This document shows, piece after piece, positions 1 to 64,000 of a stretch of DNA of 64,000 bases (position 1 is its first letter; every line of letters starts with the position of its first letter). Both the position numbers and the translations under genes were made by a program. A model generated the notes under the pieces. The model searched no databases. It was not told the origin of the DNA and was given only the letters and a program-made list of their open reading frames with translations. Source of the DNA: an uncultured bacterium (GTDB lineage: Bacteria; Actinomycetota; Acidimicrobiia; Spongiisociales; UBA5794); the NCBI GenBank assembly GCA_963801165.1, contig CAWDDT010000009.1, positions 1-64,000 of the forward strand, read 5' to 3'.

Positions 1-374
1 TGGACATCACTGCTGGTGAGTACGGCTATGACCTGCCGTATTTCCGTGACATGCTTGCTGCAGGTGCCGTCGACTGTCTTCAAGCTGACGTGACTCGATG
101 TGGTGGTATCACGGCGTTCTTGCGCGTGGCTGCACTCGCAGATGCCGAGTGTATCGATGTGTCCTCCCACTGTGCGCCTCAGGTAAGTGCGCATGCCTGT
201 GCGGGTGTATGGCATCTACGTCACCTCGAGTACTTCGCCGACCACATCCGACTCGAATCCATGCTCTTCGACGGGGTTCTCGAGCCAATCAACGGCACGC
301 TCCACCCAGATGCCCACCGGCCTGGTCTCGGCATCGAGTTCAAGCGATCCGACGCCGAACGTTTCCGACAATGA
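1..374 (+). CDS. Mandelate racemase/muconate lactonizing (enolase superfamily) protein, C-terminal part (5' truncated by window)
   Basis: Frame reads DITAGEYGYDLPYF...LQADVTRCGGIT...SSHCAP...HLEYFADH...PGLGIE, typical MR/MLE C-terminal motifs. Confidence 0.85.
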   Translation, partial: DITAGEYGYDLPYFRDMLAAGAVDCLQADVTRCGGITAFLRVAALADAECIDVSSHCAPQVSAHACAGVWHLRHLEYFADHIRLESMLFDGVLEPINGTLHPDAHRPGLGIEFKRSDAERFRQ

Positions 375-416
375 CGTTGAGCCAAACGGACCTCGAATCT
401 TCGGAAAGGATCACCC

Positions 417-3400
417 ATGGCGAGCACTGAGAATCTGCCGAGAACCTACACGGGACTCGACACGGTCACGCCCGTGTCGATATCTGGTCCTCTCGACGAA
501 AGTACACACTCCCTCATCCAAACGCTTCACGACACGGTTGAAGGTGAGGTGCGCTTCGACAGCGCTAGCAGGGCAACATACTCAACCGATTCTTCGAATT
601 ATCGGCAGGTACCGATCGGTGTCGTCGTTCCGAAGTCCATTGATGACGTGCTCGCAACCGTTGCCGCATGCCGCAGTCATGGCGTGCCGATTACTAGCCG
701 CGGCGGGGGTACCAGTCTCGCCGGGCAGTGCACGAATGTTGCCGTGATCATCGACTTCTCGAAATATCTGAACAACGTCATATCGATTGATCCCGACGCA
801 AAAACCGCAGTGATCGAACCGGGCTGCAACCTCGACGATCTACGAAGGGCGGCAAAGGAATACGGGCTCACGTTCGGACCCGACCCTGCCACCCACAGCC
901 GCAACACGCTGGGCGGCATGATCGGCAACAATTCGTGCGGGGTGCATTCAGTGATGGCCGAGTTCTATGGACCGGGCCCATTGACCGTTGACCAGGTACT
1001 CGAACTCGATATCGTCACGTATCGCGGCGATCGCATGACCGTCTCAGCGGTCAACGACGCCGACTTCGCTGAGATCGTCAAAGGAGGCGATCGCAAGGCG
1101 GAGATCTATCAGGCGCTGCGCGATCTTCGTGATCGGCACGAGGAAGCCATTCTCACCCGGTTTCCCGGCCTTCCTCGCCGCGTGTCGGGTTTCAACCTCG
1201 ATCGGCTCCTGGCGGAGAACGAATTCGATGTCGCCAAGGCCCTCGTTGGCACCGAAGGTACCTGCGTCACCATTCTGCACGCAACGGTCCGTCTGATGGA
1301 AGCGAAGCCGGAGCGGACACTCGTCGTGCTCGGGTATCCCGATGCCTACAGCGCGGGTGACCACGTACCAATGGTGCGCGAGCACCACCCGGTCGGGCTC
1401 GAGGGGATCGACGCCGAACTGGTCGGCTACATGAAGAAGAAAGGTCTGCATCCCGATGACGTCGACCTGCTCCCCGACGGGGACGGGTTCCTGCTCGTCG
1501 AGTTCGGTGCCGACACCAAGCAGGAATCCGACCGTCAGGCCAGAGCTCTCATCGACGCGGTGGAGGACACTGACAATCCACCATCCACCAAGCTGTTCAC
1601 GGACGCATGGGAGGAACAGAAACTGTGGCAGGTTCGCGAATCAGGACTCGGTGCCACAGCCAATGTGCCCGGAATGCGGCAAACCCATCCTGGGTGGGAA
1701 GATGCCGCAGTTCCTCCCGACTGTGTCGGTGACTACCTACGGGACTTCCGAGACCTGCTCGACGAATTCGGCTATCACGCGGCGCTCTATGGCCACTTCG
1801 GTCAAGGGTGTATCCATTGTCGCATCGACTTCATCCTCGACACCGAGCACGGTGTCCGACAGTGGCGAAAGTTCCTCGACCGTGCAGCCGACCTTGTCGT
1901 CAGTTACGGCGGATCGCTGTCGGGTGAGCACGGCGATGGACAGGCTCGCGCGGCTCTCCTCACCAAGATGTACGGTGATGACCTGGTCGCGGCGTTCGCG
2001 GAGTTCAAGGACATTTGGGACCCGGACGACAAAATGAACCCCGGCAAGGTCGTGCGCCCGAACCAACCAGACGACGCCCTGCGCATGGGCCCAGACGCCC
2101 GCCGCCGTCGCGTCGACACCCATTTTTCGTTCCCAGACGACGACTTCGATTTCGGTCACGCGGTGTCGCGCTGTGTCGGGGTCGGCCTCTGCCGCGACGT
2201 CGAGAGTGGCACGATGTGCCCGAGCTACATGGCGACACGCGAAGAAGAGGATTCGACGCGTGGCCGATCACGACTGCTGTTTGAGATGCTGCGCGGGGAC
2301 GAACTCGACGGATGGCGAGACGATGGCATTGCGGAAGCCCTTGATCTGTGTCTGGCGTGCAAGGCATGCAAGAACGAATGCCCGGTGAACGTGGACATGG
2401 CCACTTACAAGGCTGAGTTCCTGTCGCACCACTACAAGCGACGCATTCGACCCCGCGCCGACTATGCAATAACACTCATCTACTGGTGGGCACGGCTCAC
2501 CCACCGGTTCGCTCGTTTCGTCAACTTCGTCACGCACGCGCCGCTGCTGTCAAGTCTGGTCAAGAAGCTAGGTGGCGTCGCCCGGCAACGAACTATCCCA
2601 CGGTTTGCGACCGAGACATTCACCCAATGGTTCGACAATCGACCCGGGACCCAGCCGACGGAGGCGTTCGATCGACCGCACCACGACGGCGAACCAGTGA
2701 TCACGTATGCCGACGTCGGACGCTTCGCGCACGAGACCTACTCCACCCCGTCGATGCAACGTCAGACAAACACGAATCGCCTCAATCCGCATGGTCAGGA
2801 AGCTCCCTTTGAGACCAACCGTGTCCTGCTGTGGCCGGACACGTTCAACAACTACCTCGAATCGTCGGTCCTGCAAGCTGCGGTCGAGGTGATAGAGGAC
2901 GCTGGATACATCGTGGAGATCCCGCCACGGCCCCTGTGTTGTGGACGTCCACTGTATGACACCGGGATGCTCGATACTGCTTCACGACTGTGGAAGCAAA
3001 TAATCAGCACGTTGCGACCGTGGATCCGTGCCGGTATTCCGATCGTAGGTCTGGAGCCGAGTTGTGTCGCTGCGTTCCGCGATGAACTGATCAACCTTTT
3101 CCCAAACGACGACGACGCGCAGCGCTTGTCGTCGCAGACCTTGCTCCTGTCGGAGTTCTTGGAACGTCAACGCTATGAGCCGCCGAAGCTAAAGACTCGA
3201 GCGATTGTTCATCCGCACTGCCATCAAGATTCAGTGATAGGGATGGACGCTGAGGTTGCTGTGTTGAAGCGGTTGGGTGTCGAATACGAAGTACTTGATT
3301 CGGGTTGCTGTGGCATGGCCGGATCATTCGGGTTCAATGCCAGCCACTACGAGGTCTCGATGCGAGTTGGCGAGCGGGTCCTCCTGCCACGCGTCCGCGA

Positions 3401-3551
3401 TCTTGACGTCGACACTGAGGTCGTCACCGATGGATTCAGTTGCCGCGAGCAGATCATGCAGAGCACCGACCGGACACCCGTTCATCTTGCCGAACTGCTC
3501 CAACGGGCGATTCACCAACGCGACGCCGAGTTGGATGCGGATTTATCCTGA
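417..3551 (+). CDS. FAD-binding and Fe-S-binding oxidoreductase (GlcD/GlcF fusion, YdiJ-like)
   Basis: 1044 aa; RGGGTSLAGQ FAD motif, SGEHGDG, CVGVGLC and CLACKAC..ECP Fe-S motifs, two CCG motifs. Confidence 0.92.
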   Translation: MASTENLPRTYTGLDTVTPVSISGPLDESTHSLIQTLHDTVEGEVRFDSASRATYSTDSSNYRQVPIGVVVPKSIDDVLATVAACRSHGVPITSRGGGTSLAGQCTNVAVIIDFSKYLNNVISIDPDAKTAVIEPGCNLDDLRRAAKEYGLTFGPDPATHSRNTLGGMIGNNSCGVHSVMAEFYGPGPLTVDQVLELDIVTYRGDRMTVSAVNDADFAEIVKGGDRKAEIYQALRDLRDRHEEAILTRFPGLPRRVSGFNLDRLLAENEFDVAKALVGTEGTCVTILHATVRLMEAKPERTLVVLGYPDAYSAGDHVPMVREHHPVGLEGIDAELVGYMKKKGLHPDDVDLLPDGDGFLLVEFGADTKQESDRQARALIDAVEDTDNPPSTKLFTDAWEEQKLWQVRESGLGATANVPGMRQTHPGWEDAAVPPDCVGDYLRDFRDLLDEFGYHAALYGHFGQGCIHCRIDFILDTEHGVRQWRKFLDRAADLVVSYGGSLSGEHGDGQARAALLTKMYGDDLVAAFAEFKDIWDPDDKMNPGKVVRPNQPDDALRMGPDARRRRVDTHFSFPDDDFDFGHAVSRCVGVGLCRDVESGTMCPSYMATREEEDSTRGRSRLLFEMLRGDELDGWRDDGIAEALDLCLACKACKNECPVNVDMATYKAEFLSHHYKRRIRPRADYAITLIYWWARLTHRFARFVNFVTHAPLLSSLVKKLGGVARQRTIPRFATETFTQWFDNRPGTQPTEAFDRPHHDGEPVITYADVGRFAHETYSTPSMQRQTNTNRLNPHGQEAPFETNRVLLWPDTFNNYLESSVLQAAVEVIEDAGYIVEIPPRPLCCGRPLYDTGMLDTASRLWKQIISTLRPWIRAGIPIVGLEPSCVAAFRDELINLFPNDDDAQRLSSQTLLLSEFLERQRYEPPKLKTRAIVHPHCHQDSVIGMDAEVAVLKRLGVEYEVLDSGCCGMAGSFGFNASHYEVSMRVGERVLLPRVRDLDVDTEVVTDGFSCREQIMQSTDRTPVHLAELLQRAIHQRDAELDADLS

Positions 3552-3588
3552 TGCGCCGGCGACGACCTCCGCATCGTAAATCGAGGCA

Positions 3589-5424
3589 GTGATGAACCAG
3601 GATCGATACTTGCCAATCAGGAACTACGCATTCCTCTCGGACTGCAAATCGACGGCGCTTGTGAGTTCGGAGGGCTCCATCGACTGGGCGTGTCTCCGAC
3701 GATTCGATTCGGGGAGTACGTTCGGGCGGCTGCTGGACGCAGATAGAGGTGGCTACTTCTCAATCCGTCCCGTTGGCGAGATCACCGGGGTGACGCGCCG
3801 ATACCTGTCTGACACCTTGGTGCTCGAGACCACTATGACAACGCAAAGCGGCTCCATCAGATGCACCGACGCGCTTGCGATGTCACACGGTGGTGCCCAG
3901 GTTGCCAACACTGAGCTGCTTCGTCGAGTCGAATGCATTGACGGTTCAGTTGAGATTGAGATCGTCATCGCACCCAGATTCGATTATGGGGCGACCCGAC
4001 CGTGGCTACGACATCATGGCGACGGCCGTTACACGGCCGTCGGAGGCGACGAGGCCGTGATCATCCACAGCACTGTCGATTTTGACCTTGATCGTGAGCG
4101 TGGCCATTTTGCGAATCGAATGGCACTTGACCAGGGCGGGCCATGCGATGTCACCCTCTTTTCTTCTCCTGCGCACCTTGTGGACACCAGTGACGTTGAT
4201 GTAGCCAAACTCGGGGAACTGCTTGAGGAGACGATCTCGTGGTGGAAGGACTGGTCGTCCGATACCGATGTGGATGGGGACCATGCCGAGTTGCTGAACC
4301 GGTCGGCAATGGTGCTCAAGGGTCTCACGTGCGCACCGACTGGAGCTGTGGTGGCAGCAGCTACGACGTCTCTGCCCGAGGTCCCCGGTGGGGAGGCCAA
4401 TTGGGATTATCGCTATAGCTGGGTACGCGACTCCAGTGTTGCCCTCGTGTCACTCGCCCAGGTGGGCCACCCCGAGGTCGCGCAAGGCTTTCGCGACTTT
4501 GTCATGCGTTCGTCTGCCGGTAGTGGGAACGAGCTCCAGATCATGTATGGCCCATACGGAGAACGAAGCCTTCCCGAACGTGAGCTCGACTTGGAGGGCT
4601 GGCGTGGTTCAGCACCGGTGCGCGTCGGCAACGCCGCAGCAACCCAGACCCAACTCGACGTGTATGGACACCTCCTCGAGACCGCACACCTCTGGCACAC
4701 GCGAGGAGGCACGATTGACAACGACGAGTGGACTTTCTTGTCGTCGGTCGTCAACCAAGCCGCAGCGCGTCGGGGCGAACCTGACTCGGGCATGTGGGAA
4801 ATGCGTGGACCGCAACGTCACCATGTCCACTCGAAGGTGATGATATGGCTGGCCCTCGACCGCGGGATCAGTCTGGTCGAGACCCACGGGTTCGATGACG
4901 GCACATCGGAAGGCTGGCGTGAGAAACGCGACGAGGTCCGACACGAAATCGAAACCCGCGGTGTTGATCCCGATCACGGAAACTTTGTGCAGTACTACGG
5001 CACCACAGCAGTCGACGCGAGTCTTTTGCGGTTACCTCTCGTCGGGTTTGTCGATGCCAACGACGAAAGGATGCGTACAACCACCGACGCAATCATGAAT
5101 CAACTCGGTGTCGCCCCACATGGATTCCTACGCCGCTACCAACGCGATCCGGATAGTGACGAGGACGAAGGAGTGTTCCTTCTGTGCTCGTTCTGGCTCG
5201 TCGAGGTTCTCGCTCTTCAAGGAAGGATCAAGGAGGCAAACGACCTCTTCCTCGCGCTCACCGACGTCGGCAATGATCTGGGTTTGTTCTCGGAGGAGTA
5301 TGACGTCGCCAACCGCGAACTGTTGGGCAACTTTCCACAGGCCTTCACTCATCTTGGCCTTATCGCAGCCGAGAAACGCCTCCGAGAAGTCGCAGCGTCC
5401 CGACCTATGGATACATCACGCTGA
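3589..5424 (+). CDS. Glycoside hydrolase family 15 (glucoamylase/trehalase-like)
   Basis: TTSLPE, NWDYRYSWVRD, GMWEMRG, FLLCSFW, LFSEEYD, LGNFPQAFTH motifs. Confidence 0.95.
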   Translation: MMNQDRYLPIRNYAFLSDCKSTALVSSEGSIDWACLRRFDSGSTFGRLLDADRGGYFSIRPVGEITGVTRRYLSDTLVLETTMTTQSGSIRCTDALAMSHGGAQVANTELLRRVECIDGSVEIEIVIAPRFDYGATRPWLRHHGDGRYTAVGGDEAVIIHSTVDFDLDRERGHFANRMALDQGGPCDVTLFSSPAHLVDTSDVDVAKLGELLEETISWWKDWSSDTDVDGDHAELLNRSAMVLKGLTCAPTGAVVAAATTSLPEVPGGEANWDYRYSWVRDSSVALVSLAQVGHPEVAQGFRDFVMRSSAGSGNELQIMYGPYGERSLPERELDLEGWRGSAPVRVGNAAATQTQLDVYGHLLETAHLWHTRGGTIDNDEWTFLSSVVNQAAARRGEPDSGMWEMRGPQRHHVHSKVMIWLALDRGISLVETHGFDDGTSEGWREKRDEVRHEIETRGVDPDHGNFVQYYGTTAVDASLLRLPLVGFVDANDERMRTTTDAIMNQLGVAPHGFLRRYQRDPDSDEDEGVFLLCSFWLVEVLALQGRIKEANDLFLALTDVGNDLGLFSEEYDVANRELLGNFPQAFTHLGLIAAEKRLREVAASRPMDTSR

Positions 5425-5535
5425 GAGCGTGGCTCTCGCCTTCGGGATGTTCGTTGAGTGTCGGTCCGATCCCCGATCTGGTCGCCACCGGGCTCGGACG
5501 ACTCTCAGGGCCGAGCCGATGGGCTCTCGGTATTG

Positions 5536-5583
5536 CGACATCATGCGCCCGTAGCTCAATTGGATAGAGCGTCTCACTACGGA
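5536..5583 (+). repeat. 5'-half copy of tRNA-Arg(ACG) plus 9 nt of leader (att-like duplication)
   Basis: 47/48 identical to 8536-8583; ends exactly after anticodon loop CTACGGA; one change in anticodon stem (5575). Confidence 0.92.
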
Positions 5584-5735
5584 GTATCCAGCACTGAGCG
5601 CTGGGCTAACCCCCGAAGACATTGGGTCAGCGACGAGCGCAACAACCAGAATCAGACGCTGTGCCCCTCTGGGGTCCGCCACGGCAGGTGAGAGCGTCCT
5701 GCAAAGGCCCGGCCTTCTTGAGTCGTTTCCCGCAT

Positions 5736-6179
5736 TCAGGTTCCGTGAGCGATTGTTGCGGTGCGCTCGATCCTGATCAGCATCGCGGCCGATGGTGTGA
5801 CCTTGCCATTCAGGTAGGTGCTCAGTCGTGACCCGCTGGTTCCCACCAGCTGGGCAAACTCGGCGTTGGTGAGCCCGGAACGGTCGACAGCGTCCCGTAC
5901 CCGGGCCGCTACCGCGGCTCGGTCAACTCGATCGGCATGGGCTCGGGCATGTTCCACTGCCAATGCGAACAGCGTGCTGGTTGCATCGGGCTCCCGGTAC
6001 GACAGGTAACGTTCGACGCGCCGTGCGATCCGGCCCCATGGAGAGCGACGAAGCTCAGCGAATATGGGCTGCCAATCCGGGACGAGACCGCGGTCGATCA
6101 CAGCGACCAAGGCCTCATACGGCCAGGTACGGACATCGTCCGCCGGCGAGGCCTCGACGTTGCGGAATGCGACAGGCAT
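5736..6179 (-). CDS. XRE-family HTH protein, putative antitoxin/regulator
   Basis: C-terminal SGLTNAEFAQLVGTSGSRLSTYLNGKVTPS HTH; ATG overlaps stop codon of upstream NTase gene. Confidence 0.8.
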   Translation of the reverse strand: MPVAFRNVEASPADDVRTWPYEALVAVIDRGLVPDWQPIFAELRRSPWGRIARRVERYLSYREPDATSTLFALAVEHARAHADRVDRAAVAARVRDAVDRSGLTNAEFAQLVGTSGSRLSTYLNGKVTPSAAMLIRIERTATIAHGT

Positions 6180-6868
6180 CAGCCCACACCTCCGAGGCGA
6201 AGCGCAAGCATGCGGCACACATCGACAATGTCATTCCAACGGTGATAGCGTTTGTCCAGCGCCTTGTAGCGGGGCAGCTCGTCAATGACATCGGTGTCGC
6301 GTGGCTTGGGGTCGGCCAATGCGAGAACGAGCGATGTCAGTACCGACCCCCATTCTTCGGATCGGTCGTCATAGTACGAATCGATGTCGGACAGGATCGC
6401 AACCGCTGCCTCGTGTCCGATGTGGTCGGCCAAAGCAACAACGTCGAGGTAATCACGGACCACATTTCGTTGTACCACCAGGAATGCCTTGACCCGAAGC
6501 GACTCCGCCGCGGTCGGCGCAACCACCTTTGCGTCCTTGCCCACATCGACCTCGAGGGTTTCCAACGGGCGGGTCCGGCGCATCTGTCGCAAACCGGCCT
6601 CGACACCACCAAGGCGACCCATGATGGTGAACGGCGGCCTTGAAGCTCGAACGGAGGTGGCCCAGCCGTCCGCGGCCTCCACCGCTTCTAATACCACCTC
6701 GTAGCGATCAACCAGGTCGGAGAGCACGTGGTCATGATCAAACGAGTCCCGATGACCGGCGTGAAGAGCAGCAGCCGAGCCCCCGACGAGCACGGCGTCG
6801 GGCACTACCTCCTGCAACCGCGCCGCGGAGGCAAGAACCCGCTGCAACACCGGACTGAACTCTGCCAT
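6179..6868 (-). CDS. AbiEii/AbiGii-type nucleotidyltransferase, putative toxin
   Basis: LVGGSAAALHAGHRDSFDHD matches the GG..A..HR.S.D.D motif; later K...R...RDYLD motif; start at MAEFSP. Confidence 0.75.
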   Translation of the reverse strand: MAEFSPVLQRVLASAARLQEVVPDAVLVGGSAAALHAGHRDSFDHDHVLSDLVDRYEVVLEAVEAADGWATSVRASRPPFTIMGRLGGVEAGLRQMRRTRPLETLEVDVGKDAKVVAPTAAESLRVKAFLVVQRNVVRDYLDVVALADHIGHEAAVAILSDIDSYYDDRSEEWGSVLTSLVLALADPKPRDTDVIDELPRYKALDKRYHRWNDIVDVCRMLALRLGGVG

Positions 6869-7246
6869 GTCCTGATCATATCCGATAAGCCTAGGTGAAT
6901 CAACGCCGGTTTGTGCGTGGCGAGTCCACGGATCGGTCTCCGACCTGGGGCGGGTGTGTTCCGGTCGGCTGCTGTTCGGACAAGGAGACGGCACGCTGTA
7001 GAAGCGCTGTGCCTCTGGAGCGAGCAACGCGAATCAGATGCTGAATTCGCACTTACCACGGCACCGACAGCTTCACCTTCATCGCTACCGACGGGGGTGG
7101 CGGACTCCAACACGGCGACCGCGACGATTACGGTGCTCGAGACGCGGAAGTCCGCAGCATCAATCGAGGTCTTGGTCGCCTCGTTGAAGTTTACGAGGAT
7201 CGTCACCCGCCCGAAGTCGTCGATGAGAGGTTAGACCTCGTCTCGG

Positions 7247-7954
7247 TCACACGTCCGCTGCTGGAGTCGAGTCGCCGGACCGCCGTGCCCGACGAGATCG
7301 TGCCCTCTCTGCCCAATCCCGCCAGGAGCCGGGGACGTCGGGGATGGCGAGTATCCGTGCGATCAGGTCATCTCCCGGTCGAGGGAGTGCTTCTCCGAGA
7401 TCGGTGACGGTGAGACCGTGCCCGGGACGGGCGAAGACCTCGATCGTGTCACCCGCCGCCACTGTGCCTTCCTCGACGATTCGGAGATAGGCGCCGTATC
7501 GCCGCGCCTGCTCAAACCTGTCGACAAAGGCGGCGTCGCCCATGCGGATTCCGAGCTTGTAGCACGGCATCCGGGGTTCGGTGACCTGAAGCACGGTGGT
7601 CCCGATCCGCCATCGCTCACCGATGACTGCACGGGTGAGATCGATGCCCGACACCGTCAGGTTCTCCCCAAACGTCCCTGGGTCGATGCCCGTACCCAAC
7701 TGTTGTGACCACCAGTCGTAGTCGCGGGTTGAGTAGGCGTAGATAGCTTTGTCCGGGCCGCCGTGGACCCTGCGGTCGGCCTGGTCGTCGCCATCGAGAT
7801 TGACGCCGGTTGCCGGGATACGGCCCGATACAGGATGCTTCCATATGGCGGTTTCCACCACACGCCCGGCCCAGTCGATGGTCTGCCGACCGCCCACATT
7901 GACCGATTCGATCCGGCCGCTGCTCTGTGAGGTGTCGATTCGGTCGCTGGTCAT
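7247..7954 (-). CDS. MOSC domain protein (YiiM-like)
   Basis: GDDQADRRVHGGPDKA, FGENLT, PRMPCYKL motifs. Confidence 0.93.
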   Translation of the reverse strand: MTSDRIDTSQSSGRIESVNVGGRQTIDWAGRVVETAIWKHPVSGRIPATGVNLDGDDQADRRVHGGPDKAIYAYSTRDYDWWSQQLGTGIDPGTFGENLTVSGIDLTRAVIGERWRIGTTVLQVTEPRMPCYKLGIRMGDAAFVDRFEQARRYGAYLRIVEEGTVAAGDTIEVFARPGHGLTVTDLGEALPRPGDDLIARILAIPDVPGSWRDWAERARSRRARRSGDSTPAADV

Positions 7955-8167
7955 CAGAGATCGTCAACACCCTGTTGCGGTGCGGTATTCCAGCCTGCCG
8001 GCGTTGGCCCGAGGACTCCAGGGCATGGTTGAGGGTCGTCGACCGCTTTCGCCGGGGGCTGCAAGAGCCGAGACACTCGCCTTTAGCTGATGACGGCGCG
8101 ACGAGCCTCTCACCAGATCTAACGCGGTCGCTTGGTTCCGCTCGAGGTGAGCGCTGAGCTGGCGTCA

Positions 8168-8310
8168 TCAGTGCTGGCGCCTGCCGTCGGTCCGGTAGAG
8201 ATTGCGAGCCCCGATGGCGACAGCCTGATGGAGATAACCACGGTGGTTCACCACGGCCCCCCAGCCTGGCGATCGGAGAGCCCGAAGCACCGCCGATGAG
8301 ACATCTACCC
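8168..8310 (-). pseudogene. Probable ECF sigma factor region-2 remnant
   Basis: DVSSAVLRALRSPGWGAVVNHRGYLHQAVAIGARNLYR resembles ECF region 2; no intact gene. Confidence 0.4.
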
Positions 8311-8544
8311 GTGCTCGGTGAACTGTTGTGGCTGTTAGCTGCGGCATCGAGTTCACGGAGTCAGACGCTGTATGAGCGCTGTGTTACACCGGTGGATGGG
8401 AGCCCTCCTTGGGTAGAAGCTCCGGGAAACGTTGACGGAGTGCCGTTTGGAGCGACCACTGCCGGATACAGCGCCTGATTCGAACTAGAATGCTCATTGT
8501 CGGCTTGGGTTCTCCAGAAACCCTTGCAATACTTACGACATCAT

Positions 8545-8618
<74 letters not shown>

Positions 8619-8623
8619 CTAGC

Positions 8624-8651
8624 GAAACCCCTGTGTCTTGCAGGGGGTTTC
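8624..8651 (+). terminator. Hairpin after tRNA (terminator-like, repeated after the main 3'-half copies)
   Basis: GAAACCCCTG..CAGGGGGTTTC followed by T-rich tract; homologous hairpins at 15327-15353 and ~18454-18481. Confidence 0.7.
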
Positions 8652-8817
8652 TGTTTGCCAGGATTTGGCTGGCGCTGCGACTCGGAGGACGTTTGGGAGC
8701 CATTCTCGGGAGCCATTCGACGGCAAACGCGCTCACCGCTGCCACCGGAGACTCTCGACGATGAGCCTCGGATCGCGTGGCAGGTCCCGTGGCAAACCCG
8801 GGGCTCCACCGCCGTAC

Positions 8818-9292
8818 TTAGGTCTCGGTAGGGGTGTCCGCTGTCGGCAAGAGGCGTACCGACCAAGCTCGCAAGCCCTCGTAGGCAAAACCGATGACAG
8901 CTTCAACTCGAGCGTTCTCATATCGCCCGCGGTATCGCCCCCGCTCGAGCGGGGACAAAGAAGGCGTCCAATCCAGCCTTCTCCAGCCGCAGTGTGCCAG
9001 CCTGGGGAGACCCGATCGACGCAATCCGTGCCGGAACCCACCTGAGGACTCTCGGCACATCGCTAGGTTGGTTGCGGTCCCAGTGAGGCAGATCGGTGTA
9101 GTGGACAATTGCTGCTAGTCCGTTGTCGTGACCGAGCCACTCGTAACTGAATTTTCGGTTTGAGAAGTCCGCTGCTCGCTCCCTGCACCGCTCTATCTTC
9201 CGACTCGCCTCCCGCCAAGCCGACTCCCTACCTGAGAACACCTGGAGCACCGCGATGATGTAGTCGTAATAGAGAGAATCGCGTGTCTGCAC
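8818..9292 (-). pseudogene. C-terminal remnant of a large STAND/TPR protein with SAMD9-like terminal OB-fold
   Basis: Two joined frames: ...SYEWLG...SPQAGTLRL...LDAFFVP then VEAVIGFAYEGLRAWSVR; N-terminal part absent. Confidence 0.5.
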
Positions 9293-9332
9293 CGTGGCGC
9301 GTTTCGTTGGCCTAGGCCGAACCGCTGGGCTG

Positions 9333-11082
9333 CTAGCGCGTTGAAGCGGATACGAGCAATCCCGTCAGCTTCGTTGACAGGGTGACGCTGCGCCTCTCGA
9401 ACCACTCAAGGAAGCCCGAAACCTCATCAGGCAACGGCGCGAGATCGTGCGTGTTCAGCCAGTGCTCCCGGCTGGATTCATTCAGATGCTCTCGCGCCCA
9501 TTGTGCTGGCATCATCTGGCCCTTCTCCTGATTCTGAATACCGTTCAAGAGCTGCAGGTTCGGGAGCGAGTCAACACATGCCCGGACGCGGCGATCTGGT
9601 CCTCCTCCAAGCCTGCGTTGCGGAGATTCGAGACACGCAGCTTCGCTCGTGGGAATACGTGATCAATGTGGAATTGCTGATTGACGGGTGTTCCGGGATA
9701 CAGAAGCGACAGGAGGAAGAAGGCCTTCGCGCTGCAGTGCTTGGTATCGAGCAACTCAGTCACCTCGTCTTGGCTGAACACGAGCGATTTGCGATTGCGC
9801 TGCAATTCGCTTTCTAGCTCGGCAAGCGGAAATCCTGTCTCGCTGGCGCTGTTGATAGAGTCTCGACTTGTCAGCAGAATGGAATCGACGGCCCCTGTCC
9901 ATATGCCGCCGCGGAGAAGTGAGCGGATTACCCACGATCTGATCTTGGCTCGGTCGGCAGCTTCGTGACTTGATGAAAGGTATCGATCATCCAGCTGGCG
10001 GCTCTTCAGGTAGTACGCGATTGGTAGCAGGACGTTCTCGGCCGTGATGGTCTTCTCGGAGAATCCGAGTTCAGCCAAGAGCTGAGTGGCAAGGAGGAGG
10101 TACTTCGAGACCTCGCCCCAGGCTCTCTCGATGATGCGCATGTTTGCCTGGTTGAAGTTGCGAGCCTTGAACTTGATGTCCGCCAAGTCCGCGAGAATCA
10201 AGGCTCCCTTTGAGGACCAGATCCTTGGAGAAGTTGAATCCCTGTCCAACTCCATTCATGCGGTCGACAAGTCCGTGAACTTCCTCTCGCACGTCGAGGC
10301 TCTCCCACCGTGATGTCGCGACGCTGAGGAGCAAATCCGAGTAGGAGAGGACTGTGCCGCCGGAGTTGGTGCGGATGAAAATATTCAATACCTTGTCAAG
10401 GTCATTCGAGGCCTCGAGGTAGTAGCTAATGGGCTGCTCTCGATGGATTACTTCATAGAGGCGGTCGAGAGTGTTGTACGAGATGTCGTCATCGGTTCGG
10501 TCTACGGATCGGACATAGGAGAAGATATCCCGATGGCCGTCGAAATCCAGGATTCTCCCCTACTCGGAACCAGTGCTGCCCCTGATCGTTAGCGTGACTC
10601 GACTTCGTTGTCGGTCAAGAACTCGAAGTAGTACTCGAGCTCCTGGCCCGGATCGTAGTTCAGTCGCGTTATGTCAAGATGCAAGCGCTTCTTGGGGTAT
10701 GCAGCGGGATTGTCGCGGCCACATCCGAGGTAGCTTCGCGGCGTACGTACCCTGAGCGCGATATTGAGGGCAGTGAGTCGTTGTTGACCATCGAGAACCG
10801 CACTGATTGGTCTCCCACCTGTGATATTCGCAGCGGGATTGTGCGGTTGCCTCTCGTGGTAGTCGGTCACGAAGTCGTAAGAACGCGTAATCGGCAACAT
10901 TCCGAGGCTCAACCTTCCAGAAGAGGAACGACCAGATTGGATAGCCGCGCATCAAGCTGTCGAACAGCTTCGTGATCTGATCGGGCTCCCATACGAACTC
11001 CCGTTGGATTGCCGGCAGAACGTACTCGCGTTGGTGAATACCAGCCAGTAGCTCCTGATCGTGAGTGGAGTCTGAATGGCAT
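9333..11082 (-). pseudogene. DUF262-DUF1524 (GmrSD/SspE-like) restriction protein, multiply frameshifted
   Basis: LPAIQREFVW, LDGQQRLT, IFIRTNSGG, HIDHVFP and NLQLL..N..K motifs spread over several frames. Confidence 0.85.
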
Positions 11083-11333
11083 TCTGGTGCTCCCACCTGA
11101 TTGGCTACGCCGACCTTACTTGCTGTGCCAACTCGGTACTGCTCATCCACGGACGTAGTGGAACCGACCACCGGCGGCCGGTGCACCAGCTGAATCAGAG
11201 TGATTGTGAATTGCGAACTGACGGTTTCCGATCAAAGGCTCGGCGTATTCGCCAAGGTCAGCTATCGGTGCTTGGTAGTGTGTATTGCGAGTGGCTCGCC
11301 CCTCGATGATCTGTGCCGGGAGGGCTTCCGAGC

Positions 11334-13539
11334 CTAGAGCGGGCACTGCACCTCGTGAGCAATTGGGAGAAAGCTCGTCATCAGCCTGGAGTACTCGGCA
11401 TAGAACATATCCCAGTCTGCGTCCTCGTAGTCCTCTGGTGCAATCTGGATGTTGCGGCTCAACATTTGTGCGCAGAGCGCATCGCTCACAATCTCTGCGA
11501 GCAAGAGACGGAAGTGCGTCGAGTCTTGGCCGGGGAATCCCTTGGATTTGTCGCCAAGGTACCTAGCAAGGGATTGATGTCGTGCGGCTATCTCGAGGAC
11601 GTTCTGGCGCCAGCGGAAGCGCTGGTTTCCCAAGTCGATGTCTTCGAGTTTGATCTTGATACCGAGCCGGCCGGCGGTACGGATACGATCTCCGCGGAGG
11701 CCTGGAGTCCGTCAACGGTTGCAGTGAGCAAGGCACGCGCCTCAGTCTCGCCCGCTTTCACAAAGACGTCGCAAATCGCGATCCCGAGATCGCGATGCGG
11801 TTCCAGCATCGGCTCTCCAGAGACGCGCAGGTGTCGTCCACCGCCGGTGAGATCCAGTTCTACCTTCGTGGGGATTGGGGCGAGGCCGATTGGCGCCAGA
11901 AGCCGTAGCTTCTTTCGTTTGGAACCGGTGTGAAGCTGGTAGCGCTTTCGCTGGAACCTAAGCGAGGTGATGTTCTTGTATCGGTCCGCTTCCGACTCGA
12001 GCACTTCGACCGTCGCCTCAGTCGTAATGGGTCCAACACGCGCTTGTATGCCGGTTGCCAGCGACGGCGCCTCCGCCGTGACCTTCCAGGTGGCTCGCAG
12101 TATCCCGTCTCGTCCGGGGTGGTGCTCTAGAGCTGCGTATCGTTTGCTGGCGAGGATAGCGTCGTCGTGGCACTCCACTTGCACGATGTCGCCAAGCTCG
12201 AGCTCCGGGAAAGTCTTCTGGCTCACATTGAGACCCATCCTGATTGAGTGGCTAATCAGGATCTGGCTGAACGGCGGGCTCAGCTGGTAGCCACGCCTGA
12301 CCATTTCGCTTGTCGCAGAGGTTGAGGAGACGTCCCGAGCCTCGTCGTCGCTGAACTTCTCCATGAAATTGAGAGCGGCCTTCTCCAGTCGGTCAAGTCG
12401 CTGGCACGTCCGCGGTTCTCTATTGCTGCCTGTTCGTGTTCTGCTTGTTTGCGCTCTTCCTCGACGAGTGGACGCAGCCGCTTCAGCACTTCACCTGTCA
12501 GAGCCTTGACGAACGGGTGATCACGCGTTAGGCCCGATCTGCGCGAAGGATCAATGATAGGTCGAGGGTTCTCGGGTTTCGGAGGAAGCCCTTGGTCGAA
12601 TTGCTCATCGAACTCGTCTGACAAGTCGTCGATGTACTCACAGACCAACCGTCCATAGAACCAACGTGCGTGTAAGTCGCTCTCGAGGCCGGGATCGAAG
12701 AGAGTCGATTCATGGATGGCATGGCGGGACTTGACGAGGATGCCGCCTTGGCGGAACCGACTCTGGTCCTTCTCGAAGCGTTCGTGAGCGCGTCTGATCG
12801 TGAGTTTCGCATGAGCCTCTGGATATCCCGGCACTTGGAGTTGAACCTTGACGCGGTCGGTGCCGTGTACCGCCGGAGTTGACAGGGTCTCGGTCCGCCC
12901 ACTGTTGGCATCGCGAAGAGTGATCGTTCTCATCGGGTCGGACAGAATGTCGCGTAGACTCACCAGTCGCTCCAGCTTCTCCCTGAGGTTGTCGTGATGC
13001 GGGATGGACTCGTTCTGATCGACCTCAAGGGTCACCAGCGTTCCAGTTCCTCGTGGAATCCCAAGCTCCTTTCGAAGCGCCCGGCTCGAGGGTTGCGACT
13101 CGTAGAGCGTGAACTCCATGAACGGGGAGATCTCGCAGGAGTGGAACATTCCGTCGCCAGCGATTGACCTGAACGTGACCCGACCGAGGCTGGCGACATC
13201 CTTCGCGCCGCGAGCGTTCGTTCCGCGTACCGCCTTCCCTTCATGGAGCCCGCTGACTCGTCCGCCCATGTGCGACAGCTTCTCCTCCATGACGAGGCTC
13301 GTCATCCCATCGGCGAAATCTCGAACGGAGAAGAGACTTGGCTGACCCCGCCGGCGCTCAATCTCGATTTCAATGGTTCCCTCACCACCAAGGAGCTGAT
13401 ACCGATCGTCAGCATTCGTAACTAGCTCTGTTGTCACGTCGAAGATGTCGCGGATTGCCAGCTTGGCATTCTGGATCAGCGTTCGACGCCCAGCCTGCAC
13501 GTCCTTCTTCTTGACTGCCCCGTTCGATGTCACATTCAC
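11334..13539 (-). CDS. GHKL (HATPase_c/MORC-like) ATPase, ~730 aa after repairing two frameshifts (~12410, ~11660)
   Basis: ELVTNADD, VRDFADGM, RGTNARGAKD, GTGTLV Bergerat-fold motifs; ORFs 12280-13539, 11588-12364 and 11334-11633 join into one protein. Confidence 0.75.
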
Positions 13540-14180
13540 CCCTGTCCCTCATACGACAACTCGAGCCTGGCCACAAACCTGGTGAATTCGTCGTCTTCCG
13601 ATGCGGCGGCTACCAGCCGTAGCTTCTCGAACCTGCGGTCCCAGATGCTTGGGTCAGCGTCAACGCGGCACCTCAAGAGCTCAGCTAGCTGACCGATTGG
13701 TGCGCGGAACTCGTCCGGGTCACTCCGGAACACGCGATAGAGGCTGTGCTCACGGATGCGACGCATCTCCTTGCGTGCAGCCTGCCTATGGTCTTTCTGT
13801 TTGCCTGACTCGACCAGTTCTTGAAATACGGAATCATGCTCCCTCAGGTAATGCACACCGGCCTCAGTCAGTACCCATCCGTCGGGCGCCCGATCGCGTC
13901 TGGTCTTTGCACTCTGACCTTTTCGTGTCCCTGCACGACCGTCGACAAGCGCGCCAAACGCCTCCTTGCGCGCGTCAGTCAGTGCAACTCGGACGATGTC
14001 CTTGTCGGGGATCTCGGGATACTTGACCGAAGAGAAGGACCCAGGGAAGAGCTCGTGGCACTTGAGCGCGATGTCTTCGGTGTGCACTTTGTCGGTCGTC
14101 CCGCCGCACATGGCTAGAGCGAACACCACAAGTTCCCTGTTCGCGAAGCTGGAGTGGTCTCTCGCGACATGTTTCGGCAT
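13536..14180 (-). CDS. Uncharacterised protein with probable N-terminal winged helix
   Basis: 214 aa; VHTEDIALKCHELFPGSF..YPEIPD and GWVLTEAG wing-like motif; start and stop overlap both neighbours. Confidence 0.65.
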   Translation of the reverse strand: MPKHVARDHSSFANRELVVFALAMCGGTTDKVHTEDIALKCHELFPGSFSSVKYPEIPDKDIVRVALTDARKEAFGALVDGRAGTRKGQSAKTRRDRAPDGWVLTEAGVHYLREHDSVFQELVESGKQKDHRQAARKEMRRIREHSLYRVFRSDPDEFRAPIGQLAELLRCRVDADPSIWDRRFEKLRLVAAASEDDEFTRFVARLELSYEGQG

Positions 14181-14847
14181 TAGAGCTCCCTGTAGTCAGG
14201 GAGCGTGCTCCAGAGATCCGCAGTTGTGGTCTCGAGTTGCTGCGGATCCATCACAACGTATCCACTTCGGCCACGACGTTCCAATAATCCTTCTTTGCGA
14301 AGCCACGCCAACGTCAGATAGACCTGGTAGCTCGGAATCTCCGGCACCATTTCGTTCTCGCACATCGAGGATCTCGTCGATTGGGACAGTTCCGTTCGCC
14401 CGCTCTCGCCTGGCTAGCGACACCACAATCGACTCCACCTGGTTGTGGCGAGCCCGATGGACGTATTCCTCCCGCTTCTTCTTCGACCAACCACACTTCA
14501 CGAGGTCATCACCGTCACGCGAGAATTTCGGATAGTCGCTCTTGCGTGTCGGCTTTCTGCCGGGAGACGGCCGGGATGGCTCGACAGCCGGGGAGTTCTC
14601 TGCCAGTCGCGAGCTGGTCCAGCCTCTGTGCGGATGCAACGCCAAGTGCCATCTCGTTCAGGGATAGTGCGACTGCGGTGAGACGGTCGATCTCGTCATA
14701 CCGGCTGGAGTTCGCTGCCTCTGCAACCAAGCCCTGCATTTCCGCCTCGCACTGGCGAAGGGCGTGCTCAGCGCGGCGAAAGAGGTCCGCTTCTCTGGAT
14801 TCCTCACGCAAATGTTGACTTGCCATCATTCTTTTTCCATTCGTCAT
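14180..14847 (-). CDS. Uncharacterised protein (helical N-terminus, C-terminal wHTH-like domain), two frameshifts
   Basis: ORFs 14515-14847, 14196-14645 and 14180-14365 join: YPKFSRDGDDLVKCGWSKK...PSYQVYLTLAWLRKEGLLERRGRSGY. Confidence 0.6.
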
Positions 14848-15138
14848 ACTGTGTCCTGGACAGAATAGCGCGAAACTGAAAAGAATACAACCGCTATTTT
14901 CGTCATATCCCTAGCTCCCGTGACTCACATCAGACAGCTAGGCAACTTCTTTGCTTGGATGGGCTGTTCGGGGCAGTTGGGACCAGTAGGTAGATCCGTG
15001 TCGCGTAGTCGTTGACTCATGCGTCGAATGTCACGCTACAGGGCGCCCGCAGAGCGGGAACGATGTGTAGCCCGCGGCTGAAACTCGGGATCTGATCCCC
15101 CGGTGCGCCGCCACGATCCCCAGACCCTCGTCGCCTCG

Positions 15139-15414
15139 GGGAGCCCAAGTTGGGAGCCATTCTGGGAGCCATAACGCTGTGGATTCGTGTGGACGGCTGT
15201 GGACGCCTGTGGACACGAAAGCCTGTCGTTTCGGCGTGTGTGGACGGCTGTGGACGCCTGTGGACGGCGCTTGTAGATCTACGGATCAGAAGGTTGGGGA
15301 TTCGAGTTCTCCCGGGCGTGCTAGGTGAAAACCCTTGTCTTGCAAGGGCTTTCGTTTTTCCGCTTTGGCGGCTCTTCGACCGTTCTGACGTTTGGGAGCC
15401 ATTCTCGGGAGCCA
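15139..15414 (+). repeat. attP-like junction 1: arm boxes, phased TGTGGAC repeats, tRNA 3'-half core, hairpin, arm boxes
   Basis: TGGGAGCCA at 15151, 15163, 15393 and CGGGAGCCA at 15406; TGTGGAY at 15178, 15188, 15198, 15208, 15239, 15249, 15259; core starts at 15279. Confidence 0.9.
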
Positions 15415-15472
15415 ATGGGTGCGATTCGACGGGATAGCTTCTGCCGCGACAATCGCCTTGACTATGTCCTGT

Positions 15473-15498
15473 GGAACCAAACGGCCTCGGTGTTCGTC
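15473..15498 (+). promoter_or_regulatory. ECF-type promoter, probably autoregulatory
   Basis: GGAACC-N16-CGTC, 8 nt upstream of in-frame GTG at 15507. Confidence 0.6.
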
Positions 15499-15506
15499 CT
15501 GTGATT

Positions 15507-16010
15507 GTGGAGACCGATACCAAGATCGAGCCAGTGAGCCACTTCAGGATTACCGACTTCGAGGTGTTCTACCGGCGCTCGTGGGATGGTGTCTACCGGC
15601 CGCTTGCGGCCACGCTTGGCGACAGTGATCTTGCTGCCGAGGCAGTCGACGAAGCCATGTCGCGCGCCTATGCCCAGTGGCGCTCGGTCCAGCTGGTAGG
15701 CAACCCGCAGGGGTGGGTGTACCGGGTTGCCTACCGATGGTCGATTGACCGTCTGCGTCGCCGTGGCAGGGAACGACGGTTGCTGCCTCGCCTTTTCGAC
15801 GGGCCGGTTCCTGACCGCACTTCGGTCGAGCCGGGCTTGGATGCGGCGCTCGGGTCGTTGCCGCTGGAGCAGCGTGCAGTTGTAGTGCTGAGCTGCGCGT
15901 TCGACTGGTCGGAAGCGCAGATCGCCGACGCGCTCGGCATCCGCCCGGGAACTGTCAAGAGTCGTCTTCACCGGGGACTCGAACAGCTACGACGGGAGTT
16001 GCACGCATGA
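15507..16010 (+). CDS. ECF RNA polymerase sigma factor
   Basis: DFEVFYR, AAEAVDEA, GWVYRVA region 2; LPLEQRAVVVL...IADALGIRPGTVKSRLHRG region 4. Confidence 0.93.
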   Translation: METDTKIEPVSHFRITDFEVFYRRSWDGVYRPLAATLGDSDLAAEAVDEAMSRAYAQWRSVQLVGNPQGWVYRVAYRWSIDRLRRRGRERRLLPRLFDGPVPDRTSVEPGLDAALGSLPLEQRAVVVLSCAFDWSEAQIADALGIRPGTVKSRLHRGLEQLRRELHA

Positions 16011-16864
16011 GCACGGACGCCTCCATCTACGCCTATGTCACAGACACGATCGGGGCAGTCCCGCCTCGGCATGGTGATCTGTCGTCGGTGGTCAAGCGGG
16101 GTCGGTTCATTCGACGTCGGAGGCACACCGTCCTCGCCGCTGGCTCGGTAGCGGCAATGTGCCTGGCCGTTCTGCCACTCCTACTCACGCTGGGCAGCTC
16201 GCCCGGGCCCGTTGGGGAGTATGACGGCGGATCGGAGTTCGTGTTCGCCTCCGGGTTCAGTGTCGCGGTTATCGGAGAGCCGATCGAGTCTGAAGGTGCG
16301 CTGGTGTTTGCCGGTGCCTCCGGGGAGCCGGCGAATTCCCGGTTCGATCTCGCCGCGCTCGGAACGGAATATTCGATTGAGCGGCGCAATGCTGCCGACC
16401 TGGTCGTACCTACGCCCAGCGGCCCGTTTGAGAGCAACGCCCTGCACGCGTCGACACTTGTGTATCTGGGTGACGCCGGAGGTGCACAGCTGGCGCTGCA
16501 GGAGACCGACGGCGAGACCTGTATGTTCTTTGGAAACGGCACCGAGGTAGCTGGCGGCGGGTTCTGCGACATCACGGACGCTCCGACGATTGGTTATAGC
16601 GCAGACCCGCCGTTCCCGCAGAGCCGCGGCGGCTGGCTCGTCTGGTCGATGCTGCCGACGGACGCATCGGTCGTCGCGGTAACTCTGCCGGATGGCGATA
16701 CCTTCTGGCAGAGACCGGTATCAAGGACGGCGTTCTTTGCGGTTGCCAGCTTGGACACACTGCAGGACGCAACCGCAACGGCCTTCGACTCGTCCGGGAC
16801 GGTCATTGCCACGCGGGCTCCCGTTCTGCTTGCGGGACACGAATACTTTCTCAACGATCAATAG
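16007..16864 (+). CDS. Putative membrane-bound anti-sigma factor
   Basis: ATGA overlap with sigma gene; RRRRH followed by one TM helix and an extracytoplasmic domain. Confidence 0.75.
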   Translation: MSTDASIYAYVTDTIGAVPPRHGDLSSVVKRGRFIRRRRHTVLAAGSVAAMCLAVLPLLLTLGSSPGPVGEYDGGSEFVFASGFSVAVIGEPIESEGALVFAGASGEPANSRFDLAALGTEYSIERRNAADLVVPTPSGPFESNALHASTLVYLGDAGGAQLALQETDGETCMFFGNGTEVAGGGFCDITDAPTIGYSADPPFPQSRGGWLVWSMLPTDASVVAVTLPDGDTFWQRPVSRTAFFAVASLDTLQDATATAFDSSGTVIATRAPVLLAGHEYFLNDQ

Positions 16865-16981
16865 GCTCCCAGAGACCAGCGGCAATTGGCCCGTTCGCTC
16901 TCGCACCACGATCTAGACGGCTGCTGCCGGAGTCGTCTGATCGCGGTGGCCTCGTGACGCCGAGCGGCTCCGTCAGTTGGC

Positions 16982-18163
16982 CTATTTGGCGATCACTTGG
17001 AACACCTGCGGGTTCCAGTAGCGCTTGTCATATCGAGCATCGTCGTAGGGTTCGAGGATCCCGCAGTCGACGAGTTGGTGAATCGCATTCCGAGACGCTT
17101 GGTTCGTCTTGCCGAAGCGTTTCTCGGCCCAGGCAACCGTGATAATCGGGAATCCAATCAGGCTGTCGGCAATATCGATGGCCAGTCTGCCCCGCGGAAA
17201 CGCCTCCCGCGCTCGGCTACTCAGCTCTTCTTGGAAGGAGAGGAGATGATCGATCCGCATCTGTGTTCTTCGTGCCTCGACGGCGATCGCCTCGGCGATG
17301 AATCCAACCCAAGGATCCCAATCTCCAGTTCGGCTCAGACTGAGGAGATGATCCTTGTACTCGTCCTCGTGCTCCTTGAGCCAGGGGGAGACTGATAGGA
17401 CCGGTTGGCTCAGAGCCCTCTCCCGAATCAGCTGAAGGACGATCGCCAAGCGTCCGACTCGACCGTTCCCGTCGTGATAGGGGTGGATGGTCTCGAATTG
17501 GTAGTGCGCCAATGCCACGCGCACGAGGAGTTGGAGGGATGGAGGGTTCTGATCATCTCGGACCCAATCGAGCCATTCGTCATACATGGCTTCGAGCTGA
17601 TCGCCCGGCGGAGGTGGAACGAAGCGTGCCTCGGTGATCGGTCGGTTCTTTGGCCCGATGAAGACCTGTTCCGTGCGTACCCGTCCGGCGCTTGGGCCGT
17701 CCGAATCTGTCCGGCGGATGAGGGTGGCTTGGAGCTTCGACAGAAGGGTCTTGGAAATCGGTGCTGATGTGATCCACTGGTAGCCGATCTCCACGGCGTC
17801 GAGGAAATTGAGTACTTCTCTCACACGAGCCGGGATCTCACGCTGAGTTGGCTCAACTTCCGCGGCGAACAGTTCCGCAAGCTTGGCATACGTCCCTTCC
17901 AACGCTGCGGTACCCACCGCCTCCAATCGCGTTACGACGCGAATCACAAGCTGTGGATTCGGGAGTAGCGCGGCGGCGGAGTCGAGCCGTCCGAGTTCGG
18001 CCATTGCATCGCCGATCTTCGTCCACGTGGCGCTAGACAGTGTGATGTCGTCTGGCAGACGATCGGGGACGAACGCCCGAACTTCATAATCCGTACCGAA
18101 CCGGTGGTCATGCCCGGTGATAGTCACGGTTGTCCCGATCGGCGAGTTGTCCAGCGATGTCAT
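16982..18163 (-). CDS. Fic family protein
   Basis: Active-site HPYHDGNGRVGR; N-terminal TAALEG inhibitory-type motif; C-terminal wHTH-like tail. Confidence 0.95.
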   Translation of the reverse strand: MTSLDNSPIGTTVTITGHDHRFGTDYEVRAFVPDRLPDDITLSSATWTKIGDAMAELGRLDSAAALLPNPQLVIRVVTRLEAVGTAALEGTYAKLAELFAAEVEPTQREIPARVREVLNFLDAVEIGYQWITSAPISKTLLSKLQATLIRRTDSDGPSAGRVRTEQVFIGPKNRPITEARFVPPPPGDQLEAMYDEWLDWVRDDQNPPSLQLLVRVALAHYQFETIHPYHDGNGRVGRLAIVLQLIRERALSQPVLSVSPWLKEHEDEYKDHLLSLSRTGDWDPWVGFIAEAIAVEARRTQMRIDHLLSFQEELSSRAREAFPRGRLAIDIADSLIGFPIITVAWAEKRFGKTNQASRNAIHQLVDCGILEPYDDARYDKRYWNPQVFQVIAK

Positions 18164-18263
18164 AGGACTTGGAATCTAGCCTTTGTTCCGCAAGTTACGC
18201 GCGCGAAACTTGGATTTCAACCGTGTAATTCCAACTCTCGTCATTTCCGCACCAAGAGTCACT

Positions 18264-18529
18264 TGGGAGCCATTCTGGGAGCCTTACGCTGTGGATCTGT
18301 GTGGATGGCTATGGACGCCCGTGGACTCGAAAGCCCGTCGTTGCGGCGTGTGTGGACCCTGGCGGACGGCTGTGGACGTCGTTTGTAGATCTACGGATCA
18401 GAAGGATGGGGCCTGTCGCAGGCGACAGGAGCGAGTTCTCCCGGGCGTGCTTGCGAAGCCCCCGTGTTTACGGGGGTCTTTGCTTGCCAGGATTTGCTGG
18501 CGGTGGGCTCAGGTGACCTCTGGGAGCCA
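18264..18529 (+). repeat. attP-like junction 2 with palindrome inserted in the tRNA T arm
   Basis: Same layout as junction 1 (boxes 18264, 18276, 18521; core at 18391); CCTGTCGC-AG-GCGACAGG at 18412-18429. Confidence 0.88.
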
Positions 18530-18669
18530 TTCTCGACGGTGAACTTCGCTATGATCACACTGGGTCACCGGGTCACCGGGTCGCCGCTCGAAGGGGTCGG
18601 ACGAGACGGGCGGCCAGAGTTGCAGTTACTCCCATTGACCAGTAACACAGAGAAGGTAGTTACCGTCAG

Positions 18670-19236
18670 ATGTCTATGCACAGGAGGCACGCTGGGGCGC
18701 TTCTCGGTTTCGGGCTAGTTGTGGTCGCAGCTACTGCAACGCTGACAGTCGGTGCAAGCGCGGCGGGATCGAGTGACCTGCCGCCGACAACCGTGGTCGC
18801 AGCCCCGGGCCAACCAGCGATCGCTGCCGACTCCGCTACAGCAGGCGCCCTTGAATCAGCGATAAACACCGTATGGCCCGGGAGTTCTATCTCCTCTATT
18901 ACTACCATGCAGGACGGGATACGGGACTATGTCGATGCGGTCGGCACGCTGAGTGATGGATCCGCATTCAATCTCACTGTATACCGCACGTTTCTCAGGT
19001 CCGAGCTGGACGGAGCCGGCCTCCAGCGGATTCCTATGCGAATCGGGACCGCGTGGGTCGGCGCGACCGACGCGGATCTCACGTCCGTCTACTTCCTCGG
19101 AAGCGATGGCATCGGCCTCTACGTCGGGCTTCAGCCAGCACCGTCGGGAACACCAGTCGAGGTGACGACGGTCACGGCCGCCGTCACCTCATTCGCGACG
19201 AACGCGTCGATTGCACAGATCAGCGGGGGTCACTAA
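18670..19236 (+). CDS. Secreted hypothetical protein
   Basis: 188 aa; N-terminal RRH plus hydrophobic signal with AxA site. Confidence 0.65.
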   Translation: MSMHRRHAGALLGFGLVVVAATATLTVGASAAGSSDLPPTTVVAAPGQPAIAADSATAGALESAINTVWPGSSISSITTMQDGIRDYVDAVGTLSDGSAFNLTVYRTFLRSELDGAGLQRIPMRIGTAWVGATDADLTSVYFLGSDGIGLYVGLQPAPSGTPVEVTTVTAAVTSFATNASIAQISGGH

Positions 19237-19448
19237 TGAAGCGCCGCTCCGCCCAGATGTCCGGCCGCCAACTCGCGCGCTTCGGCGATCGCTGTGATCG
19301 TCGTGGCCTGGACAGTGGTCCTGGCGGCCGGCATTGCTCTTGCGGCAGACTCCGGTGACTGGCATTCCGGCTATTCCAACCACTCCACCTACTCCACAGG
19401 CGTCCACCAGGCACTCGGTATCAGGTTCACATTCGTGCCCCGTGTAGC

Positions 19449-19703
19449 ATGACCAAGAGCGGTCAAGCGGGGAACGTGCAATTGTCGATGACGCTTCCAG
19501 TTGTCGCCGGGGCGGTTGTCGTCCTGGTAGGGCTCCTCGAGGCGTTGCCGAGCCCCCAGGTTCGGCGTCTGCGTTGGCTGCTCCCAGTCATTTTCGGGGT
19601 GGGCGCCATCGTCGAGACGGGTACATGGCAGCGCGTCTCCCTCACCGCTATCGGACTGATCGCCTTGGTCGCGGTCATCCTTTCTCCACGGTGGCGGACC
19701 TAG
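19449..19703 (+). CDS. Small membrane protein
   Basis: 84 aa with three hydrophobic segments. Confidence 0.45.
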   Translation: MTKSGQAGNVQLSMTLPVVAGAVVVLVGLLEALPSPQVRRLRWLLPVIFGVGAIVETGTWQRVSLTAIGLIALVAVILSPRWRT

Positions 19704-19899
19704 CAACGCTTGCCGGTGCAGGGCCGGAAGATGGTGCGACCGCTTGCTCCCGCCGATCGACTTCTCAGTGCCGAAGCCGGTCGACTGCTCCAACAGGGAA
19801 TCTCTAGACACATCCCCGCAGCTGAACGTGGCCGTGTCTTACTTCTGCTTGCCACCGGCCAAAGGTGGGCCATTCCGGGTGTTTGGTAACGGTTCGGCG

Positions 19900-20379
19900 T
19901 CAAAGCGGATGAGACTCGGCGAGAGGTGGTCCGGCGACTTCCATCCACGACCGCTCGGCGATATCCCGGTAGCGCCCAGGATCGACTGGACCGGGTGGCA
20001 GAAGGGCATGTTCCTCGAAGAAGCGCTCCATACCCGACGGTGTGAACATGACCAGGATCCGGGACGGGCGATCTTCGAGGTTCTGGAAACAATGGGCAGT
20101 TCCTCGAGGCACGAACACAAAGGAACCGGGTGCCGCTTCGAGCAGCTTGTCGTCAGCGATGAACCTGAAACGACCGTCGAGCAAATACCACATCTCGTCC
20201 TCGCGACGGTGGACGTGCGCAGGTGGGCCCTGCTTCGGGCCGATGGTCACCTCGAGCATCGTGAAGCTGCCGTTGGTTGTCTCCGTGCGGGCTTTGATCG
20301 TCGTCGGACCACCAGCCGGACCCGGGATGACCTGACCCTCGCCATCCTGCACGACAAAAGCCCTCGTCAAACTCGCCAT
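19900..20379 (-). CDS. Cupin domain protein (quercetinase-like)
   Basis: GPPAHVHRREDE and VPRGTAHCF cupin motifs; GGAGG RBS. Confidence 0.92.
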   Translation of the reverse strand: MASLTRAFVVQDGEGQVIPGPAGGPTTIKARTETTNGSFTMLEVTIGPKQGPPAHVHRREDEMWYLLDGRFRFIADDKLLEAAPGSFVFVPRGTAHCFQNLEDRPSRILVMFTPSGMERFFEEHALLPPGPVDPGRYRDIAERSWMEVAGPPLAESHPL

Positions 20380-20680
20380 CAACACCTCCCACTAGGACGT
20401 CGGCCCGGTTGGTCGGCGCGCCAGAATGATACGACCGGAGTCGGACCCGACGGATCTCGTTCGCTGGTAGCCAGGCTGGGATCCATTGTCTGTGAATTCG
20501 TGTGGACGGCTGTGGACTCCGGCGGATCTCATAGCCCTTCGGGCGTGCTGCTGAACCACCTGCGATCGCGTTATCCGGATAGCGGCAGAGCGACCACGTA
20601 GTGCGGGCGAGATCGCTCCGGTTGGGTACCCCGGGTGAGCCTGCCGGGGATTGACCGCCACAGTGTGTGGCCGTGTGTGC

Positions 20681-21412
20681 CTAGAGCGGGGGATTCTCCG
20701 TGGGGCTCGGGGCAGCCGCCTCGACCATGGCAAGAAGCTGCGGGACCGGCTGGCCGGCAGGCATTCCCACCAATGTCACATCGCTCGCCTCATCCCAGAT
20801 CGTCAGAGCCTCGTTCAGTGTGGCGGGTGTGGCGATTACGGCGAACTGCTCCAAGAGCCTCTCGGCACCAGGGGGAATCACGCACGTGTCGGGCCTTGGA
20901 TGACGGTTGGCTTCGAGCACAGCCGCCACTTCCTGCTCGAAGCCCTGGTTGGCGGTCAGGCGTGCGTAGGTGTCTCCCATCGCTGTGAGGTACCAGGCAA
21001 GCCCACTGGCGGCTATGGCGGTTGCCGTTTCGAGGTCGGGGTGGACACCGAAGAACGGACTACCGAACACCCTGAATGCCCCGGGATCGCCGCCGGACGC
21101 AGCTCGCAGGCTGCGGACGCGATCTACTTCGGACCGGAAGCGGTCGCGCGCAATGAACATCGGGCACCAGCCATCAGCCAGCTGAGCCGCCACGGCGGTT
21201 GTGCGAGGCCCCATCGCAGCGATGATGATCTGCTGCTCGCTGGTTGCCGGAACGCCGAGGCGCAATGGGCGAGTCTCAGAGTCCGTCAGGGGACTGGCCC
21301 GCTCGCCAGCTAGAAGGGAACGAACTTCTCGCGTCACATCGGATAGCCGTTGCGCCGAATCACGAAAGTGATGACGGTGCAGCCCCTCACTGAGCGCCCT
21401 CGTCGACGCCAC
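20681..21412 (-). pseudogene. LLM-class flavin-dependent oxidoreductase, 5'-truncated next to a tRNA-derived junction
   Basis: ASTRALSEGLH, IAAMGPRT..AAQLADGW motifs; N-terminal ~90 aa missing. Confidence 0.7.
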
Positions 21413-21441
21413 CGCCCGTCACCAGGCCCAGCTGACCAGTT

Positions 21442-21528
21442 ATCTGAAGGATGGGGCTTGTCGGCAGCGACAGGAGCGAGTCACCTCCGGGCTTGCCGCC
21501 GAACGCCCCTGCGATTGCGGGGGTCTTG
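21442..21528 (+). repeat. Degenerate tRNA 3'-half copy with palindrome insert and hairpin
   Basis: ATCTGAAGGATGGGGCTTGTCGGCAGCGACAGGAGCGAGT..CCGGGCTTGC..CCCC..GGGGGTCTT aligns with 18397-18480. Confidence 0.8.
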
Positions 21529-21830
21529 ATAATCTCTCACCGGGTTCGACGGCGTCTGGGTACCTGTTTGGCTGGCAACGAATGCGGCCATCGCTCCCGA
21601 GGAGCGATGCAAGTGCACCGATGGTGATGCCGGCCATCCGCGTCATGCGCACCAGAATGGCCGACTTATTGAGCTTCGGCAGATCGCCGGCGCCGGAGAC
21701 GTTGGAAACACCCGCCGCACGGGGCTCGAACAGCGACCCGTTAACCCCCGCCGGGTTGACCGTCCGCGACGCGATTACCGGGACCCGACTGGGCCCCGGT
21801 AATCAGATGATTGCTTGATACGCGCGGCTC

Positions 21831-22085
21831 TCAGGAATCGGTGTCTATGGAGCCGGCCTCGTGGACGCGATCGATCAGTTTGTCGATTTTGGCGGAAATG
21901 GTGTCGATTGATTCTCCGGCCTTCTCGCGGATCGTGCCTACCAGGCGATCCCATTGGCCTTCGGCGCGATCAATGTCGTCGTCGGTGAGTGCCCCCCACG
22001 CTTCCTTGAGGCGGCCCCGCATCTCCTGGACCGATGCCTCGAATTTCATCTCTCTCGTATCAGTGTCAGTTGTATTGGTGTTCAT
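21831..22085 (-). CDS. CsbD-family stress protein
   Basis: GRLKEAWGALTDDDIDRAEGQWDRLVGTIREKAGE; AGGAGG RBS. Confidence 0.9.
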   Translation of the reverse strand: MNTNTTDTDTREMKFEASVQEMRGRLKEAWGALTDDDIDRAEGQWDRLVGTIREKAGESIDTISAKIDKLIDRVHEAGSIDTDS

Positions 22086-22539
22086 GTGTTGGTTCCTCCT
22101 AGATGATGATGTGATGTTCTTGCTTGCCGTTGTCAGGCAAGCCGGTTCGGTCAGCAAGACCAGCCGACGTCATCGCCTTTCGACTGGTGAGTGGCTTTGC
22201 GGTGGTCGGTGATGATCCCGTCGTACACTCCGGTTGGAGGCTGCCGGGATCTCCTCGACGGTCGTCCGACTGGTTGGGTAGTCGTCCCACGACCGGTGCC
22301 GCACCTTCCATCTGCTGTCTTGCCGGTTACCTACCCACTCGCCCGCGTTCTGAAACGCGCCATCTGTAAGAGTGGGCTGAGTAGCTAGCCGACGCGGCCG
22401 ATGAGCTCAAGCGTGTCGGAAGCCGACGATCGGCACGGAGTCGCCTTCAAGCACCACACGGATGGCGTCATCGACATTGCACGGTGCCTCGCCAGTGGTG
22501 CCTTTGTCGGCGGTTGCGTTGTCAGCAGTTGCCCGGGCC

Positions 22540-22704
22540 TCAACCCTCGTATCCCGCAGCGCGTGCCGCCCGACCCTGGCGTTTCGCCTTCTCCTTGGCG
22601 GCCTCGCGGCTCTGCTTGTTGCCGGCCTCATAGTGGTACTTCTTCCCACTGTCGCCCCACTGGTAGTAGGGCCCTGTACCGTCCTTGCTCCGATGTACCG
22701 GCAT
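22540..22704 (-). CDS. Small basic protein (54 aa)
   Basis: MPVHRSKDGTGPYYQWGDSGKKYHYEAGNKQSREAAKEKAKRQGRAARAAGYEG; GGAGGA RBS. Confidence 0.7.
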   Translation of the reverse strand: MPVHRSKDGTGPYYQWGDSGKKYHYEAGNKQSREAAKEKAKRQGRAARAAGYEG

Positions 22705-23182
22705 ACGTGATCCTCCGTCTCCAGGCTTCGTTGAGCACCAAGTCCTGGCTGAGATAGGTACCCACCGCCGCAGGATACGAAACACGATGCGGTGTGCCGA
22801 CGGCTGCTTTCGGCCGTCGGGTGGACTGCGCAGGCAAGTCGGCGGGGCTGCATATTCTGAGCGGTGCAGGCCGCAGTGTGATCTCAGCGGAGCGAAGTGC
22901 CGCCGGTTCGCTCCGTCTTGGCCCTCTACCCGGTCGCGCCGCTGTCGCCAGTTGGAAGCAAGGCGGCCTCGGTCCTCTACTCGGGCCGCCGCCCTCGAGG
23001 GCCCGGGTGTGCTCGGAGATCCTGCAGACCTCTTCTCATGTTTGACAGATAACGCTTCGACGCCTCGCAGCGGTGACAGCCAGAACGCACCATGAGAATT
23101 CCGGCGGCCCGCAGTACCCGAAAGTATCATCACCGGCGCACGCCAGCCGCCGGCCAAGACACCGCCCGAACCTGAGGTCGCG

Positions 23183-26100
23183 ATGCCAAACGAACTCACC
23201 CGACGAGGCTTCCTAAGTCTCCTCGCCGCGGCGGGGGTGGGTGTGCTTGCCGGATGCACCAGCGACCCGGACTCGGCGACGACCACCACCCTGCCCGTTG
23301 TCACGACCGGCGGCGGAGATGGCGACCTGTGGAGCGTATGGGATCAGGTCCGTACTGCACTCCGCGGAAGTCCCGATCACCTGGCGGCCCGAGCCGAGGC
23401 CCTCGTTGCTGAGGGAGATGCCGCCGCGATCCACCAGTTCGTTCGCGACTCGATTGCGACACTCCCACCCCGGGCCGACGGCTTTCATCAGGCGGTGACA
23501 GCGATTCGGTGGGGAATGCAGGGCACACTGCGCGGCGGAGCGGGGACGCCGCGGGAGAAGGCAGAACTGCTCGCGTCGATGCTGCAGAGAGCCGGCTACG
23601 ACGCAAAGGTGGTCATGGCCTCGTTCGAACCGGCCGCCCTGTTGGAGACGCTCGGGCCACGAGAGGCCGCCCGATTTGACCCCGCGGTCGACGAGGCCCA
23701 GCTGGATCGATGGCTGGAAACGATCGGCGCCACCCCGGCAGACATCGCCGCTTTTGACCCCGACGGTGCATCTTCGACGCAACTCGGCGAGGGGCTGCTC
23801 GGGAACCTCGAAGGCACCGTCGGCGCCGATCCGGCCTTCGTCGTCGCGACGGATCAAGTCCCTCTCGTGAGCGCCCAGGTGAACGGGCAGGAGCTGGTAT
23901 TCGACCCCCTGACGCCGGGGGCGGAGCCCGTCGCGGCCTCCGCAACGGCGACCCTGCCTGCCCCTCCCGCCTCTCCCTTGCCGACAGTTGAGGTCGAACT
24001 GGCGGTCACCAGCACGGTGCAGCCGTTTGGCAAGATCACAGTGGCCCAAGGTTCGTGGCCGGTGGACCGGCTCGTGGGAAGGCGCCTGGTCGCCCGGTTC
24101 ATGCCCGCCGGCTCCCTCGAAGATAGCCTGCAGGTCCCGCCGCTCCAGATCACCACCTTCGTGCCGGTGCTGGCAATCGACGGGCCCGATGTCTCCGCCG
24201 AGGACGCGGCGTCGGACGCCGTGATCGGCGACCCGGTAACGGTCACAGGTTCGGTGCTGACCACTGACCCGGCGGGCACTCTCCTGATCGACGGCACCCC
24301 GGTGGGCATCGCCACCACCGGCACGCCCGACCCCGGGATGCTCGACCTGGCCATCAACCCTTCCGCGTTCCCCCATGTGAGGCTGCAGCTGAGGGTGGCA
24401 GACGCGGCCGGCACCCCGATTCTGGGCGCTTCCGGAGCCAGCCTCACCGTGATGGAGGACGATGTGCCGGTCCCCTTCCTCGTCCGTGAGGCGACGCCAC
24501 CGCCTCCCCGCGTGCTGGTTCTCTTCGACGGGTCGCTCAGCATCCCGGAGGAGTTCCGGGGGAGTGCCGCGGTCGGGTTCGCCCGCGAGCTGGCAACGGA
24601 CCTGTTTCAGGCGTTCCCCGATGCGATGGTTCGGGTCGCCGGGGTGAACTTCGGCTTGGCGTCGGCATCGCCATCGTGGATGGCCGATGTGGACAGCGTC
24701 GCCGCGGAAGTCGTGAGGTTGATCACCGATGGATCCGAGTACTGGTCGGCCATTGCAGACGCCGCCGCCCTCGGCGCCAACGTGATCGTGCTCGTCACCG
24801 ATGGCCAGTCGACCGATCCGGAGGATCGCGCCGCCGAGGCGCAGCTGAAGGCCGCGGTCGGGCCTCCGGTCGTCGCCATCGGGGTCGGCGAAGTCGATGT
24901 CGCCGGGCTCGAGGAGATCGCCGCGGTGACTTCGGGGAGCGCACATCAGGCCGGATCGGTCGCCGATGTCGTCGAATCCGTCTCCGGGTACCTGACCGGG
25001 CGGGAGGAGGCTCCGCTGCACGTTGAGTACCAGGCGCTGCCCGACGGGCCGTCGCCGCGGACGGTGACAGTGGCGATGGGGAGCATGGAAGCGAGCGGGG
25101 AGTACGAGGTCCCCGACCCGCATGAAGCGGCACCTCCGCCGTCGCTGACCGGGCTGCATCTGATCGTCCGATCGGGCGGAGCAGAAACCGTGAGGACCCT
25201 CGCCGGCAAGCCCCTCATCGGTGCGGGAGTGCAGGAACCACCGTCTCAGGATGTTCTCCAGGAGGTCCGGGCGGGTCTGTTCGGGGTAGCGCTCCTCTCG
25301 GTGGAGGGCCCCGCTCCCACACTCTCCGCCTGGCTCGACGACGTGTTCACCGCCAGGCTCAGCCTTCGCCCCCTGGTCGAGGCGGGCAGCTCGCTCGGAG
25401 ACTTCGTGGCCGCCCTGGAGGAGGGAGTGCACCACTGTCCTTCCGAGCTACTCGCTCTGCACGCCCCGCTGGTTGCCGACGGTCCGCCGACCTTCGAGGT
25501 GGCACCGAGGATGGTCCTGCTGACCCGACGGCCGACCTATGCCGGAGGGGCGGTGCGGCGCACCGACATCCTCCCCTTCACCAAATTCGCTACCGCCTCG
25601 ACCGATCCGGCCGAAGCGTTCCGGCTGACGGCTCAGCGCACCGCGAGGTTGGCGCTGGTCGAGAGTGACATTTTCACCGACAGCACGGCGAGCCGTCTCG
25701 ACGGCCGACCTCTGGAGTTGCTGGCTCCCGCCGTCCCCGGCTCGCGGGAGGGCGCCTATGCACTCCAGGCCGCCCTCCTCGACCGTTGGGCTGCCGACTA
25801 CCGGCTCATCCCGGGCGACGAAGGGGAGTTCGCCTTCTGGGCGATCGACAAGCGGGGCTCAGTCCTCGGGATCCTCCCCGACGGCAGCGGCGGGGGAGCG
25901 TCCTTCGACGGCAACGCCCAATGCAAGGCGATGAACCAGACTTTCAGCGCACTCGATCTGCTCGGCGGGCTGTTCGGGCTCCCGTTTGCGTTCGGGGCGT
26001 TTCTCGCCCTCGGGAAAGCCATCGCCAAGCAGGCCTACCGTGAGGCGGCCATCATCGCTTCGCTGGGGGGCGACATGCCGGACACGTCACAGTGCGGAGA

Positions 26101-26230
26101 CCCCGTCAAGGACGTTCCCTGCGACCTGGCGAAGGACTTGATTTCAGGTCTCGCTCATCCCCTCGAGGCCGCCTCGAAGGTCGAGAAGGTCTACGGCGTC
26201 GCCCAGGGTGGAGACCTCCTGGACTGCTGA
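23183..26230 (+). CDS. Tat-exported lipoprotein with transglutaminase-like and vWA domains
   Basis: TRRGFL Tat motif, LAGC lipobox, GTPREKAELLASMLQRAG, MIDAS DGSLS and LVTDG. Confidence 0.8.
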   Translation: MPNELTRRGFLSLLAAAGVGVLAGCTSDPDSATTTTLPVVTTGGGDGDLWSVWDQVRTALRGSPDHLAARAEALVAEGDAAAIHQFVRDSIATLPPRADGFHQAVTAIRWGMQGTLRGGAGTPREKAELLASMLQRAGYDAKVVMASFEPAALLETLGPREAARFDPAVDEAQLDRWLETIGATPADIAAFDPDGASSTQLGEGLLGNLEGTVGADPAFVVATDQVPLVSAQVNGQELVFDPLTPGAEPVAASATATLPAPPASPLPTVEVELAVTSTVQPFGKITVAQGSWPVDRLVGRRLVARFMPAGSLEDSLQVPPLQITTFVPVLAIDGPDVSAEDAASDAVIGDPVTVTGSVLTTDPAGTLLIDGTPVGIATTGTPDPGMLDLAINPSAFPHVRLQLRVADAAGTPILGASGASLTVMEDDVPVPFLVREATPPPPRVLVLFDGSLSIPEEFRGSAAVGFARELATDLFQAFPDAMVRVAGVNFGLASASPSWMADVDSVAAEVVRLITDGSEYWSAIADAAALGANVIVLVTDGQSTDPEDRAAEAQLKAAVGPPVVAIGVGEVDVAGLEEIAAVTSGSAHQAGSVADVVESVSGYLTGREEAPLHVEYQALPDGPSPRTVTVAMGSMEASGEYEVPDPHEAAPPPSLTGLHLIVRSGGAETVRTLAGKPLIGAGVQEPPSQDVLQEVRAGLFGVALLSVEGPAPTLSAWLDDVFTARLSLRPLVEAGSSLGDFVAALEEGVHHCPSELLALHAPLVADGPPTFEVAPRMVLLTRRPTYAGGAVRRTDILPFTKFATASTDPAEAFRLTAQRTARLALVESDIFTDSTASRLDGRPLELLAPAVPGSREGAYALQAALLDRWAADYRLIPGDEGEFAFWAIDKRGSVLGILPDGSGGGASFDGNAQCKAMNQTFSALDLLGGLFGLPFAFGAFLALGKAIAKQAYREAAIIASLGGDMPDTSQCGDPVKDVPCDLAKDLISGLAHPLEAASKVEKVYGVAQGGDLLDC

Positions 26231-26253
26231 GACTCCGAGCCTGCGCAGGGGTC

Positions 26254-26283
26254 TTGACAGACCAAACCTGAGTTAGGTATACA
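26254..26283 (+). promoter_or_regulatory. Sigma70-type promoter of hsp20
   Basis: TTGACA-N18-TATACA upstream of hsp20. Confidence 0.5.
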
Positions 26284-26375
26284 TAGATTATCTGAAGTTC
26301 ACTCTTTGGGGGTGATGTGGATCGCAAACTCGTGATGTCAATGAAAGGAGTCAGTGACAAACGGAGTGAGTGACG

Positions 26376-26804
26376 ATGTTGCGTTTCATGGATCCGTTTG
26401 AGGAGACCGATAGGAGTATGTCTTCCCTTGGCGGCCGTTGGCGTGGCGGGATCATGCCAATCGACGCCTTCGAGCACGATGGCGTATACACGTTGCGGTT
26501 CGACCTGCCCGGTGTGAACCCGGATGACGTCGACCTGACGGTAGAAGGCAACATGTTGACTGTGACGGCGGAGCGCCCGGCGGAGAAGACCGAGGACGTG
26601 GCGTGGCTGGTGCGGAAGCGCCCGGCGGGTACCCACCGCCGTGACGTGCGGTTGGGCGACCGTCTCGCCACCAGCGAGGTCAGCGCCGGCCATGACAGTG
26701 GCGTGTTGACGGTGACGATCCCGACGCGTGACGAGGCCAAGCCACACAAGGTCTCCATTGCTTCGGGCACCGCGGAGAGGCTCACTGCTGGAGCTACCGC
26801 CTGA
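26376..26804 (+). CDS. Hsp20/alpha-crystallin small heat-shock protein
   Basis: MLRFMDPF, FDLPGV, LTVTAER, GVLTVTIP motifs. Confidence 0.95.
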   Translation: MLRFMDPFEETDRSMSSLGGRWRGGIMPIDAFEHDGVYTLRFDLPGVNPDDVDLTVEGNMLTVTAERPAEKTEDVAWLVRKRPAGTHRRDVRLGDRLATSEVSAGHDSGVLTVTIPTRDEAKPHKVSIASGTAERLTAGATA

Positions 26805-26883
26805 CCGGACGAGCCCAGATCGCATTTCCCCGGGCCCTTCCGGCTCTCGTGTCGGAAGGGCCTGCGAAAGGAGTGAATGGCCG

Positions 26884-27351
26884 ATGGCGACTGATGACGA
26901 CCCGTCTGTCCACCAAGCAGCCTTCGTAGCGAGTCGCATAGACCGCGACCGGACACTACAGGCAATTCACCGTTTTGAGACCGCACTGGCAATGGCGGCC
27001 GAGGGAGCCAACTGGCTTTCGGAAGTCACAACGGACCTCGAGGCGCTGGAGGCGGCGATGACCGAAGAGCGGCGCGAGCTGAACCGCCCAGACTCACTTT
27101 TGGCGATGATCGCCGCTGAGCATCCGCGCCGGTTCAGCTCCCGAGTCCGCAACCTGGAAGAGCAGTACGACGACATCATCCGCCAATCGGCGTCACTCCG
27201 AGATCAGCTCGCTCGCGGCGAGGGCTCCCCGCCCGACGCCGGTGACCTTCGTCAACGCGCCAGTTGGCTCATCCGTGCCCTCCATCACTGCCGTGCCCGC
27301 CAAACCGACATCGTGTACGAAGCCATCGCCATGGACCTCGGGGAGCGCTGA
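26884..27351 (+). CDS. Hypothetical helical protein (hemerythrin-like fold possible)
   Basis: 155 aa helical ORF; AAGGAG RBS; ends YEAIAMDLGER. Confidence 0.65.
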   Translation: MATDDDPSVHQAAFVASRIDRDRTLQAIHRFETALAMAAEGANWLSEVTTDLEALEAAMTEERRELNRPDSLLAMIAAEHPRRFSSRVRNLEEQYDDIIRQSASLRDQLARGEGSPPDAGDLRQRASWLIRALHHCRARQTDIVYEAIAMDLGER

Positions 27352-27515
27352 TTGGATGTGCCCGCGGACGCCCAGCCGCAGGTCCTCGTGCCGGCACAGT
27401 CGGTGTGTCGAGAGGGGGTGACTCGCCGGGATGGCCGACAGCGATCGTACGTGAGCTTGTTCAACTCGTGAAGATCAATGTGCGGCGCTAGCTGCCATTG
27501 CCGGTCGAACGCCGG

Positions 27516-28169
27516 TTACGAGGTTCGCTCCTCGCCGCAGGTCGCTTCGAACGTGCCGGTCGCGGTCTCGACCTCATCGGTGAAGAGACTGTTCTGTCTG
27601 AAGAACGTTGCCGTGCCGCGCACCGTCCGGCCATCGATCTCCATAGTATCGACCTGACTCATCCCCGGTTGCAGCGCGTCAAAATTCTCGAACATCGGGC
27701 TGGCTTCATCGGCAACCCAGTCTTCGTCACCGATGCCAACGTCGATCGAGTTGACCTCTCCGACCACATCGGGGTCCGTTCCTTCGTGCAATGCGACAAT
27801 GCTCACGCTGCCCTTCGCTTTTGCCCCGCCCTCGTCGATCATCGGCAACTGAATCGAGAAGATACCGAACAGATTGGTGAGGCATTGCGCTACAACGGCA
27901 CCTTCGGTAGAGAAGTTGTAGGTCTCGCCCTCGAGAGTCACGGTTGCCGTCGATGGACCGGAACCTTCGGAGTCGTCTGCACTGCCGGTCGTCGTGGGAG
28001 GCGCCGTTGTCTCCTCGGTGCCGACGCCCGCCGACGACGCTTCCGTGGTTACTGCCGCAGTCGTGCCGGGTTCGTCCGAGGTGCCGTCGGCTCCTGTGTC
28101 AGCGGAATCTCCGCCGCATGCCGCCACCGCGAGAAGGATGGCAACGACCAATACATTCAAACGTCTCAC
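27516..28169 (-). CDS. Lipoprotein
   Basis: VAAC lipobox followed by Thr/Ser-rich linker. Confidence 0.8.
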   Translation of the reverse strand: MRRLNVLVVAILLAVAACGGDSADTGADGTSDEPGTTAAVTTEASSAGVGTEETTAPPTTTGSADDSEGSGPSTATVTLEGETYNFSTEGAVVAQCLTNLFGIFSIQLPMIDEGGAKAKGSVSIVALHEGTDPDVVGEVNSIDVGIGDEDWVADEASPMFENFDALQPGMSQVDTMEIDGRTVRGTATFFRQNSLFTDEVETATGTFEATCGEERTS

Positions 28170-28601
28170 TTGCTACTCCCTCCGCCACGGAAAGCCCCCG
28201 CCCCCGCAGCAATTGCAACCGACCATACAGGAGGGCTCTCTCACTTGGGACGGCAAACTCCCAATCGCCACAGCTCCTGGCCGAACGGCCGTCGCGGATC
28301 GGCTCAGCGTCGAGTGCCGCGAGAGACCATCGAGGGCCTCCACACCAGTTCGAGACCAAGCTCGAACTCGTTACGCCTGGTCGCAAGTGTGTCCACCGGT
28401 GACCGCGTGGGTACATCTATCGGTGTCACCCTGTTGCGGGTCGGAACGTCCGCCGGAACGCCTCCGATGTTGTGTCCGTAGCTCTGCGTGTCGTCACGTG
28501 CTCAGGTCAGATGGGAATCGTGCCGGCGACATTCTCTGGCACCGCTGTGCCGATTGCGCCTATATGGTTGGATCGTTGCGGGATCTGTCGAGGGAGGGAC
28601 C

Positions 28602-30797
28602 ATGGGGAGCCTGACGACGACGCGGAGACGGGTGGCGGCCTGGTTCGTCGCGCTGTTGGCGCTCTCGGCTTGCACGAGCAGCGGCCCGACGGGTGCGGGC
28701 TCTGATGACGGAGCGACGACGGTGGTACCGGGGGGCGCTGGGACCACCGCGATGCTGGTTGGCGCCGAGGAGCAGCCGCTCCCCGACCTCGCGGATCTCA
28801 GCCTCGTCGACAACCTCATCGCCAAGGAGGCAGATGGCGAATGGACCCGGGGAGAGGGGCTCGTTGCGACACTGGGAATGGTGGTCGGGGACGTCGACGT
28901 CTCCGCGGTGCTCCGGTATCCCGAACTCGTCGAACCGGAGCTGACCGGGATCGTTGCCATGGCGCGTGACTACCTCGAGGATGATTCCAACACCGAAGCG
29001 CGGTCCGACATCGCCCGTCTCCTCGAGCGGCTCGTGTTCTCCGGCGAGCAGCTGGACGCGATGGCCGGCAATGGTCCGCAGGCCCTGGCGGCGGTCCCCG
29101 GTTCGGTGCTTGCCGCCGCGGCGTTCCAAAACTCCGACGAGGATTGCCAGAAGTTCTTTGCTACGACGACCCCGGCCGGTGTGAGCACGTGTCTGGAGGA
29201 GAGAGATGTCTTTGTCCTCGACGTCGCCGGGGAGGGACCGTACCGGGTCTATGTCCCCGCGCCGGAGATGGACGCGGCCGGGTGGACCGAGGACCACTAC
29301 CAGCTGGCGGTGGATGCGCTACTCGAAACGGTGCCGGTGTACACCGAGCTGCCGGCGGGCGAGGACTTCGCCATGCCGCCGGTCAACCTCGTCTTTTCCG
29401 TAGCCGGTGGCGGCGGGGCCTCGGCGATGGCAGACCCGGTTGCGGGTGGGGAGTGTGGCATCGTCCTGTTTACGGAGCTGTTGAAGCCGAAGTACACCGC
29501 CGGCGACTTCAAGCAGGTGGTGGCCCACGAGCTCGGCCACTGTTACCAGACCGAGCGGTTCCCTGCGCAGGATTCGGTCCGTTACGAGGACATCCGCTGG
29601 CGCGAGGAGGGAATGGCCAACCTGCTCTCGAACATCGTTTATCCCGCCAATGATCTCGAGTGGGATCCGGGGACGATGAGCAAGCTGGCGCAACACGAGC
29701 TCGAGACATCCCTGTTCGATCGGGCCTACACAAACTCGATCTTCTTTCAGCACCTCCTGTCGACCGGTTCGATCGAATCGTTGTTCGATCTGGTCGCCAG
29801 CTTGCCCACGGACGACGGTATGCAGCTCCAGAAGGACGCGATGGCCGGTTACCCGGGCATGATCGAGAAGCATCACGAGTACGCCCAGACGGTCACCGAC
29901 GAGATGATCGTCGACAGCAGCCAGGAGTTCGGCGACTACGCCATGACGGATGACAATTTCCCCGAAGTCGAGGTCACCAACCCGGGCACCGTACTCGTCG
30001 CCAATCTCGTGCCGTTCCAGCTCGCCCGCCGCCATGTTGTCGTGCCCCCCGGCAAGCAAGCATGTCTCACCTGGGACGACTCGAACTTCATCGTCACCAA
30101 GCGGGACCATCCCATCGGGCCGAACCAGCCGGAGTGGAGCCCGCTTCTAACGATGCTGCCGCCGGTCTTGGAGGAGTCGGGTGACGTGGCGCTCGTGGTC
30201 ACGGCACGGAACCCTGGGACGTTCTCACTCGTTGCGGAGTCCGTTCACGATCTCAACGAGGAAACCGACGGGGAGCTCGTCGGCACGTGGGTCGTCCAGA
30301 ACACCAGCCTCTGGGACAAGGTCGGCTACATCGCCCCGGTGCAGAACCTCAACTCGATCACCGGCCGGATCACCGTGACTTTCAAGAGGGACGGCACCGT
30401 GGACATCGCCTACGACGGTTTCAGCGTGTCTGGTGACAGCACGGTGAACCTCGCTGAGGGCGCGTTCTCGTCCGACTTTTCGAGGACATACTCGTCTGTG
30501 ACTGATGCCGAGGGCAGCGACGGGTACGAGCTGACCGGTGACTACGTCTTCTACGACCACCTTTCGGAGAGCGATTTCCTGACAGGCACCGCAACTGTGT
30601 CGGAGACCTCCCGCGGGGTGTTCCTCGGGGTCAAGACCGAGAACATTGAGCTCGACACAAAGCTCCCGGACAGCACGGTCGATACCTATCCGGCGAACGG
30701 TTGGGGGGTCATCGGCGCCGCCAATCAGGTGCGATTCGCCTGCGGCGGCCACATCCTCCTCCTTGACGACACCATCCTGCGCCGCGTGGACTCTTGA
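28602..30797 (+). CDS. Lipoprotein with gluzincin-type zinc metallopeptidase motif
   Basis: LSAC lipobox; VVAHELGHCYQ then WREEGMA (HExxH...E). Confidence 0.78.
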   Translation: MGSLTTTRRRVAAWFVALLALSACTSSGPTGAGSDDGATTVVPGGAGTTAMLVGAEEQPLPDLADLSLVDNLIAKEADGEWTRGEGLVATLGMVVGDVDVSAVLRYPELVEPELTGIVAMARDYLEDDSNTEARSDIARLLERLVFSGEQLDAMAGNGPQALAAVPGSVLAAAAFQNSDEDCQKFFATTTPAGVSTCLEERDVFVLDVAGEGPYRVYVPAPEMDAAGWTEDHYQLAVDALLETVPVYTELPAGEDFAMPPVNLVFSVAGGGGASAMADPVAGGECGIVLFTELLKPKYTAGDFKQVVAHELGHCYQTERFPAQDSVRYEDIRWREEGMANLLSNIVYPANDLEWDPGTMSKLAQHELETSLFDRAYTNSIFFQHLLSTGSIESLFDLVASLPTDDGMQLQKDAMAGYPGMIEKHHEYAQTVTDEMIVDSSQEFGDYAMTDDNFPEVEVTNPGTVLVANLVPFQLARRHVVVPPGKQACLTWDDSNFIVTKRDHPIGPNQPEWSPLLTMLPPVLEESGDVALVVTARNPGTFSLVAESVHDLNEETDGELVGTWVVQNTSLWDKVGYIAPVQNLNSITGRITVTFKRDGTVDIAYDGFSVSGDSTVNLAEGAFSSDFSRTYSSVTDAEGSDGYELTGDYVFYDHLSESDFLTGTATVSETSRGVFLGVKTENIELDTKLPDSTVDTYPANGWGVIGAANQVRFACGGHILLLDDTILRRVDS

Positions 30798-30812
30798 GCG
30801 AGAGGTTGACCT

Positions 30813-30850
30813 CCACGGCAGAAGGATGGGGCCGTTCGGACAGCGACAGG
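30813..30850 (+). repeat. Highly degenerate tRNA 3'-half/palindrome remnant
   Basis: CCACGGCAGAAGGATGGGGCCGTTCGGACAGCGACAGG vs CTACGGATCAGAAGGATGGGGCCTGTCGCAGGCGACAGG. Confidence 0.6.
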
Positions 30851-30951
30851 CAGCCTCCTGGCAGGGATGGCTGCGGGAATGAACCCTCCACGGTGTCGTT
30901 GCACAGGAGATCCGTGTTCCTGGCAACTCGCGACGTGAGAGACTCGCACTC

Positions 30952-31854
30952 GTGACAAACCGACTGCCCGCGCCGCTCGTACTCATCCTGATCGTGTGCG
31001 CCTCTTGCGCAGGTGCGGCGGCCCCGGACGGCTCTACCGTGGTCGGCGTGTCGAGTACGAGTGCACCCGGTGAATCGCCCGGCGCCACAACCACTCAGCC
31101 GACCCAGGCGCCATCGCCACAGTCCACCGACGCGCCGACGACGACTACGACCGCGACCAGCACGACTACTACGACGACGACCACCGCGCCCGCCGCCCCG
31201 CTCGAGGGGGTGACGATCGTGCTCGATCCCGGGCACAACGGCATGAACTGGGCGCATCCCGACGAGATCAACGCTCTCGTCGATATCGGCACCATCACCA
31301 AGCCGTGCAACACAACCGGCACCGCAACGGCAGACGGGTTCCCCGAGGCCACGTTCAATTGGGAGGTGGCGCTCCTGACTCGCACGCGTCTCGAAGCGCT
31401 CGGAGCGACCGTGACGATGACCCGCCAGGACAATGAGGGATGGGGGCCGTGCATCACGGAACGGGCGGCGATTGGAAACCGCAGCGGAGCCGCCGCCGTC
31501 ATCTCGATCCATGCCGACGGTGGACCTGAGTCGGGCCGTGGGTTTCACGTGATTTATCCCAAGGTCGTCGCCGGATTGACCGATGACATTGCGGAGGATT
31601 CCCGGCGTCTGGCCACCGACATTCGGTCCGCCGTGATGACCACCGAGATGCCGATCGCCGACTACATAGGAGAGGACGGGTTCTCGGTGCGCGACGACCT
31701 CGGTGGATTGAACCTGTCGGACGTGCCTGTCATGTTCCTCGAAGCGGGCAACATGAAGAACGCCAGCGACGCTGCCCTGCTCACAGACCCGGACTTTCAA
31801 GCGAGCCTTGCCGACGCGCTGGTTGCCGGCCTGATCGAGTACCTCAGCAACTAA
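30952..31854 (+). CDS. N-acetylmuramoyl-L-alanine amidase (Amidase_3), exported
   Basis: IVLDPGHNG, EATFN, ISIHADG, FLEAGNM; Thr-rich linker. Confidence 0.93.
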   Translation: MTNRLPAPLVLILIVCASCAGAAAPDGSTVVGVSSTSAPGESPGATTTQPTQAPSPQSTDAPTTTTTATSTTTTTTTTAPAAPLEGVTIVLDPGHNGMNWAHPDEINALVDIGTITKPCNTTGTATADGFPEATFNWEVALLTRTRLEALGATVTMTRQDNEGWGPCITERAAIGNRSGAAAVISIHADGGPESGRGFHVIYPKVVAGLTDDIAEDSRRLATDIRSAVMTTEMPIADYIGEDGFSVRDDLGGLNLSDVPVMFLEAGNMKNASDAALLTDPDFQASLADALVAGLIEYLSN

Positions 31855-32008
31855 TCGGCGAATGCAGACGCAGGCGCAGCCGGCGCCGCCCCACTGGTCG
31901 AATCCGTTCATATGGTTCAGCTCCAGGCTCAACTTCAATAGGCGTTCAGAGTCGCTACGAGTCTGCGATACGTCAATCCGCGGTGGTGGGACTACCGTGA
32001 CCCGGATA

Positions 32009-32662
32009 ATGGGCAAGAGGTCATATCACGCACCGCGTCGTGACGAGCAGGCCCGGGAAACGAGGGCCGCGATGATCGGGGCCGCTCACCGGCTGTTCGT
32101 CGAAAGGGGTTATGCCGGCACCTCGATCCGTGAGATCGCCGACGAGTCGAGGGTTGCTGAACAGACCGTCTACCGGGTCTTCGACAACAAGGCAACGCTT
32201 CTCCGTGAGGTTCTGCTGACCGCGGTCTCGGGCCGGGACCCGGCTGCGCCGGTCCGCGACATGGACGACTTCCTGGCGTCGGTGGCGACGGCGCAAACGC
32301 CGCGCGACCGCATCCGGATAGTGGCATCTTGGAGCGCCGGCGTGTACGAGCGGGGGGCTGCCGAACTCGAGGAGGTGGTCTTCGCCGGAGCCGCGGCTGA
32401 CCCGAGGGTCGAGGAGTTGTCGCTATTCATCCGGCAGCAGCGCTACGAGGACATCAGGGCACTGGTACCGGCAGTAGCCGGTGACGCCGGCCCGCCTTTT
32501 GGTATGACTTTCGATGACATCGCCGATTACATCTATGCCGTCTGGTCGAGCCCCGTGTACCGGATGCTCGTCAAGGAGAGGGGATGGGCGCTCGACAAGT
32601 ACATCGATTGGTGCGCCGTAATGGTCGAGCGGATGTTCTTCGGCAATGTGGCGCAAAGCTGA
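32009..32662 (+). CDS. TetR family regulator
   Basis: LFVERGYAGTSIREIADESRVAEQTVYRVFDNK HTH. Confidence 0.92.
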   Translation: MGKRSYHAPRRDEQARETRAAMIGAAHRLFVERGYAGTSIREIADESRVAEQTVYRVFDNKATLLREVLLTAVSGRDPAAPVRDMDDFLASVATAQTPRDRIRIVASWSAGVYERGAAELEEVVFAGAAADPRVEELSLFIRQQRYEDIRALVPAVAGDAGPPFGMTFDDIADYIYAVWSSPVYRMLVKERGWALDKYIDWCAVMVERMFFGNVAQS

Positions 32663-32693
32663 GGCGTGCGTCGCGTCTGCGTGAGCCGGTCAA

Positions 32694-33260
32694 CTACCTG
32701 CCCGAGCCCTCGGTCGGGTAGTCGTACTTCTTTGGGTAGCCCAGGGCCCGGGCCAGTGGCCCCATGACGGCGAATCCCATCTTCTGGAGAAGCAGCGGGG
32801 GTTGGGTCGCGTAGAACGTATCGCTCCAGAACTGCGGGAGGACCCGCGACAGCCTCAGCACACTTTGCTTGCCTGTCGAGTCGACGAAGCCGAGTCGACC
32901 CAGCGCAAACATGGTCTCTAGCAGGTCAACCATTGCCAGCTGCGGTGATGCCTCGATCTCGAGGATCACGTCGGATTCTGATTCGTTCCAGAAGCAATGG
33001 CGTGTGCCCGGTGCGACCGTCAGCTTCTCCTCGGGTTGGAACACTCGACGTTGACCGTCGATCAAAGCGGTGAGGGTTCCGGAGGTCACGCAAAACGACT
33101 CCGACAGCTTGGGATGAACGTGCTCGCGTGGACCAGACGCTCCGGGTGCCAGGTGAAGTGTGAAACCCAACGATGATGCAGATGCCCCGAACGGCTGGTT
33201 GAAGGTGATCCTCTCGCCAGAGGTCGGGTTCTCGATTGTGTCTCCGGATCGGATCGACAT
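32694..33260 (-). CDS. Cupin domain protein
   Basis: GPREHVHPKLSESF and PGTRHCFWN motifs. Confidence 0.88.
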   Translation of the reverse strand: MSIRSGDTIENPTSGERITFNQPFGASASSLGFTLHLAPGASGPREHVHPKLSESFCVTSGTLTALIDGQRRVFQPEEKLTVAPGTRHCFWNESESDVILEIEASPQLAMVDLLETMFALGRLGFVDSTGKQSVLRLSRVLPQFWSDTFYATQPPLLLQKMGFAVMGPLARALGYPKKYDYPTEGSGR

Positions 33261-33291
33261 ACCCCCTCCTATAACGGTAGTTGTACTATTA

Positions 33292-33314
33292 TGACAGTAG
33301 GGACACTACTGTCA
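33292..33314. promoter_or_regulatory. Operator-like perfect inverted repeat
   Basis: TGACAGTAG-N5-CTACTGTCA upstream of the cupin gene. Confidence 0.6.
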
Positions 33315-33537
33315 ATAGGCTTTGAGATCCGTTGTTCGCCGGGTTGCGAACAAGAAGATCTCAAATTCATTACCAAGTCGAAGTCAGTTCACCGGATATT
33401 CGGCGGCCAGCCGGAAGAGGTCATTTGTCACCTTGACGTCGCATTGGATCCGGTCTTTGCCGGACGTCGAGCTGGGGTTCAGCTGCCGGCACGGTCCGCT
33501 CAATTCGGTTTGCTTGTGCAAAGACCGCGGTTGCGGG

Positions 33538-35076
33538 CTAGACGAGGGCGTGCTTTGCTGCCCACAACGCGGCGGCGCCACGGGTCGAGACCCCGATCTT
33601 TGTGTATATGTGCTCGATGTGGTGTGCAGTCGTCTTGGTCGAGATGACGAGCTCACCGGCGATTGCCTTGGCCGTATAACCGAGGGCGAGCAGCCGCAGT
33701 ACCTCGACCTCACGTGCCGTGAGGCCAGCGGGCCATTGCTTAGTGCGCTTGCGCCGGGTGCGATGGCCGGCAGCAGTGAGAACCGCCTCCACAGTGTCGG
33801 TCTCGAACGCCCCGGCACCGACCCGATCGCGGAGCTGAGCAGCGGCGACCGACGGTTCTTGTGCCGGCCGGTGCGACCTGGGTTGGGTGAGAGCCTGGTA
33901 GACGTCGGCGGCGGCGAGAATCCGCCCGGTGATCGGGAACTGCGCTCCGGCGACTCCACGGTGATAGCCCGATCCGTTGAGACGCTCGTGATGAAACGAA
34001 GCCAGCGAGCCCAGGTCGGCGAGAGGAGAGCCGGCAAGCGCCCGCTCGGTGCGGTACGGGTGCAAGCGGACCTGCTCCCACTCTGGATCGGTCAGCTCGC
34101 CCGGCTTGTCCCAGATCGAGTTGGGTACTCCGCAGCGACCGAGGTCGTGGACGAGGCCGGCACGTCGCACTGCAACGACATCATCCCGCCCGATACCGAG
34201 GTGCTCGGCCGCAGAGCCGGCGAGTTCTGCGACCGCACGGGAGTGCCCGACTGTGAACGGCGACTTCAGGTCGGCGAAATCGGCGAGCACCGTGAGCACG
34301 TCGTCGAGGCCCGCCGCAGGTACCGTCATATGGGGAGCAGGCTCGGCGTCGAGAAGAGCCTCCGGCCCGGATCGCTTGCCAAGCCGGTCGAGGATCTCCG
34401 CCCCTTCTGCGACAAAGGCGGCGGCAACGTTCGGGGCATAGGCACGGCCGGCGCGCCGCCGGGCCATCGCAAGTGCCGTCTCGGTGCCGGAACGGGCGAA
34501 CACCTCGAGCTCCTGTGCGGCATGAACGACGAGCATCGCATGCGGGATTGAATCCCCCGAGACGCCCCACGGCATCCCCCTGCCGTCCCATCGTTCGAAC
34601 GAGAAGTCGAGCGCCGCGGCGAGCCGAGGTTCGAGGCCGAGCCGCGTCACCAGTTCCCGTCCCACCTCGCAGCCGCCGCGAAAGCTGTCTGCGGCTGCAC
34701 GCTTTCCGCCCGCCAGGGCGCGGAGCACGCTTTGGATGCGGGCGGGGCCGCCGCGCTCTGTTCCTGCGTTGCGGATCATCCACCCAAGCACCGCTGGTGC
34801 TGAGCCGTAGTCGAGGGTGATCGCGTCGGCACGCGTTGCGATCTCGTCTCCGAAGAGTGAGGCGACTTCATGGGCGTGACCGGTGCAGCCAACGAAGCGA
34901 AGCTGACCCAGCCAATAGACGTCGGCCAGCTCCTCGCTCCCGGCGCCGAGCGCGCCCGCCAGTTCCATTGCGAGCAGAGTTGTGCGGGCCACGTGGTCAT
35001 CCGGCTGGCCGAAGCACAGGTCGATCGCTCTCGTGAGCGATGAGGTAATCGCGGCCAATCGAATAGACATCATCAT
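33538..35076 (-). CDS. HD-GYP domain plus LuxR HTH regulator
   Basis: HDLG, HHERLNGSGYHRG, AADVYQA; C-terminal LTAREVEVLRLLA HTH. Confidence 0.93.
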   Translation of the reverse strand: MMMSIRLAAITSSLTRAIDLCFGQPDDHVARTTLLAMELAGALGAGSEELADVYWLGQLRFVGCTGHAHEVASLFGDEIATRADAITLDYGSAPAVLGWMIRNAGTERGGPARIQSVLRALAGGKRAAADSFRGGCEVGRELVTRLGLEPRLAAALDFSFERWDGRGMPWGVSGDSIPHAMLVVHAAQELEVFARSGTETALAMARRRAGRAYAPNVAAAFVAEGAEILDRLGKRSGPEALLDAEPAPHMTVPAAGLDDVLTVLADFADLKSPFTVGHSRAVAELAGSAAEHLGIGRDDVVAVRRAGLVHDLGRCGVPNSIWDKPGELTDPEWEQVRLHPYRTERALAGSPLADLGSLASFHHERLNGSGYHRGVAGAQFPITGRILAAADVYQALTQPRSHRPAQEPSVAAAQLRDRVGAGAFETDTVEAVLTAAGHRTRRKRTKQWPAGLTAREVEVLRLLALGYTAKAIAGELVISTKTTAHHIEHIYTKIGVSTRGAAALWAAKHALV

Positions 35077-35210
35077 TCAGGCTACATCCGTCGTGGCCGG
35101 GGGCTCGTTGGTCAGGTCCGTGTCGGAAAATGGGGAGTTTGCCCGATGAACTGCGTCCCCAGGCACCTTACGGTCGACAGCGTCCATCCGAACTAGAGAG
35201 AGGATCAACC

Positions 35211-35651
35211 ATGGACAACCAGAACGTCGCCGTCGTACTCCGCTACTACGAGGCCTTCAATACGCGGGACTATGCGATCTATACCGAGCTGTTCGCACCC
35301 GACGCTGAGAAGCTCGTCCCCGGCATGCCGCAACCCGAGAAGGTGGGCATCGAGGGCATGGTCGCTTTCGATCGGGCTTTCGCCGAAGGCTTCTCCGATG
35401 CGCGCATCGACTGTCTGGTCACAATTGGCTCGGGAGATCATGTGATGAGCGAAAACCGATTCACGGGCACACACGACGGCACCTTTCACACACCTATGGG
35501 CGACGCTCCGGCGACCGGCAACCATGCGGACTCTCGCTACGTCGGAACCTTCCTCGTCCGCGACGGCCGCATTGTCTCGCACCATACGTATTTCGACCAG
35601 GCCGAGATGGCGGCGGGAGTCGGTCTTGCTCCCCCGCTGCCATCGCTGTGA
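35211..35651 (+). CDS. SnoaL-like ester cyclase
   Basis: YYEAFN, FTGTHDG, APATG, GRIVSHHTYFD. Confidence 0.85.
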   Translation: MDNQNVAVVLRYYEAFNTRDYAIYTELFAPDAEKLVPGMPQPEKVGIEGMVAFDRAFAEGFSDARIDCLVTIGSGDHVMSENRFTGTHDGTFHTPMGDAPATGNHADSRYVGTFLVRDGRIVSHHTYFDQAEMAAGVGLAPPLPSL

Positions 35652-35861
35652 CCGAGTCCGTCCGTGGCGTTGCGCCAAAGAGGCACCGCGGGATGGCGTC
35701 TGCCCTTTCGCCGCCGTTGTCGGGCGTCGCTGCGACCAATCCATGTCCAACTATTACTAGCAATAAATCTGTCGTGTGAGCGAGCACCGAGGGAATCCGC
35801 GTCGTATAGTGGAATAGTAAATGACTGTACATTTACATAAGTTCGGTTCTTCAGATTGGAC

Positions 35862-36350
35862 ATGCGCATGTTTCGAAGAATCACCTCCGCCATCGCTACC
35901 GTTGCCCTGATCGCCTTCTTCGTGGCCGCTTGCTCCAGCGACTCGACCACGACGACGACAACAGCCGCAGCATCGTCGACGACTGCAGCCAATGCCTCGG
36001 GAACGATCACCGTCACCCTGGCCGATGTTGATGCCAATACCATGCTGCTCACTCCTACCCCAACTAGTGCGCCCGCCGGCGAGGTGACGTTTGAGGTCAC
36101 CAACAGCGGCGACAGGGAGCACGAGTTCGTTGTCGTCCAGACCGACCTGGCTCTGGCTGATCTCCCCTTCGACGCGGCGGCTGACGAGGTCCTCGAGGAC
36201 GAAATGACGGTCGTCGATGAGATCGGAAGCATCATGCCGGGCGAGACCAAGACTCTCACCGTGACCCTGGAGTCAGGGGGCTATGCCTTGATCTGCAACC
36301 TCGAGGGCCACTTCCGCAAGGGAATGCGGGCAGCCTTCACCGTCAACTAG
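35862..36350 (+). CDS. Cupredoxin (blue copper) lipoprotein
   Basis: VAAC lipobox; HEF...CNLEGHFRKGM type-1 copper ligands. Confidence 0.88.
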   Translation: MRMFRRITSAIATVALIAFFVAACSSDSTTTTTTAAASSTTAANASGTITVTLADVDANTMLLTPTPTSAPAGEVTFEVTNSGDREHEFVVVQTDLALADLPFDAAADEVLEDEMTVVDEIGSIMPGETKTLTVTLESGGYALICNLEGHFRKGMRAAFTVN

Positions 36351-36437
36351 GGGGGCGTTCATTTCGGTGGCCGGCTCGTCCGTGGCCACCGTGCGGAAGC
36401 AGGTTGGGAGGCGTTTCTCATCACGACAGCACGCACG

Positions 36438-36650
36438 ATGAAGTGGGGGCAGGGCGCTGCTTGGGCGCTTGTCATCTTCGCCTATTTCGCCGTGTTCACC
36501 GTGTGGTTGCCTTCGCGAATCCTCCACCTGTCTGCTGTTGCGAGCGCCCCGGCGGCGATTCACGATCTCATCGGAGCGGGGGCCTGGCTCGCTCTCTTCG
36601 TCATCGGGATGTGGGCACTGCGCCGCCTGCAGTCGAGAGGTCGGATCTGA
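36438..36650 (+). CDS. Small two-TM membrane protein
   Basis: 70 aa; stop overlaps start of next gene. Confidence 0.65.
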   Translation: MKWGQGAAWALVIFAYFAVFTVWLPSRILHLSAVASAPAAIHDLIGAGAWLALFVIGMWALRRLQSRGRI

Positions 36651-38434
36651 TGAAGGCGTTGAGCTTCTTCGACGAGAACATCCCGTGCCTCGCGGCATGC
36701 CCTGTGCACACCAATGCAGGGGCATACGTCGCGGCGATTGCCGACGGGTACGACCAACAGTCATACCTGACCGCCCGGCTCCCCAACCCGTTTGCATCTG
36801 TTTGCGGCCGGGTCTGCGCCGCCCCCTGTGAAGATGCGTGCCGGCGAGGAGAGATCGACCGTCCGATCGCCATCCGTGCGTTGAAGAGATTCGTTACCGA
36901 GCAGTACGGGGTAGAAGCAGGACCCGACTCGGAGTGGGGCGACGTCGTTGCCGCTCCCGCCCAGGAGAGACGCGAGCGCGTCGCCATCGTGGGTGGTGGC
37001 CCGGCCGGCCTATCGGCGGCCCACGACCTGCGACGCATCGGCTATCAGGTCACACTCTTTGAAGCCGCGGGGGTGCTGGGGGGAATGATGGTTCTGGGGA
37101 TCCCCGAGTATCGGCTCGATCGGAGACTCCTGCACGCAGAGATCGATGCCATCCTCGCGCTCGGTGTGGACGTTCGGCTGAGTACCCGTCTTGGCACCGA
37201 CGTCACCCTCGATGAGTTGCGCGATGACTACGACGCCGTCTTCCTGGCTCTCGGGGCGACCCGGGGCAGGGATCTCGACATCGAAGGCCACCAGGCAGAC
37301 GGGGTGATCCGTGCGTTGGAATTCCTGATCAACATCAACCAGGGCTTCCACGTCGACGTCGGCGAGCGGGTGGTCGTCATCGGCGGCGGCAACGTTGCAA
37401 TGGACGCGGCCAGGACGGCTCTGCGGGCCGACGAATACCTGACCATGCGTGAGGGTGCGGATCGATACGAAGCCCGCGAGGAGCGCGGCCTCATCACCCA
37501 AGCCGTGGACGCGGCGCGAACCGCCGTGCGCGCAGGCGCTCACGAGGTCACGGTGGTATCACTCGAGTCGCAGGCAGAGATGCCCGCCGATGAGTTCGAA
37601 GTCCACGAGGCAGCGGTGGAGGGTATCGACTTCCTCCACAGAAGGGGCCCGTCCCGGATCCTGACCGAAGGAGATGTCGTCGTGGGTTTAGAAACCATCG
37701 GTGTCAAGTCGGTCTTCGATACGAGCGGTCGGTTTGCCCCGGTGTTCGATCCGGATGACCGGAGGGTGATCCCGTGCGATACGGTGATCCTCGCCATCGG
37801 ACAATCAGTTGACATTGAGGCTCTCGGAGAGGCAGGGCCCGTGATCTCGCCGCGCCGCACGATTCAAACGAACGATGATTCGAGCACGTCGTTGCACGGG
37901 GTTTGGGCCGGCGGTGACGCCGCAGCCGGGCCGCGCAACTTGATCGATGCGATCGCAGATGGCCGTCGCGCGGCCGCGGCGATCCATACACAGCTCAGCG
38001 GCGCCGAAGCCGAAAAGCCGGCCGAGGGTCAGATGATCGTTCTGGAGCAGTTCCACCGCACCGAGGACCTCTACGATCGGGTGCCGCGCACGCCCGTGCC
38101 CTCTCTTCCTACGGGTCGTCGCGTCGGTCTGCGCGAGGTCGAGCTCGGGTTCACGGAAGCGGAAGCTCGCTGCGAGGCTGCGCGGTGTCTGCGCTGTTTC
38201 GTCAACGTGTTGCTCGATGTCGATCGGTGCGTGCTTTGCGGCCTGTGCGTCGATGTGTGTCCCGTCGACGTCTTATCGATTGTGCCCGCCGCCGAGGTTG
38301 CGCCTGACCTTCCCGTGGGCACCGCTCTGCTTCTGGATGAGGTTGCGTGTATCCGCTGCGCCCTGTGCATCGACCGATGTCCAACTAACGCACTGTCGAT
38401 GGGTTTGTGGTCGGGAATCGGGGTGCCGGCGTGA
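36650..38434 (+). CDS. GltD/SudA-like FAD/NAD(P)H oxidoreductase with C-terminal 2x[4Fe-4S] domain
   Basis: CLAACP, CGRVCAAPCEDAC, GGGPAG, GGGNVA, EAARCLRC, CVLCGLCVDVCP, CIRCALCIDRCP. Confidence 0.9.
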   Translation: MKALSFFDENIPCLAACPVHTNAGAYVAAIADGYDQQSYLTARLPNPFASVCGRVCAAPCEDACRRGEIDRPIAIRALKRFVTEQYGVEAGPDSEWGDVVAAPAQERRERVAIVGGGPAGLSAAHDLRRIGYQVTLFEAAGVLGGMMVLGIPEYRLDRRLLHAEIDAILALGVDVRLSTRLGTDVTLDELRDDYDAVFLALGATRGRDLDIEGHQADGVIRALEFLININQGFHVDVGERVVVIGGGNVAMDAARTALRADEYLTMREGADRYEAREERGLITQAVDAARTAVRAGAHEVTVVSLESQAEMPADEFEVHEAAVEGIDFLHRRGPSRILTEGDVVVGLETIGVKSVFDTSGRFAPVFDPDDRRVIPCDTVILAIGQSVDIEALGEAGPVISPRRTIQTNDDSSTSLHGVWAGGDAAAGPRNLIDAIADGRRAAAAIHTQLSGAEAEKPAEGQMIVLEQFHRTEDLYDRVPRTPVPSLPTGRRVGLREVELGFTEAEARCEAARCLRCFVNVLLDVDRCVLCGLCVDVCPVDVLSIVPAAEVAPDLPVGTALLLDEVACIRCALCIDRCPTNALSMGLWSGIGVPA

Positions 38435-39165
38435 GCATGGGCAGTCGCTTCCGCAACAGCACATTGGGCAGGTCCATCATCCGCAACCCCGACAGGGTGA
38501 CGACCCGTGATCGGGCCGCAGGCCACTGGTCAAACTTCTTCCTCCACATCTACCCGGTGAAGATTCGGCGAGAAGAGCTGGCTTTCAAGTATTCCTGGTA
38601 CCTGGGGGTGGCGTCGGCCACGCTCTTCATCTCGCTCATCGTCTCCGGTGTCTATTTGATGTTCTTCTATGTGCCATCGCCGGGCACGGCATACGGGGAC
38701 ATCCAATCCCTCCAGACGCAGGTCGCTTTCGGGCAGTACATCCGCAACGTGCATCGCTGGTCGGCGCACCTCATGATCATCGCGGTCGCGGCGCACATGG
38801 CCAGGGTGTTCTACCGCGGGGCCTACAAGTCGCCACGGGAGTTCAACTGGGTGATCGGCGTCGTGCTGCTGGTTCTCACTTTCTTGTTCTCTTTCACCGG
38901 GTATCTCCTGCCCTGGGATCAGCTGGCCTACTGGGCGGTCACGGTGGGAACGTCGATGGCCGCATACGTGCCGCTTGTCGGTAAGTCCGCCTCGAATATG
39001 CTCCTTGGAGGCAACGAGGTGGGCTCGGCGACGCTCCTTCGCTTCTACGTGCTCCACGTCGCGGTGTTGCCCACCCTCATGGTCACATTGATTGCGATCC
39101 ACCTATGGCGCTGGCGCAAGGATTCCATGCTCGACACGGGCGGGCAAGATCGGGGAGAGTCCTGA
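38431..39165 (+). CDS. Cytochrome b N-terminal subunit (b6-like, 4 TM)
   Basis: RNVHRWSAHLM..AHMARV, TGYLLPWDQ, RFYVLH..IH heme ligands. Confidence 0.93.
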   Translation: MSMGSRFRNSTLGRSIIRNPDRVTTRDRAAGHWSNFFLHIYPVKIRREELAFKYSWYLGVASATLFISLIVSGVYLMFFYVPSPGTAYGDIQSLQTQVAFGQYIRNVHRWSAHLMIIAVAAHMARVFYRGAYKSPREFNWVIGVVLLVLTFLFSFTGYLLPWDQLAYWAVTVGTSMAAYVPLVGKSASNMLLGGNEVGSATLLRFYVLHVAVLPTLMVTLIAIHLWRWRKDSMLDTGGQDRGES

Positions 39166-39686
39166 TGGCCGACGAACAGCCGATCATCGTCGGGGGCAAG
39201 CGGGTTCTCGGGGTCGTCCCCGGAACGCCCGCGGCGGGCGATCGGAAGGTGCCGGAAGAGCAGGACTCGGTGATGGTATGGCCGCACCTTCTCGTGCGCC
39301 ACGCGGTGACAGCTCTTGCGGTGCTCTTCCTGGTGTTGTTGTTGGCCCTTGCCTTCGATGCACCTTTGCGGTCCATCGCCAACCCGAACCTGACGCCGAA
39401 CCCGGAGAAGGCCCCCTGGTACTTTGCGGGCCTTCAGGAGCTCCTGAGCCATTTCCATCCCATGGTGGCAGGCATCCTCGTTCCGGCAGGCATCGTTGTA
39501 GGTGCCATGGCGCTCCCTTATCTCGATAGGAGCCCGGAGACGAGCCCACGTCGTCGCAAGGTTGCCGTCCTGACATTCACGGTCTTCCTTGCTGCCTGGA
39601 TTGCGATCACGCTCATCGGCTTTGCCTTCAGGGGCCCGGACTGGAGCTGGGTATGGCCGTGGCAATCGTGGTATGGAGAGTTATGA
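39165..39686 (+). CDS. Cytochrome b C-terminal subunit (subunit IV-like)
   Basis: WPHLL, ANPNLTPNPEKAPWYF (PEWY-equivalent), LPYLDR. Confidence 0.9.
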   Translation: MADEQPIIVGGKRVLGVVPGTPAAGDRKVPEEQDSVMVWPHLLVRHAVTALAVLFLVLLLALAFDAPLRSIANPNLTPNPEKAPWYFAGLQELLSHFHPMVAGILVPAGIVVGAMALPYLDRSPETSPRRRKVAVLTFTVFLAAWIAITLIGFAFRGPDWSWVWPWQSWYGEL

Positions 39687-40192
39687 CTGAGCAACAACTC
39701 CACACGAGAAGAGCGTTTCTCTCCCGGATGTGGGAGATCGGCGCATCACTCATGGCTGTGGCCGGTGCGTGGACGACGTGGGACATCCTGCGCCCGTCGG
39801 CTTCGGCGAGCCAATCCGGGCCGGTGCGGACCATCCCTGCCGCGGCGGTGCCCGGCACCGGCGTGATTGAAATCGCAGCCGCACGAGCGTACTTGACCAA
39901 GGAGGGAGACGCAGTTGTCGCTCTGTCGTGGAAGTGCCCCCATCTCGGGTGTCGCGTGCCGTGGTGTGACTCGTCGCAGGAGTTCGAGTGCCCGTGCCAT
40001 GGCTCGATCTTCAATCGAGTGGGCGAGCGCCGGGAGGGGCCTGCGCCGCGAGGAATGGATAGGTTTGCGGTTACCACAGAGGACGGGGTACTCGTCATCG
40101 ATCCCAACACGGTGATCAGCGGCCCACCACCGGGAAAAGAGACCATCGACGAGCCTCCCGCGGGCCCGCGATGTGTGGGAGGGGGTTCCTGA
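39683..40192 (+). CDS. Rieske [2Fe-2S] protein
   Basis: TRRAFL Tat motif, CPHLGC and CPCHGS boxes. Confidence 0.95.
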   Translation: MTEQQLHTRRAFLSRMWEIGASLMAVAGAWTTWDILRPSASASQSGPVRTIPAAAVPGTGVIEIAAARAYLTKEGDAVVALSWKCPHLGCRVPWCDSSQEFECPCHGSIFNRVGERREGPAPRGMDRFAVTTEDGVLVIDPNTVISGPPPGKETIDEPPAGPRCVGGGS

Positions 40193-40641
40193 TGGCTGAG
40201 CACGTCGACCCCGAACTGGAAGCGTCGACGCGGCGATGGATGCAGGCGGGCGTCGTGCTGATGGTTCTCTTTGCGGTCGCGTTTCCCCTTTATCGGTTCT
40301 ATGAGCCCGAGGCGCGGGCCGCGGCGAGGGACCGCCAACTTGCTGATCTTCAGGCCGAGGGGCAGAACGTATACCTGGACAGTTGCAGCTCGTGCCATGG
40401 ATCGGACGGTGAAGGGGTGGATGCCCCCGCGCTCAACTCGAAACAGTTCCTGACCGATGCGACCCATAGCCAGATCGCATCCATCGCAGCCCACGGTATC
40501 CCAGGATCTGAGATGCCGGCATGGAGTGTCGACTACGGTGGCCCGCTGACTTCGGAACAGATCGATGCGGCGGCAAGCTTCATCGAGTCGTGGAAACCCA
40601 ACGCGCCTGATCGGCCTGACTGGCGAACGATCGGGGAGTGA
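40192..40641 (+). CDS. Membrane-anchored monoheme cytochrome c
   Basis: TM helix, CSSCH, MPAW. Confidence 0.92.
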   Translation: MAEHVDPELEASTRRWMQAGVVLMVLFAVAFPLYRFYEPEARAAARDRQLADLQAEGQNVYLDSCSSCHGSDGEGVDAPALNSKQFLTDATHSQIASIAAHGIPGSEMPAWSVDYGGPLTSEQIDAAASFIESWKPNAPDRPDWRTIGE

Positions 40642-40656
40642 CGCAAAAGCTCCTTC

Positions 40657-41587
40657 TCAGCGGGGGTCTAGAGCTCTTGTGAGGGTGGAGATGATCGTGG
40701 CGGGCTCATCGAGCACCTGACGCCAGGTGAATCGGTAGACGGTCCATCCCAACGCATGAGCCCGGTTCTGCTTCGCCTATCGCCCTGGAATGTCTCCCGG
40801 TCCATGTGATACCGCTCTCCATCCAGCTCGATCAGCACCCGCTGCTGCGGATATGCGAAATCAGCACGGCATACGATCCTCGACCCATCACGAACCCGAT
40901 ACTGGGCCACCGGCAGCGGCAGGTAGGAGGCAGCGATCAGCCGCTGGAAGCGATCCTCGAGCACACTCTCGGATACCGTGTCCCAGCCGGTTCGCTCGTC
41001 CAGCAGGGGGCGGATCTTCCCAATGCCGTTACGGTCGGATTTGGCGACACGGCTGACGAACGTCTTGACGTCGCCGAGTTGGAACAGCCCGAGACGGAGA
41101 CCGGTATCCAAACAATGCTCAACATATCGAAGGGAAGCGGTGGCGCCAACGTCCACCACTGTTCTCACAGCTGCTGTCGTCGGGATTCCATCGACAGTCA
41201 CCACGTCGTCTGGTTCGAGGTCCTTGGACTCGTGGATCTGGGGGTGTCTGCGGTGGATTCGTTGATGACGGACGGTGACAATCTCAGCCGGCTCCGGCTC
41301 GATGGACGACATTCCCCAAAGGAACGCTGCGGTCTTGTGCGACGCGGCAGCGAGACCCGGCACAGACAGCACAAGAGCAGTGGCCTCCCGACGCCAGCTC
41401 GCCGGTGTACCGGGGAAGGCGAAGACGGAAGGCTGGAGCCGGGCGAGTGCGCCGCGGCGACGCGCTTGTCGAGCGTCGATCTGCCGATTCCCGCATCGCA
41501 GGCCTGATTGAGAGAGAAGACGCCGTGCTGCCGGGCGGCGATATCTGCGAGCAGTTGGTCGAGGTTTGACACCTTCGAGGGTCGCAC
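40657..41587 (-). pseudogene. AbiEi-like N-terminus plus DUF559 endonuclease, two frameshifts
   Basis: IAARQHGVFS N-terminus; ADFAYP..LIELDGERYH; repaired tail QNRAHALGWTVYRFTW. Confidence 0.8.
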
Positions 41588-41621
41588 AACAGCAACCCGT
41601 TTCGACCCCCCTGCCGCTTTG

Positions 41622-41657
41622 GCGTCGCAAACCGGAATATGTTCCGGTTTGCGACGC
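41622..41657. repeat. REP-like palindrome (CGTC-tagged)
   Basis: GCGTCGCAAACCGGAA-TATG-TTCCGGTTTGCGACGC, perfect 16-bp arms. Confidence 0.88.
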
Positions 41658-41679
41658 TAAAAGCCAGGTTTTCGCACAG

Positions 41680-43056
41680 CTAGCCGCAACCTCCGCCGCC
41701 GCTGCCGGTAGCTACGACCGTCGCTGCTTCGCTGGGCAGTTGCTCGGTTCCCGGGATGGATAGATAGGCGGGAACGACGAGCGTGGTGCCGGTCATCCAC
41801 GATCTGACCTGGTCCTGGTAGGCGGCCATGCTCGGCACTGCGGACGATGTTGTGGCCCCAGCAGCGCCGGCGACGACCCAATCCGGCCATATCGCATCAG
41901 CACCAAGGACGCTGGCTTGCCAGGCAGCGTCGCCTCCATCGAGCAGTAGCGCATTGACTCCCTGCAGTCGCAGATCGGTGACGAGACTCCGCGCAGTTGC
42001 GGATTGGTCCGTGTCGACAATCACCAGCGGCTTGTTCTTGTCTGCGGTCGTGATGAGGAGGTCGTCGAGAACAGCGAGGGCTGCCTCGTACTGATCGTTG
42101 CCTGGGGGCACCACCACCGTGCCCTGCATCGGGACGGCAGCCCGGTCCTGTTGATCCCGCAGATCGAGGACAAGGGAGTTGGGAGGGGTCTCCTCGGCGA
42201 TGCGGTTCGCGTCGGACACGATCCATCCCGCCAGGCTGAGCGCATCGATGCTCGGGACCTGTGCCCCGTCGACGGCCACCGCCGCAGGAACCTCAGATCC
42301 CACAGCGAGGATATCGGGCTCCTCGGCGCCGACCGAGAACACGGCGAGCACAACGGCCAGCGCTGCTGCCAGCCCGATAACCGCCTTCGTGGAGCGGCCC
42401 GCGTGAGGCCGAACCACGGGGGGCCTGGGTTCGCCAGCGAGTTGTTCCGGGGTCTTCAAGGCGAAACGCTGCTCGATAATGTACAGGTACCGGAAGGAGA
42501 GAATCACCCCACCGGTGATCACGATGGCGGCGAGCCAGGCAAGCGGATGCCCGTTCAGGCTCTGAACCGCAGCGCCGGCCGGTTCGTAGAAGCTCTGGAA
42601 CCACGATGCCTGCCCTGCGCCATCGAAGAACAGGGCGAACCCGTAAATGCCGAGCACGATCCCGAGCAGGAACACCCAGGCATCGAGCCGCCCGCGGACT
42701 GCCGATACCACCGCGGTGCCGGGGCAGAATCCCCCGAAGTAGAAGCCGACGCCGAACAGGAGACCGCCGAGGAACATCGGCCAGAAGTAGGTCGTGCCAA
42801 TCTCGAGCAGGCCGAGGTCCATCCACCCGAACGCGCTCAGCAACTGGGCACCGATCATTGCGGTGACGAGGGCGGTGAACATGACCCGGTAGACACCCCA
42901 GTCCCTCAGTATGAAGACCGAAGTGAGCTTCTTGGCCGAGCCGAAGCCGGCGCGTTCCAGGAAGAAGCCGAACGCGATACCCACCACCGCGGCCATCACC
43001 AGGTAGGTGGTCGGAGAGCCGCCGTCGAGAGGGAGTATTGGAAAGATCGTGCTCAT
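41680..43056 (-). CDS. YeeE/YedE sulfur transporter fused to rhodanese-like domain, C-terminal GGGGCG
   Basis: FGFFLERAGFGS, GGFCPGT; later LVLDLRD rhodanese-like segment; ends SGGGGCG. Confidence 0.85.
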   Translation of the reverse strand: MSTIFPILPLDGGSPTTYLVMAAVVGIAFGFFLERAGFGSAKKLTSVFILRDWGVYRVMFTALVTAMIGAQLLSAFGWMDLGLLEIGTTYFWPMFLGGLLFGVGFYFGGFCPGTAVVSAVRGRLDAWVFLLGIVLGIYGFALFFDGAGQASWFQSFYEPAGAAVQSLNGHPLAWLAAIVITGGVILSFRYLYIIEQRFALKTPEQLAGEPRPPVVRPHAGRSTKAVIGLAAALAVVLAVFSVGAEEPDILAVGSEVPAAVAVDGAQVPSIDALSLAGWIVSDANRIAEETPPNSLVLDLRDQQDRAAVPMQGTVVVPPGNDQYEAALAVLDDLLITTADKNKPLVIVDTDQSATARSLVTDLRLQGVNALLLDGGDAAWQASVLGADAIWPDWVVAGAAGATTSSAVPSMAAYQDQVRSWMTGTTLVVPAYLSIPGTEQLPSEAATVVATGSGGGGCG

Positions 43057-44312
43057 CGCCACACCTTCTTGAATGCAAACGCAGTCCCAAAGCCGCCGAT
43101 GAACACCGCAGCGAGGAACAACCAGGAGCCGGCTGACAACAGGGCCGCTTCCGAGAGATGATGCGAGGTGCAGCCGCGAGCGAACCGGGTGGCGATGCCA
43201 ACCACGATCCCGCCGGAGAGAGCGAACAGGAGCCGGCTTCGTCGCGAGATGAGGCTCCCGCGGTCGATTCCGAACTTGATCCGACCCGCGATGAGCGCCG
43301 ACACGAATCCGCCGACCGCAATTCCGAGAACGGTCCACGTCAGCCAGTATTCGCTCAGCTTGGTTCCCAGGACGGAACCCCAATATGCATTGGACGCAAC
43401 CTGATCGGGGGCCACCCCGGCGACGGCGAATGCCCCGAGTCGCGAGAACAATCCCGATGCTCCCGGGCCGTGTCCCATCAATGCGAACCCGGCGAGCACG
43501 CTCAGGCCCAGGCCGATCCCGGCAATATAAGGGGACCCGAGCGGTTTCGGCTTTGCGTGGTGCACTCGCAGTACCAGGCGCTTGACCGATCCGAGCACTT
43601 TGCGAGGCAAGGCGAATCTATCTGTCGGGCGCAGGGGCTCACCCTCGTCGCCGTGCTCGCGATACCACTCGGCATGGTGGTGTTCGACGTACTCGGCGTC
43701 AACATTGCCGGTGACCATGCTCACCAGTGCCGGGCGCTCCTCTTTCATGAGCGCGGCCATAGCGAAGTGGACGAAGAAGAAGGCGATGACGACACCGACG
43801 GTGATCAGATGGATGAGCACGAGCGACCTGCCCAGCGAACCACCTCCGGTTCCGAACCACATGAGGAGACCCGTTGTCCCGATGATGCTCGACCCGATTA
43901 GCACGACGGCGCCGAAGGCCTTCTGACCGGCGTTGTATGCGCCCTGGTCCGGCATCGGCAGCGATGGATCAAAGATCTCGGCCTTTGGCTTGACCTTGAA
44001 CCAGATGAGATCGTTGCGGGTGGGGACCAGATCCCGCAGGAAGCGCAGCGAGAGACCATGGGGATCGAGCAAGAAGGACGCAACCAGCACCCCGAACCAC
44101 AGCATCCCCACATACACGTGGACATGGAGCAGACGGGTGGCACCTCCGAAGAGGCTATTCACGGCATTGACATAGAAGCGGGGCCCGATCTGGTATCCCG
44201 AGTTGCTGATGATGGCGATTCCGGTCAGCCACAGGAACAGGAAGCTCGCTGCGTTGTACCAGTGAACGATGCGCTGCTGCAGCGGATGCTTGACGAGAGC
44301 TCTCTCACTCAT
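43053..44312 (-). CDS. FdnI/PhsC-like cytochrome b fused to YeeE/YedE domain
   Basis: QRIVHW, LHVH, GAYNAGQK, LIH..VHF, EHHHAEW, then SPYIAGIGLG, GPGASG, ARGCTS. Confidence 0.85.
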   Translation of the reverse strand: MSERALVKHPLQQRIVHWYNAASFLFLWLTGIAIISNSGYQIGPRFYVNAVNSLFGGATRLLHVHVYVGMLWFGVLVASFLLDPHGLSLRFLRDLVPTRNDLIWFKVKPKAEIFDPSLPMPDQGAYNAGQKAFGAVVLIGSSIIGTTGLLMWFGTGGGSLGRSLVLIHLITVGVVIAFFFVHFAMAALMKEERPALVSMVTGNVDAEYVEHHHAEWYREHGDEGEPLRPTDRFALPRKVLGSVKRLVLRVHHAKPKPLGSPYIAGIGLGLSVLAGFALMGHGPGASGLFSRLGAFAVAGVAPDQVASNAYWGSVLGTKLSEYWLTWTVLGIAVGGFVSALIAGRIKFGIDRGSLISRRSRLLFALSGGIVVGIATRFARGCTSHHLSEAALLSAGSWLFLAAVFIGGFGTAFAFKKVWR

Positions 44313-45108
44313 TGTCGGTTGCCTCCGCTTTCTCTGCGAGCATCTGCTCCTCCATCTCCTGCAAAGCGATTTTCTCTGCGCGGTCACGCAGCATCCGCAT
44401 TCCGATCATTGCCCCCATCGCCATGGCACTGGCCACACCCAGCCCGCCGACGGCTTTGCCGAAGCCGTTGCGCCAGAGCATGCTTGTTTCGCTGCCACCA
44501 CCCTGCGGCGGCAGCTTCTCCTGCAGCAACGCCAGATCCTCGGGCAGCCCGCTGAACCGCAGCCTTGGCCGCGGGTTCACGGCATTGGTGGTGAGGGCGA
44601 TGAGCTCGTGCCCGTCGTCGATGGCATTGACGTCGCCAACGCTCACGGTTCTCTCCTTGCCGTCGATCTCTACGACTTCGTAGAACGAGCGGGCGCCGGC
44701 GGGGCATACCTCGAAGCAAGCGGGCGCCTGGCCGTTCTCCACTCGTCCTTCGCACAGGGTGCACTTCTCTAGCTTCTTGGTGTCCTGCGCGACGTATCGA
44801 GCCTCGTAGGGACAGGCGGGCACGCATAGGCCACAGCCGATGCAGAGGTCCTTGTCGACGAGTACCCGTCCGTCTGCAGCCTTGAACGAGGCACCTGTGG
44901 GGCAGGCGTCGACACATGGCGCATCGGCACAGTGGTGGCAGAGATACGGGGCGAACGTCGTGTTGCCGACGACATCGCCATCGTCTTCGAGGAACTTCAC
45001 CCAGTTGCGGGCGCTGGACGGGTCGAGATCGTTGGCAGTGATACATGCCACCTCGCAGGCCCGACAGCCGATGCAGCGCGATATGTCGATACGGAATTGA
45101 AAAGACAT
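44305..45108 (-). CDS. 4x[4Fe-4S] subunit (PsrB/PhsB-like) with C-terminal TM
   Basis: CIGCRACEVAC, CHHCADAPCVDACP, CIGCGLCVPACP, KCTLC..PAC..CP. Confidence 0.92.
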   Translation of the reverse strand: MSFQFRIDISRCIGCRACEVACITANDLDPSSARNWVKFLEDDGDVVGNTTFAPYLCHHCADAPCVDACPTGASFKAADGRVLVDKDLCIGCGLCVPACPYEARYVAQDTKKLEKCTLCEGRVENGQAPACFEVCPAGARSFYEVVEIDGKERTVSVGDVNAIDDGHELIALTTNAVNPRPRLRFSGLPEDLALLQEKLPPQGGGSETSMLWRNGFGKAVGGLGVASAMAMGAMIGMRMLRDRAEKIALQEMEEQMLAEKAEATDNE

Positions 45109-45118
45109 CGTTGTTCCC

Positions 45119-47446
45119 CTACGCCGAATTGGGCCGGACTAGACGTACGAAGTTCACGCGCATCCCGGTGCCGCCCGAGAGGGGATCGACTGCGTACTGT
45201 GTCATCAGGGCCGAGTCATCAACGCCACGTTTGTAGGCACGGGTGAGCTGCCGGCTGTTGTGGCCAAAACCGTGGGTGATGTAGACGGCGTCGTCGCTCA
45301 TCCGGTCGGTCACTTTCACCTTGATAGGGCCCTGGCGGACGCCGTCCTGGTTGAGCATCTCGACCAGTTCTCCGTCTGCGATTCCGTAGGCGGCTGCCGT
45401 TGCCGGCGATGCCCAGACCGCGTTCTCAGGGTCGCGCCCGTGGAGGATCGGCGTGTTCTGGGTACGTCCGAAGCTATGGACGGGCGACCGACCGTAGAGC
45501 AAGCGAACGTGCCCGGGTGGAGCTCCTCGTGGCGGGTAGTAGGTAGGCATCGGCTCGTAGCCCGTGGGGTCCTCGCCGGATTCGATCTTGCTCAGCCAGA
45601 CCTCCTCGAGGTCCGGCGAGTAGAGCTGGACGCGACCATCGCCGGCTTCACCCCTGAATGTGGGGAATTCGAAAGGGGCCCCGGCCCGGCCGCTGCCGTC
45701 GGTCCCGAGCCCGTATCCCTGCCGATAAATGGGAAGATTCTCGTCGGTGACCACGTAACCGGTGGCAACGAGGGTGTCCCAATCGACCTTGCCGCCTTCG
45801 GGATCTGAGTTGTACTTGGCAATTGTCGCTTCGGAGAGATCCTCGACCGATTCCCACAACCAGTAGCGTTCCAATCCGAGCTCGGCCCCGATGTCGCGGG
45901 CAATTTGTGCCTCGCCGCGGCTCTCCCCGATAGGTTCCACCGCTTGCTGCATCACGGCCACGAAGGGGTCGCGGCTGCCGCCGCTGCATAGATTGTCGGA
46001 CCGTTCCAGATAAGAAGCCGCCGGCAGGAGCACATCGGCGTACTGGGTTATCTCCGTGGGGAGCACATCGACCACCGCCAGGAATTCGAGTTTCTTCAGT
46101 GCGTCGATGGTCTCTTGCTGTGCGGGCAATGACGTAATGAGGTTCGTCCCGACAACAACCCAGGCCTTGATGGCGCCATCGCGTGTTGCCTGGCGGATAC
46201 CGTTGACGTTGACGCCGACGGCGAACGGATAGCCGGGGTCGCGACGGTCTGCCAGTTCCGGATACTTCGGGAGTTCGGGATAGACCTCTTCGAGGCTGGG
46301 GAGGTGGGCCTGGTTCGGCAGGTAGTAGCCGCCGCGCGATCCCCAGGCGCCGGTGATGGCGACGAGAATCGCCATGGCACGGGCTCGCTGCGTGTCGTCG
46401 CCGTACCAGACTACGTGTCTGCCGGGGTGGAGTGCCATGTGCGGCCCGGCCATCCCGATCATCTGCGCCGATGCCTCTATCTGCTCGGCCGTGAGACCGG
46501 TCTCGGCCGCGGCCCACTCGGGAGTGCTCGTCGCCACGTGTTCGCTGAGGACGTCGAATCCGGCGGTGTAGTCACGAACGAAGTCGCGGTCGTAGAGCCC
46601 GTCGCGGATCAGGATGTGTGTCCACGCCAGGAGCAGCGCCAGGTCGGTTCCAGGCTTGATCTGCAGCCAGATATCTGCGCGCAGGGCTGCGGTGGATCGT
46701 CTGGGGTCCACGACGATGAGATTGGCCCCGCGTGTCGTCGCTTCTACGAATTCCTGCACCTGGAGGTTGTGCATGTTCTCCCCGAGGTGGGAGCCGATCA
46801 GCACGAGGCAATCGGTGTTCGCAATGTCGAGCGGCTCGGGAGACTTCAAGGGATGCCCGAATGTCAGTTGATATCCGACTTCCCGCGGCGCCTTGCATTG
46901 GTCGTACGCGGGATGGGCGTGGTGGGCGGTGCCGATCGCTGCGGCCAGATGCTCGAAATGGGTCTCGGCGGCACCGTGGGTGAGAAAGGCAACCGCGCCC
47001 GGGCCGTCGGCCTCGATGATCTCGCGGAGTCGTGTTCCTATGACGGAGTTGGCTTCGTCCCAGGTGGTATTGCGGAACACCGCCTCCCCGCGCTCGCCGG
47101 TGCGGATCTGGGGGTGCTGCAATCGATCCGTGTCTTCGTGAAAGCCGATACCGCCGATACCGCGCGGGCAGAGCCGGCCTTGACTGAGCGGGTGGCCCGG
47201 TACTCCGCTGATGTGGAGGACTTCGCCCTGTTCGCCGATTTCGACGTTGATGCCGCACTTCCAAAAACACACACCGCACACCGACCGAACGGAGCGAACC
47301 GCGATCGGCGGGTCGAAACGGGGGTGGGCGATATCCGTCTGGGTGGCGCCCGCCTCCTGCTCGAAGAGGATGCTCGCGGCCGCGCCTGCCGATCCGGCAA
47401 AACCGAACTGGATGAATTCGCGCCTGGTATGACCGATAGCACTCAT
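45119..47446 (-). CDS. Molybdopterin oxidoreductase, thiosulfate/polysulfide reductase catalytic subunit (PhsA/PsrA-like)
   Basis: TRREFI Tat signal, CGVCFWKC..LCPRG, QCKAPREVG Cys ligand, SHLGENMH, HPGRH. Confidence 0.9.
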   Translation of the reverse strand: MSAIGHTRREFIQFGFAGSAGAAASILFEQEAGATQTDIAHPRFDPPIAVRSVRSVCGVCFWKCGINVEIGEQGEVLHISGVPGHPLSQGRLCPRGIGGIGFHEDTDRLQHPQIRTGERGEAVFRNTTWDEANSVIGTRLREIIEADGPGAVAFLTHGAAETHFEHLAAAIGTAHHAHPAYDQCKAPREVGYQLTFGHPLKSPEPLDIANTDCLVLIGSHLGENMHNLQVQEFVEATTRGANLIVVDPRRSTAALRADIWLQIKPGTDLALLLAWTHILIRDGLYDRDFVRDYTAGFDVLSEHVATSTPEWAAAETGLTAEQIEASAQMIGMAGPHMALHPGRHVVWYGDDTQRARAMAILVAITGAWGSRGGYYLPNQAHLPSLEEVYPELPKYPELADRRDPGYPFAVGVNVNGIRQATRDGAIKAWVVVGTNLITSLPAQQETIDALKKLEFLAVVDVLPTEITQYADVLLPAASYLERSDNLCSGGSRDPFVAVMQQAVEPIGESRGEAQIARDIGAELGLERYWLWESVEDLSEATIAKYNSDPEGGKVDWDTLVATGYVVTDENLPIYRQGYGLGTDGSGRAGAPFEFPTFRGEAGDGRVQLYSPDLEEVWLSKIESGEDPTGYEPMPTYYPPRGAPPGHVRLLYGRSPVHSFGRTQNTPILHGRDPENAVWASPATAAAYGIADGELVEMLNQDGVRQGPIKVKVTDRMSDDAVYITHGFGHNSRQLTRAYKRGVDDSALMTQYAVDPLSGGTGMRVNFVRLVRPNSA

Positions 47447-47462
47447 GTGACTCCTAGGGGAA

Positions 47463-47475
47463 TTGTCAATGACAA
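47463..47475. promoter_or_regulatory. Palindrome upstream of psrA-like gene
   Basis: TTGTCA-A-TGACAA just upstream of the RBS. Confidence 0.4.
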
Positions 47476-47703
47476 CCTATGCACCCTATATATTGTCGGT
47501 TCCGAATATGTTTGGGTGAAGTCCCTGGTAAGGGGCCAATGGGCACAAGAAATGATGCTGAGCGGCACCGGTGCCTGGCAATTCCTGTGACCTAGCCTTC
47601 CGCCCGCGTCACTTATTGTCGAGGCTGATAGGAGACGCGGTGTCCCGGCGGTGGTTCAGACCCGGGTCTCACCGCAGCAGTCGAGCCGACTCGTTTTGGT
47701 TTG

Positions 47704-48030
47704 CTACCTGGCGCCTACCAGGAAGTAGGTCGGCATCAGGCCCTTGCCTTTGACCTCGACGTCGCCGCGGAGTTCGAATTCGTACCGATGCGACAGCAGG
47801 TCGCGCACCGCCTCCGTGCACTGGATGTGGTCCCCAACACCCTGCGACTCCATTCTGCTGGCGGTGTTGACGGTGTCCCCCCACAGGTCGTAGATGAACT
47901 TCTGCCGACCGATCACACCCGCGACGACGTCGCCGGAGTGCAGCCCGATCCGCACAGAAAGCGGGACATCGAGGCGACTTCCGAGTGCCGAAAGGGCGGG
48001 CATCATGTCGAGGGCAGCGCTGGCGAGGGC
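47704..48030 (-). pseudogene. Class III adenylate/guanylate cyclase, C-terminal half only
   Basis: VRIGLHSGDVVAGVIG.KFIYDLWGDTVNTASRMES, VKGKG; first catalytic Asp region absent. Confidence 0.85.
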
Positions 48031-48247
48031 GCTCTCCCGGCTTGGCGCCGACGACCGTGTCGACGACGTAACCGTGATCGGCGACCGCAGATACGACATC
48101 GAAGCCGGACGTGCCCACAATACGCGGACGATCGGCGTCACCTGGGGGTTCGGAAGTCGCGACGAGCTCGAGCAAGCCGGCGCCGACCGGGTTGTGGATC
48201 ATCCGGGAGAGATAGCCGACATCGTTGCCCCGCTTGCCAACGGGTGA
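48020..48247 (+). pseudogene. HAD-family phosphatase, C-terminal part only
   Basis: VIGDRRYDIEAG..IGVTWGFGSRDELEQAGAD; motif I absent. Confidence 0.8.
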
Positions 48248-48629
48248 AGATCAGCTTCTCGATGCGGAGCGAAGGTTGAGCGACCTGCCCGCCGACGCCT
48301 TCGAGCAGCGAATCGAGCTTCGAGACCAGATACACGAGCTGAGGGCCACGGCAGCCGCGGCCAGCCTCGAAACGAATGCCTCGTCCGGGCTGCTCCGCTA
48401 CCTGGAGCAACTGGAGGCGCGACGGGTGGCAATCAAGAGCGAGCGGCTCGATCCTTCCCAGCAGGACGGTGGTTTGGGTGGCATGGGGATCCCCGCCAAA
48501 CAGACCGACGAGCTGAACCGCCGTATCGAGGAAGCACAGGACCTGCCGGAACTGGAGCGGGAGATCGCCCGGATCCGGGAAGGGCTGGCGAGGGTCCCAC
48601 TCCGTGAAGGGAAGCCGACGAGTGACTGA
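48225..48629 (+). CDS. Hypothetical coiled-coil protein (start uncertain)
   Basis: Helical ORF LSDLPADAFEQRIELRDQIHEL.. Confidence 0.55.
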   Translation: MPRLPTGEDQLLDAERRLSDLPADAFEQRIELRDQIHELRATAAAASLETNASSGLLRYLEQLEARRVAIKSERLDPSQQDGGLGGMGIPAKQTDELNRRIEEAQDLPELEREIARIREGLARVPLREGKPTSD

Positions 48630-48654
48630 GGCGGCTCGGTGCGGGCGGGTCGCC

Positions 48655-49044
48655 TCACTCTTCGACCATGTGGAGGACCTCCCAATCCTCGGTGATCCTC
48701 CCGTCCACAATACGACTGATGGTCACGCCGTGCACCGCGATCGGCCGCCCAGCCTGCGCCCCGGTCCAGAGTGGCTTGGTCGGCGTGCCCCGGCTCACCC
48801 AGCGGGTGACGACCCGGTTTCCCTCCGCGATCTGCTCCTCGACCGTGGAGACGCGGTCCGGCATCGAGTTGATGAGATTCCGGGCGATCTCCTTTGCTGC
48901 GTCCCGACCTCGCGCCTCAGAGCCACCGGGGCCGCGATAGACGTAGTCGTCGGCATACAGCCGATCGATTGCGCTTATGTCTCTGCCGTTCATGACGTAG
49001 TCGAACCAACCACGTGCGACCGTCTTCAGGTCTTGCTTCTCCAT
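48655..49044 (-). CDS. SnoaL-like ester cyclase
   Basis: EQIAEGNRVVTRW, GVTISRIVDGRITEDW. Confidence 0.88.
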   Translation of the reverse strand: MEKQDLKTVARGWFDYVMNGRDISAIDRLYADDYVYRGPGGSEARGRDAAKEIARNLINSMPDRVSTVEEQIAEGNRVVTRWVSRGTPTKPLWTGAQAGRPIAVHGVTISRIVDGRITEDWEVLHMVEE

Positions 49045-49091
49045 ACTGCGAGCATACCCACCCCGCCCAGAGGCCGCCCCCCGCCACTCTG

Positions 49092-49127
49092 GCGTCGGAA
49101 ACCGGAATATGTTCCGGTCTGCGACGC
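49092..49127. repeat. Second copy of REP-like palindrome
   Basis: 34/36 identical to 41622-41657; similar 5' flank. Confidence 0.88.
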
Positions 49128-49149
49128 AAGAAGCAGAGGGGGAGTCCGC

Positions 49150-49680
49150 TCAGGCCTCCGCCACGGCCCAGTAGACGACGTCGATACCGTTCTCGCTGCC
49201 GACGACGGTGGCGGACATCTCGACATTCTCTCCGCCTACCTGCAGATCCGTGGTCGGTAATTGGTCCGACCAGGTGCCGGTGTGGGCTGCGGCGGCCTGT
49301 GTGGCGCAGGATTGGCCGGGTTCGGCACCACCGTTGGTGACGATCCAGTCGGCGAGCCGCCCGCAGACCGTCTCTGTGGATGCAACGCCGTGCTGGGTGA
49401 AGTAGCGGACGACCACCGTCTTGTTGTCACCAAGCCAGCCCGCTGGGTGCGTGTCGTCGGGTCGGTACACGAACACGGGCACGACGCTCGTACCGCCTGT
49501 GGTCAGGATCTCGCCGCCGTGCCAGCCCATTTCGGGTTCGGCGATACCGGAGTCGGCGGCGCCGGACGGAGCTGTCACGCTGAGAAGGGCGTGATGGGCA
49601 GCGTCGAGGCCGTCTCCACATCCGGTCGTCAGCATGCCAAACGCAGCAAGGAGGAGAACCCATCGTCCCCGGGTGGTCAT
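49150..49680 (-). CDS. Lipoprotein
   Basis: MTTRGRWVLLLAAFGMLTTGC lipobox. Confidence 0.65.
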   Translation of the reverse strand: MTTRGRWVLLLAAFGMLTTGCGDGLDAAHHALLSVTAPSGAADSGIAEPEMGWHGGEILTTGGTSVVPVFVYRPDDTHPAGWLGDNKTVVVRYFTQHGVASTETVCGRLADWIVTNGGAEPGQSCATQAAAAHTGTWSDQLPTTDLQVGGENVEMSATVVGSENGIDVVYWAVAEA

Positions 49681-49729
49681 CACCGGCGAACTATATACGC
49701 GCCGGTGTGGCCGGGTTTCATCGACAAGG

Positions 49730-50380
49730 TCAGCCAGGCAGCGACGCGGCGACCGCGACGACCTCGGACGGTTCCGCACGTACCCGGTGGTTGAGATCGA
49801 TGAAGTCGAATCGGATCGTTCCGGCCCGGTCGATGACATACGTCGCCGGCACGGGCAGGGTCCACCGCTCGCTCCCGTTCAGCTCCCGGAGATCACGTCC
49901 GCCGGCCAGGTAGAGGTCGCGCTGTTCGGGAATGACTTCGTACACGAGACCGAATTGCTCCCCCACGCGGTTGTCCCGGTCGGACAGCACCGGGAACGTA
50001 AGCTCCAATTTGTCGATGAGCTCTACCGAGATGTCGGGCCGGTTCGGCGAGATCGCCACGAGCCGTGCCCCTGCGTTGACCACGTTGTCGAGCTCACGCT
50101 GCAGCGCCCGCAGCTCCAGGTTGCAGAACGGGCACCAGGATCCGCGGTAGAACGAGAGGATCACCGGGCCGGCGGCGAGCAGGTCCTGCAGGCGCACCGG
50201 CCTTCCATAGGCGTCGGGGAGCTCGAACATGGGAGCCGTGTCTCCCGTTCGCAACGCCTTGTCGAGTATCGGCGTTTCGGCTATCGCGGCGGATTGCTTG
50301 GCGTAGATCGCGGCGCGGTTCGGGTCGAAGGACTTCTTGCCCGCAGCCGCAAATTCGGCGAGTTCATCGCGTAATGACAT
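49730..50380 (-). CDS. Peroxiredoxin-like AhpC/TSA family protein
   Basis: FYRGSWCPFC, LPVPATYVID. Confidence 0.93.
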   Translation of the reverse strand: MSLRDELAEFAAAGKKSFDPNRAAIYAKQSAAIAETPILDKALRTGDTAPMFELPDAYGRPVRLQDLLAAGPVILSFYRGSWCPFCNLELRALQRELDNVVNAGARLVAISPNRPDISVELIDKLELTFPVLSDRDNRVGEQFGLVYEVIPEQRDLYLAGGRDLRELNGSERWTLPVPATYVIDRAGTIRFDFIDLNHRVRAEPSEVVAVAASLPG

Positions 50381-50527
50381 CGTTTCTCCAATGGTGTGCT
50401 CCCGATGCACAACGTGCCAGCGGCGTCCGCCTATTTCTGAACAAATCAGTCGACCAGCGCTTCCGCCGGTGCCACCGTGACGAGCTGGTCAGGTACGCCG
50501 TCGGAGTCGAGCGACCCCGAACCTCCG

Positions 50528-50620
50528 TCAGAGGACCGTTGCCGCCTGGGTAAGCGCGACGATGAATACGGTGACGATGAGAAGCGTTGCGACTGCAGTT
50601 GCGACGACTCGTGTGCTCAT
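50528..50620 (-). CDS. 30-aa single-TM small protein
   Basis: AGGAGG RBS; MSTRVVATAVATLLIVTVFIVALTQAATVL. Confidence 0.45.
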   Translation of the reverse strand: MSTRVVATAVATLLIVTVFIVALTQAATVL

Positions 50621-50801
50621 GGCTTGCCTCCTAGCCCTATGTCTATAAGACGTCGGGAAGAGTCCGGCGGTTCCCAAAGCACCCCACACCGCGACGGCTC
50701 GCAGCACACACGGCCATCCGGGCATGCGACAAGAGACCGTGATCTCGGCCAGGTGCGACATGTAGCGCGTAGGGTTGATCGGAGTCGACCGGAGGGATCT
50801 A

Positions 50802-51239
50802 TTGGCGGATCGAAGCCGCCCCTATGCGGGCTTCAACTATCTCGTGAGCATCGATGACGTCGAGGTCGCAGGGTTCTCGGAGGTATCGGGCCTCGATTTC
50901 GAGATCGAGGCGATCGAATACCGCGACGGAGCTGATGTGGAACCGCGCGTTCGCAAGGTGCCGGGTCTGCGGAAATACGGGAACATCACTCTGAAGCGGG
51001 GCATCACGGGCCAGAACGCATTCTGGGCATGGGTGCTCGAGGCACTGGAGGGGCCTGTTTCGAGGCGAAACGGCACCATCAGCCTGCTCGATGAGGCACG
51101 ACAGGCAGTCGTGATGTGGCACTTCACCGATGGGTGGCCCTGTAAGTACCGGGGCCCCGACCTCAACGCGGCGGCGAGTGAGATCGCGATCGAGTCGGTC
51201 GAGATCTGCCACGAGGGTCTGCGGCTGACGTACGGATGA
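50802..51239 (+). CDS. T4 gp19-like/eCIS tail tube protein (orphan)
   Basis: PYAGFNYLV, FSEVSGL, EYRDG, KVPG..ITLKRG, WP.KY.GPDLNA..AIESVEICHEG. Confidence 0.92.
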   Translation: MADRSRPYAGFNYLVSIDDVEVAGFSEVSGLDFEIEAIEYRDGADVEPRVRKVPGLRKYGNITLKRGITGQNAFWAWVLEALEGPVSRRNGTISLLDEARQAVVMWHFTDGWPCKYRGPDLNAAASEIAIESVEICHEGLRLTYG

Positions 51240-51652
51240 GCGACCGACCAACGTCCCGCATCGCCGAGGTCGTTGCCGCCGAAGTCGTTGCCGCCGAAGT
51301 CGTTGTCGACGTCGATTACCGGTCGGGGGCCTTTGAGATCGTGATCGTCAATATCGGGGACGCCGTGGCGCACGATGTGAAGGTCAAATTCTCGCGAAAC
51401 CTGGTTGGCGCCCGCGACGTTGTAGTCTCGGAACTCCCTATCTTTCAGCGGCTTCGCACCCTGCCCCCCGGCAAGCAGATTCGTGTGTTCCTCGATTCAG
51501 CCGACGCCGTATTCCGGCGCCGCAAGACCAACACGTTCAGCGTCGTGGCCTACTGGAACAGCGCCGACGGGACGAGATCCACCGCCTCATACACCCACGA
51601 TCTCGATGCCTATCGCGACCTCCCAGAGATGGTGGTTCGAGAGTGGCGTTGA
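51236..51652 (+). CDS. Hypothetical beta-rich protein coupled to tail tube gene
   Basis: ATGA overlap; NIGDAVAHDVKVKF; 3x 15-bp repeat (AEVVA) near N-terminus. Confidence 0.65.
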   Translation: MSDRPTSRIAEVVAAEVVAAEVVVDVDYRSGAFEIVIVNIGDAVAHDVKVKFSRNLVGARDVVVSELPIFQRLRTLPPGKQIRVFLDSADAVFRRRKTNTFSVVAYWNSADGTRSTASYTHDLDAYRDLPEMVVREWR

Positions 51653-51784
51653 GATATCTCCTTTTCGGAGGTCACGGGCCGGCTCCAACCCATCTGGATT
51701 TGGGATGCCCTGACGGCGCGGCCAGTGGCAATCCGCGGCGCGAGTGCCATATATTCAGTACGACGCATCGGGAGGAGGAGAACG

Positions 51785-53311
51785 ATGTCATTGAATCTGG
51801 CTCTGTTGCTTCGTGAGAGCGCCCATACCTACCCGGATCGGACCGCTCTCGTTGTGGGACCGAACACGTTGAGCTACGCCGCTCTGGACGACCAGGCCCG
51901 TCGCTTCGCCGGGGGGCTCCGCACGTTGGGCGTCGAGCCCGGCGACCGGGTGGCGCTGCTCGTGCCCAACGTGCCGCATTTCAGCATCGCCTACTTTGGA
52001 GTTCTGTACGCGGGGGCAACGGTGGTGCCGCTCAATGTGCTGTTGACCGGTCCCGAGGTGGCCTATCACCTTGCCGATTCCCACTCCAAGGTGCTGGTGG
52101 CTTGGGAAGGGTTCCTCAAACCGGCACGAGACGGGTTCACCGAGTGGGGTGACTCCGACCATCTCGTGGTCATTGCCGCCGGTACGGACAAACCGGAGCT
52201 AGGCCACAAGGAGGTCGACTTTGTAGGGTTGATCGAGACAGCCGAGCCCGTCGAAGAACTGCCCGCAACCGCACCCGACAACACGGCGGTGATCCTCTAT
52301 ACGTCGGGTACCACGGGTAAGCCGAAGGGGGCGGAGCTCACCCACTTCAATATGTTCTTCAACGCGCACTACACCCGGACGCTCTTGCTGCCGCTCACCT
52401 CAGAGACCGTGGCGTTGGCGACGCTGCCGCTGTTTCACAGCTTTGGGCAAACGGTCATGCACAACGCGGTCATCGGCGCCGGGGGGAAGGTTGTCCTGCT
52501 TCCCCGTTTCGATCCCGCGGCCGCGTTGGAGCTGATGCAACAGCACAAGGTGACGTTCTTCGGCGGTGTCCCCACCATGTACTTTGCACTGCTACACCAT
52601 CCCGATGCCGACCAGTACGACCTATCGAGCCTCGAGTTCTGCGTCGCCGGCGGCTCGGCAATGCCGGTCGAGGTGATGAAGGCGTTCGACGACAAGTACG
52701 ACGTCAACATTCTCGAGGGCTACGGGTTGTCCGAGACGTCCCCCGTGGCCAGCTTCAACCAGCTTGACCGACCCAAGAAGATCGGCTCGGTCGGTTTGCC
52801 CCTGTGGGGTGTCGAGTTCCGTCTCGAGACAGACGACGGGAAGGTGGTGATCGGCACCGACGAGCCGGGCGAGATCTGTATCAAGGGCCACAACGTGATG
52901 AAGGGCTACCTGGGCCGACCGGACGCCACCAAGGAGGCGATCAAGGACGGCTGGTTCCACAGCGGGGACATCGGAGTCAGGGACGAGGACGGTTTCTACT
53001 ACATCGTCGATCGCAAGAAGGACATGATCATCCGTGGTGGATTCAACGTGTACCCGCGGGAGATCGAGGAGGTTCTCTATGCCCACCCGGCGGTCGCCGA
53101 GGCGGCCGTGATCGGCGTTCCCGATGCCAGCCACGGGGAGGAGGTGAAGGCGGTGCTGGCTCTCAAGCCGGGAGCGGAGACCAACGCAGACGAGATCATC
53201 GCCTTCTGCAAGACCCAACTCGCCGCCTACAAGTACCCGAGGACGGTGGAGTTCCTCGACACGCTCCCCAAGGGTCCGACCGGGAAGATCCTCAAGCGCG
53301 AGCTGCGCTGA
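51785..53311 (+). CDS. Long-chain fatty acid-CoA ligase
   Basis: YTSGTTGKPKG, EGYGLSET, GWFHSGD, DRKKD, TGKILK. Confidence 0.95.
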   Translation: MSLNLALLLRESAHTYPDRTALVVGPNTLSYAALDDQARRFAGGLRTLGVEPGDRVALLVPNVPHFSIAYFGVLYAGATVVPLNVLLTGPEVAYHLADSHSKVLVAWEGFLKPARDGFTEWGDSDHLVVIAAGTDKPELGHKEVDFVGLIETAEPVEELPATAPDNTAVILYTSGTTGKPKGAELTHFNMFFNAHYTRTLLLPLTSETVALATLPLFHSFGQTVMHNAVIGAGGKVVLLPRFDPAAALELMQQHKVTFFGGVPTMYFALLHHPDADQYDLSSLEFCVAGGSAMPVEVMKAFDDKYDVNILEGYGLSETSPVASFNQLDRPKKIGSVGLPLWGVEFRLETDDGKVVIGTDEPGEICIKGHNVMKGYLGRPDATKEAIKDGWFHSGDIGVRDEDGFYYIVDRKKDMIIRGGFNVYPREIEEVLYAHPAVAEAAVIGVPDASHGEEVKAVLALKPGAETNADEIIAFCKTQLAAYKYPRTVEFLDTLPKGPTGKILKRELR

Positions 53312-53375
53312 GCGCCCGTCCCTGTGGAACCAGATAGCGTGCTGCTCGGCAGCACGACTCTGTGTGAGGCCGCGC

Positions 53376-56183
53376 TCAAAGGAGCCCTTCGGTCGCCGCC
53401 AACACGGCAGCCTGAGTGCGATTCGTTGCCCCTGTCTTCATGAGGATGCTGCGGACGTGGTTGGCCGCCGTATTTGTGCTGATCATCAGCCGTTCTCCGA
53501 TCTCCCGGTTGCTGAGACCTTCGACGAGGAGGCGAAGGACGTCGATCTCCCGGCCACTCAGCCCGAGGTCGTTTCCTTTGGCACGGACCGGCCGGACGGT
53601 CTGCTCGAGCGGGATGCGGCGGTTCAAGCCAATGCGATCGGCGATAGCCCTTCCTTGCTGTCGTAGCTCGGCGGCTCGTTCGTGTTCGCCGACGATCTCG
53701 AGATGAGCGGCGAAAGACAGCAACGTCTCTGCCTCGTGAACGACGGCGTGCATCCTGCGGTCCATGTCCAGGGCCTTCTCGAAATGGATTGTTGCGGACT
53801 GCATGTCGCCGAGGAGATGGTCGATCAGAGCCAAATAGCGATCTGCGCTTCCGAGGGGCATGAGGAGATGTCCTGCCAGCAGGTTTTGGCCCTCGAATGG
53901 TGCCAGTATCTCACGCATCTTTCGAGCTGACACTGTGTCACGCAGCACGGCTGAAGCCTCTACGGCGAACACAGCGATCGCAGCCCACTGCGCCGAGACG
54001 GGGCTGATGTCCTCACATGACCTCACGACGGGTGGCAGGAGTACAGCGACCTCGTCCCTGTTGCCAACCTCGGTATACACGGCAAGGGCACCCGGCTTCC
54101 AACCCCCTTCCCTTACGGCCGCGGCTATGACCTGATCCGGGAGCCCCCGCAGCTTTCCAGTAGCTCGCTCGATGAAGAACATCTGCATTCCGAATGGCCC
54201 GTCGGCTTTGGCATCCCCGTAGGGTATTGCCTCATGCAGTCCCTTCTCGGACCGCCACCGCGCTTCCTCGAGCCGTCCTCCCAAATACGACACTGCAGCT
54301 TCGAGCCACAGTCCAGCGACGGTCATCGTCGGCTGTGCGACGGAGGGCCCCAGCTGCCGTGATACGAAGGTCTGGTCCTCGAGGCTGTTCGGAATCCCCA
54401 GCCTGTAACCGGCATTCGCCCCGACGCCAATGGCCAATCCCACGTTCATGTGCGTTGTAGCGTCGGCCAGCCCCCGCAGTTCCAGAGCCCGGTTGTACTG
54501 CACTTCCAGCCTGTCGGGAGTGGCAAACCCAAAGATGGCCGTGACCAGTGCGTGTGCCAGCAACTCCCTGTCACCGATCTCCCGCGCCCGCCGCAGCGCC
54601 AACTCGAGGATTGGTGCTGCTCTCTCGACCTCACCGGCCATGAGCAGCGCCCGGCCCATGCTTGCGAGTGCTCGTGTGTGCAAGGGGTCGTTTGTCGGAA
54701 GCAGTGGCAACGCATCTGCGAGCAGTTGAACGGAGAGTTCGGGGTCGATTGAATCCTCCCAGGACGCTTCCTCGTTGCCGATGGCAGCGCGAGCTTTGAT
54801 CCGCGCATCCGTGCCGTTGGCCAACTCCCGGTAACGAGCCCGAGCGATCTCACGTTGGTTGCCCCGGCAGTGCGACTCCGCCGCTTCGAATCTCAACTCG
54901 AGTGCCTGGGAGCCGTCGGAGATGGCAGCGGCATGGTCGAGAGCGGCTGCGGCCTCGCGATGGGCGAGACTGCGACGCGAGGCTTCTGCGCTCAGCCTCA
55001 GATACTCGATGGCTTTGTCGACGTGGCCGAGTGGTGCTGCCTGCTCGTAGTGGTGGGCGATAGCCGCGATCGCTTCGGGTGTCTGGCGGCCCCGTCGCTC
55101 CAAGGCAAGTGCAACATCGAGGTGGATCCGGAGCCGCTCGTGACGGGGAATGCGATCGATCACGGCCTGGCGGGTGAGGGCATGCCGAAACGAGATGCCG
55201 GAGCCGGTCTCATGAAGGAGCCCATGTGCGACGGCGTCGTCGACCGCAGCCAGCGCCGCGACGGGATCGAGACCGATGTCATACAGCAAGTCGAGATCGA
55301 GGTCGTCGCCGGCGATGGCCGCATGACCGAGAAAGTCGAGTGTGCCCGGTGCCAGGGCGGCGAGCCGGAGGTCGAGCACATCGCGCACGGTGCGCGGGGT
55401 GGGGAGGATCTCGGCGATCAACGCTTCGATGCCCCCACGCCGTTTGAGATCCCGCCACGTCTCTTCGAGAAAGAACGGGTTGCCGCCGGTGTAGTCACGC
55501 AGGATCGCAGCGGTCTGCCTGGCAATCGTTCCGGTTGCCCCGCCGGCAGCCGTCAAAAACGCGGCAATATCGTCTGTGTCGAGACCGGCGAGATCGATGC
55601 GGCTCACCCCGGCCATTCCGTAGAGGTCGGCGATCGATCTCGTTAGCTCCTGGGAGCGATCAGGGGCCGTGGTGCGATGGGTGGCGACGATGAACAGCCG
55701 TCGGTCATACGACGTCGTGACCAGGGCGCGCAACAACTGTCTGGTCTGTGGTCCCGCCCAATGGAGGTTGTCGAGCACCATCACCACTGCCGCGGCACCG
55801 GTCAGTACCCGGGTGACCTCGGTGACCGCATTGAGAAGTGCACCGGGGTCGTCAAAGACCGACGGAGCGGCCGGCTCCACCTCCGAGCGGCGCGCCAGTT
55901 GCGGACTCAGCAACGCCAGGCTGGCCACCGTGCTGGTGTCGAGATCACCAACGATCTCGAGCGCCGTCGGTTCGGAGAAGAGGTGGTCGAACATCTCGAC
56001 GAACGGCTGCAGCGGGTAGCCGAAGTCGCGGGTGTTGGAGCCGGCAAGGACGATGGCGCCGTCTTCGTAACAAGCAGAGGCCAACTCACCCGCCAGACGT
56101 GTCTTGCCGGCGCCCGGTTCGCCACCGATGAATACCGCCCGGCGACGACCGGAGACGACCTCATCCCAGTATATGGCGAGCAC
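53376..56183 (-). CDS. AAA ATPase-LuxR (LAL/MalT-like) regulator, N-terminus possibly clipped
   Basis: GEPGAGKT, LDNLHWA, TGGNPFF, C-terminal LSGREIDVLRLL HTH. Confidence 0.9.
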   Translation of the reverse strand: MLAIYWDEVVSGRRRAVFIGGEPGAGKTRLAGELASACYEDGAIVLAGSNTRDFGYPLQPFVEMFDHLFSEPTALEIVGDLDTSTVASLALLSPQLARRSEVEPAAPSVFDDPGALLNAVTEVTRVLTGAAAVVMVLDNLHWAGPQTRQLLRALVTTSYDRRLFIVATHRTTAPDRSQELTRSIADLYGMAGVSRIDLAGLDTDDIAAFLTAAGGATGTIARQTAAILRDYTGGNPFFLEETWRDLKRRGGIEALIAEILPTPRTVRDVLDLRLAALAPGTLDFLGHAAIAGDDLDLDLLYDIGLDPVAALAAVDDAVAHGLLHETGSGISFRHALTRQAVIDRIPRHERLRIHLDVALALERRGRQTPEAIAAIAHHYEQAAPLGHVDKAIEYLRLSAEASRRSLAHREAAAALDHAAAISDGSQALELRFEAAESHCRGNQREIARARYRELANGTDARIKARAAIGNEEASWEDSIDPELSVQLLADALPLLPTNDPLHTRALASMGRALLMAGEVERAAPILELALRRAREIGDRELLAHALVTAIFGFATPDRLEVQYNRALELRGLADATTHMNVGLAIGVGANAGYRLGIPNSLEDQTFVSRQLGPSVAQPTMTVAGLWLEAAVSYLGGRLEEARWRSEKGLHEAIPYGDAKADGPFGMQMFFIERATGKLRGLPDQVIAAAVREGGWKPGALAVYTEVGNRDEVAVLLPPVVRSCEDISPVSAQWAAIAVFAVEASAVLRDTVSARKMREILAPFEGQNLLAGHLLMPLGSADRYLALIDHLLGDMQSATIHFEKALDMDRRMHAVVHEAETLLSFAAHLEIVGEHERAAELRQQGRAIADRIGLNRRIPLEQTVRPVRAKGNDLGLSGREIDVLRLLVEGLSNREIGERLMISTNTAANHVRSILMKTGATNRTQAAVLAATEGLL

Positions 56184-56345
56184 AGTTTCCTTTCTCAGGA
56201 TCTGCGCAAGACCTACTGCCTTTACGAGGCACCGAACGCGGACGCGATCCGAGCAGCCGCAGCCCGCGCCGGCATCCCGGCAGACGCGATAGTCGAACTT
56301 ACTGGACGTCTGGAGAATGACGGCTCGGTAACACCGATTGGCTGA
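56181..56345 (+). pseudogene. DUF4242 domain protein, C-terminal part only
   Basis: HSFLSQDLRKTYCLYEAPNADAIRAAAARAGIPADAIVE. Confidence 0.75.
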
Positions 56346-56472
56346 TCATCGTGAAAGGGATCTGATCGGACGGAGCGATAGTCAGACCTGACTATCGCTA
56401 GAAAAGGCGCAACCAGGTCATGCGTCTGGTGCGAGCAGTCCGTACGTTGACGGTGACGACATAGGAGGGGAC

Positions 56473-57657
56473 GTGACCACCACGATTCCAGTAGCAGATT
56501 TGCTGACCGACGATCTACTCAATCGCTTTGATTCTCGTGCGATGACATACGACCGGGAGAACCGGTTCTTCGCCGAGGACTTCGAGGATCTCGTTTCCAC
56601 CGGCTACCTGGCACTGCCGCTCCCTGTGGATCGTGGTGGCAGGGGCGCCTCCATCGCTGAGGTAGTTGCGGCCACTCGACGTTTGGCTTCGGTGGCCCCT
56701 GCCACCGCGGTCGCCTGCAACATGCACCTCTACTGGGTGGGCATCGCCGCGGACCTGGAACGTGCCGGTGATTCCAGGGGCAAGTTCATCCTCGATGCGG
56801 CCGCAGCAGGAAGGGTCTTGGCCGCTGGGCACGGAGAGCGGGGCAACGACATTCCCGGTCTCTTCTCGAGCGCCAATGCGGAACGAGTCGACGGCGGGTG
56901 GCGTATCACCGGGCACAAGATCTTCGGAAGCCTGTCTCCCGTGTGGGATTACCTCGGGTTGCACGCCATGGACGGCAGCGATCCCGCGGCGCCGAAGATC
57001 GTCCACGGTTTCGTAGCTCGCGATGCAGAAGGCCTTCGTGTCGAAGAGACGTGGGATGCGCTGGGCATGCGCGCTACAGCCAGCCACGACACCATCCTCG
57101 ATGGTGTGTTCCTGCCCGACGAGCAGGTCATCACGGTGTGCCCGGCTGGTTTTGGGGGTGCCGACAACTTCATTGTGGCCTGGTTCGCCTGGGCGCTGTT
57201 TGGCTTGAGCTCGGTCTATCTGGGTGCCGCCGAGCGTGCCTACTCCGAGACCGTCGCCGCGGCGCAGAAGAAGACGTCGCTGGCGATGACCCGTTCGATG
57301 GCCTATCACCCCGAGGTGCAACACAACGTTGCCGAGATGCGGATGCGTCTGGAGACCGCATCTGCGCTGTTAGAGCGCATGGCCATCGACTGGACCGCGG
57401 GTGTTGACTACGGCGTTGACTGGATAGTCAAGATTGTTACCACCAAGCACGTCGTCGCTACAAACGCCTGGCGGGTGGTCGACACCGCTATCGATGTCGC
57501 CGGCGGCGGCGGAGTGATGAAGCGAAATCGTCTCGAACAGCTGTTCCGGGACGTCCGTATGGGCCTCATCCATCCTGCCAACCCACTGTTCACACACGAA
57601 GTCGTCGGGAAGCTCTCTCTCGGCGTCAATCCCGACGAACAACCTCGCTGGGGCTGA
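56473..57657 (+). CDS. Acyl-CoA dehydrogenase family protein
   Basis: GWRITGHKIFGS, WDALGMRATASH, LEQLFRD; GGAGG RBS. Confidence 0.93.
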   Translation: MTTTIPVADLLTDDLLNRFDSRAMTYDRENRFFAEDFEDLVSTGYLALPLPVDRGGRGASIAEVVAATRRLASVAPATAVACNMHLYWVGIAADLERAGDSRGKFILDAAAAGRVLAAGHGERGNDIPGLFSSANAERVDGGWRITGHKIFGSLSPVWDYLGLHAMDGSDPAAPKIVHGFVARDAEGLRVEETWDALGMRATASHDTILDGVFLPDEQVITVCPAGFGGADNFIVAWFAWALFGLSSVYLGAAERAYSETVAAAQKKTSLAMTRSMAYHPEVQHNVAEMRMRLETASALLERMAIDWTAGVDYGVDWIVKIVTTKHVVATNAWRVVDTAIDVAGGGGVMKRNRLEQLFRDVRMGLIHPANPLFTHEVVGKLSLGVNPDEQPRWG

Positions 57658-57771
57658 GTCCGACCCTTCGTAGCCCCTGATACCCCCGCCCGGGCGGCCC
57701 CGATGCATCTGCGCATCGCGCCGTATTGATTGCCTGCCGCGCTGTGTGGTCGGCATGGGAAGGAGCAAAGC

Positions 57772-57989
57772 ATGAGGAACGCAAGACGTATACACAGTTG
57801 GCTGGTTGTGGCAATGGTCGGGCTCATGGTCATGTCGGTCACCGTGGCGGCGGACGCCCCATCGATCACCCAACGTCGTTTGAGATTGTGGGTGATACCG
57901 CGTACGTCGCCACCCCGGGCGGTGAGGTATGGAAGGTGGATCACATTGGCCCACCGCACGGCGGGTGCTGCCAGTCGATAGGTCCCTGA
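57772..57989 (+). pseudogene. Internally deleted secreted protein (ScyD/ScyE-like propeller tail)
   Basis: Signal peptide joined out of frame to IDHPTSFEIVGDTAYV..GEVWKV. Confidence 0.5.
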
Positions 57990-58010
57990 GCGGGGGCTAA
58001 GGGAAAGCGC

Positions 58011-58043
58011 GGGCGCTCCGCCGATCAATCCGGCGGAGCACCC
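58011..58043. terminator. Hairpin between convergent genes
   Basis: GGGCGCTCCGCCG..CGGCGGAGCACCC. Confidence 0.55.
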
Positions 58044-58094
58044 GTCGCGCCTAGACGCTTCTTCCTCCCCCTCCGGCTGTCGCGCACCTCCGGT

Positions 58095-58595
58095 TCACGC
58101 CAGTGACGTGCTCATATCCGGGGTCCCGGCGATCGTCTGGAAGACGACGCAGTAGCGCTCGGTGAGCTTGAGCAGCGTCGCCAGCTTCTCCTCGTCGGCG
58201 TCGGTGTCCAGATCAAACGACAGCCGGATAGCGCGGAAACCGACCGGGGCGTCCTTGCCGACAGCGAGGGTTCCCCTGAAATCGAGGTCGCCTTCGGCGC
58301 GTACGACGCCGCGGCGGACATCGACGCCGATCGAGGTTGCCACTGCGCCGAGTGTTACCCCGGCGCACGCAACGAGCGCCTCGAGCAGCATGTCGCCCGA
58401 GCACAGCGACAAGCCGTCACCGCCGCTTGCCGGATGAAGCCCCGCCCTCGCCATCGCCCGGCCCGTCTTCACCGAGCAGGTCACGTCTTCGCCGATCTCA
58501 CCCTCGGCCTCGAGGGTGACCACTGCGGCATCGGGATCGTCGCGGTAGCGCTGTTTGAGTGGGTCCTGTGCGGCCCGAAGTTCATCTCTCTTCAT
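58095..58595 (-). CDS. OsmC family protein
   Basis: LCSGDMLLEALVACAGVT, GDLDFRG, TERYCVV. Confidence 0.92.
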   Translation of the reverse strand: MKRDELRAAQDPLKQRYRDDPDAAVVTLEAEGEIGEDVTCSVKTGRAMARAGLHPASGGDGLSLCSGDMLLEALVACAGVTLGAVATSIGVDVRRGVVRAEGDLDFRGTLAVGKDAPVGFRAIRLSFDLDTDADEEKLATLLKLTERYCVVFQTIAGTPDMSTSLA

Positions 58596-58656
58596 GCCCT
58601 GCAACCTACCCGACGTCCTCACCCTTTCATGACGGAGCCTCGTGAGAGAATGCGGT

Positions 58657-59355
58657 ATGGACGAGCTACGGGAAGGCGAGGCGTATTGGTCGCAACAAGC
58701 GAAGACGTTCGACGAGGAGCCAGACCACGGGCTCACCGATCCACAGGTTCGGGCCGCTTGGTTAAATCGGCTGAAGACGTGGCTGCCATCCGGTTACGGG
58801 AGAGTCGCCGACCTGGGATGTGGCACCGGGACGTTGTCGGTGTTGCTCGCGCAAGATGGTGCCGAGGTGATAGGAGTCGATCTGTCTCCTGCGATGATCG
58901 ATCTAGCGATGCGCAAGGCGGACGATGCGGCAGTCGCCGTTCGGTTTTCGGTTGGTGATGCATCAGATCCCGACCTGGCCGCAGGCTCCTTTGATGCCGT
59001 GCTGTGCCGTCATGTTCTGTGGAACCTTCCCGACCCGGCGTCTGTGCTCGGCCGCTGGGCTCGGCTGCTCCGGAGCGGGGGTCGGATGGTGTTGATAGAG
59101 GGGCTCTGGCGGAACGTCGCCGATGGCCAGAAGCTGTTGGGCATCCCGGCCGCTTTCCTCATCGAGACACTGTCGTCGATGTTTGCCCGAGTCGACCACT
59201 ACCCCCTTTCCGAGGACACTGCGCTCTGGGGCAAGGCCGTCGCGGACGAGCGGTACGCCGTCGTGGCCGCGGGCGCTCCCGGCAGCGCCCGTCCGGACGG
59301 ATCGGCTCCGAAGGCCGTGTCGTACGGGATCAATCGCTGTTCTTGGGACGATTGA
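58657..59355 (+). CDS. Class I SAM-dependent methyltransferase
   Basis: VADLGCGTG, GVDLS, FDAVLCRHVLW. Confidence 0.92.
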   Translation: MDELREGEAYWSQQAKTFDEEPDHGLTDPQVRAAWLNRLKTWLPSGYGRVADLGCGTGTLSVLLAQDGAEVIGVDLSPAMIDLAMRKADDAAVAVRFSVGDASDPDLAAGSFDAVLCRHVLWNLPDPASVLGRWARLLRSGGRMVLIEGLWRNVADGQKLLGIPAAFLIETLSSMFARVDHYPLSEDTALWGKAVADERYAVVAAGAPGSARPDGSAPKAVSYGINRCSWDD

Positions 59356-59364
59356 GTCCCGGCG

Positions 59365-59946
59365 TCACTGCTCGTCCGGTATCTGCTCGGTGTCGGGCAA
59401 AGTGGGATGCTCGGTCGGGTACAGACCGGCAACGAACCCGTAGACCGTCTCTCCGGAGCGCGGCAGCCGGCTGAAATCGTTGACGAGCTCGAAAACCCTG
59501 TCCCAGAACTCGGCGGCCCGTTCCGGCGAAATCCGTGCGTGGCGGAGGATGGCGCGTAGGTCGTCGGCTTCATGTGCGGGAACGGATGCGGCGGCGGCAA
59601 TGGTGAGGACATTGGGTAGCGTCTCCAATTGCTCCGGTTGGATCACCCCGACGTAGAAGATGCGTGCCGTGCGACCGTAGAAGCGTTCCTCGATTGCGCG
59701 CACCCGCCTCGTGCGTACAACCTTGAGGGCGTCTGCGGCGACGAGAACACCGACGTGGTAAGCGACCGTGCTCTTCGGCCGGTCTACCGCGGCAGCGAGC
59801 TCGCTGACCGTAGCCGCCCGCTCCAGGACCAACTCGAGGATCGTGCTCCTCAGTGGGTGGAAGATCGCGCTCAGCTCCCGAGACGCCGATACCACACGGA
59901 CATCCTCGAGCTCGTAATCCGGAATCTGACTATTGCCCGAAGTCAC
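59365..59946 (-). CDS. ArsR-like wHTH regulator
   Basis: HPLRSTIL..ATVSELAAAV..STVAYHV. Confidence 0.88.
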   Translation of the reverse strand: MTSGNSQIPDYELEDVRVVSASRELSAIFHPLRSTILELVLERAATVSELAAAVDRPKSTVAYHVGVLVAADALKVVRTRRVRAIEERFYGRTARIFYVGVIQPEQLETLPNVLTIAAAASVPAHEADDLRAILRHARISPERAAEFWDRVFELVNDFSRLPRSGETVYGFVAGLYPTEHPTLPDTEQIPDEQ

Positions 59947-59967
59947 TCGATCAGTCTATTCTGTTAG

Positions 59968-59991
59968 AATGATCGAATAAAGTCGATCATT
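59968..59991. promoter_or_regulatory. Operator-like inverted repeat in divergent promoter
   Basis: AATGATCGA-N6-TCGATCATT. Confidence 0.65.
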
Positions 59992-60009
59992 GGTCGAAAG
60001 GATGGTCTT

Positions 60010-60588
60010 GTGGCCGAAGTTCTGTTATTCCATCACGCTCAGGGTCAGACCGCGGGGTTCCTGGCGTTCGCAGACGAGTTACGTGCCGCCGGCCATACCG
60101 TGCACACGCCGGATCTGTACGAGGGTCGCGTCTTCGAGGACTTCGACGAAGGGTTGGCATACGCCGAGGAGACCGGGTTCGGCGTGCTCATCGAACGCGG
60201 AGTGCACGCGGCCGCAGGTCTTCCGAACGGTCTGGTTTACGCCGGTTTCTCCCTGGGGGTCGTGATGGCGCAGAACCTGGCTCAGACACGGCCCGGCGCA
60301 CGGGGAGCGTTGTTCTTCTATTCATGTGTTCCCGTCTCCGAGTTCGGTGAGTCTTGGCCCGCCGATGTCCCTGTCCAGATTCACGGTATGGACAACGACC
60401 CGATCTTCGTTGGGGAGGGTGACATCGACGCCGCCCGGGCCATAGTGGCCTCCGCTCCCGACGCCGAGTTGTTCCTGTATCCCGGTGATCAGCACTACTT
60501 CGCCGACTCGAGCCTTCCGTCGTATGACGCCGGCGCCACCGCCCTCCTCACCGAGCGGGTGCTCGATTTCCTGAGCCGTATCGACTGA
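60010..60588 (+). CDS. Dienelactone hydrolase family protein
   Basis: FHHAQG, GFSLG nucleophile, YPGDQHYF. Confidence 0.92.
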   Translation: MAEVLLFHHAQGQTAGFLAFADELRAAGHTVHTPDLYEGRVFEDFDEGLAYAEETGFGVLIERGVHAAAGLPNGLVYAGFSLGVVMAQNLAQTRPGARGALFFYSCVPVSEFGESWPADVPVQIHGMDNDPIFVGEGDIDAARAIVASAPDAELFLYPGDQHYFADSSLPSYDAGATALLTERVLDFLSRID

Positions 60589-60598
60589 GGCGTAGCCG

Positions 60599-61381
60599 TC
60601 ACGCGGCAGTTCTCTTGTGGAAAAGGTGGGCCGAGACTGGAATCGCGACCGCGAGGATTCCGGCGCACCACGCAATTGCATACCATGCGTTGTTGCCGAG
60701 TGGTTGGTCGAGGAGCAGCCCGCGCGCCGTTTCGATGATCGGTGTCACCGGCTGGTGGTCGGCGACCGTCCGCAGTACCACCGGCATCGTGTCGGTCGGC
60801 ACGAAGGCGCTGCTCACGTATGGCAAGAACGCCACGAAGAAAGCGAAGCCGCCGGCGGCGTCGACGTTCTTGGCCAGCAGGCCGAGGATCACCGCAAACC
60901 AGGTGATGGCGAGGACGTAGAGGGAGAGGATCGCCACCACCCCGAGCCACTGCCATGGCGACGCCAGTGGTCTGAACCCGATGGCGATGGCAACGGCGAA
61001 CACGAGTGCGGTGACAATCAGGTTCCGCACCATGCTGGCGACGACATGACCCGCAACGGCCGACGAGGGTCGAACCGGCATCGACCGGAGTCGATCCATG
61101 AAACCCTCGGTCAAATCGGCACAGACTGCGGTCGCCGTCAGGCCTGCGCCGAACCCGGCGGTGAGAAGGATGATCCCGGGTGCCACGTAGTTCACGTATC
61201 GGGTGTCGGTCCTGATAGCGCCCCCGAAGACGTAGACGAATAGGAGCAGAACCGTGACCGGTAGCGCCACCGACAGGACGAGGGCATCGGTGGATCGCAC
61301 GATATGGCGGACGCTCCGGCCGACCAGGACACGGCTATTGCGGATCAGTGAGCTTCCGGTTGCGATCCGACGCGCCGTCAT
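60599..61381 (-). CDS. ABC-2 type exporter permease (DrrB-like)
   Basis: Six TM segments, DRLRSMP, SSAFVP. Confidence 0.92.
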   Translation of the reverse strand: MTARRIATGSSLIRNSRVLVGRSVRHIVRSTDALVLSVALPVTVLLLFVYVFGGAIRTDTRYVNYVAPGIILLTAGFGAGLTATAVCADLTEGFMDRLRSMPVRPSSAVAGHVVASMVRNLIVTALVFAVAIAIGFRPLASPWQWLGVVAILSLYVLAITWFAVILGLLAKNVDAAGGFAFFVAFLPYVSSAFVPTDTMPVVLRTVADHQPVTPIIETARGLLLDQPLGNNAWYAIAWCAGILAVAIPVSAHLFHKRTAA

Positions 61382-62358
61382 ACGCGGCTCCCTTCGTGGT
61401 CAGATCTTGCGGCTGTGACCGCGAGGAACACGTCATCGAGTGTCGGCTGTGTGACGATGACGCTCTGCGGCTTCAGCTCCGAGCGACGAAGTCGATCGAG
61501 GATGTCGTGCAAGCGCCACGGGTCATCAAACCCCAGGGTCAACATCGTTCTCGCCACGTCGCTCACGACTCCGAGGTCGGCAAGCAACGCCGCGGCAGCT
61601 GCGACTCCGGCGGCGTCGGCAAATGTCAGCTCGGCGCGCTCGGCACCGATCCTTCGTTTCAGCGCCGCAGGCGTTCCTTGCGTGACCACGCGGCCGTCGT
61701 CGATGACGGCGATGCTGTCGGCTAGCAGGTCGGCCTCCTCCAGATACTGCGTGGTGAGCAGAACCGTGGTCCCCCGGCCAAGCAGGTTCCTGATGATGTT
61801 CCAGACCTTTTGCCTCGCCAGCGGGTCGAGGCCCGTTGTCGGCTCATCGAGAAACATGATCGACGGGGTCCTGACCATGCTTGCGGCCAGGTCGAGGCGA
61901 CGCTTCATTCCCCCCGAATACGTCTTGACCCGACGGTCACCGGCATCCTCGAGGCCAAGGAGAACGAGGAGTTGATCGGCTCTCCGGCGCGCCGACGTCG
62001 TATCGAGACCCAGGAGCCGTCCGACCATGACCAGGTTCTCGTGTCCGGTCAGAAGCTCATCGACCGACGTGGCCTGGCCGGTGAGACCGAATACCTCCCG
62101 TGCTCGTGCCGGGTGCTTGGTGACGTCATGGCCTCCGACCAGCACGGTGCCGCCGTCGGGCTCGAGGAGGGTCGCCAGTATCCGCACCGTTGTCGTCTTG
62201 CCCGCCCCGTTTGGGCCGAGCAGCGCCAGCATGGTGCCGGGTTCGACCTCGAAGTCGATTCCCCGCAGAACCGGCGTTTCACCGAACGACTTGATGAGCC
62301 CCGCAACGACGATGCCCGTGGTACGAGCGGTGGGGGAACGATTGGTCGCTGTCATCAT
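61378..62358 (-). CDS. ABC exporter ATP-binding protein (DrrA-like)
   Basis: GPNGAGKT, YSGGMKRR, LDEPTTGLD, TTQYLEEA. Confidence 0.95.
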   Translation of the reverse strand: MMTATNRSPTARTTGIVVAGLIKSFGETPVLRGIDFEVEPGTMLALLGPNGAGKTTTVRILATLLEPDGGTVLVGGHDVTKHPARAREVFGLTGQATSVDELLTGHENLVMVGRLLGLDTTSARRRADQLLVLLGLEDAGDRRVKTYSGGMKRRLDLAASMVRTPSIMFLDEPTTGLDPLARQKVWNIIRNLLGRGTTVLLTTQYLEEADLLADSIAVIDDGRVVTQGTPAALKRRIGAERAELTFADAAGVAAAAALLADLGVVSDVARTMLTLGFDDPWRLHDILDRLRRSELKPQSVIVTQPTLDDVFLAVTAARSDHEGSRV

Positions 62359-62370
62359 GTTGGTTATCTC

Positions 62371-62425
62371 CGTACAGACTACGATGTCGTATAGAATACG
62401 GAGTTTATACACCGTATATCATACG
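62371..62425. promoter_or_regulatory. Three CGTA-N5-TACG boxes, probable TetR operators
   Basis: CGTACAGACTACG 62371, CGTATAGAATACG 62388, CGTATATCATACG 62413. Confidence 0.6.
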
Positions 62426-62445
62426 AAGTCAAGAGACGGCAAGAG

Positions 62446-63201
62446 GTGACGATGACTGCGGAGAACGTCGGTTGGGACCCGCTTCGTGTTGAGCTGCTCT
62501 GGGGTCTCAAGGAGCCCCCGGGTCGTGGTCCCAAGCCTACGTTGACCGTCGAGCAGATTGTCAGCGCCGGCATCGATATCGCCGATACGGATGGTCTGGG
62601 CGCGCTTTCCATGCAACGGCTCGCCAAGGAACTCGGTGTCGGGACGATGACCCTGTACACCTACGTACCCGACAAGGACGCGCTGCTCGAGGTGATGCTC
62701 GATCGTGCGTACGGCGCCGCGATCAGCTCTCTGATCCCCGCCTCCGGCTGGCGCGAGTACCTCGAGCGAGTAGCGAACGCCCTCTTGCGGGCGTACCAGC
62801 TCCATCCGTGGGCCTTACAGGTTTTCGTGGGTGGTCCCCCGCTCGGCCCAAGCCAGATGCACTTTCTCGAAGCCGCCCTCCAGGCTCTCAATGGATGCGG
62901 GCTCGAACCGGCTGAGAGGCTCGATGCTGTTATGGCGGTGACCTCGTTCGTGAGGGGTGTTGCCCACATTTCTGTCGGTATTCTCGAACACGAGGCGCGC
63001 ACCGGGCTCACCGAAGACCAGCTGGCCGTTGAGCATTTCAAGGCCTACAGCCGGGTCCTCGACCCCGGGGCCTTCCCGGCGACCTTCGAGCTCCTGGCTG
63101 CTCCACCGGGCGAGACCGACGTGGCATACGACTACGGCTTCGAGTTCGGCCTGCAGCGGATACTCGATGGGATCGAAGCCCACATCGCCGCCCGAAGCTG
63201 A
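62446..63201 (+). CDS. TetR family regulator (TetR_C-type)
   Basis: LSMQRLAKELGVGTMTLYTYV; FEFGLQRILDG. Confidence 0.93.
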   Translation: MTMTAENVGWDPLRVELLWGLKEPPGRGPKPTLTVEQIVSAGIDIADTDGLGALSMQRLAKELGVGTMTLYTYVPDKDALLEVMLDRAYGAAISSLIPASGWREYLERVANALLRAYQLHPWALQVFVGGPPLGPSQMHFLEAALQALNGCGLEPAERLDAVMAVTSFVRGVAHISVGILEHEARTGLTEDQLAVEHFKAYSRVLDPGAFPATFELLAAPPGETDVAYDYGFEFGLQRILDGIEAHIAARS

Positions 63202-63208
63202 CCCGGGC

Positions 63209-63655
63209 TCAATCGTCTCCGACGAGCCCATCGTAGAGACGCTGCAGCATTCGATTCAGCATCGACTGCTCGTCGGGCTCCAGCAGCCCGAGGAAGGCTG
63301 ACTGGCTGATCGCGGCCTCGTGTGCGATGTCCCGGCTCACCCGGCGGCCCTGTGCGGTCAGGTGAACCTGTCTCCTGCGACCATCCAACGGGTCGACGCG
63401 CCTTTCGGCCAGGTTTCGGTCGGCCAAGCCGTCGACGATGGCGACGATGTTGCGCGGGTCGACCGCAATCAGCTCGGCAAGACGACCCTGGCCGAGCGGT
63501 CCCGCTTGCTCGAGAACCGCGAGCGCCGAGTACTGGGCCAGCGTCACACCGTGCCGGCTGAGCAGCGATGACCACGACCTCTCCGCCATGGTCCCGAGTC
63601 GGGACAGCAGGAATCCCGTCCCCTCTTTGTAGCGCGGTCGTTCAACTTTCTCCAC
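63209..63655 (-). CDS. MarR family regulator
   Basis: VTLAQYSAL, DGRRRQVHLTAQG. Confidence 0.92.
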   Translation of the reverse strand: MEKVERPRYKEGTGFLLSRLGTMAERSWSSLLSRHGVTLAQYSALAVLEQAGPLGQGRLAELIAVDPRNIVAIVDGLADRNLAERRVDPLDGRRRQVHLTAQGRRVSRDIAHEAAISQSAFLGLLEPDEQSMLNRMLQRLYDGLVGDD

Positions 63656-63673
63656 AGCGACATCTTACTTGTC

Positions 63674-63713
63674 TACATGAATCATGTATAGTATGATGTA
63701 CATAAATCATGTA
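63674..63713. promoter_or_regulatory. Two palindromic boxes, probable MarR operators
   Basis: TACATGAATCATGTA 63674 and TACATAAATCATGTA 63699. Confidence 0.7.
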
Positions 63714-63732
63714 TAGATGGAAGGCGGATCTC

Positions 63733-64000
63733 ATGCACGGCCTGGTCATAGCTGCTCCCCGCCCCAACGGGCACAACAGCGTCAACTCATTCGTGATCGT
63801 GAGAGGTTCGGCGAGCGGGTTCATAGATTTCCTCGAGGACGTATTCGGAGCGACCGAGCGCACCGACGTGAGAACCCCGGATCGGGACGGCAGCCTGATC
63901 CATGCCGAGGTCACCCTGGGGAATGCGACCATCATGATCTGCGATTCCAAGCCGGACTGGCCGTTCACCCCGGCCTTCACCCAGGTGTACGTCGCCGACG
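63733..64000 (+). CDS. VOC/glyoxalase (PhnB-like) protein, runs off the window end
   Basis: FIDFLEDVFGATE..DGSLIHAEVTLGNATIMI..VYVAD; not in the ORF track because it has no stop in the window. Confidence 0.85.
   Translation, partial: MHGLVIAAPRPNGHNSVNSFVIVRGSASGFIDFLEDVFGATERTDVRTPDRDGSLIHAEVTLGNATIMICDSKPDWPFTPAFTQVYVAD

Follow-up and report, generated by a model that had tools for sequence, protein, structure and literature searches.

Organization of the tRNA-Arg locus

The window analysed here, a 64,000-nucleotide stretch (positions 1–64000 of contig C9) of a soil Acidimicrobiia genome available as a MAG of 13 contigs with 5.6% contamination, contains an intact tRNA-Arg(ACG) gene, the single tRNA called in the searched stretch by both ARAGORN and Rfam, with a copy of its 5′ half to the left and a series of copies of its 3′ half to the right (Table 1). 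The first-pass annotation had described the well-preserved copies as broken at CTACGGA, and we confirmed the copies together with their coordinates and identities. The 5′-type and 3′-type identity blocks overlap by exactly CTACGGA, the short overlap of a lambda-type att site.

Table 1 Features of the tRNA-Arg array in the window
Feature	Position	Strand	Basis or remark
tRNA-Arg 5′ half copy with 12 nt of upstream flank, ending in CTACGGA	5533–5583	+	96% identity to 8533–8583
Left unit, opposite polarity, without integrase	5584–8357	.	Pfam
Xre-type HTH gene	5736–6218	-	Pfam
282-aa ORF, no assigned family	6179–7027	-	ORF in left unit
MOSC-domain gene	7247–7954	-	Pfam
Upstream flank ‘U’ of intact tRNA-Arg	8358–8544	+	76–84% identity to G010, G006, G011 and G008 tRNA-Arg flanks
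tRNA-Arg(ACG), intact	8545–8619	+	ARAGORN; Rfam RF00005, 61.8 bits
CTACGGA, anticodon loop and putative 7-bp crossover core	8577–8583	+	Stretch where blocks of left-type and right-type identity meet
P′ arm of unit 1	8620–8715	+	Terminator hairpin ~8622–8659; TGGGAGCCA box pair 8693–8715
Unit 1 cargo	8716–15149	-	HEC-05/GmrSD-like defence gene fragments and four ORFs without family
P arm of unit 1	15150–15278	+	Box pair 15150–15171; TGTGGAC at 15188/15198/15208 and 15239/15249/15259; aligned with 22 other junctions
Core, tRNA 3′ half, hairpin and box pair (P′ arm of unit 2)	15279–15415	+	Boxes 15392–15415
Unit 2 cargo	15416–18262	.	ECF sigma factor, 285-aa ORF, SoFic-type Fic
ECF sigma factor	15471–16010	+	Pfam
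285-aa ORF overlapping ECF sigma gene	16007–16864	+	Anti-sigma by position only
SoFic-type Fic defence protein	16982–18163	-	PADLOC SoFic, 287.6 bits, full length
Second complete junction	18263–18535	+	P arm 18263–18390; core 18391; terminator; single box at 18521
Decayed junction	20464–20562	+	81% identity to 15151–15213; degenerate box pair and first TGTGGAC cluster
Luciferase-like monooxygenase (LLM) gene, 5′-truncated	20681–21412	-	Pfam PF00296, profile positions 113–304 of 314
Hairpin-variant 3′ half and terminator remnant, no P arm or boxes	21442–21527	+	79% identity to 18397–18480
Old remnant of hairpin-variant 3′ half	30819–30854	+	Intergenic spacer; diverged form kept in G005

Units 1 and 2, to the right of the tRNA, each have a core and P′ arm at the left end and a P arm and core at the right, the att-flanked arrangement of a CIME. 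Unit 1 carries two fragments of an HEC-05 defence gene (9545–10255 and 10674–11186, PADLOC profile positions 310–515 and 29–89 of 600), with GmrSD_N also matched in Pfam, and four minus-strand ORFs (11588–14847) for which the searches gave no hit. The cargo adjoining the tRNA is not common to congeners, though the junctions are 80–88% identical; cargo and unit number vary among these relatives rather than being the same, in the same order, in all of them.

The left unit is different. It lies in the opposite polarity and has no recognisable box arms, and so the proposal that it is the same kind of complete-arm cassette does not hold. Because it brings a 5′ half and an upstream flank without box arms, it represents a different kind of event; flank U, which is kept in congeners, here lies on the element side of this unit. 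Its junction (5′ half, CTACGGA and 5584–6889) recurs in two congener contigs, G010:C131 (85%) and G006:C103. Contig C5, whose end duplicates C9:1–7399 at 99% identity, overlaps C9 and likewise carries the 5′ half copy. As to its cargo, earlier given as a toxin–antitoxin pair and MOSC, the MOSC domain was recovered but the toxin–antitoxin label is backed only by the Xre-type HTH.

Anatomy of the junctions

Two complete hybrid att junctions are present (15150–15415 and 18263–18535). Each runs from a TGGGAGCCA box pair through two TGTGGAC triplets with a 10-nt phase and CTACGGA into the tRNA 3′ half, beyond which lie a terminator hairpin and further box sequence. The box pairs lie at -128 and +115 from the core, as arm-type direct repeats do. 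The 3′ half at 15279 has 46 nt identical to 8577–8622, with 85% identity over the longer comparison of 8577–8715 and 15279–15414, and 15150–15299 is 87% identical to 18263–18411; the 3′ half at 18391 has a hairpin of ~20 nt inserted in its T arm, and its P′ box is single. With copies only 85–87% identical, the array shows no sign of very recent events. All six copies of TGGGAGCCA lie inside junctions (0.6 expected; none of 100 shuffles reached six) and 10 of the 15 TGTGGAC copies fall within three P arms at 10-nt spacing, which together exclude chance.

An alignment of 23 junctions, drawn from 15 genomes, showed no variation in the box pair (found in all 23 P arms), in the core CTACGGA (unchanged in 23 of 23 junctions) or in GATCTACGGATCAGAAGG, and the first box marked the exact limit of similarity. 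The P′ arms were more varied, carrying TGGGAGCC boxes in 13 cases, TTGGTCCGC boxes in two and neither in eight. No box was found 3′ of tRNA-Arg in nine array-less relatives (G005, G021, G023, G026, G033, G035, G036, G037 and G039), indicating that the boxes are element-derived. The boxes are putative arm-type integrase sites, and the TGTGGAC arrays may bind an excisionase or an architectural protein.

Decay away from the tRNA

The reported decay with distance from the tRNA was borne out: the copy at 15279 is complete, that at 18391 altered, that at 20464–20562 deleted and that at 21442–21527 partial, and 15 nt remain at 30819–30833. The 20464–20562 junction, missing from the first-pass annotation, consists of an arm remnant that, the core being deleted, runs straight into the final bases of the 3′ half. 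The adjacent LLM gene is missing the first ~112 positions of the profile, and its shortened start adjoins the 21442–21527 remnant; an intact LLM cassette, flanked by two complete junctions, is present in G007 (L114 1768–3699). A cupin had been assigned to the unit at 18.4–21.4 kb; we found none there and one at 32694–33260.

The outermost remnant is a 15-nt exact match between 30819–30833 and 18399–18413 (0 of 100 shuffles reached the observed count). It lies in a spacer conserved in the congener G005, with which 27467–31829 is syntenic at 90–94% identity, and the possible outermost unit of ~9 kb is therefore not discrete.

Arrays in related genomes

Of 40 relatives, 16 carry the same P arm; they span 12 of 25 genera, and one of them (G027) is an unpublished genome. 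Across 21 arrays, 39 of 43 units had no integrase match, and no integrase remnant was found in these 39. The four integrase-bearing units are all 11.5–20 kb long and all stand first after the tRNA. At the other extreme, eight units are 1.2 kb or shorter; one is empty and the translated ones are toxin–antitoxin cassettes of the Phd-Doc, HigBA and HicAB types. The smallest cargo units, of ~0.7–1 kb, keep both arms intact and recur in different order across genera, and the empty unit, in G030, is 262 nt with P′ abutting P. Up to eight junction matches occur in one array (G024).

Identical cassettes take different places in the arrays of different genomes, with Fic following the tRNA directly in G008, an AlbA2-like cassette standing between tRNA and Fic in G011, and AlbA2-like, LLM and Doc-ABC in sequence in G007; the G008 and G011 orders fit insertion adjoining the tRNA. 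In G022 and G017, members of different genera, the HigBA cargo shares 90% identity, against 72% for the one backbone stretch compared.

Dozens of independent assemblies, one of them a single contig of 4.16 Mb (G045), show the same architecture with differing cargo. Together with the divergence of the junction copies, this makes it very improbable that the repeats arose through faulty assembly or binning, even given the 13 contigs and contamination of the MAG and the doubling of C9:1–7399 at the end of C5.

Recombinase searches

In agreement with the first-pass annotation, neither a gene nor a remnant of a tyrosine or serine recombinase was found in the window: none of 40 ORF translations matched a recombinase family in Pfam, tblastn with 25 integrases as queries gave nothing significant within the array, and none of the 21 PF00589 matches of the genome falls in C9:1–64000, nor does an IntI-type integrase adjoin the array. 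No relaxase, transfer or integrase remnants were found in the units, and no AICE-type replication or FtsK/TraB-type transfer genes in the units of the window. The account of units delimited by complete att arms, without integrase or remnant, is thus upheld. Contigs of four public metagenome runs showed neither a joint nor a circle nor an empty site.

Elsewhere in the same genome, on contig C4, a 9.7-kb element at tRNA-Thr(TGT) has its integrase next to the TTGGTCCGC box pair of the P′ arm, with a further pair lying ~130 nt upstream from the attR core, an architectural parallel to the tRNA-Arg junctions.

Other Acidimicrobiia have, inside units of 11.5–20 kb bounded by the same arms, a candidate cognate integrase clade (L025/L050). 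The L025 integrase lies directly 3′ of tRNA-Arg, and both it and the L054 integrase end in GSQNGSQ, with the box pair encoding those last codons. The suggested search for box-flanked integrases gave a divided answer: boxes mark integrase genes at L025 and L054, but no cognate integrase was found in this genome or the 40 relatives searched. In none of the 41 genomes, this one included, did a homologue of the L050 integrase reach 50% identity (best 48%; this genome 36%), and in G030, which is 85% complete, there are only three PF00589 matches, none on the array contig. In the units of G041, G042, G043 and G045 the integrase is 2–5 kb from the P′ boxes, so that it is linked to the arms by containment only. 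The one integrase-bearing unit annotated (L142, 10 ORFs) carries ABC-transporter and peptidoglycan-binding genes, with no replication or transfer genes among the 10 ORFs.

Formation of the array

We consider it probable that the array arose by tandem accretion of CIME-like, trans-dependent cassettes at tRNA-Arg. The tRNA-Arg(ACG) anticodon loop would be an attB hotspot for an arm-binding lambda-type tyrosine integrase family of Acidimicrobiales, and every unit on the tRNA's right-hand side an integrated element reduced to cargo and att arms, in the order CTACGGA, replacement tRNA 3′ half, terminator hairpin, TGGGAGCCA pair (P′), cargo, box pair, TGTGGAC triplets (P) and next core. Repeated Campbell-type insertions would then generate the hybrid P-O-P′ junctions. 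Since the units encode no integrase, they would depend on one supplied in trans, for which the L025/L050 clade is the candidate, and they may move as integrase-less circles. Of the proposal that non-autonomous units are inserted by a trans-encoded integrase, newest nearest the tRNA, anatomy and cassette positions speak in favour, but no cognate integrase was found in the 41 genomes searched. [quoted passage not shown] The array in this genome is probably static at present, with its distal end decaying.

The units could instead be ordinary decayed islands, in which only integrase-bearing arrivals ever inserted, later losing the integrase by deletion, and integrase-less units never moved by themselves but were inherited or carried in composites. 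Integrase-bearing units with the same arms do exist, G017:C12 has a decaying type-B integrase fragment beside tRNA-Arg, the distal junctions of the window are visibly degrading, no cognate integrase was found in the 41 genomes, and decay is the default origin of CIMEs in a published account (PMC5704250). We nevertheless regard this origin as rather unlikely, given that no integrase remnant was found in any of the 39 integrase-less units, that ~0.7–1 kb units with intact arms are reordered among genera, that an empty P′–P unit exists, and that the tRNA-proximal insertion polymorphism between G011 and G008 concerns an integrase-less unit.

Units might also be gained, lost and reordered by RecA-dependent homologous exchange through the ~260-bp junctions once DNA has been taken up, without any site-specific recombinase being active today. 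This would accommodate junctions that are 75–88% identical between genomes over 150–260 nt and arrays that persist in genomes without the integrase. However, such identity with short exact runs makes a poor RecA substrate, similarity ends exactly at CTACGGA and the first box rather than variably, and the origin of the arms would be left unexplained; we judge this explanation improbable.

An extension of the accretion of trans-dependent cassettes, possible but put forward tentatively, is that Acidimicrobiales possess a tRNA-anchored cassette platform doing the integron's job by lambda-type machinery. Cassettes, down to one toxin–antitoxin or defence operon, would carry only a ~260-bp attP, and the heterobivalent integrase of visiting 11–20 kb islands would capture, stack and reshuffle them beside tRNA-Arg. 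Leftward growth might occur too, by opposite-polarity units that supply a new 5′ half together with a promoter flank.

If the units move as integrase-less circles, they would represent a second, mechanistically independent route to arrays of toxin–antitoxin and anti-phage cassettes, in an actinobacterial class that is abundant in soil and water but has been little studied. The ~260-bp junction offers a searchable marker for accessory and defence genes in Acidimicrobiia metagenomes, and the pairs of boxes and integrases could yield new site-specific recombination tools. Should the units be plain decayed islands, the locus would still serve as a clean case, found across the order, of tandem accretion at a single tRNA.

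Comparison with known systems

Tandem accretion of CIME-like units is a known kind of process, with which Pavlovic 2004, Bellanger 2011 and Zhang & Loria 2017 are reportedly associated; the present system differs in an arm architecture spread over at least 12 genera and units as small as ~0.7 kb. CIMEs, as defined in PMC5704250, lack an integrase, keep attL and attR, stand in tandem with related elements and depend on their integrase. Those of ICESt1/ICESt3 in Streptococcus thermophilus and of Streptomyces toxicogenic regions share with our units this tandem arrangement at one site. In contrast, the present arrays have up to eight junction matches each, units reduced to a single toxin–antitoxin operon or nothing, a conserved arm architecture targeting a tRNA anticodon loop, and no trace of a conjugative ancestor found.

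In pSAM2, SLP1 and mycobacteriophage L5, a tyrosine integrase uses an identity segment from the anticodon loop to the tRNA 3′ end; the gene for the integrase lies beside attP and is directed towards the tRNA, and there are direct-repeat arm sites and phased excisionase-like repeats. The array resembles them in its tRNA identity segment, arm direct repeats and phased arm–core repeats resembling excisionase sites, whereas most of its units have no integrase and L142 has no replication or transfer genes.

Dehalococcoides ssrA islands and site re-use arrays reportedly carry their own recombinases, unlike 39 of the 43 units here. They share with our array repeated site-specific insertion at one small-RNA gene and tandem islands with direct repeats, as described for genomic islands at ssrA (PMC3146451) and for tyrosine-recombinase elements that form arrays by re-using one site (PMC6563490).

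Finally, chromosomal integrons (IntI, attI, attC) likewise form arrays of small cassettes rich in toxin–antitoxin and phage-defence genes, in a pattern consistent with insertion beside the anchor and distal decay; sedentary integrons carry defence cargo, according to one report (bioRxiv 10.1101/2024.07.02.601686). The earlier description of the locus as much like an integron array stands as an analogy of outcome only, since its sites are ~260-bp double-strand, lambda-type attP-like junctions (boxes, direct repeats and a tRNA half), an anatomy other than that of folded attC, its anchor is a tRNA gene with no integrase gene beside it, and several arm types are mixed within one array.

The tRNA copies and the junctions of the array

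The source genome comprises 4.55 Mb in 13 contigs, with the window forming part of contig C9. The half copies of a tRNA that the first-pass annotation had described were recovered by repeat finding and by BLAST against the whole genome (see table). ARAGORN and Rfam called a single tRNA in the stretch searched, and Rfam gave nothing beyond it. The 5'-type and 3'-type blocks of identity share exactly CTACGGA, the anticodon loop, and such an overlap would be the trace expected from a 7-bp crossover region.

Each junction, a hybrid att site around this core, contains two pairs of boxes and two sets of phased repeats. The box TGGGAGCCA occurs six times in the window, always within junctions (0.6 copies expected; none of 100 shuffles reached six), and no pair of this box was found elsewhere in the source genome. 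Under a Campbell model every junction would be a hybrid, its left part being the P arm of the left-hand unit and its right part the P' arm of the right-hand unit. When 23 junctions, drawn from 15 genomes, were aligned, three features did not vary: GATCTACGGATCAGAAGG, the box pair and the GGAC core of each phased repeat. Similarity ended at the first box, with none to its left. The P' arms carried TGGGAGCC boxes in 13 cases, TTGGTCCGC boxes in 2 and neither in 8; because these boxes differ, elements of several arm types use one core.

Features of the array and of its junctions (window coordinates)
Feature	Position	Description
5' half copy	5533-5583	96% identical to 8533-8583; 5' half plus 12 upstream bases, CTACGGA at end
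Left unit	5584-8357	polarity opposite to right-hand units
Flank U	8358-8544	upstream flank of intact tRNA, about 185 nt
tRNA-Arg(ACG)	8545-8619	intact
Shared core	8577-8583	CTACGGA
3' half copy	15279-15414	85% identical to 8577-8715
Junction repeat	18263-18411	87% identical to 15150-15299
Weaker copies	20465-20526, 21442-21527	
15-mer remnant	30819-30833	exact copy of 18399-18413
Unit 1	8577-15278	two HEC-05/GmrSD-like defence gene fragments, four ORFs of unknown family
Unit 2	15279-18390	ECF sigma factor, overlapping ORF, full-length SoFic-type Fic protein
Luciferase-like monooxygenase gene		start truncated where it adjoins the 21442 remnant
Junction part 1 (5' to 3')		two TGGGAGCCA boxes, 12 nt apart
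Junction part 2	15188/15198/15208 and 15239/15249/15259	two TGTGGAC triplets, exact 10-nt spacing
Junction part 3		core CTACGGA
Junction part 4		tRNA 3' half
Junction part 5		G+C-rich hairpin, then T run
Junction part 6		another pair of boxes, spaced 13 nt

A variant of the 3' half, its T arm enlarged by an inserted hairpin of about 20 nt, was seen at 18406-18431, 21451-21476 and 30828-30850 of the window, and in several genomes of the genus, including loci L114 (about 6790), L128 (7734-7793) and L138 (two copies). Placed first in an array, this variant would yield a non-functional tRNA. Separately, the first 7.4 kb of C9 (window 1-7399) duplicate the end of contig C5 (G000:C5:658784-666192) at 99% identity, probably because two overlapping contigs were left unmerged or because the bin contains two strains; this duplication places C5 as the upstream neighbour of the window.

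Recombinase search, cargo and limits of the array

None of 40 ORF translations (417-35076) matched a recombinase family in Pfam, in agreement with the first-pass annotation. Searching all 64 kb by tblastn with 16 integrases of the source genome and 9 from related loci returned nothing significant in the array, and the 21 matches to PF00589 and the single match to PF00239 in this genome all lie outside the window. The best in-array match, to an integrase N-terminal region (14160-14460, E = 0.03), was rejected on follow-up, as the ORF had no Pfam match even at E <= 10 and a BLASTP E value of 0.32 against the integrase. Beyond the boxes of the window's P' arms there is no integrase-like reading frame, although the boxes are kept.

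The HEC-05/GmrSD-like gene of unit 1 (9545-11186) lies in at least two fragments, covering profile positions 29-89 and 310-515 of 600, and is either a pseudogene or broken by assembly frameshifts. Four consecutive minus-strand ORFs (11588-14847; 258, 419, 214 and 149 aa) had no match in Pfam, PADLOC or NCBIfam; because the defence-gene fragments adjoin them, they could form a defence operon that has not yet been described. NCBIfam gave no match for 10 cargo ORFs.

A congener, G005, has only a remnant behind its tRNA-Arg and shares 27467-31829 (90-94% identity) and 40676-48026 (87%) downstream of that tRNA, in the order and strand of the window, which delimits the variable stretch beside the tRNA to 8620-27466. 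The 30819 remnant lies within an intergenic spacer present in diverged form in G005, so that what had been proposed as the boundary of a possible 9-kb unit is instead an old scar. Between the two shared blocks, which are adjacent in G005, the window holds about 8.8 kb (31830-40675) with genes for a TetR regulator, a cupin, an HD-GerE regulator and others; this is a second variable stretch, in which no att remnant was recognised.

On the other side of the tRNA, the left unit has a displaced 5' half at its left edge and, at its right edge, the 5' half together with flank U. On contig G010:C131 of a relative, U, the 5' half and CTACGGA run into a homologue of 5584-6889 (85% identity), and on G010:C284 U precedes an intact tRNA; G006 has the same left junction as G010:C131. 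Because the two ends (5584-5800 and 8321-8544) share only one 11-mer and two 9-mers, no box arms were recognised in this unit, and Pfam searches of its ORFs found no recombinase.

Five public runs contained small shares of window sequence, and four soil runs were compared at the level of contigs. Near-identical contigs were obtained over 4000-9071 and 14778-23000, and all four runs left the interior of unit 1 (9072-14777) uncovered, with contigs ending at 8574 and beginning at 15279; since no contig spans this gap, we do not count it as a form lacking unit 1. No joints, and no movement of units, were seen in these contigs.

Recurrence of junctions and a census of units

Using the 301-nt junction as a query against 41 genomes, including the source genome, we obtained matches in 32. 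The P arm was within the match in 16 of 40 relatives, from 12 of 25 genera (15 of 39 relatives when G027, an unpublished genome, is left out). Long arrays include one in G024 (contig C2, 8 matches over 27 kb) and one of 42 kb on a 4.16-Mb contig of G045. ARAGORN called a second tRNA-Arg(ACG) inside the latter (G045:C3; L145 13967-14039), and some junctions there may thus keep a whole tRNA copy.

Counting units bounded by consecutive 3' halves gave 43 in 21 arrays, with a median length of 2.6 kb and 8 units of at most 1.2 kb. By tblastn with 25 queries (E <= 1e-4), no integrase was found in 39. The four integrase-bearing units (G041, G042, G043 and G045) measure 11.5-20 kb and all stand first after the tRNA; their integrases form one clade with that of locus L025 (52-87% mutual identity), having PF00589 and a SAM-like domain. 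One such unit that was annotated, L142, has genes for ABC transport, for peptidoglycan binding and for its 405-aa integrase, and none for replication or transfer. No homologue of the clade at 50% identity or above was found in the 41 genomes (best 48%; source genome best 36%). The 48% match, an integrase on G008:C786 compared with that of L050, was set aside, since its contig has neither a tRNA half nor a box pair nearby.

The reading best supported by these data is tandem accretion, at a tRNA hotspot, of units that are bounded by att sites and lack an integrase. We think it probable that the units are cassettes dependent on an integrase supplied in trans. Another account, in which the units are simply decayed islands with no movement of their own, we regard as rather unlikely, and exchange of units by homologous recombination as quite improbable.

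Small cassettes and changes of position

Contigs G022:C68 and G017:C35 contain units of about 0.7-1.0 kb with one toxin-antitoxin pair each, labelled Phd-Doc-like, HigBA-like or HicAB-like from their translations. The Phd-Doc and HigBA units are common to both genomes from core to core (79% and 84% identity) and differ in order. Taken by itself, the HigBA cargo has 90% identity, and the chromosomal backbone of the two genera 72% over the one comparable stretch. Among 151 genomes of the order, 8 have the HigBA cargo, which also lies beyond arrays, as the copies in G171 and G115 have no flanking junctions.

Within the window's genus, the orders are tRNA-Fic in G008, tRNA-AlbA2-like-Fic in G011 and AlbA2-like-LLM-Doc-ABC in G007 (LLM, luciferase-like monooxygenase). 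The difference is an insertion polymorphism in which the position next to the tRNA is taken by a unit without an integrase. An empty unit was found in G030:C16 (L113 3818-4080), where P' runs directly into P and then into the next 3' half, 262 nt core to core. Fic/SoFic-like genes are cargo in five further arrays.

Boxes, integrases and known elements

Of nine tRNA-Arg loci in array-free relatives, none has a box downstream. An integrase gene converges on the boxes at L025, which lies immediately behind tRNA-Arg, and likewise at L028 and L054; the integrases of L025 and L054 end in GSQNGSQ, encoded by the box pair itself. On this sequence evidence, the boxes are element-derived and mark integrases. 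A search of the species-level genome collection gave 63 stretches with the box-pair pattern, 18 of them with an intact tRNA-Arg(ACG) by ARAGORN; the remainder include boxes behind tRNA-Thr(GGT), tRNA-Val and tRNA-Ala of other Actinomycetota, and arm specificity appears common to integrases with different tRNA targets. The TGGGAGCCA pair itself was observed behind these three tRNAs at L014, L042, L052, L056, L023, L060 and L075, with Streptosporangiaceae, Micrococcales and other records as hosts of such loci. Among viral contigs, one had the pattern and was discarded, having neither tRNA half nor integrase.

The source genome also carries a 9.7-kb, apparently complete element on contig C4 (G000:C4:407989-417753; L007). 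There, a hairpin comes after tRNA-Thr(TGT), and then a TTGGTCCGC box pair that falls within the final codons of a gene for a 391-aa integrase; at the far end, 9.7 kb on, a second TTGGTCCGC pair precedes a repeated copy of the tRNA 3' part by about 130 nt. Its layout is like that of the window junctions, but its boxes differ and it is autonomous. Close relatives of its integrase (67-73% identity) lie at tRNA-Arg(ACG) in G022 and G017.

The literature searched contained no description of such a system in Acidimicrobiia. In several respects the system goes beyond the published examples we found: it is regular and wide in reach, has cassette-sized units with intact arms as well as an empty unit, shows shuffled order between genomes and persists in genomes without the integrase.
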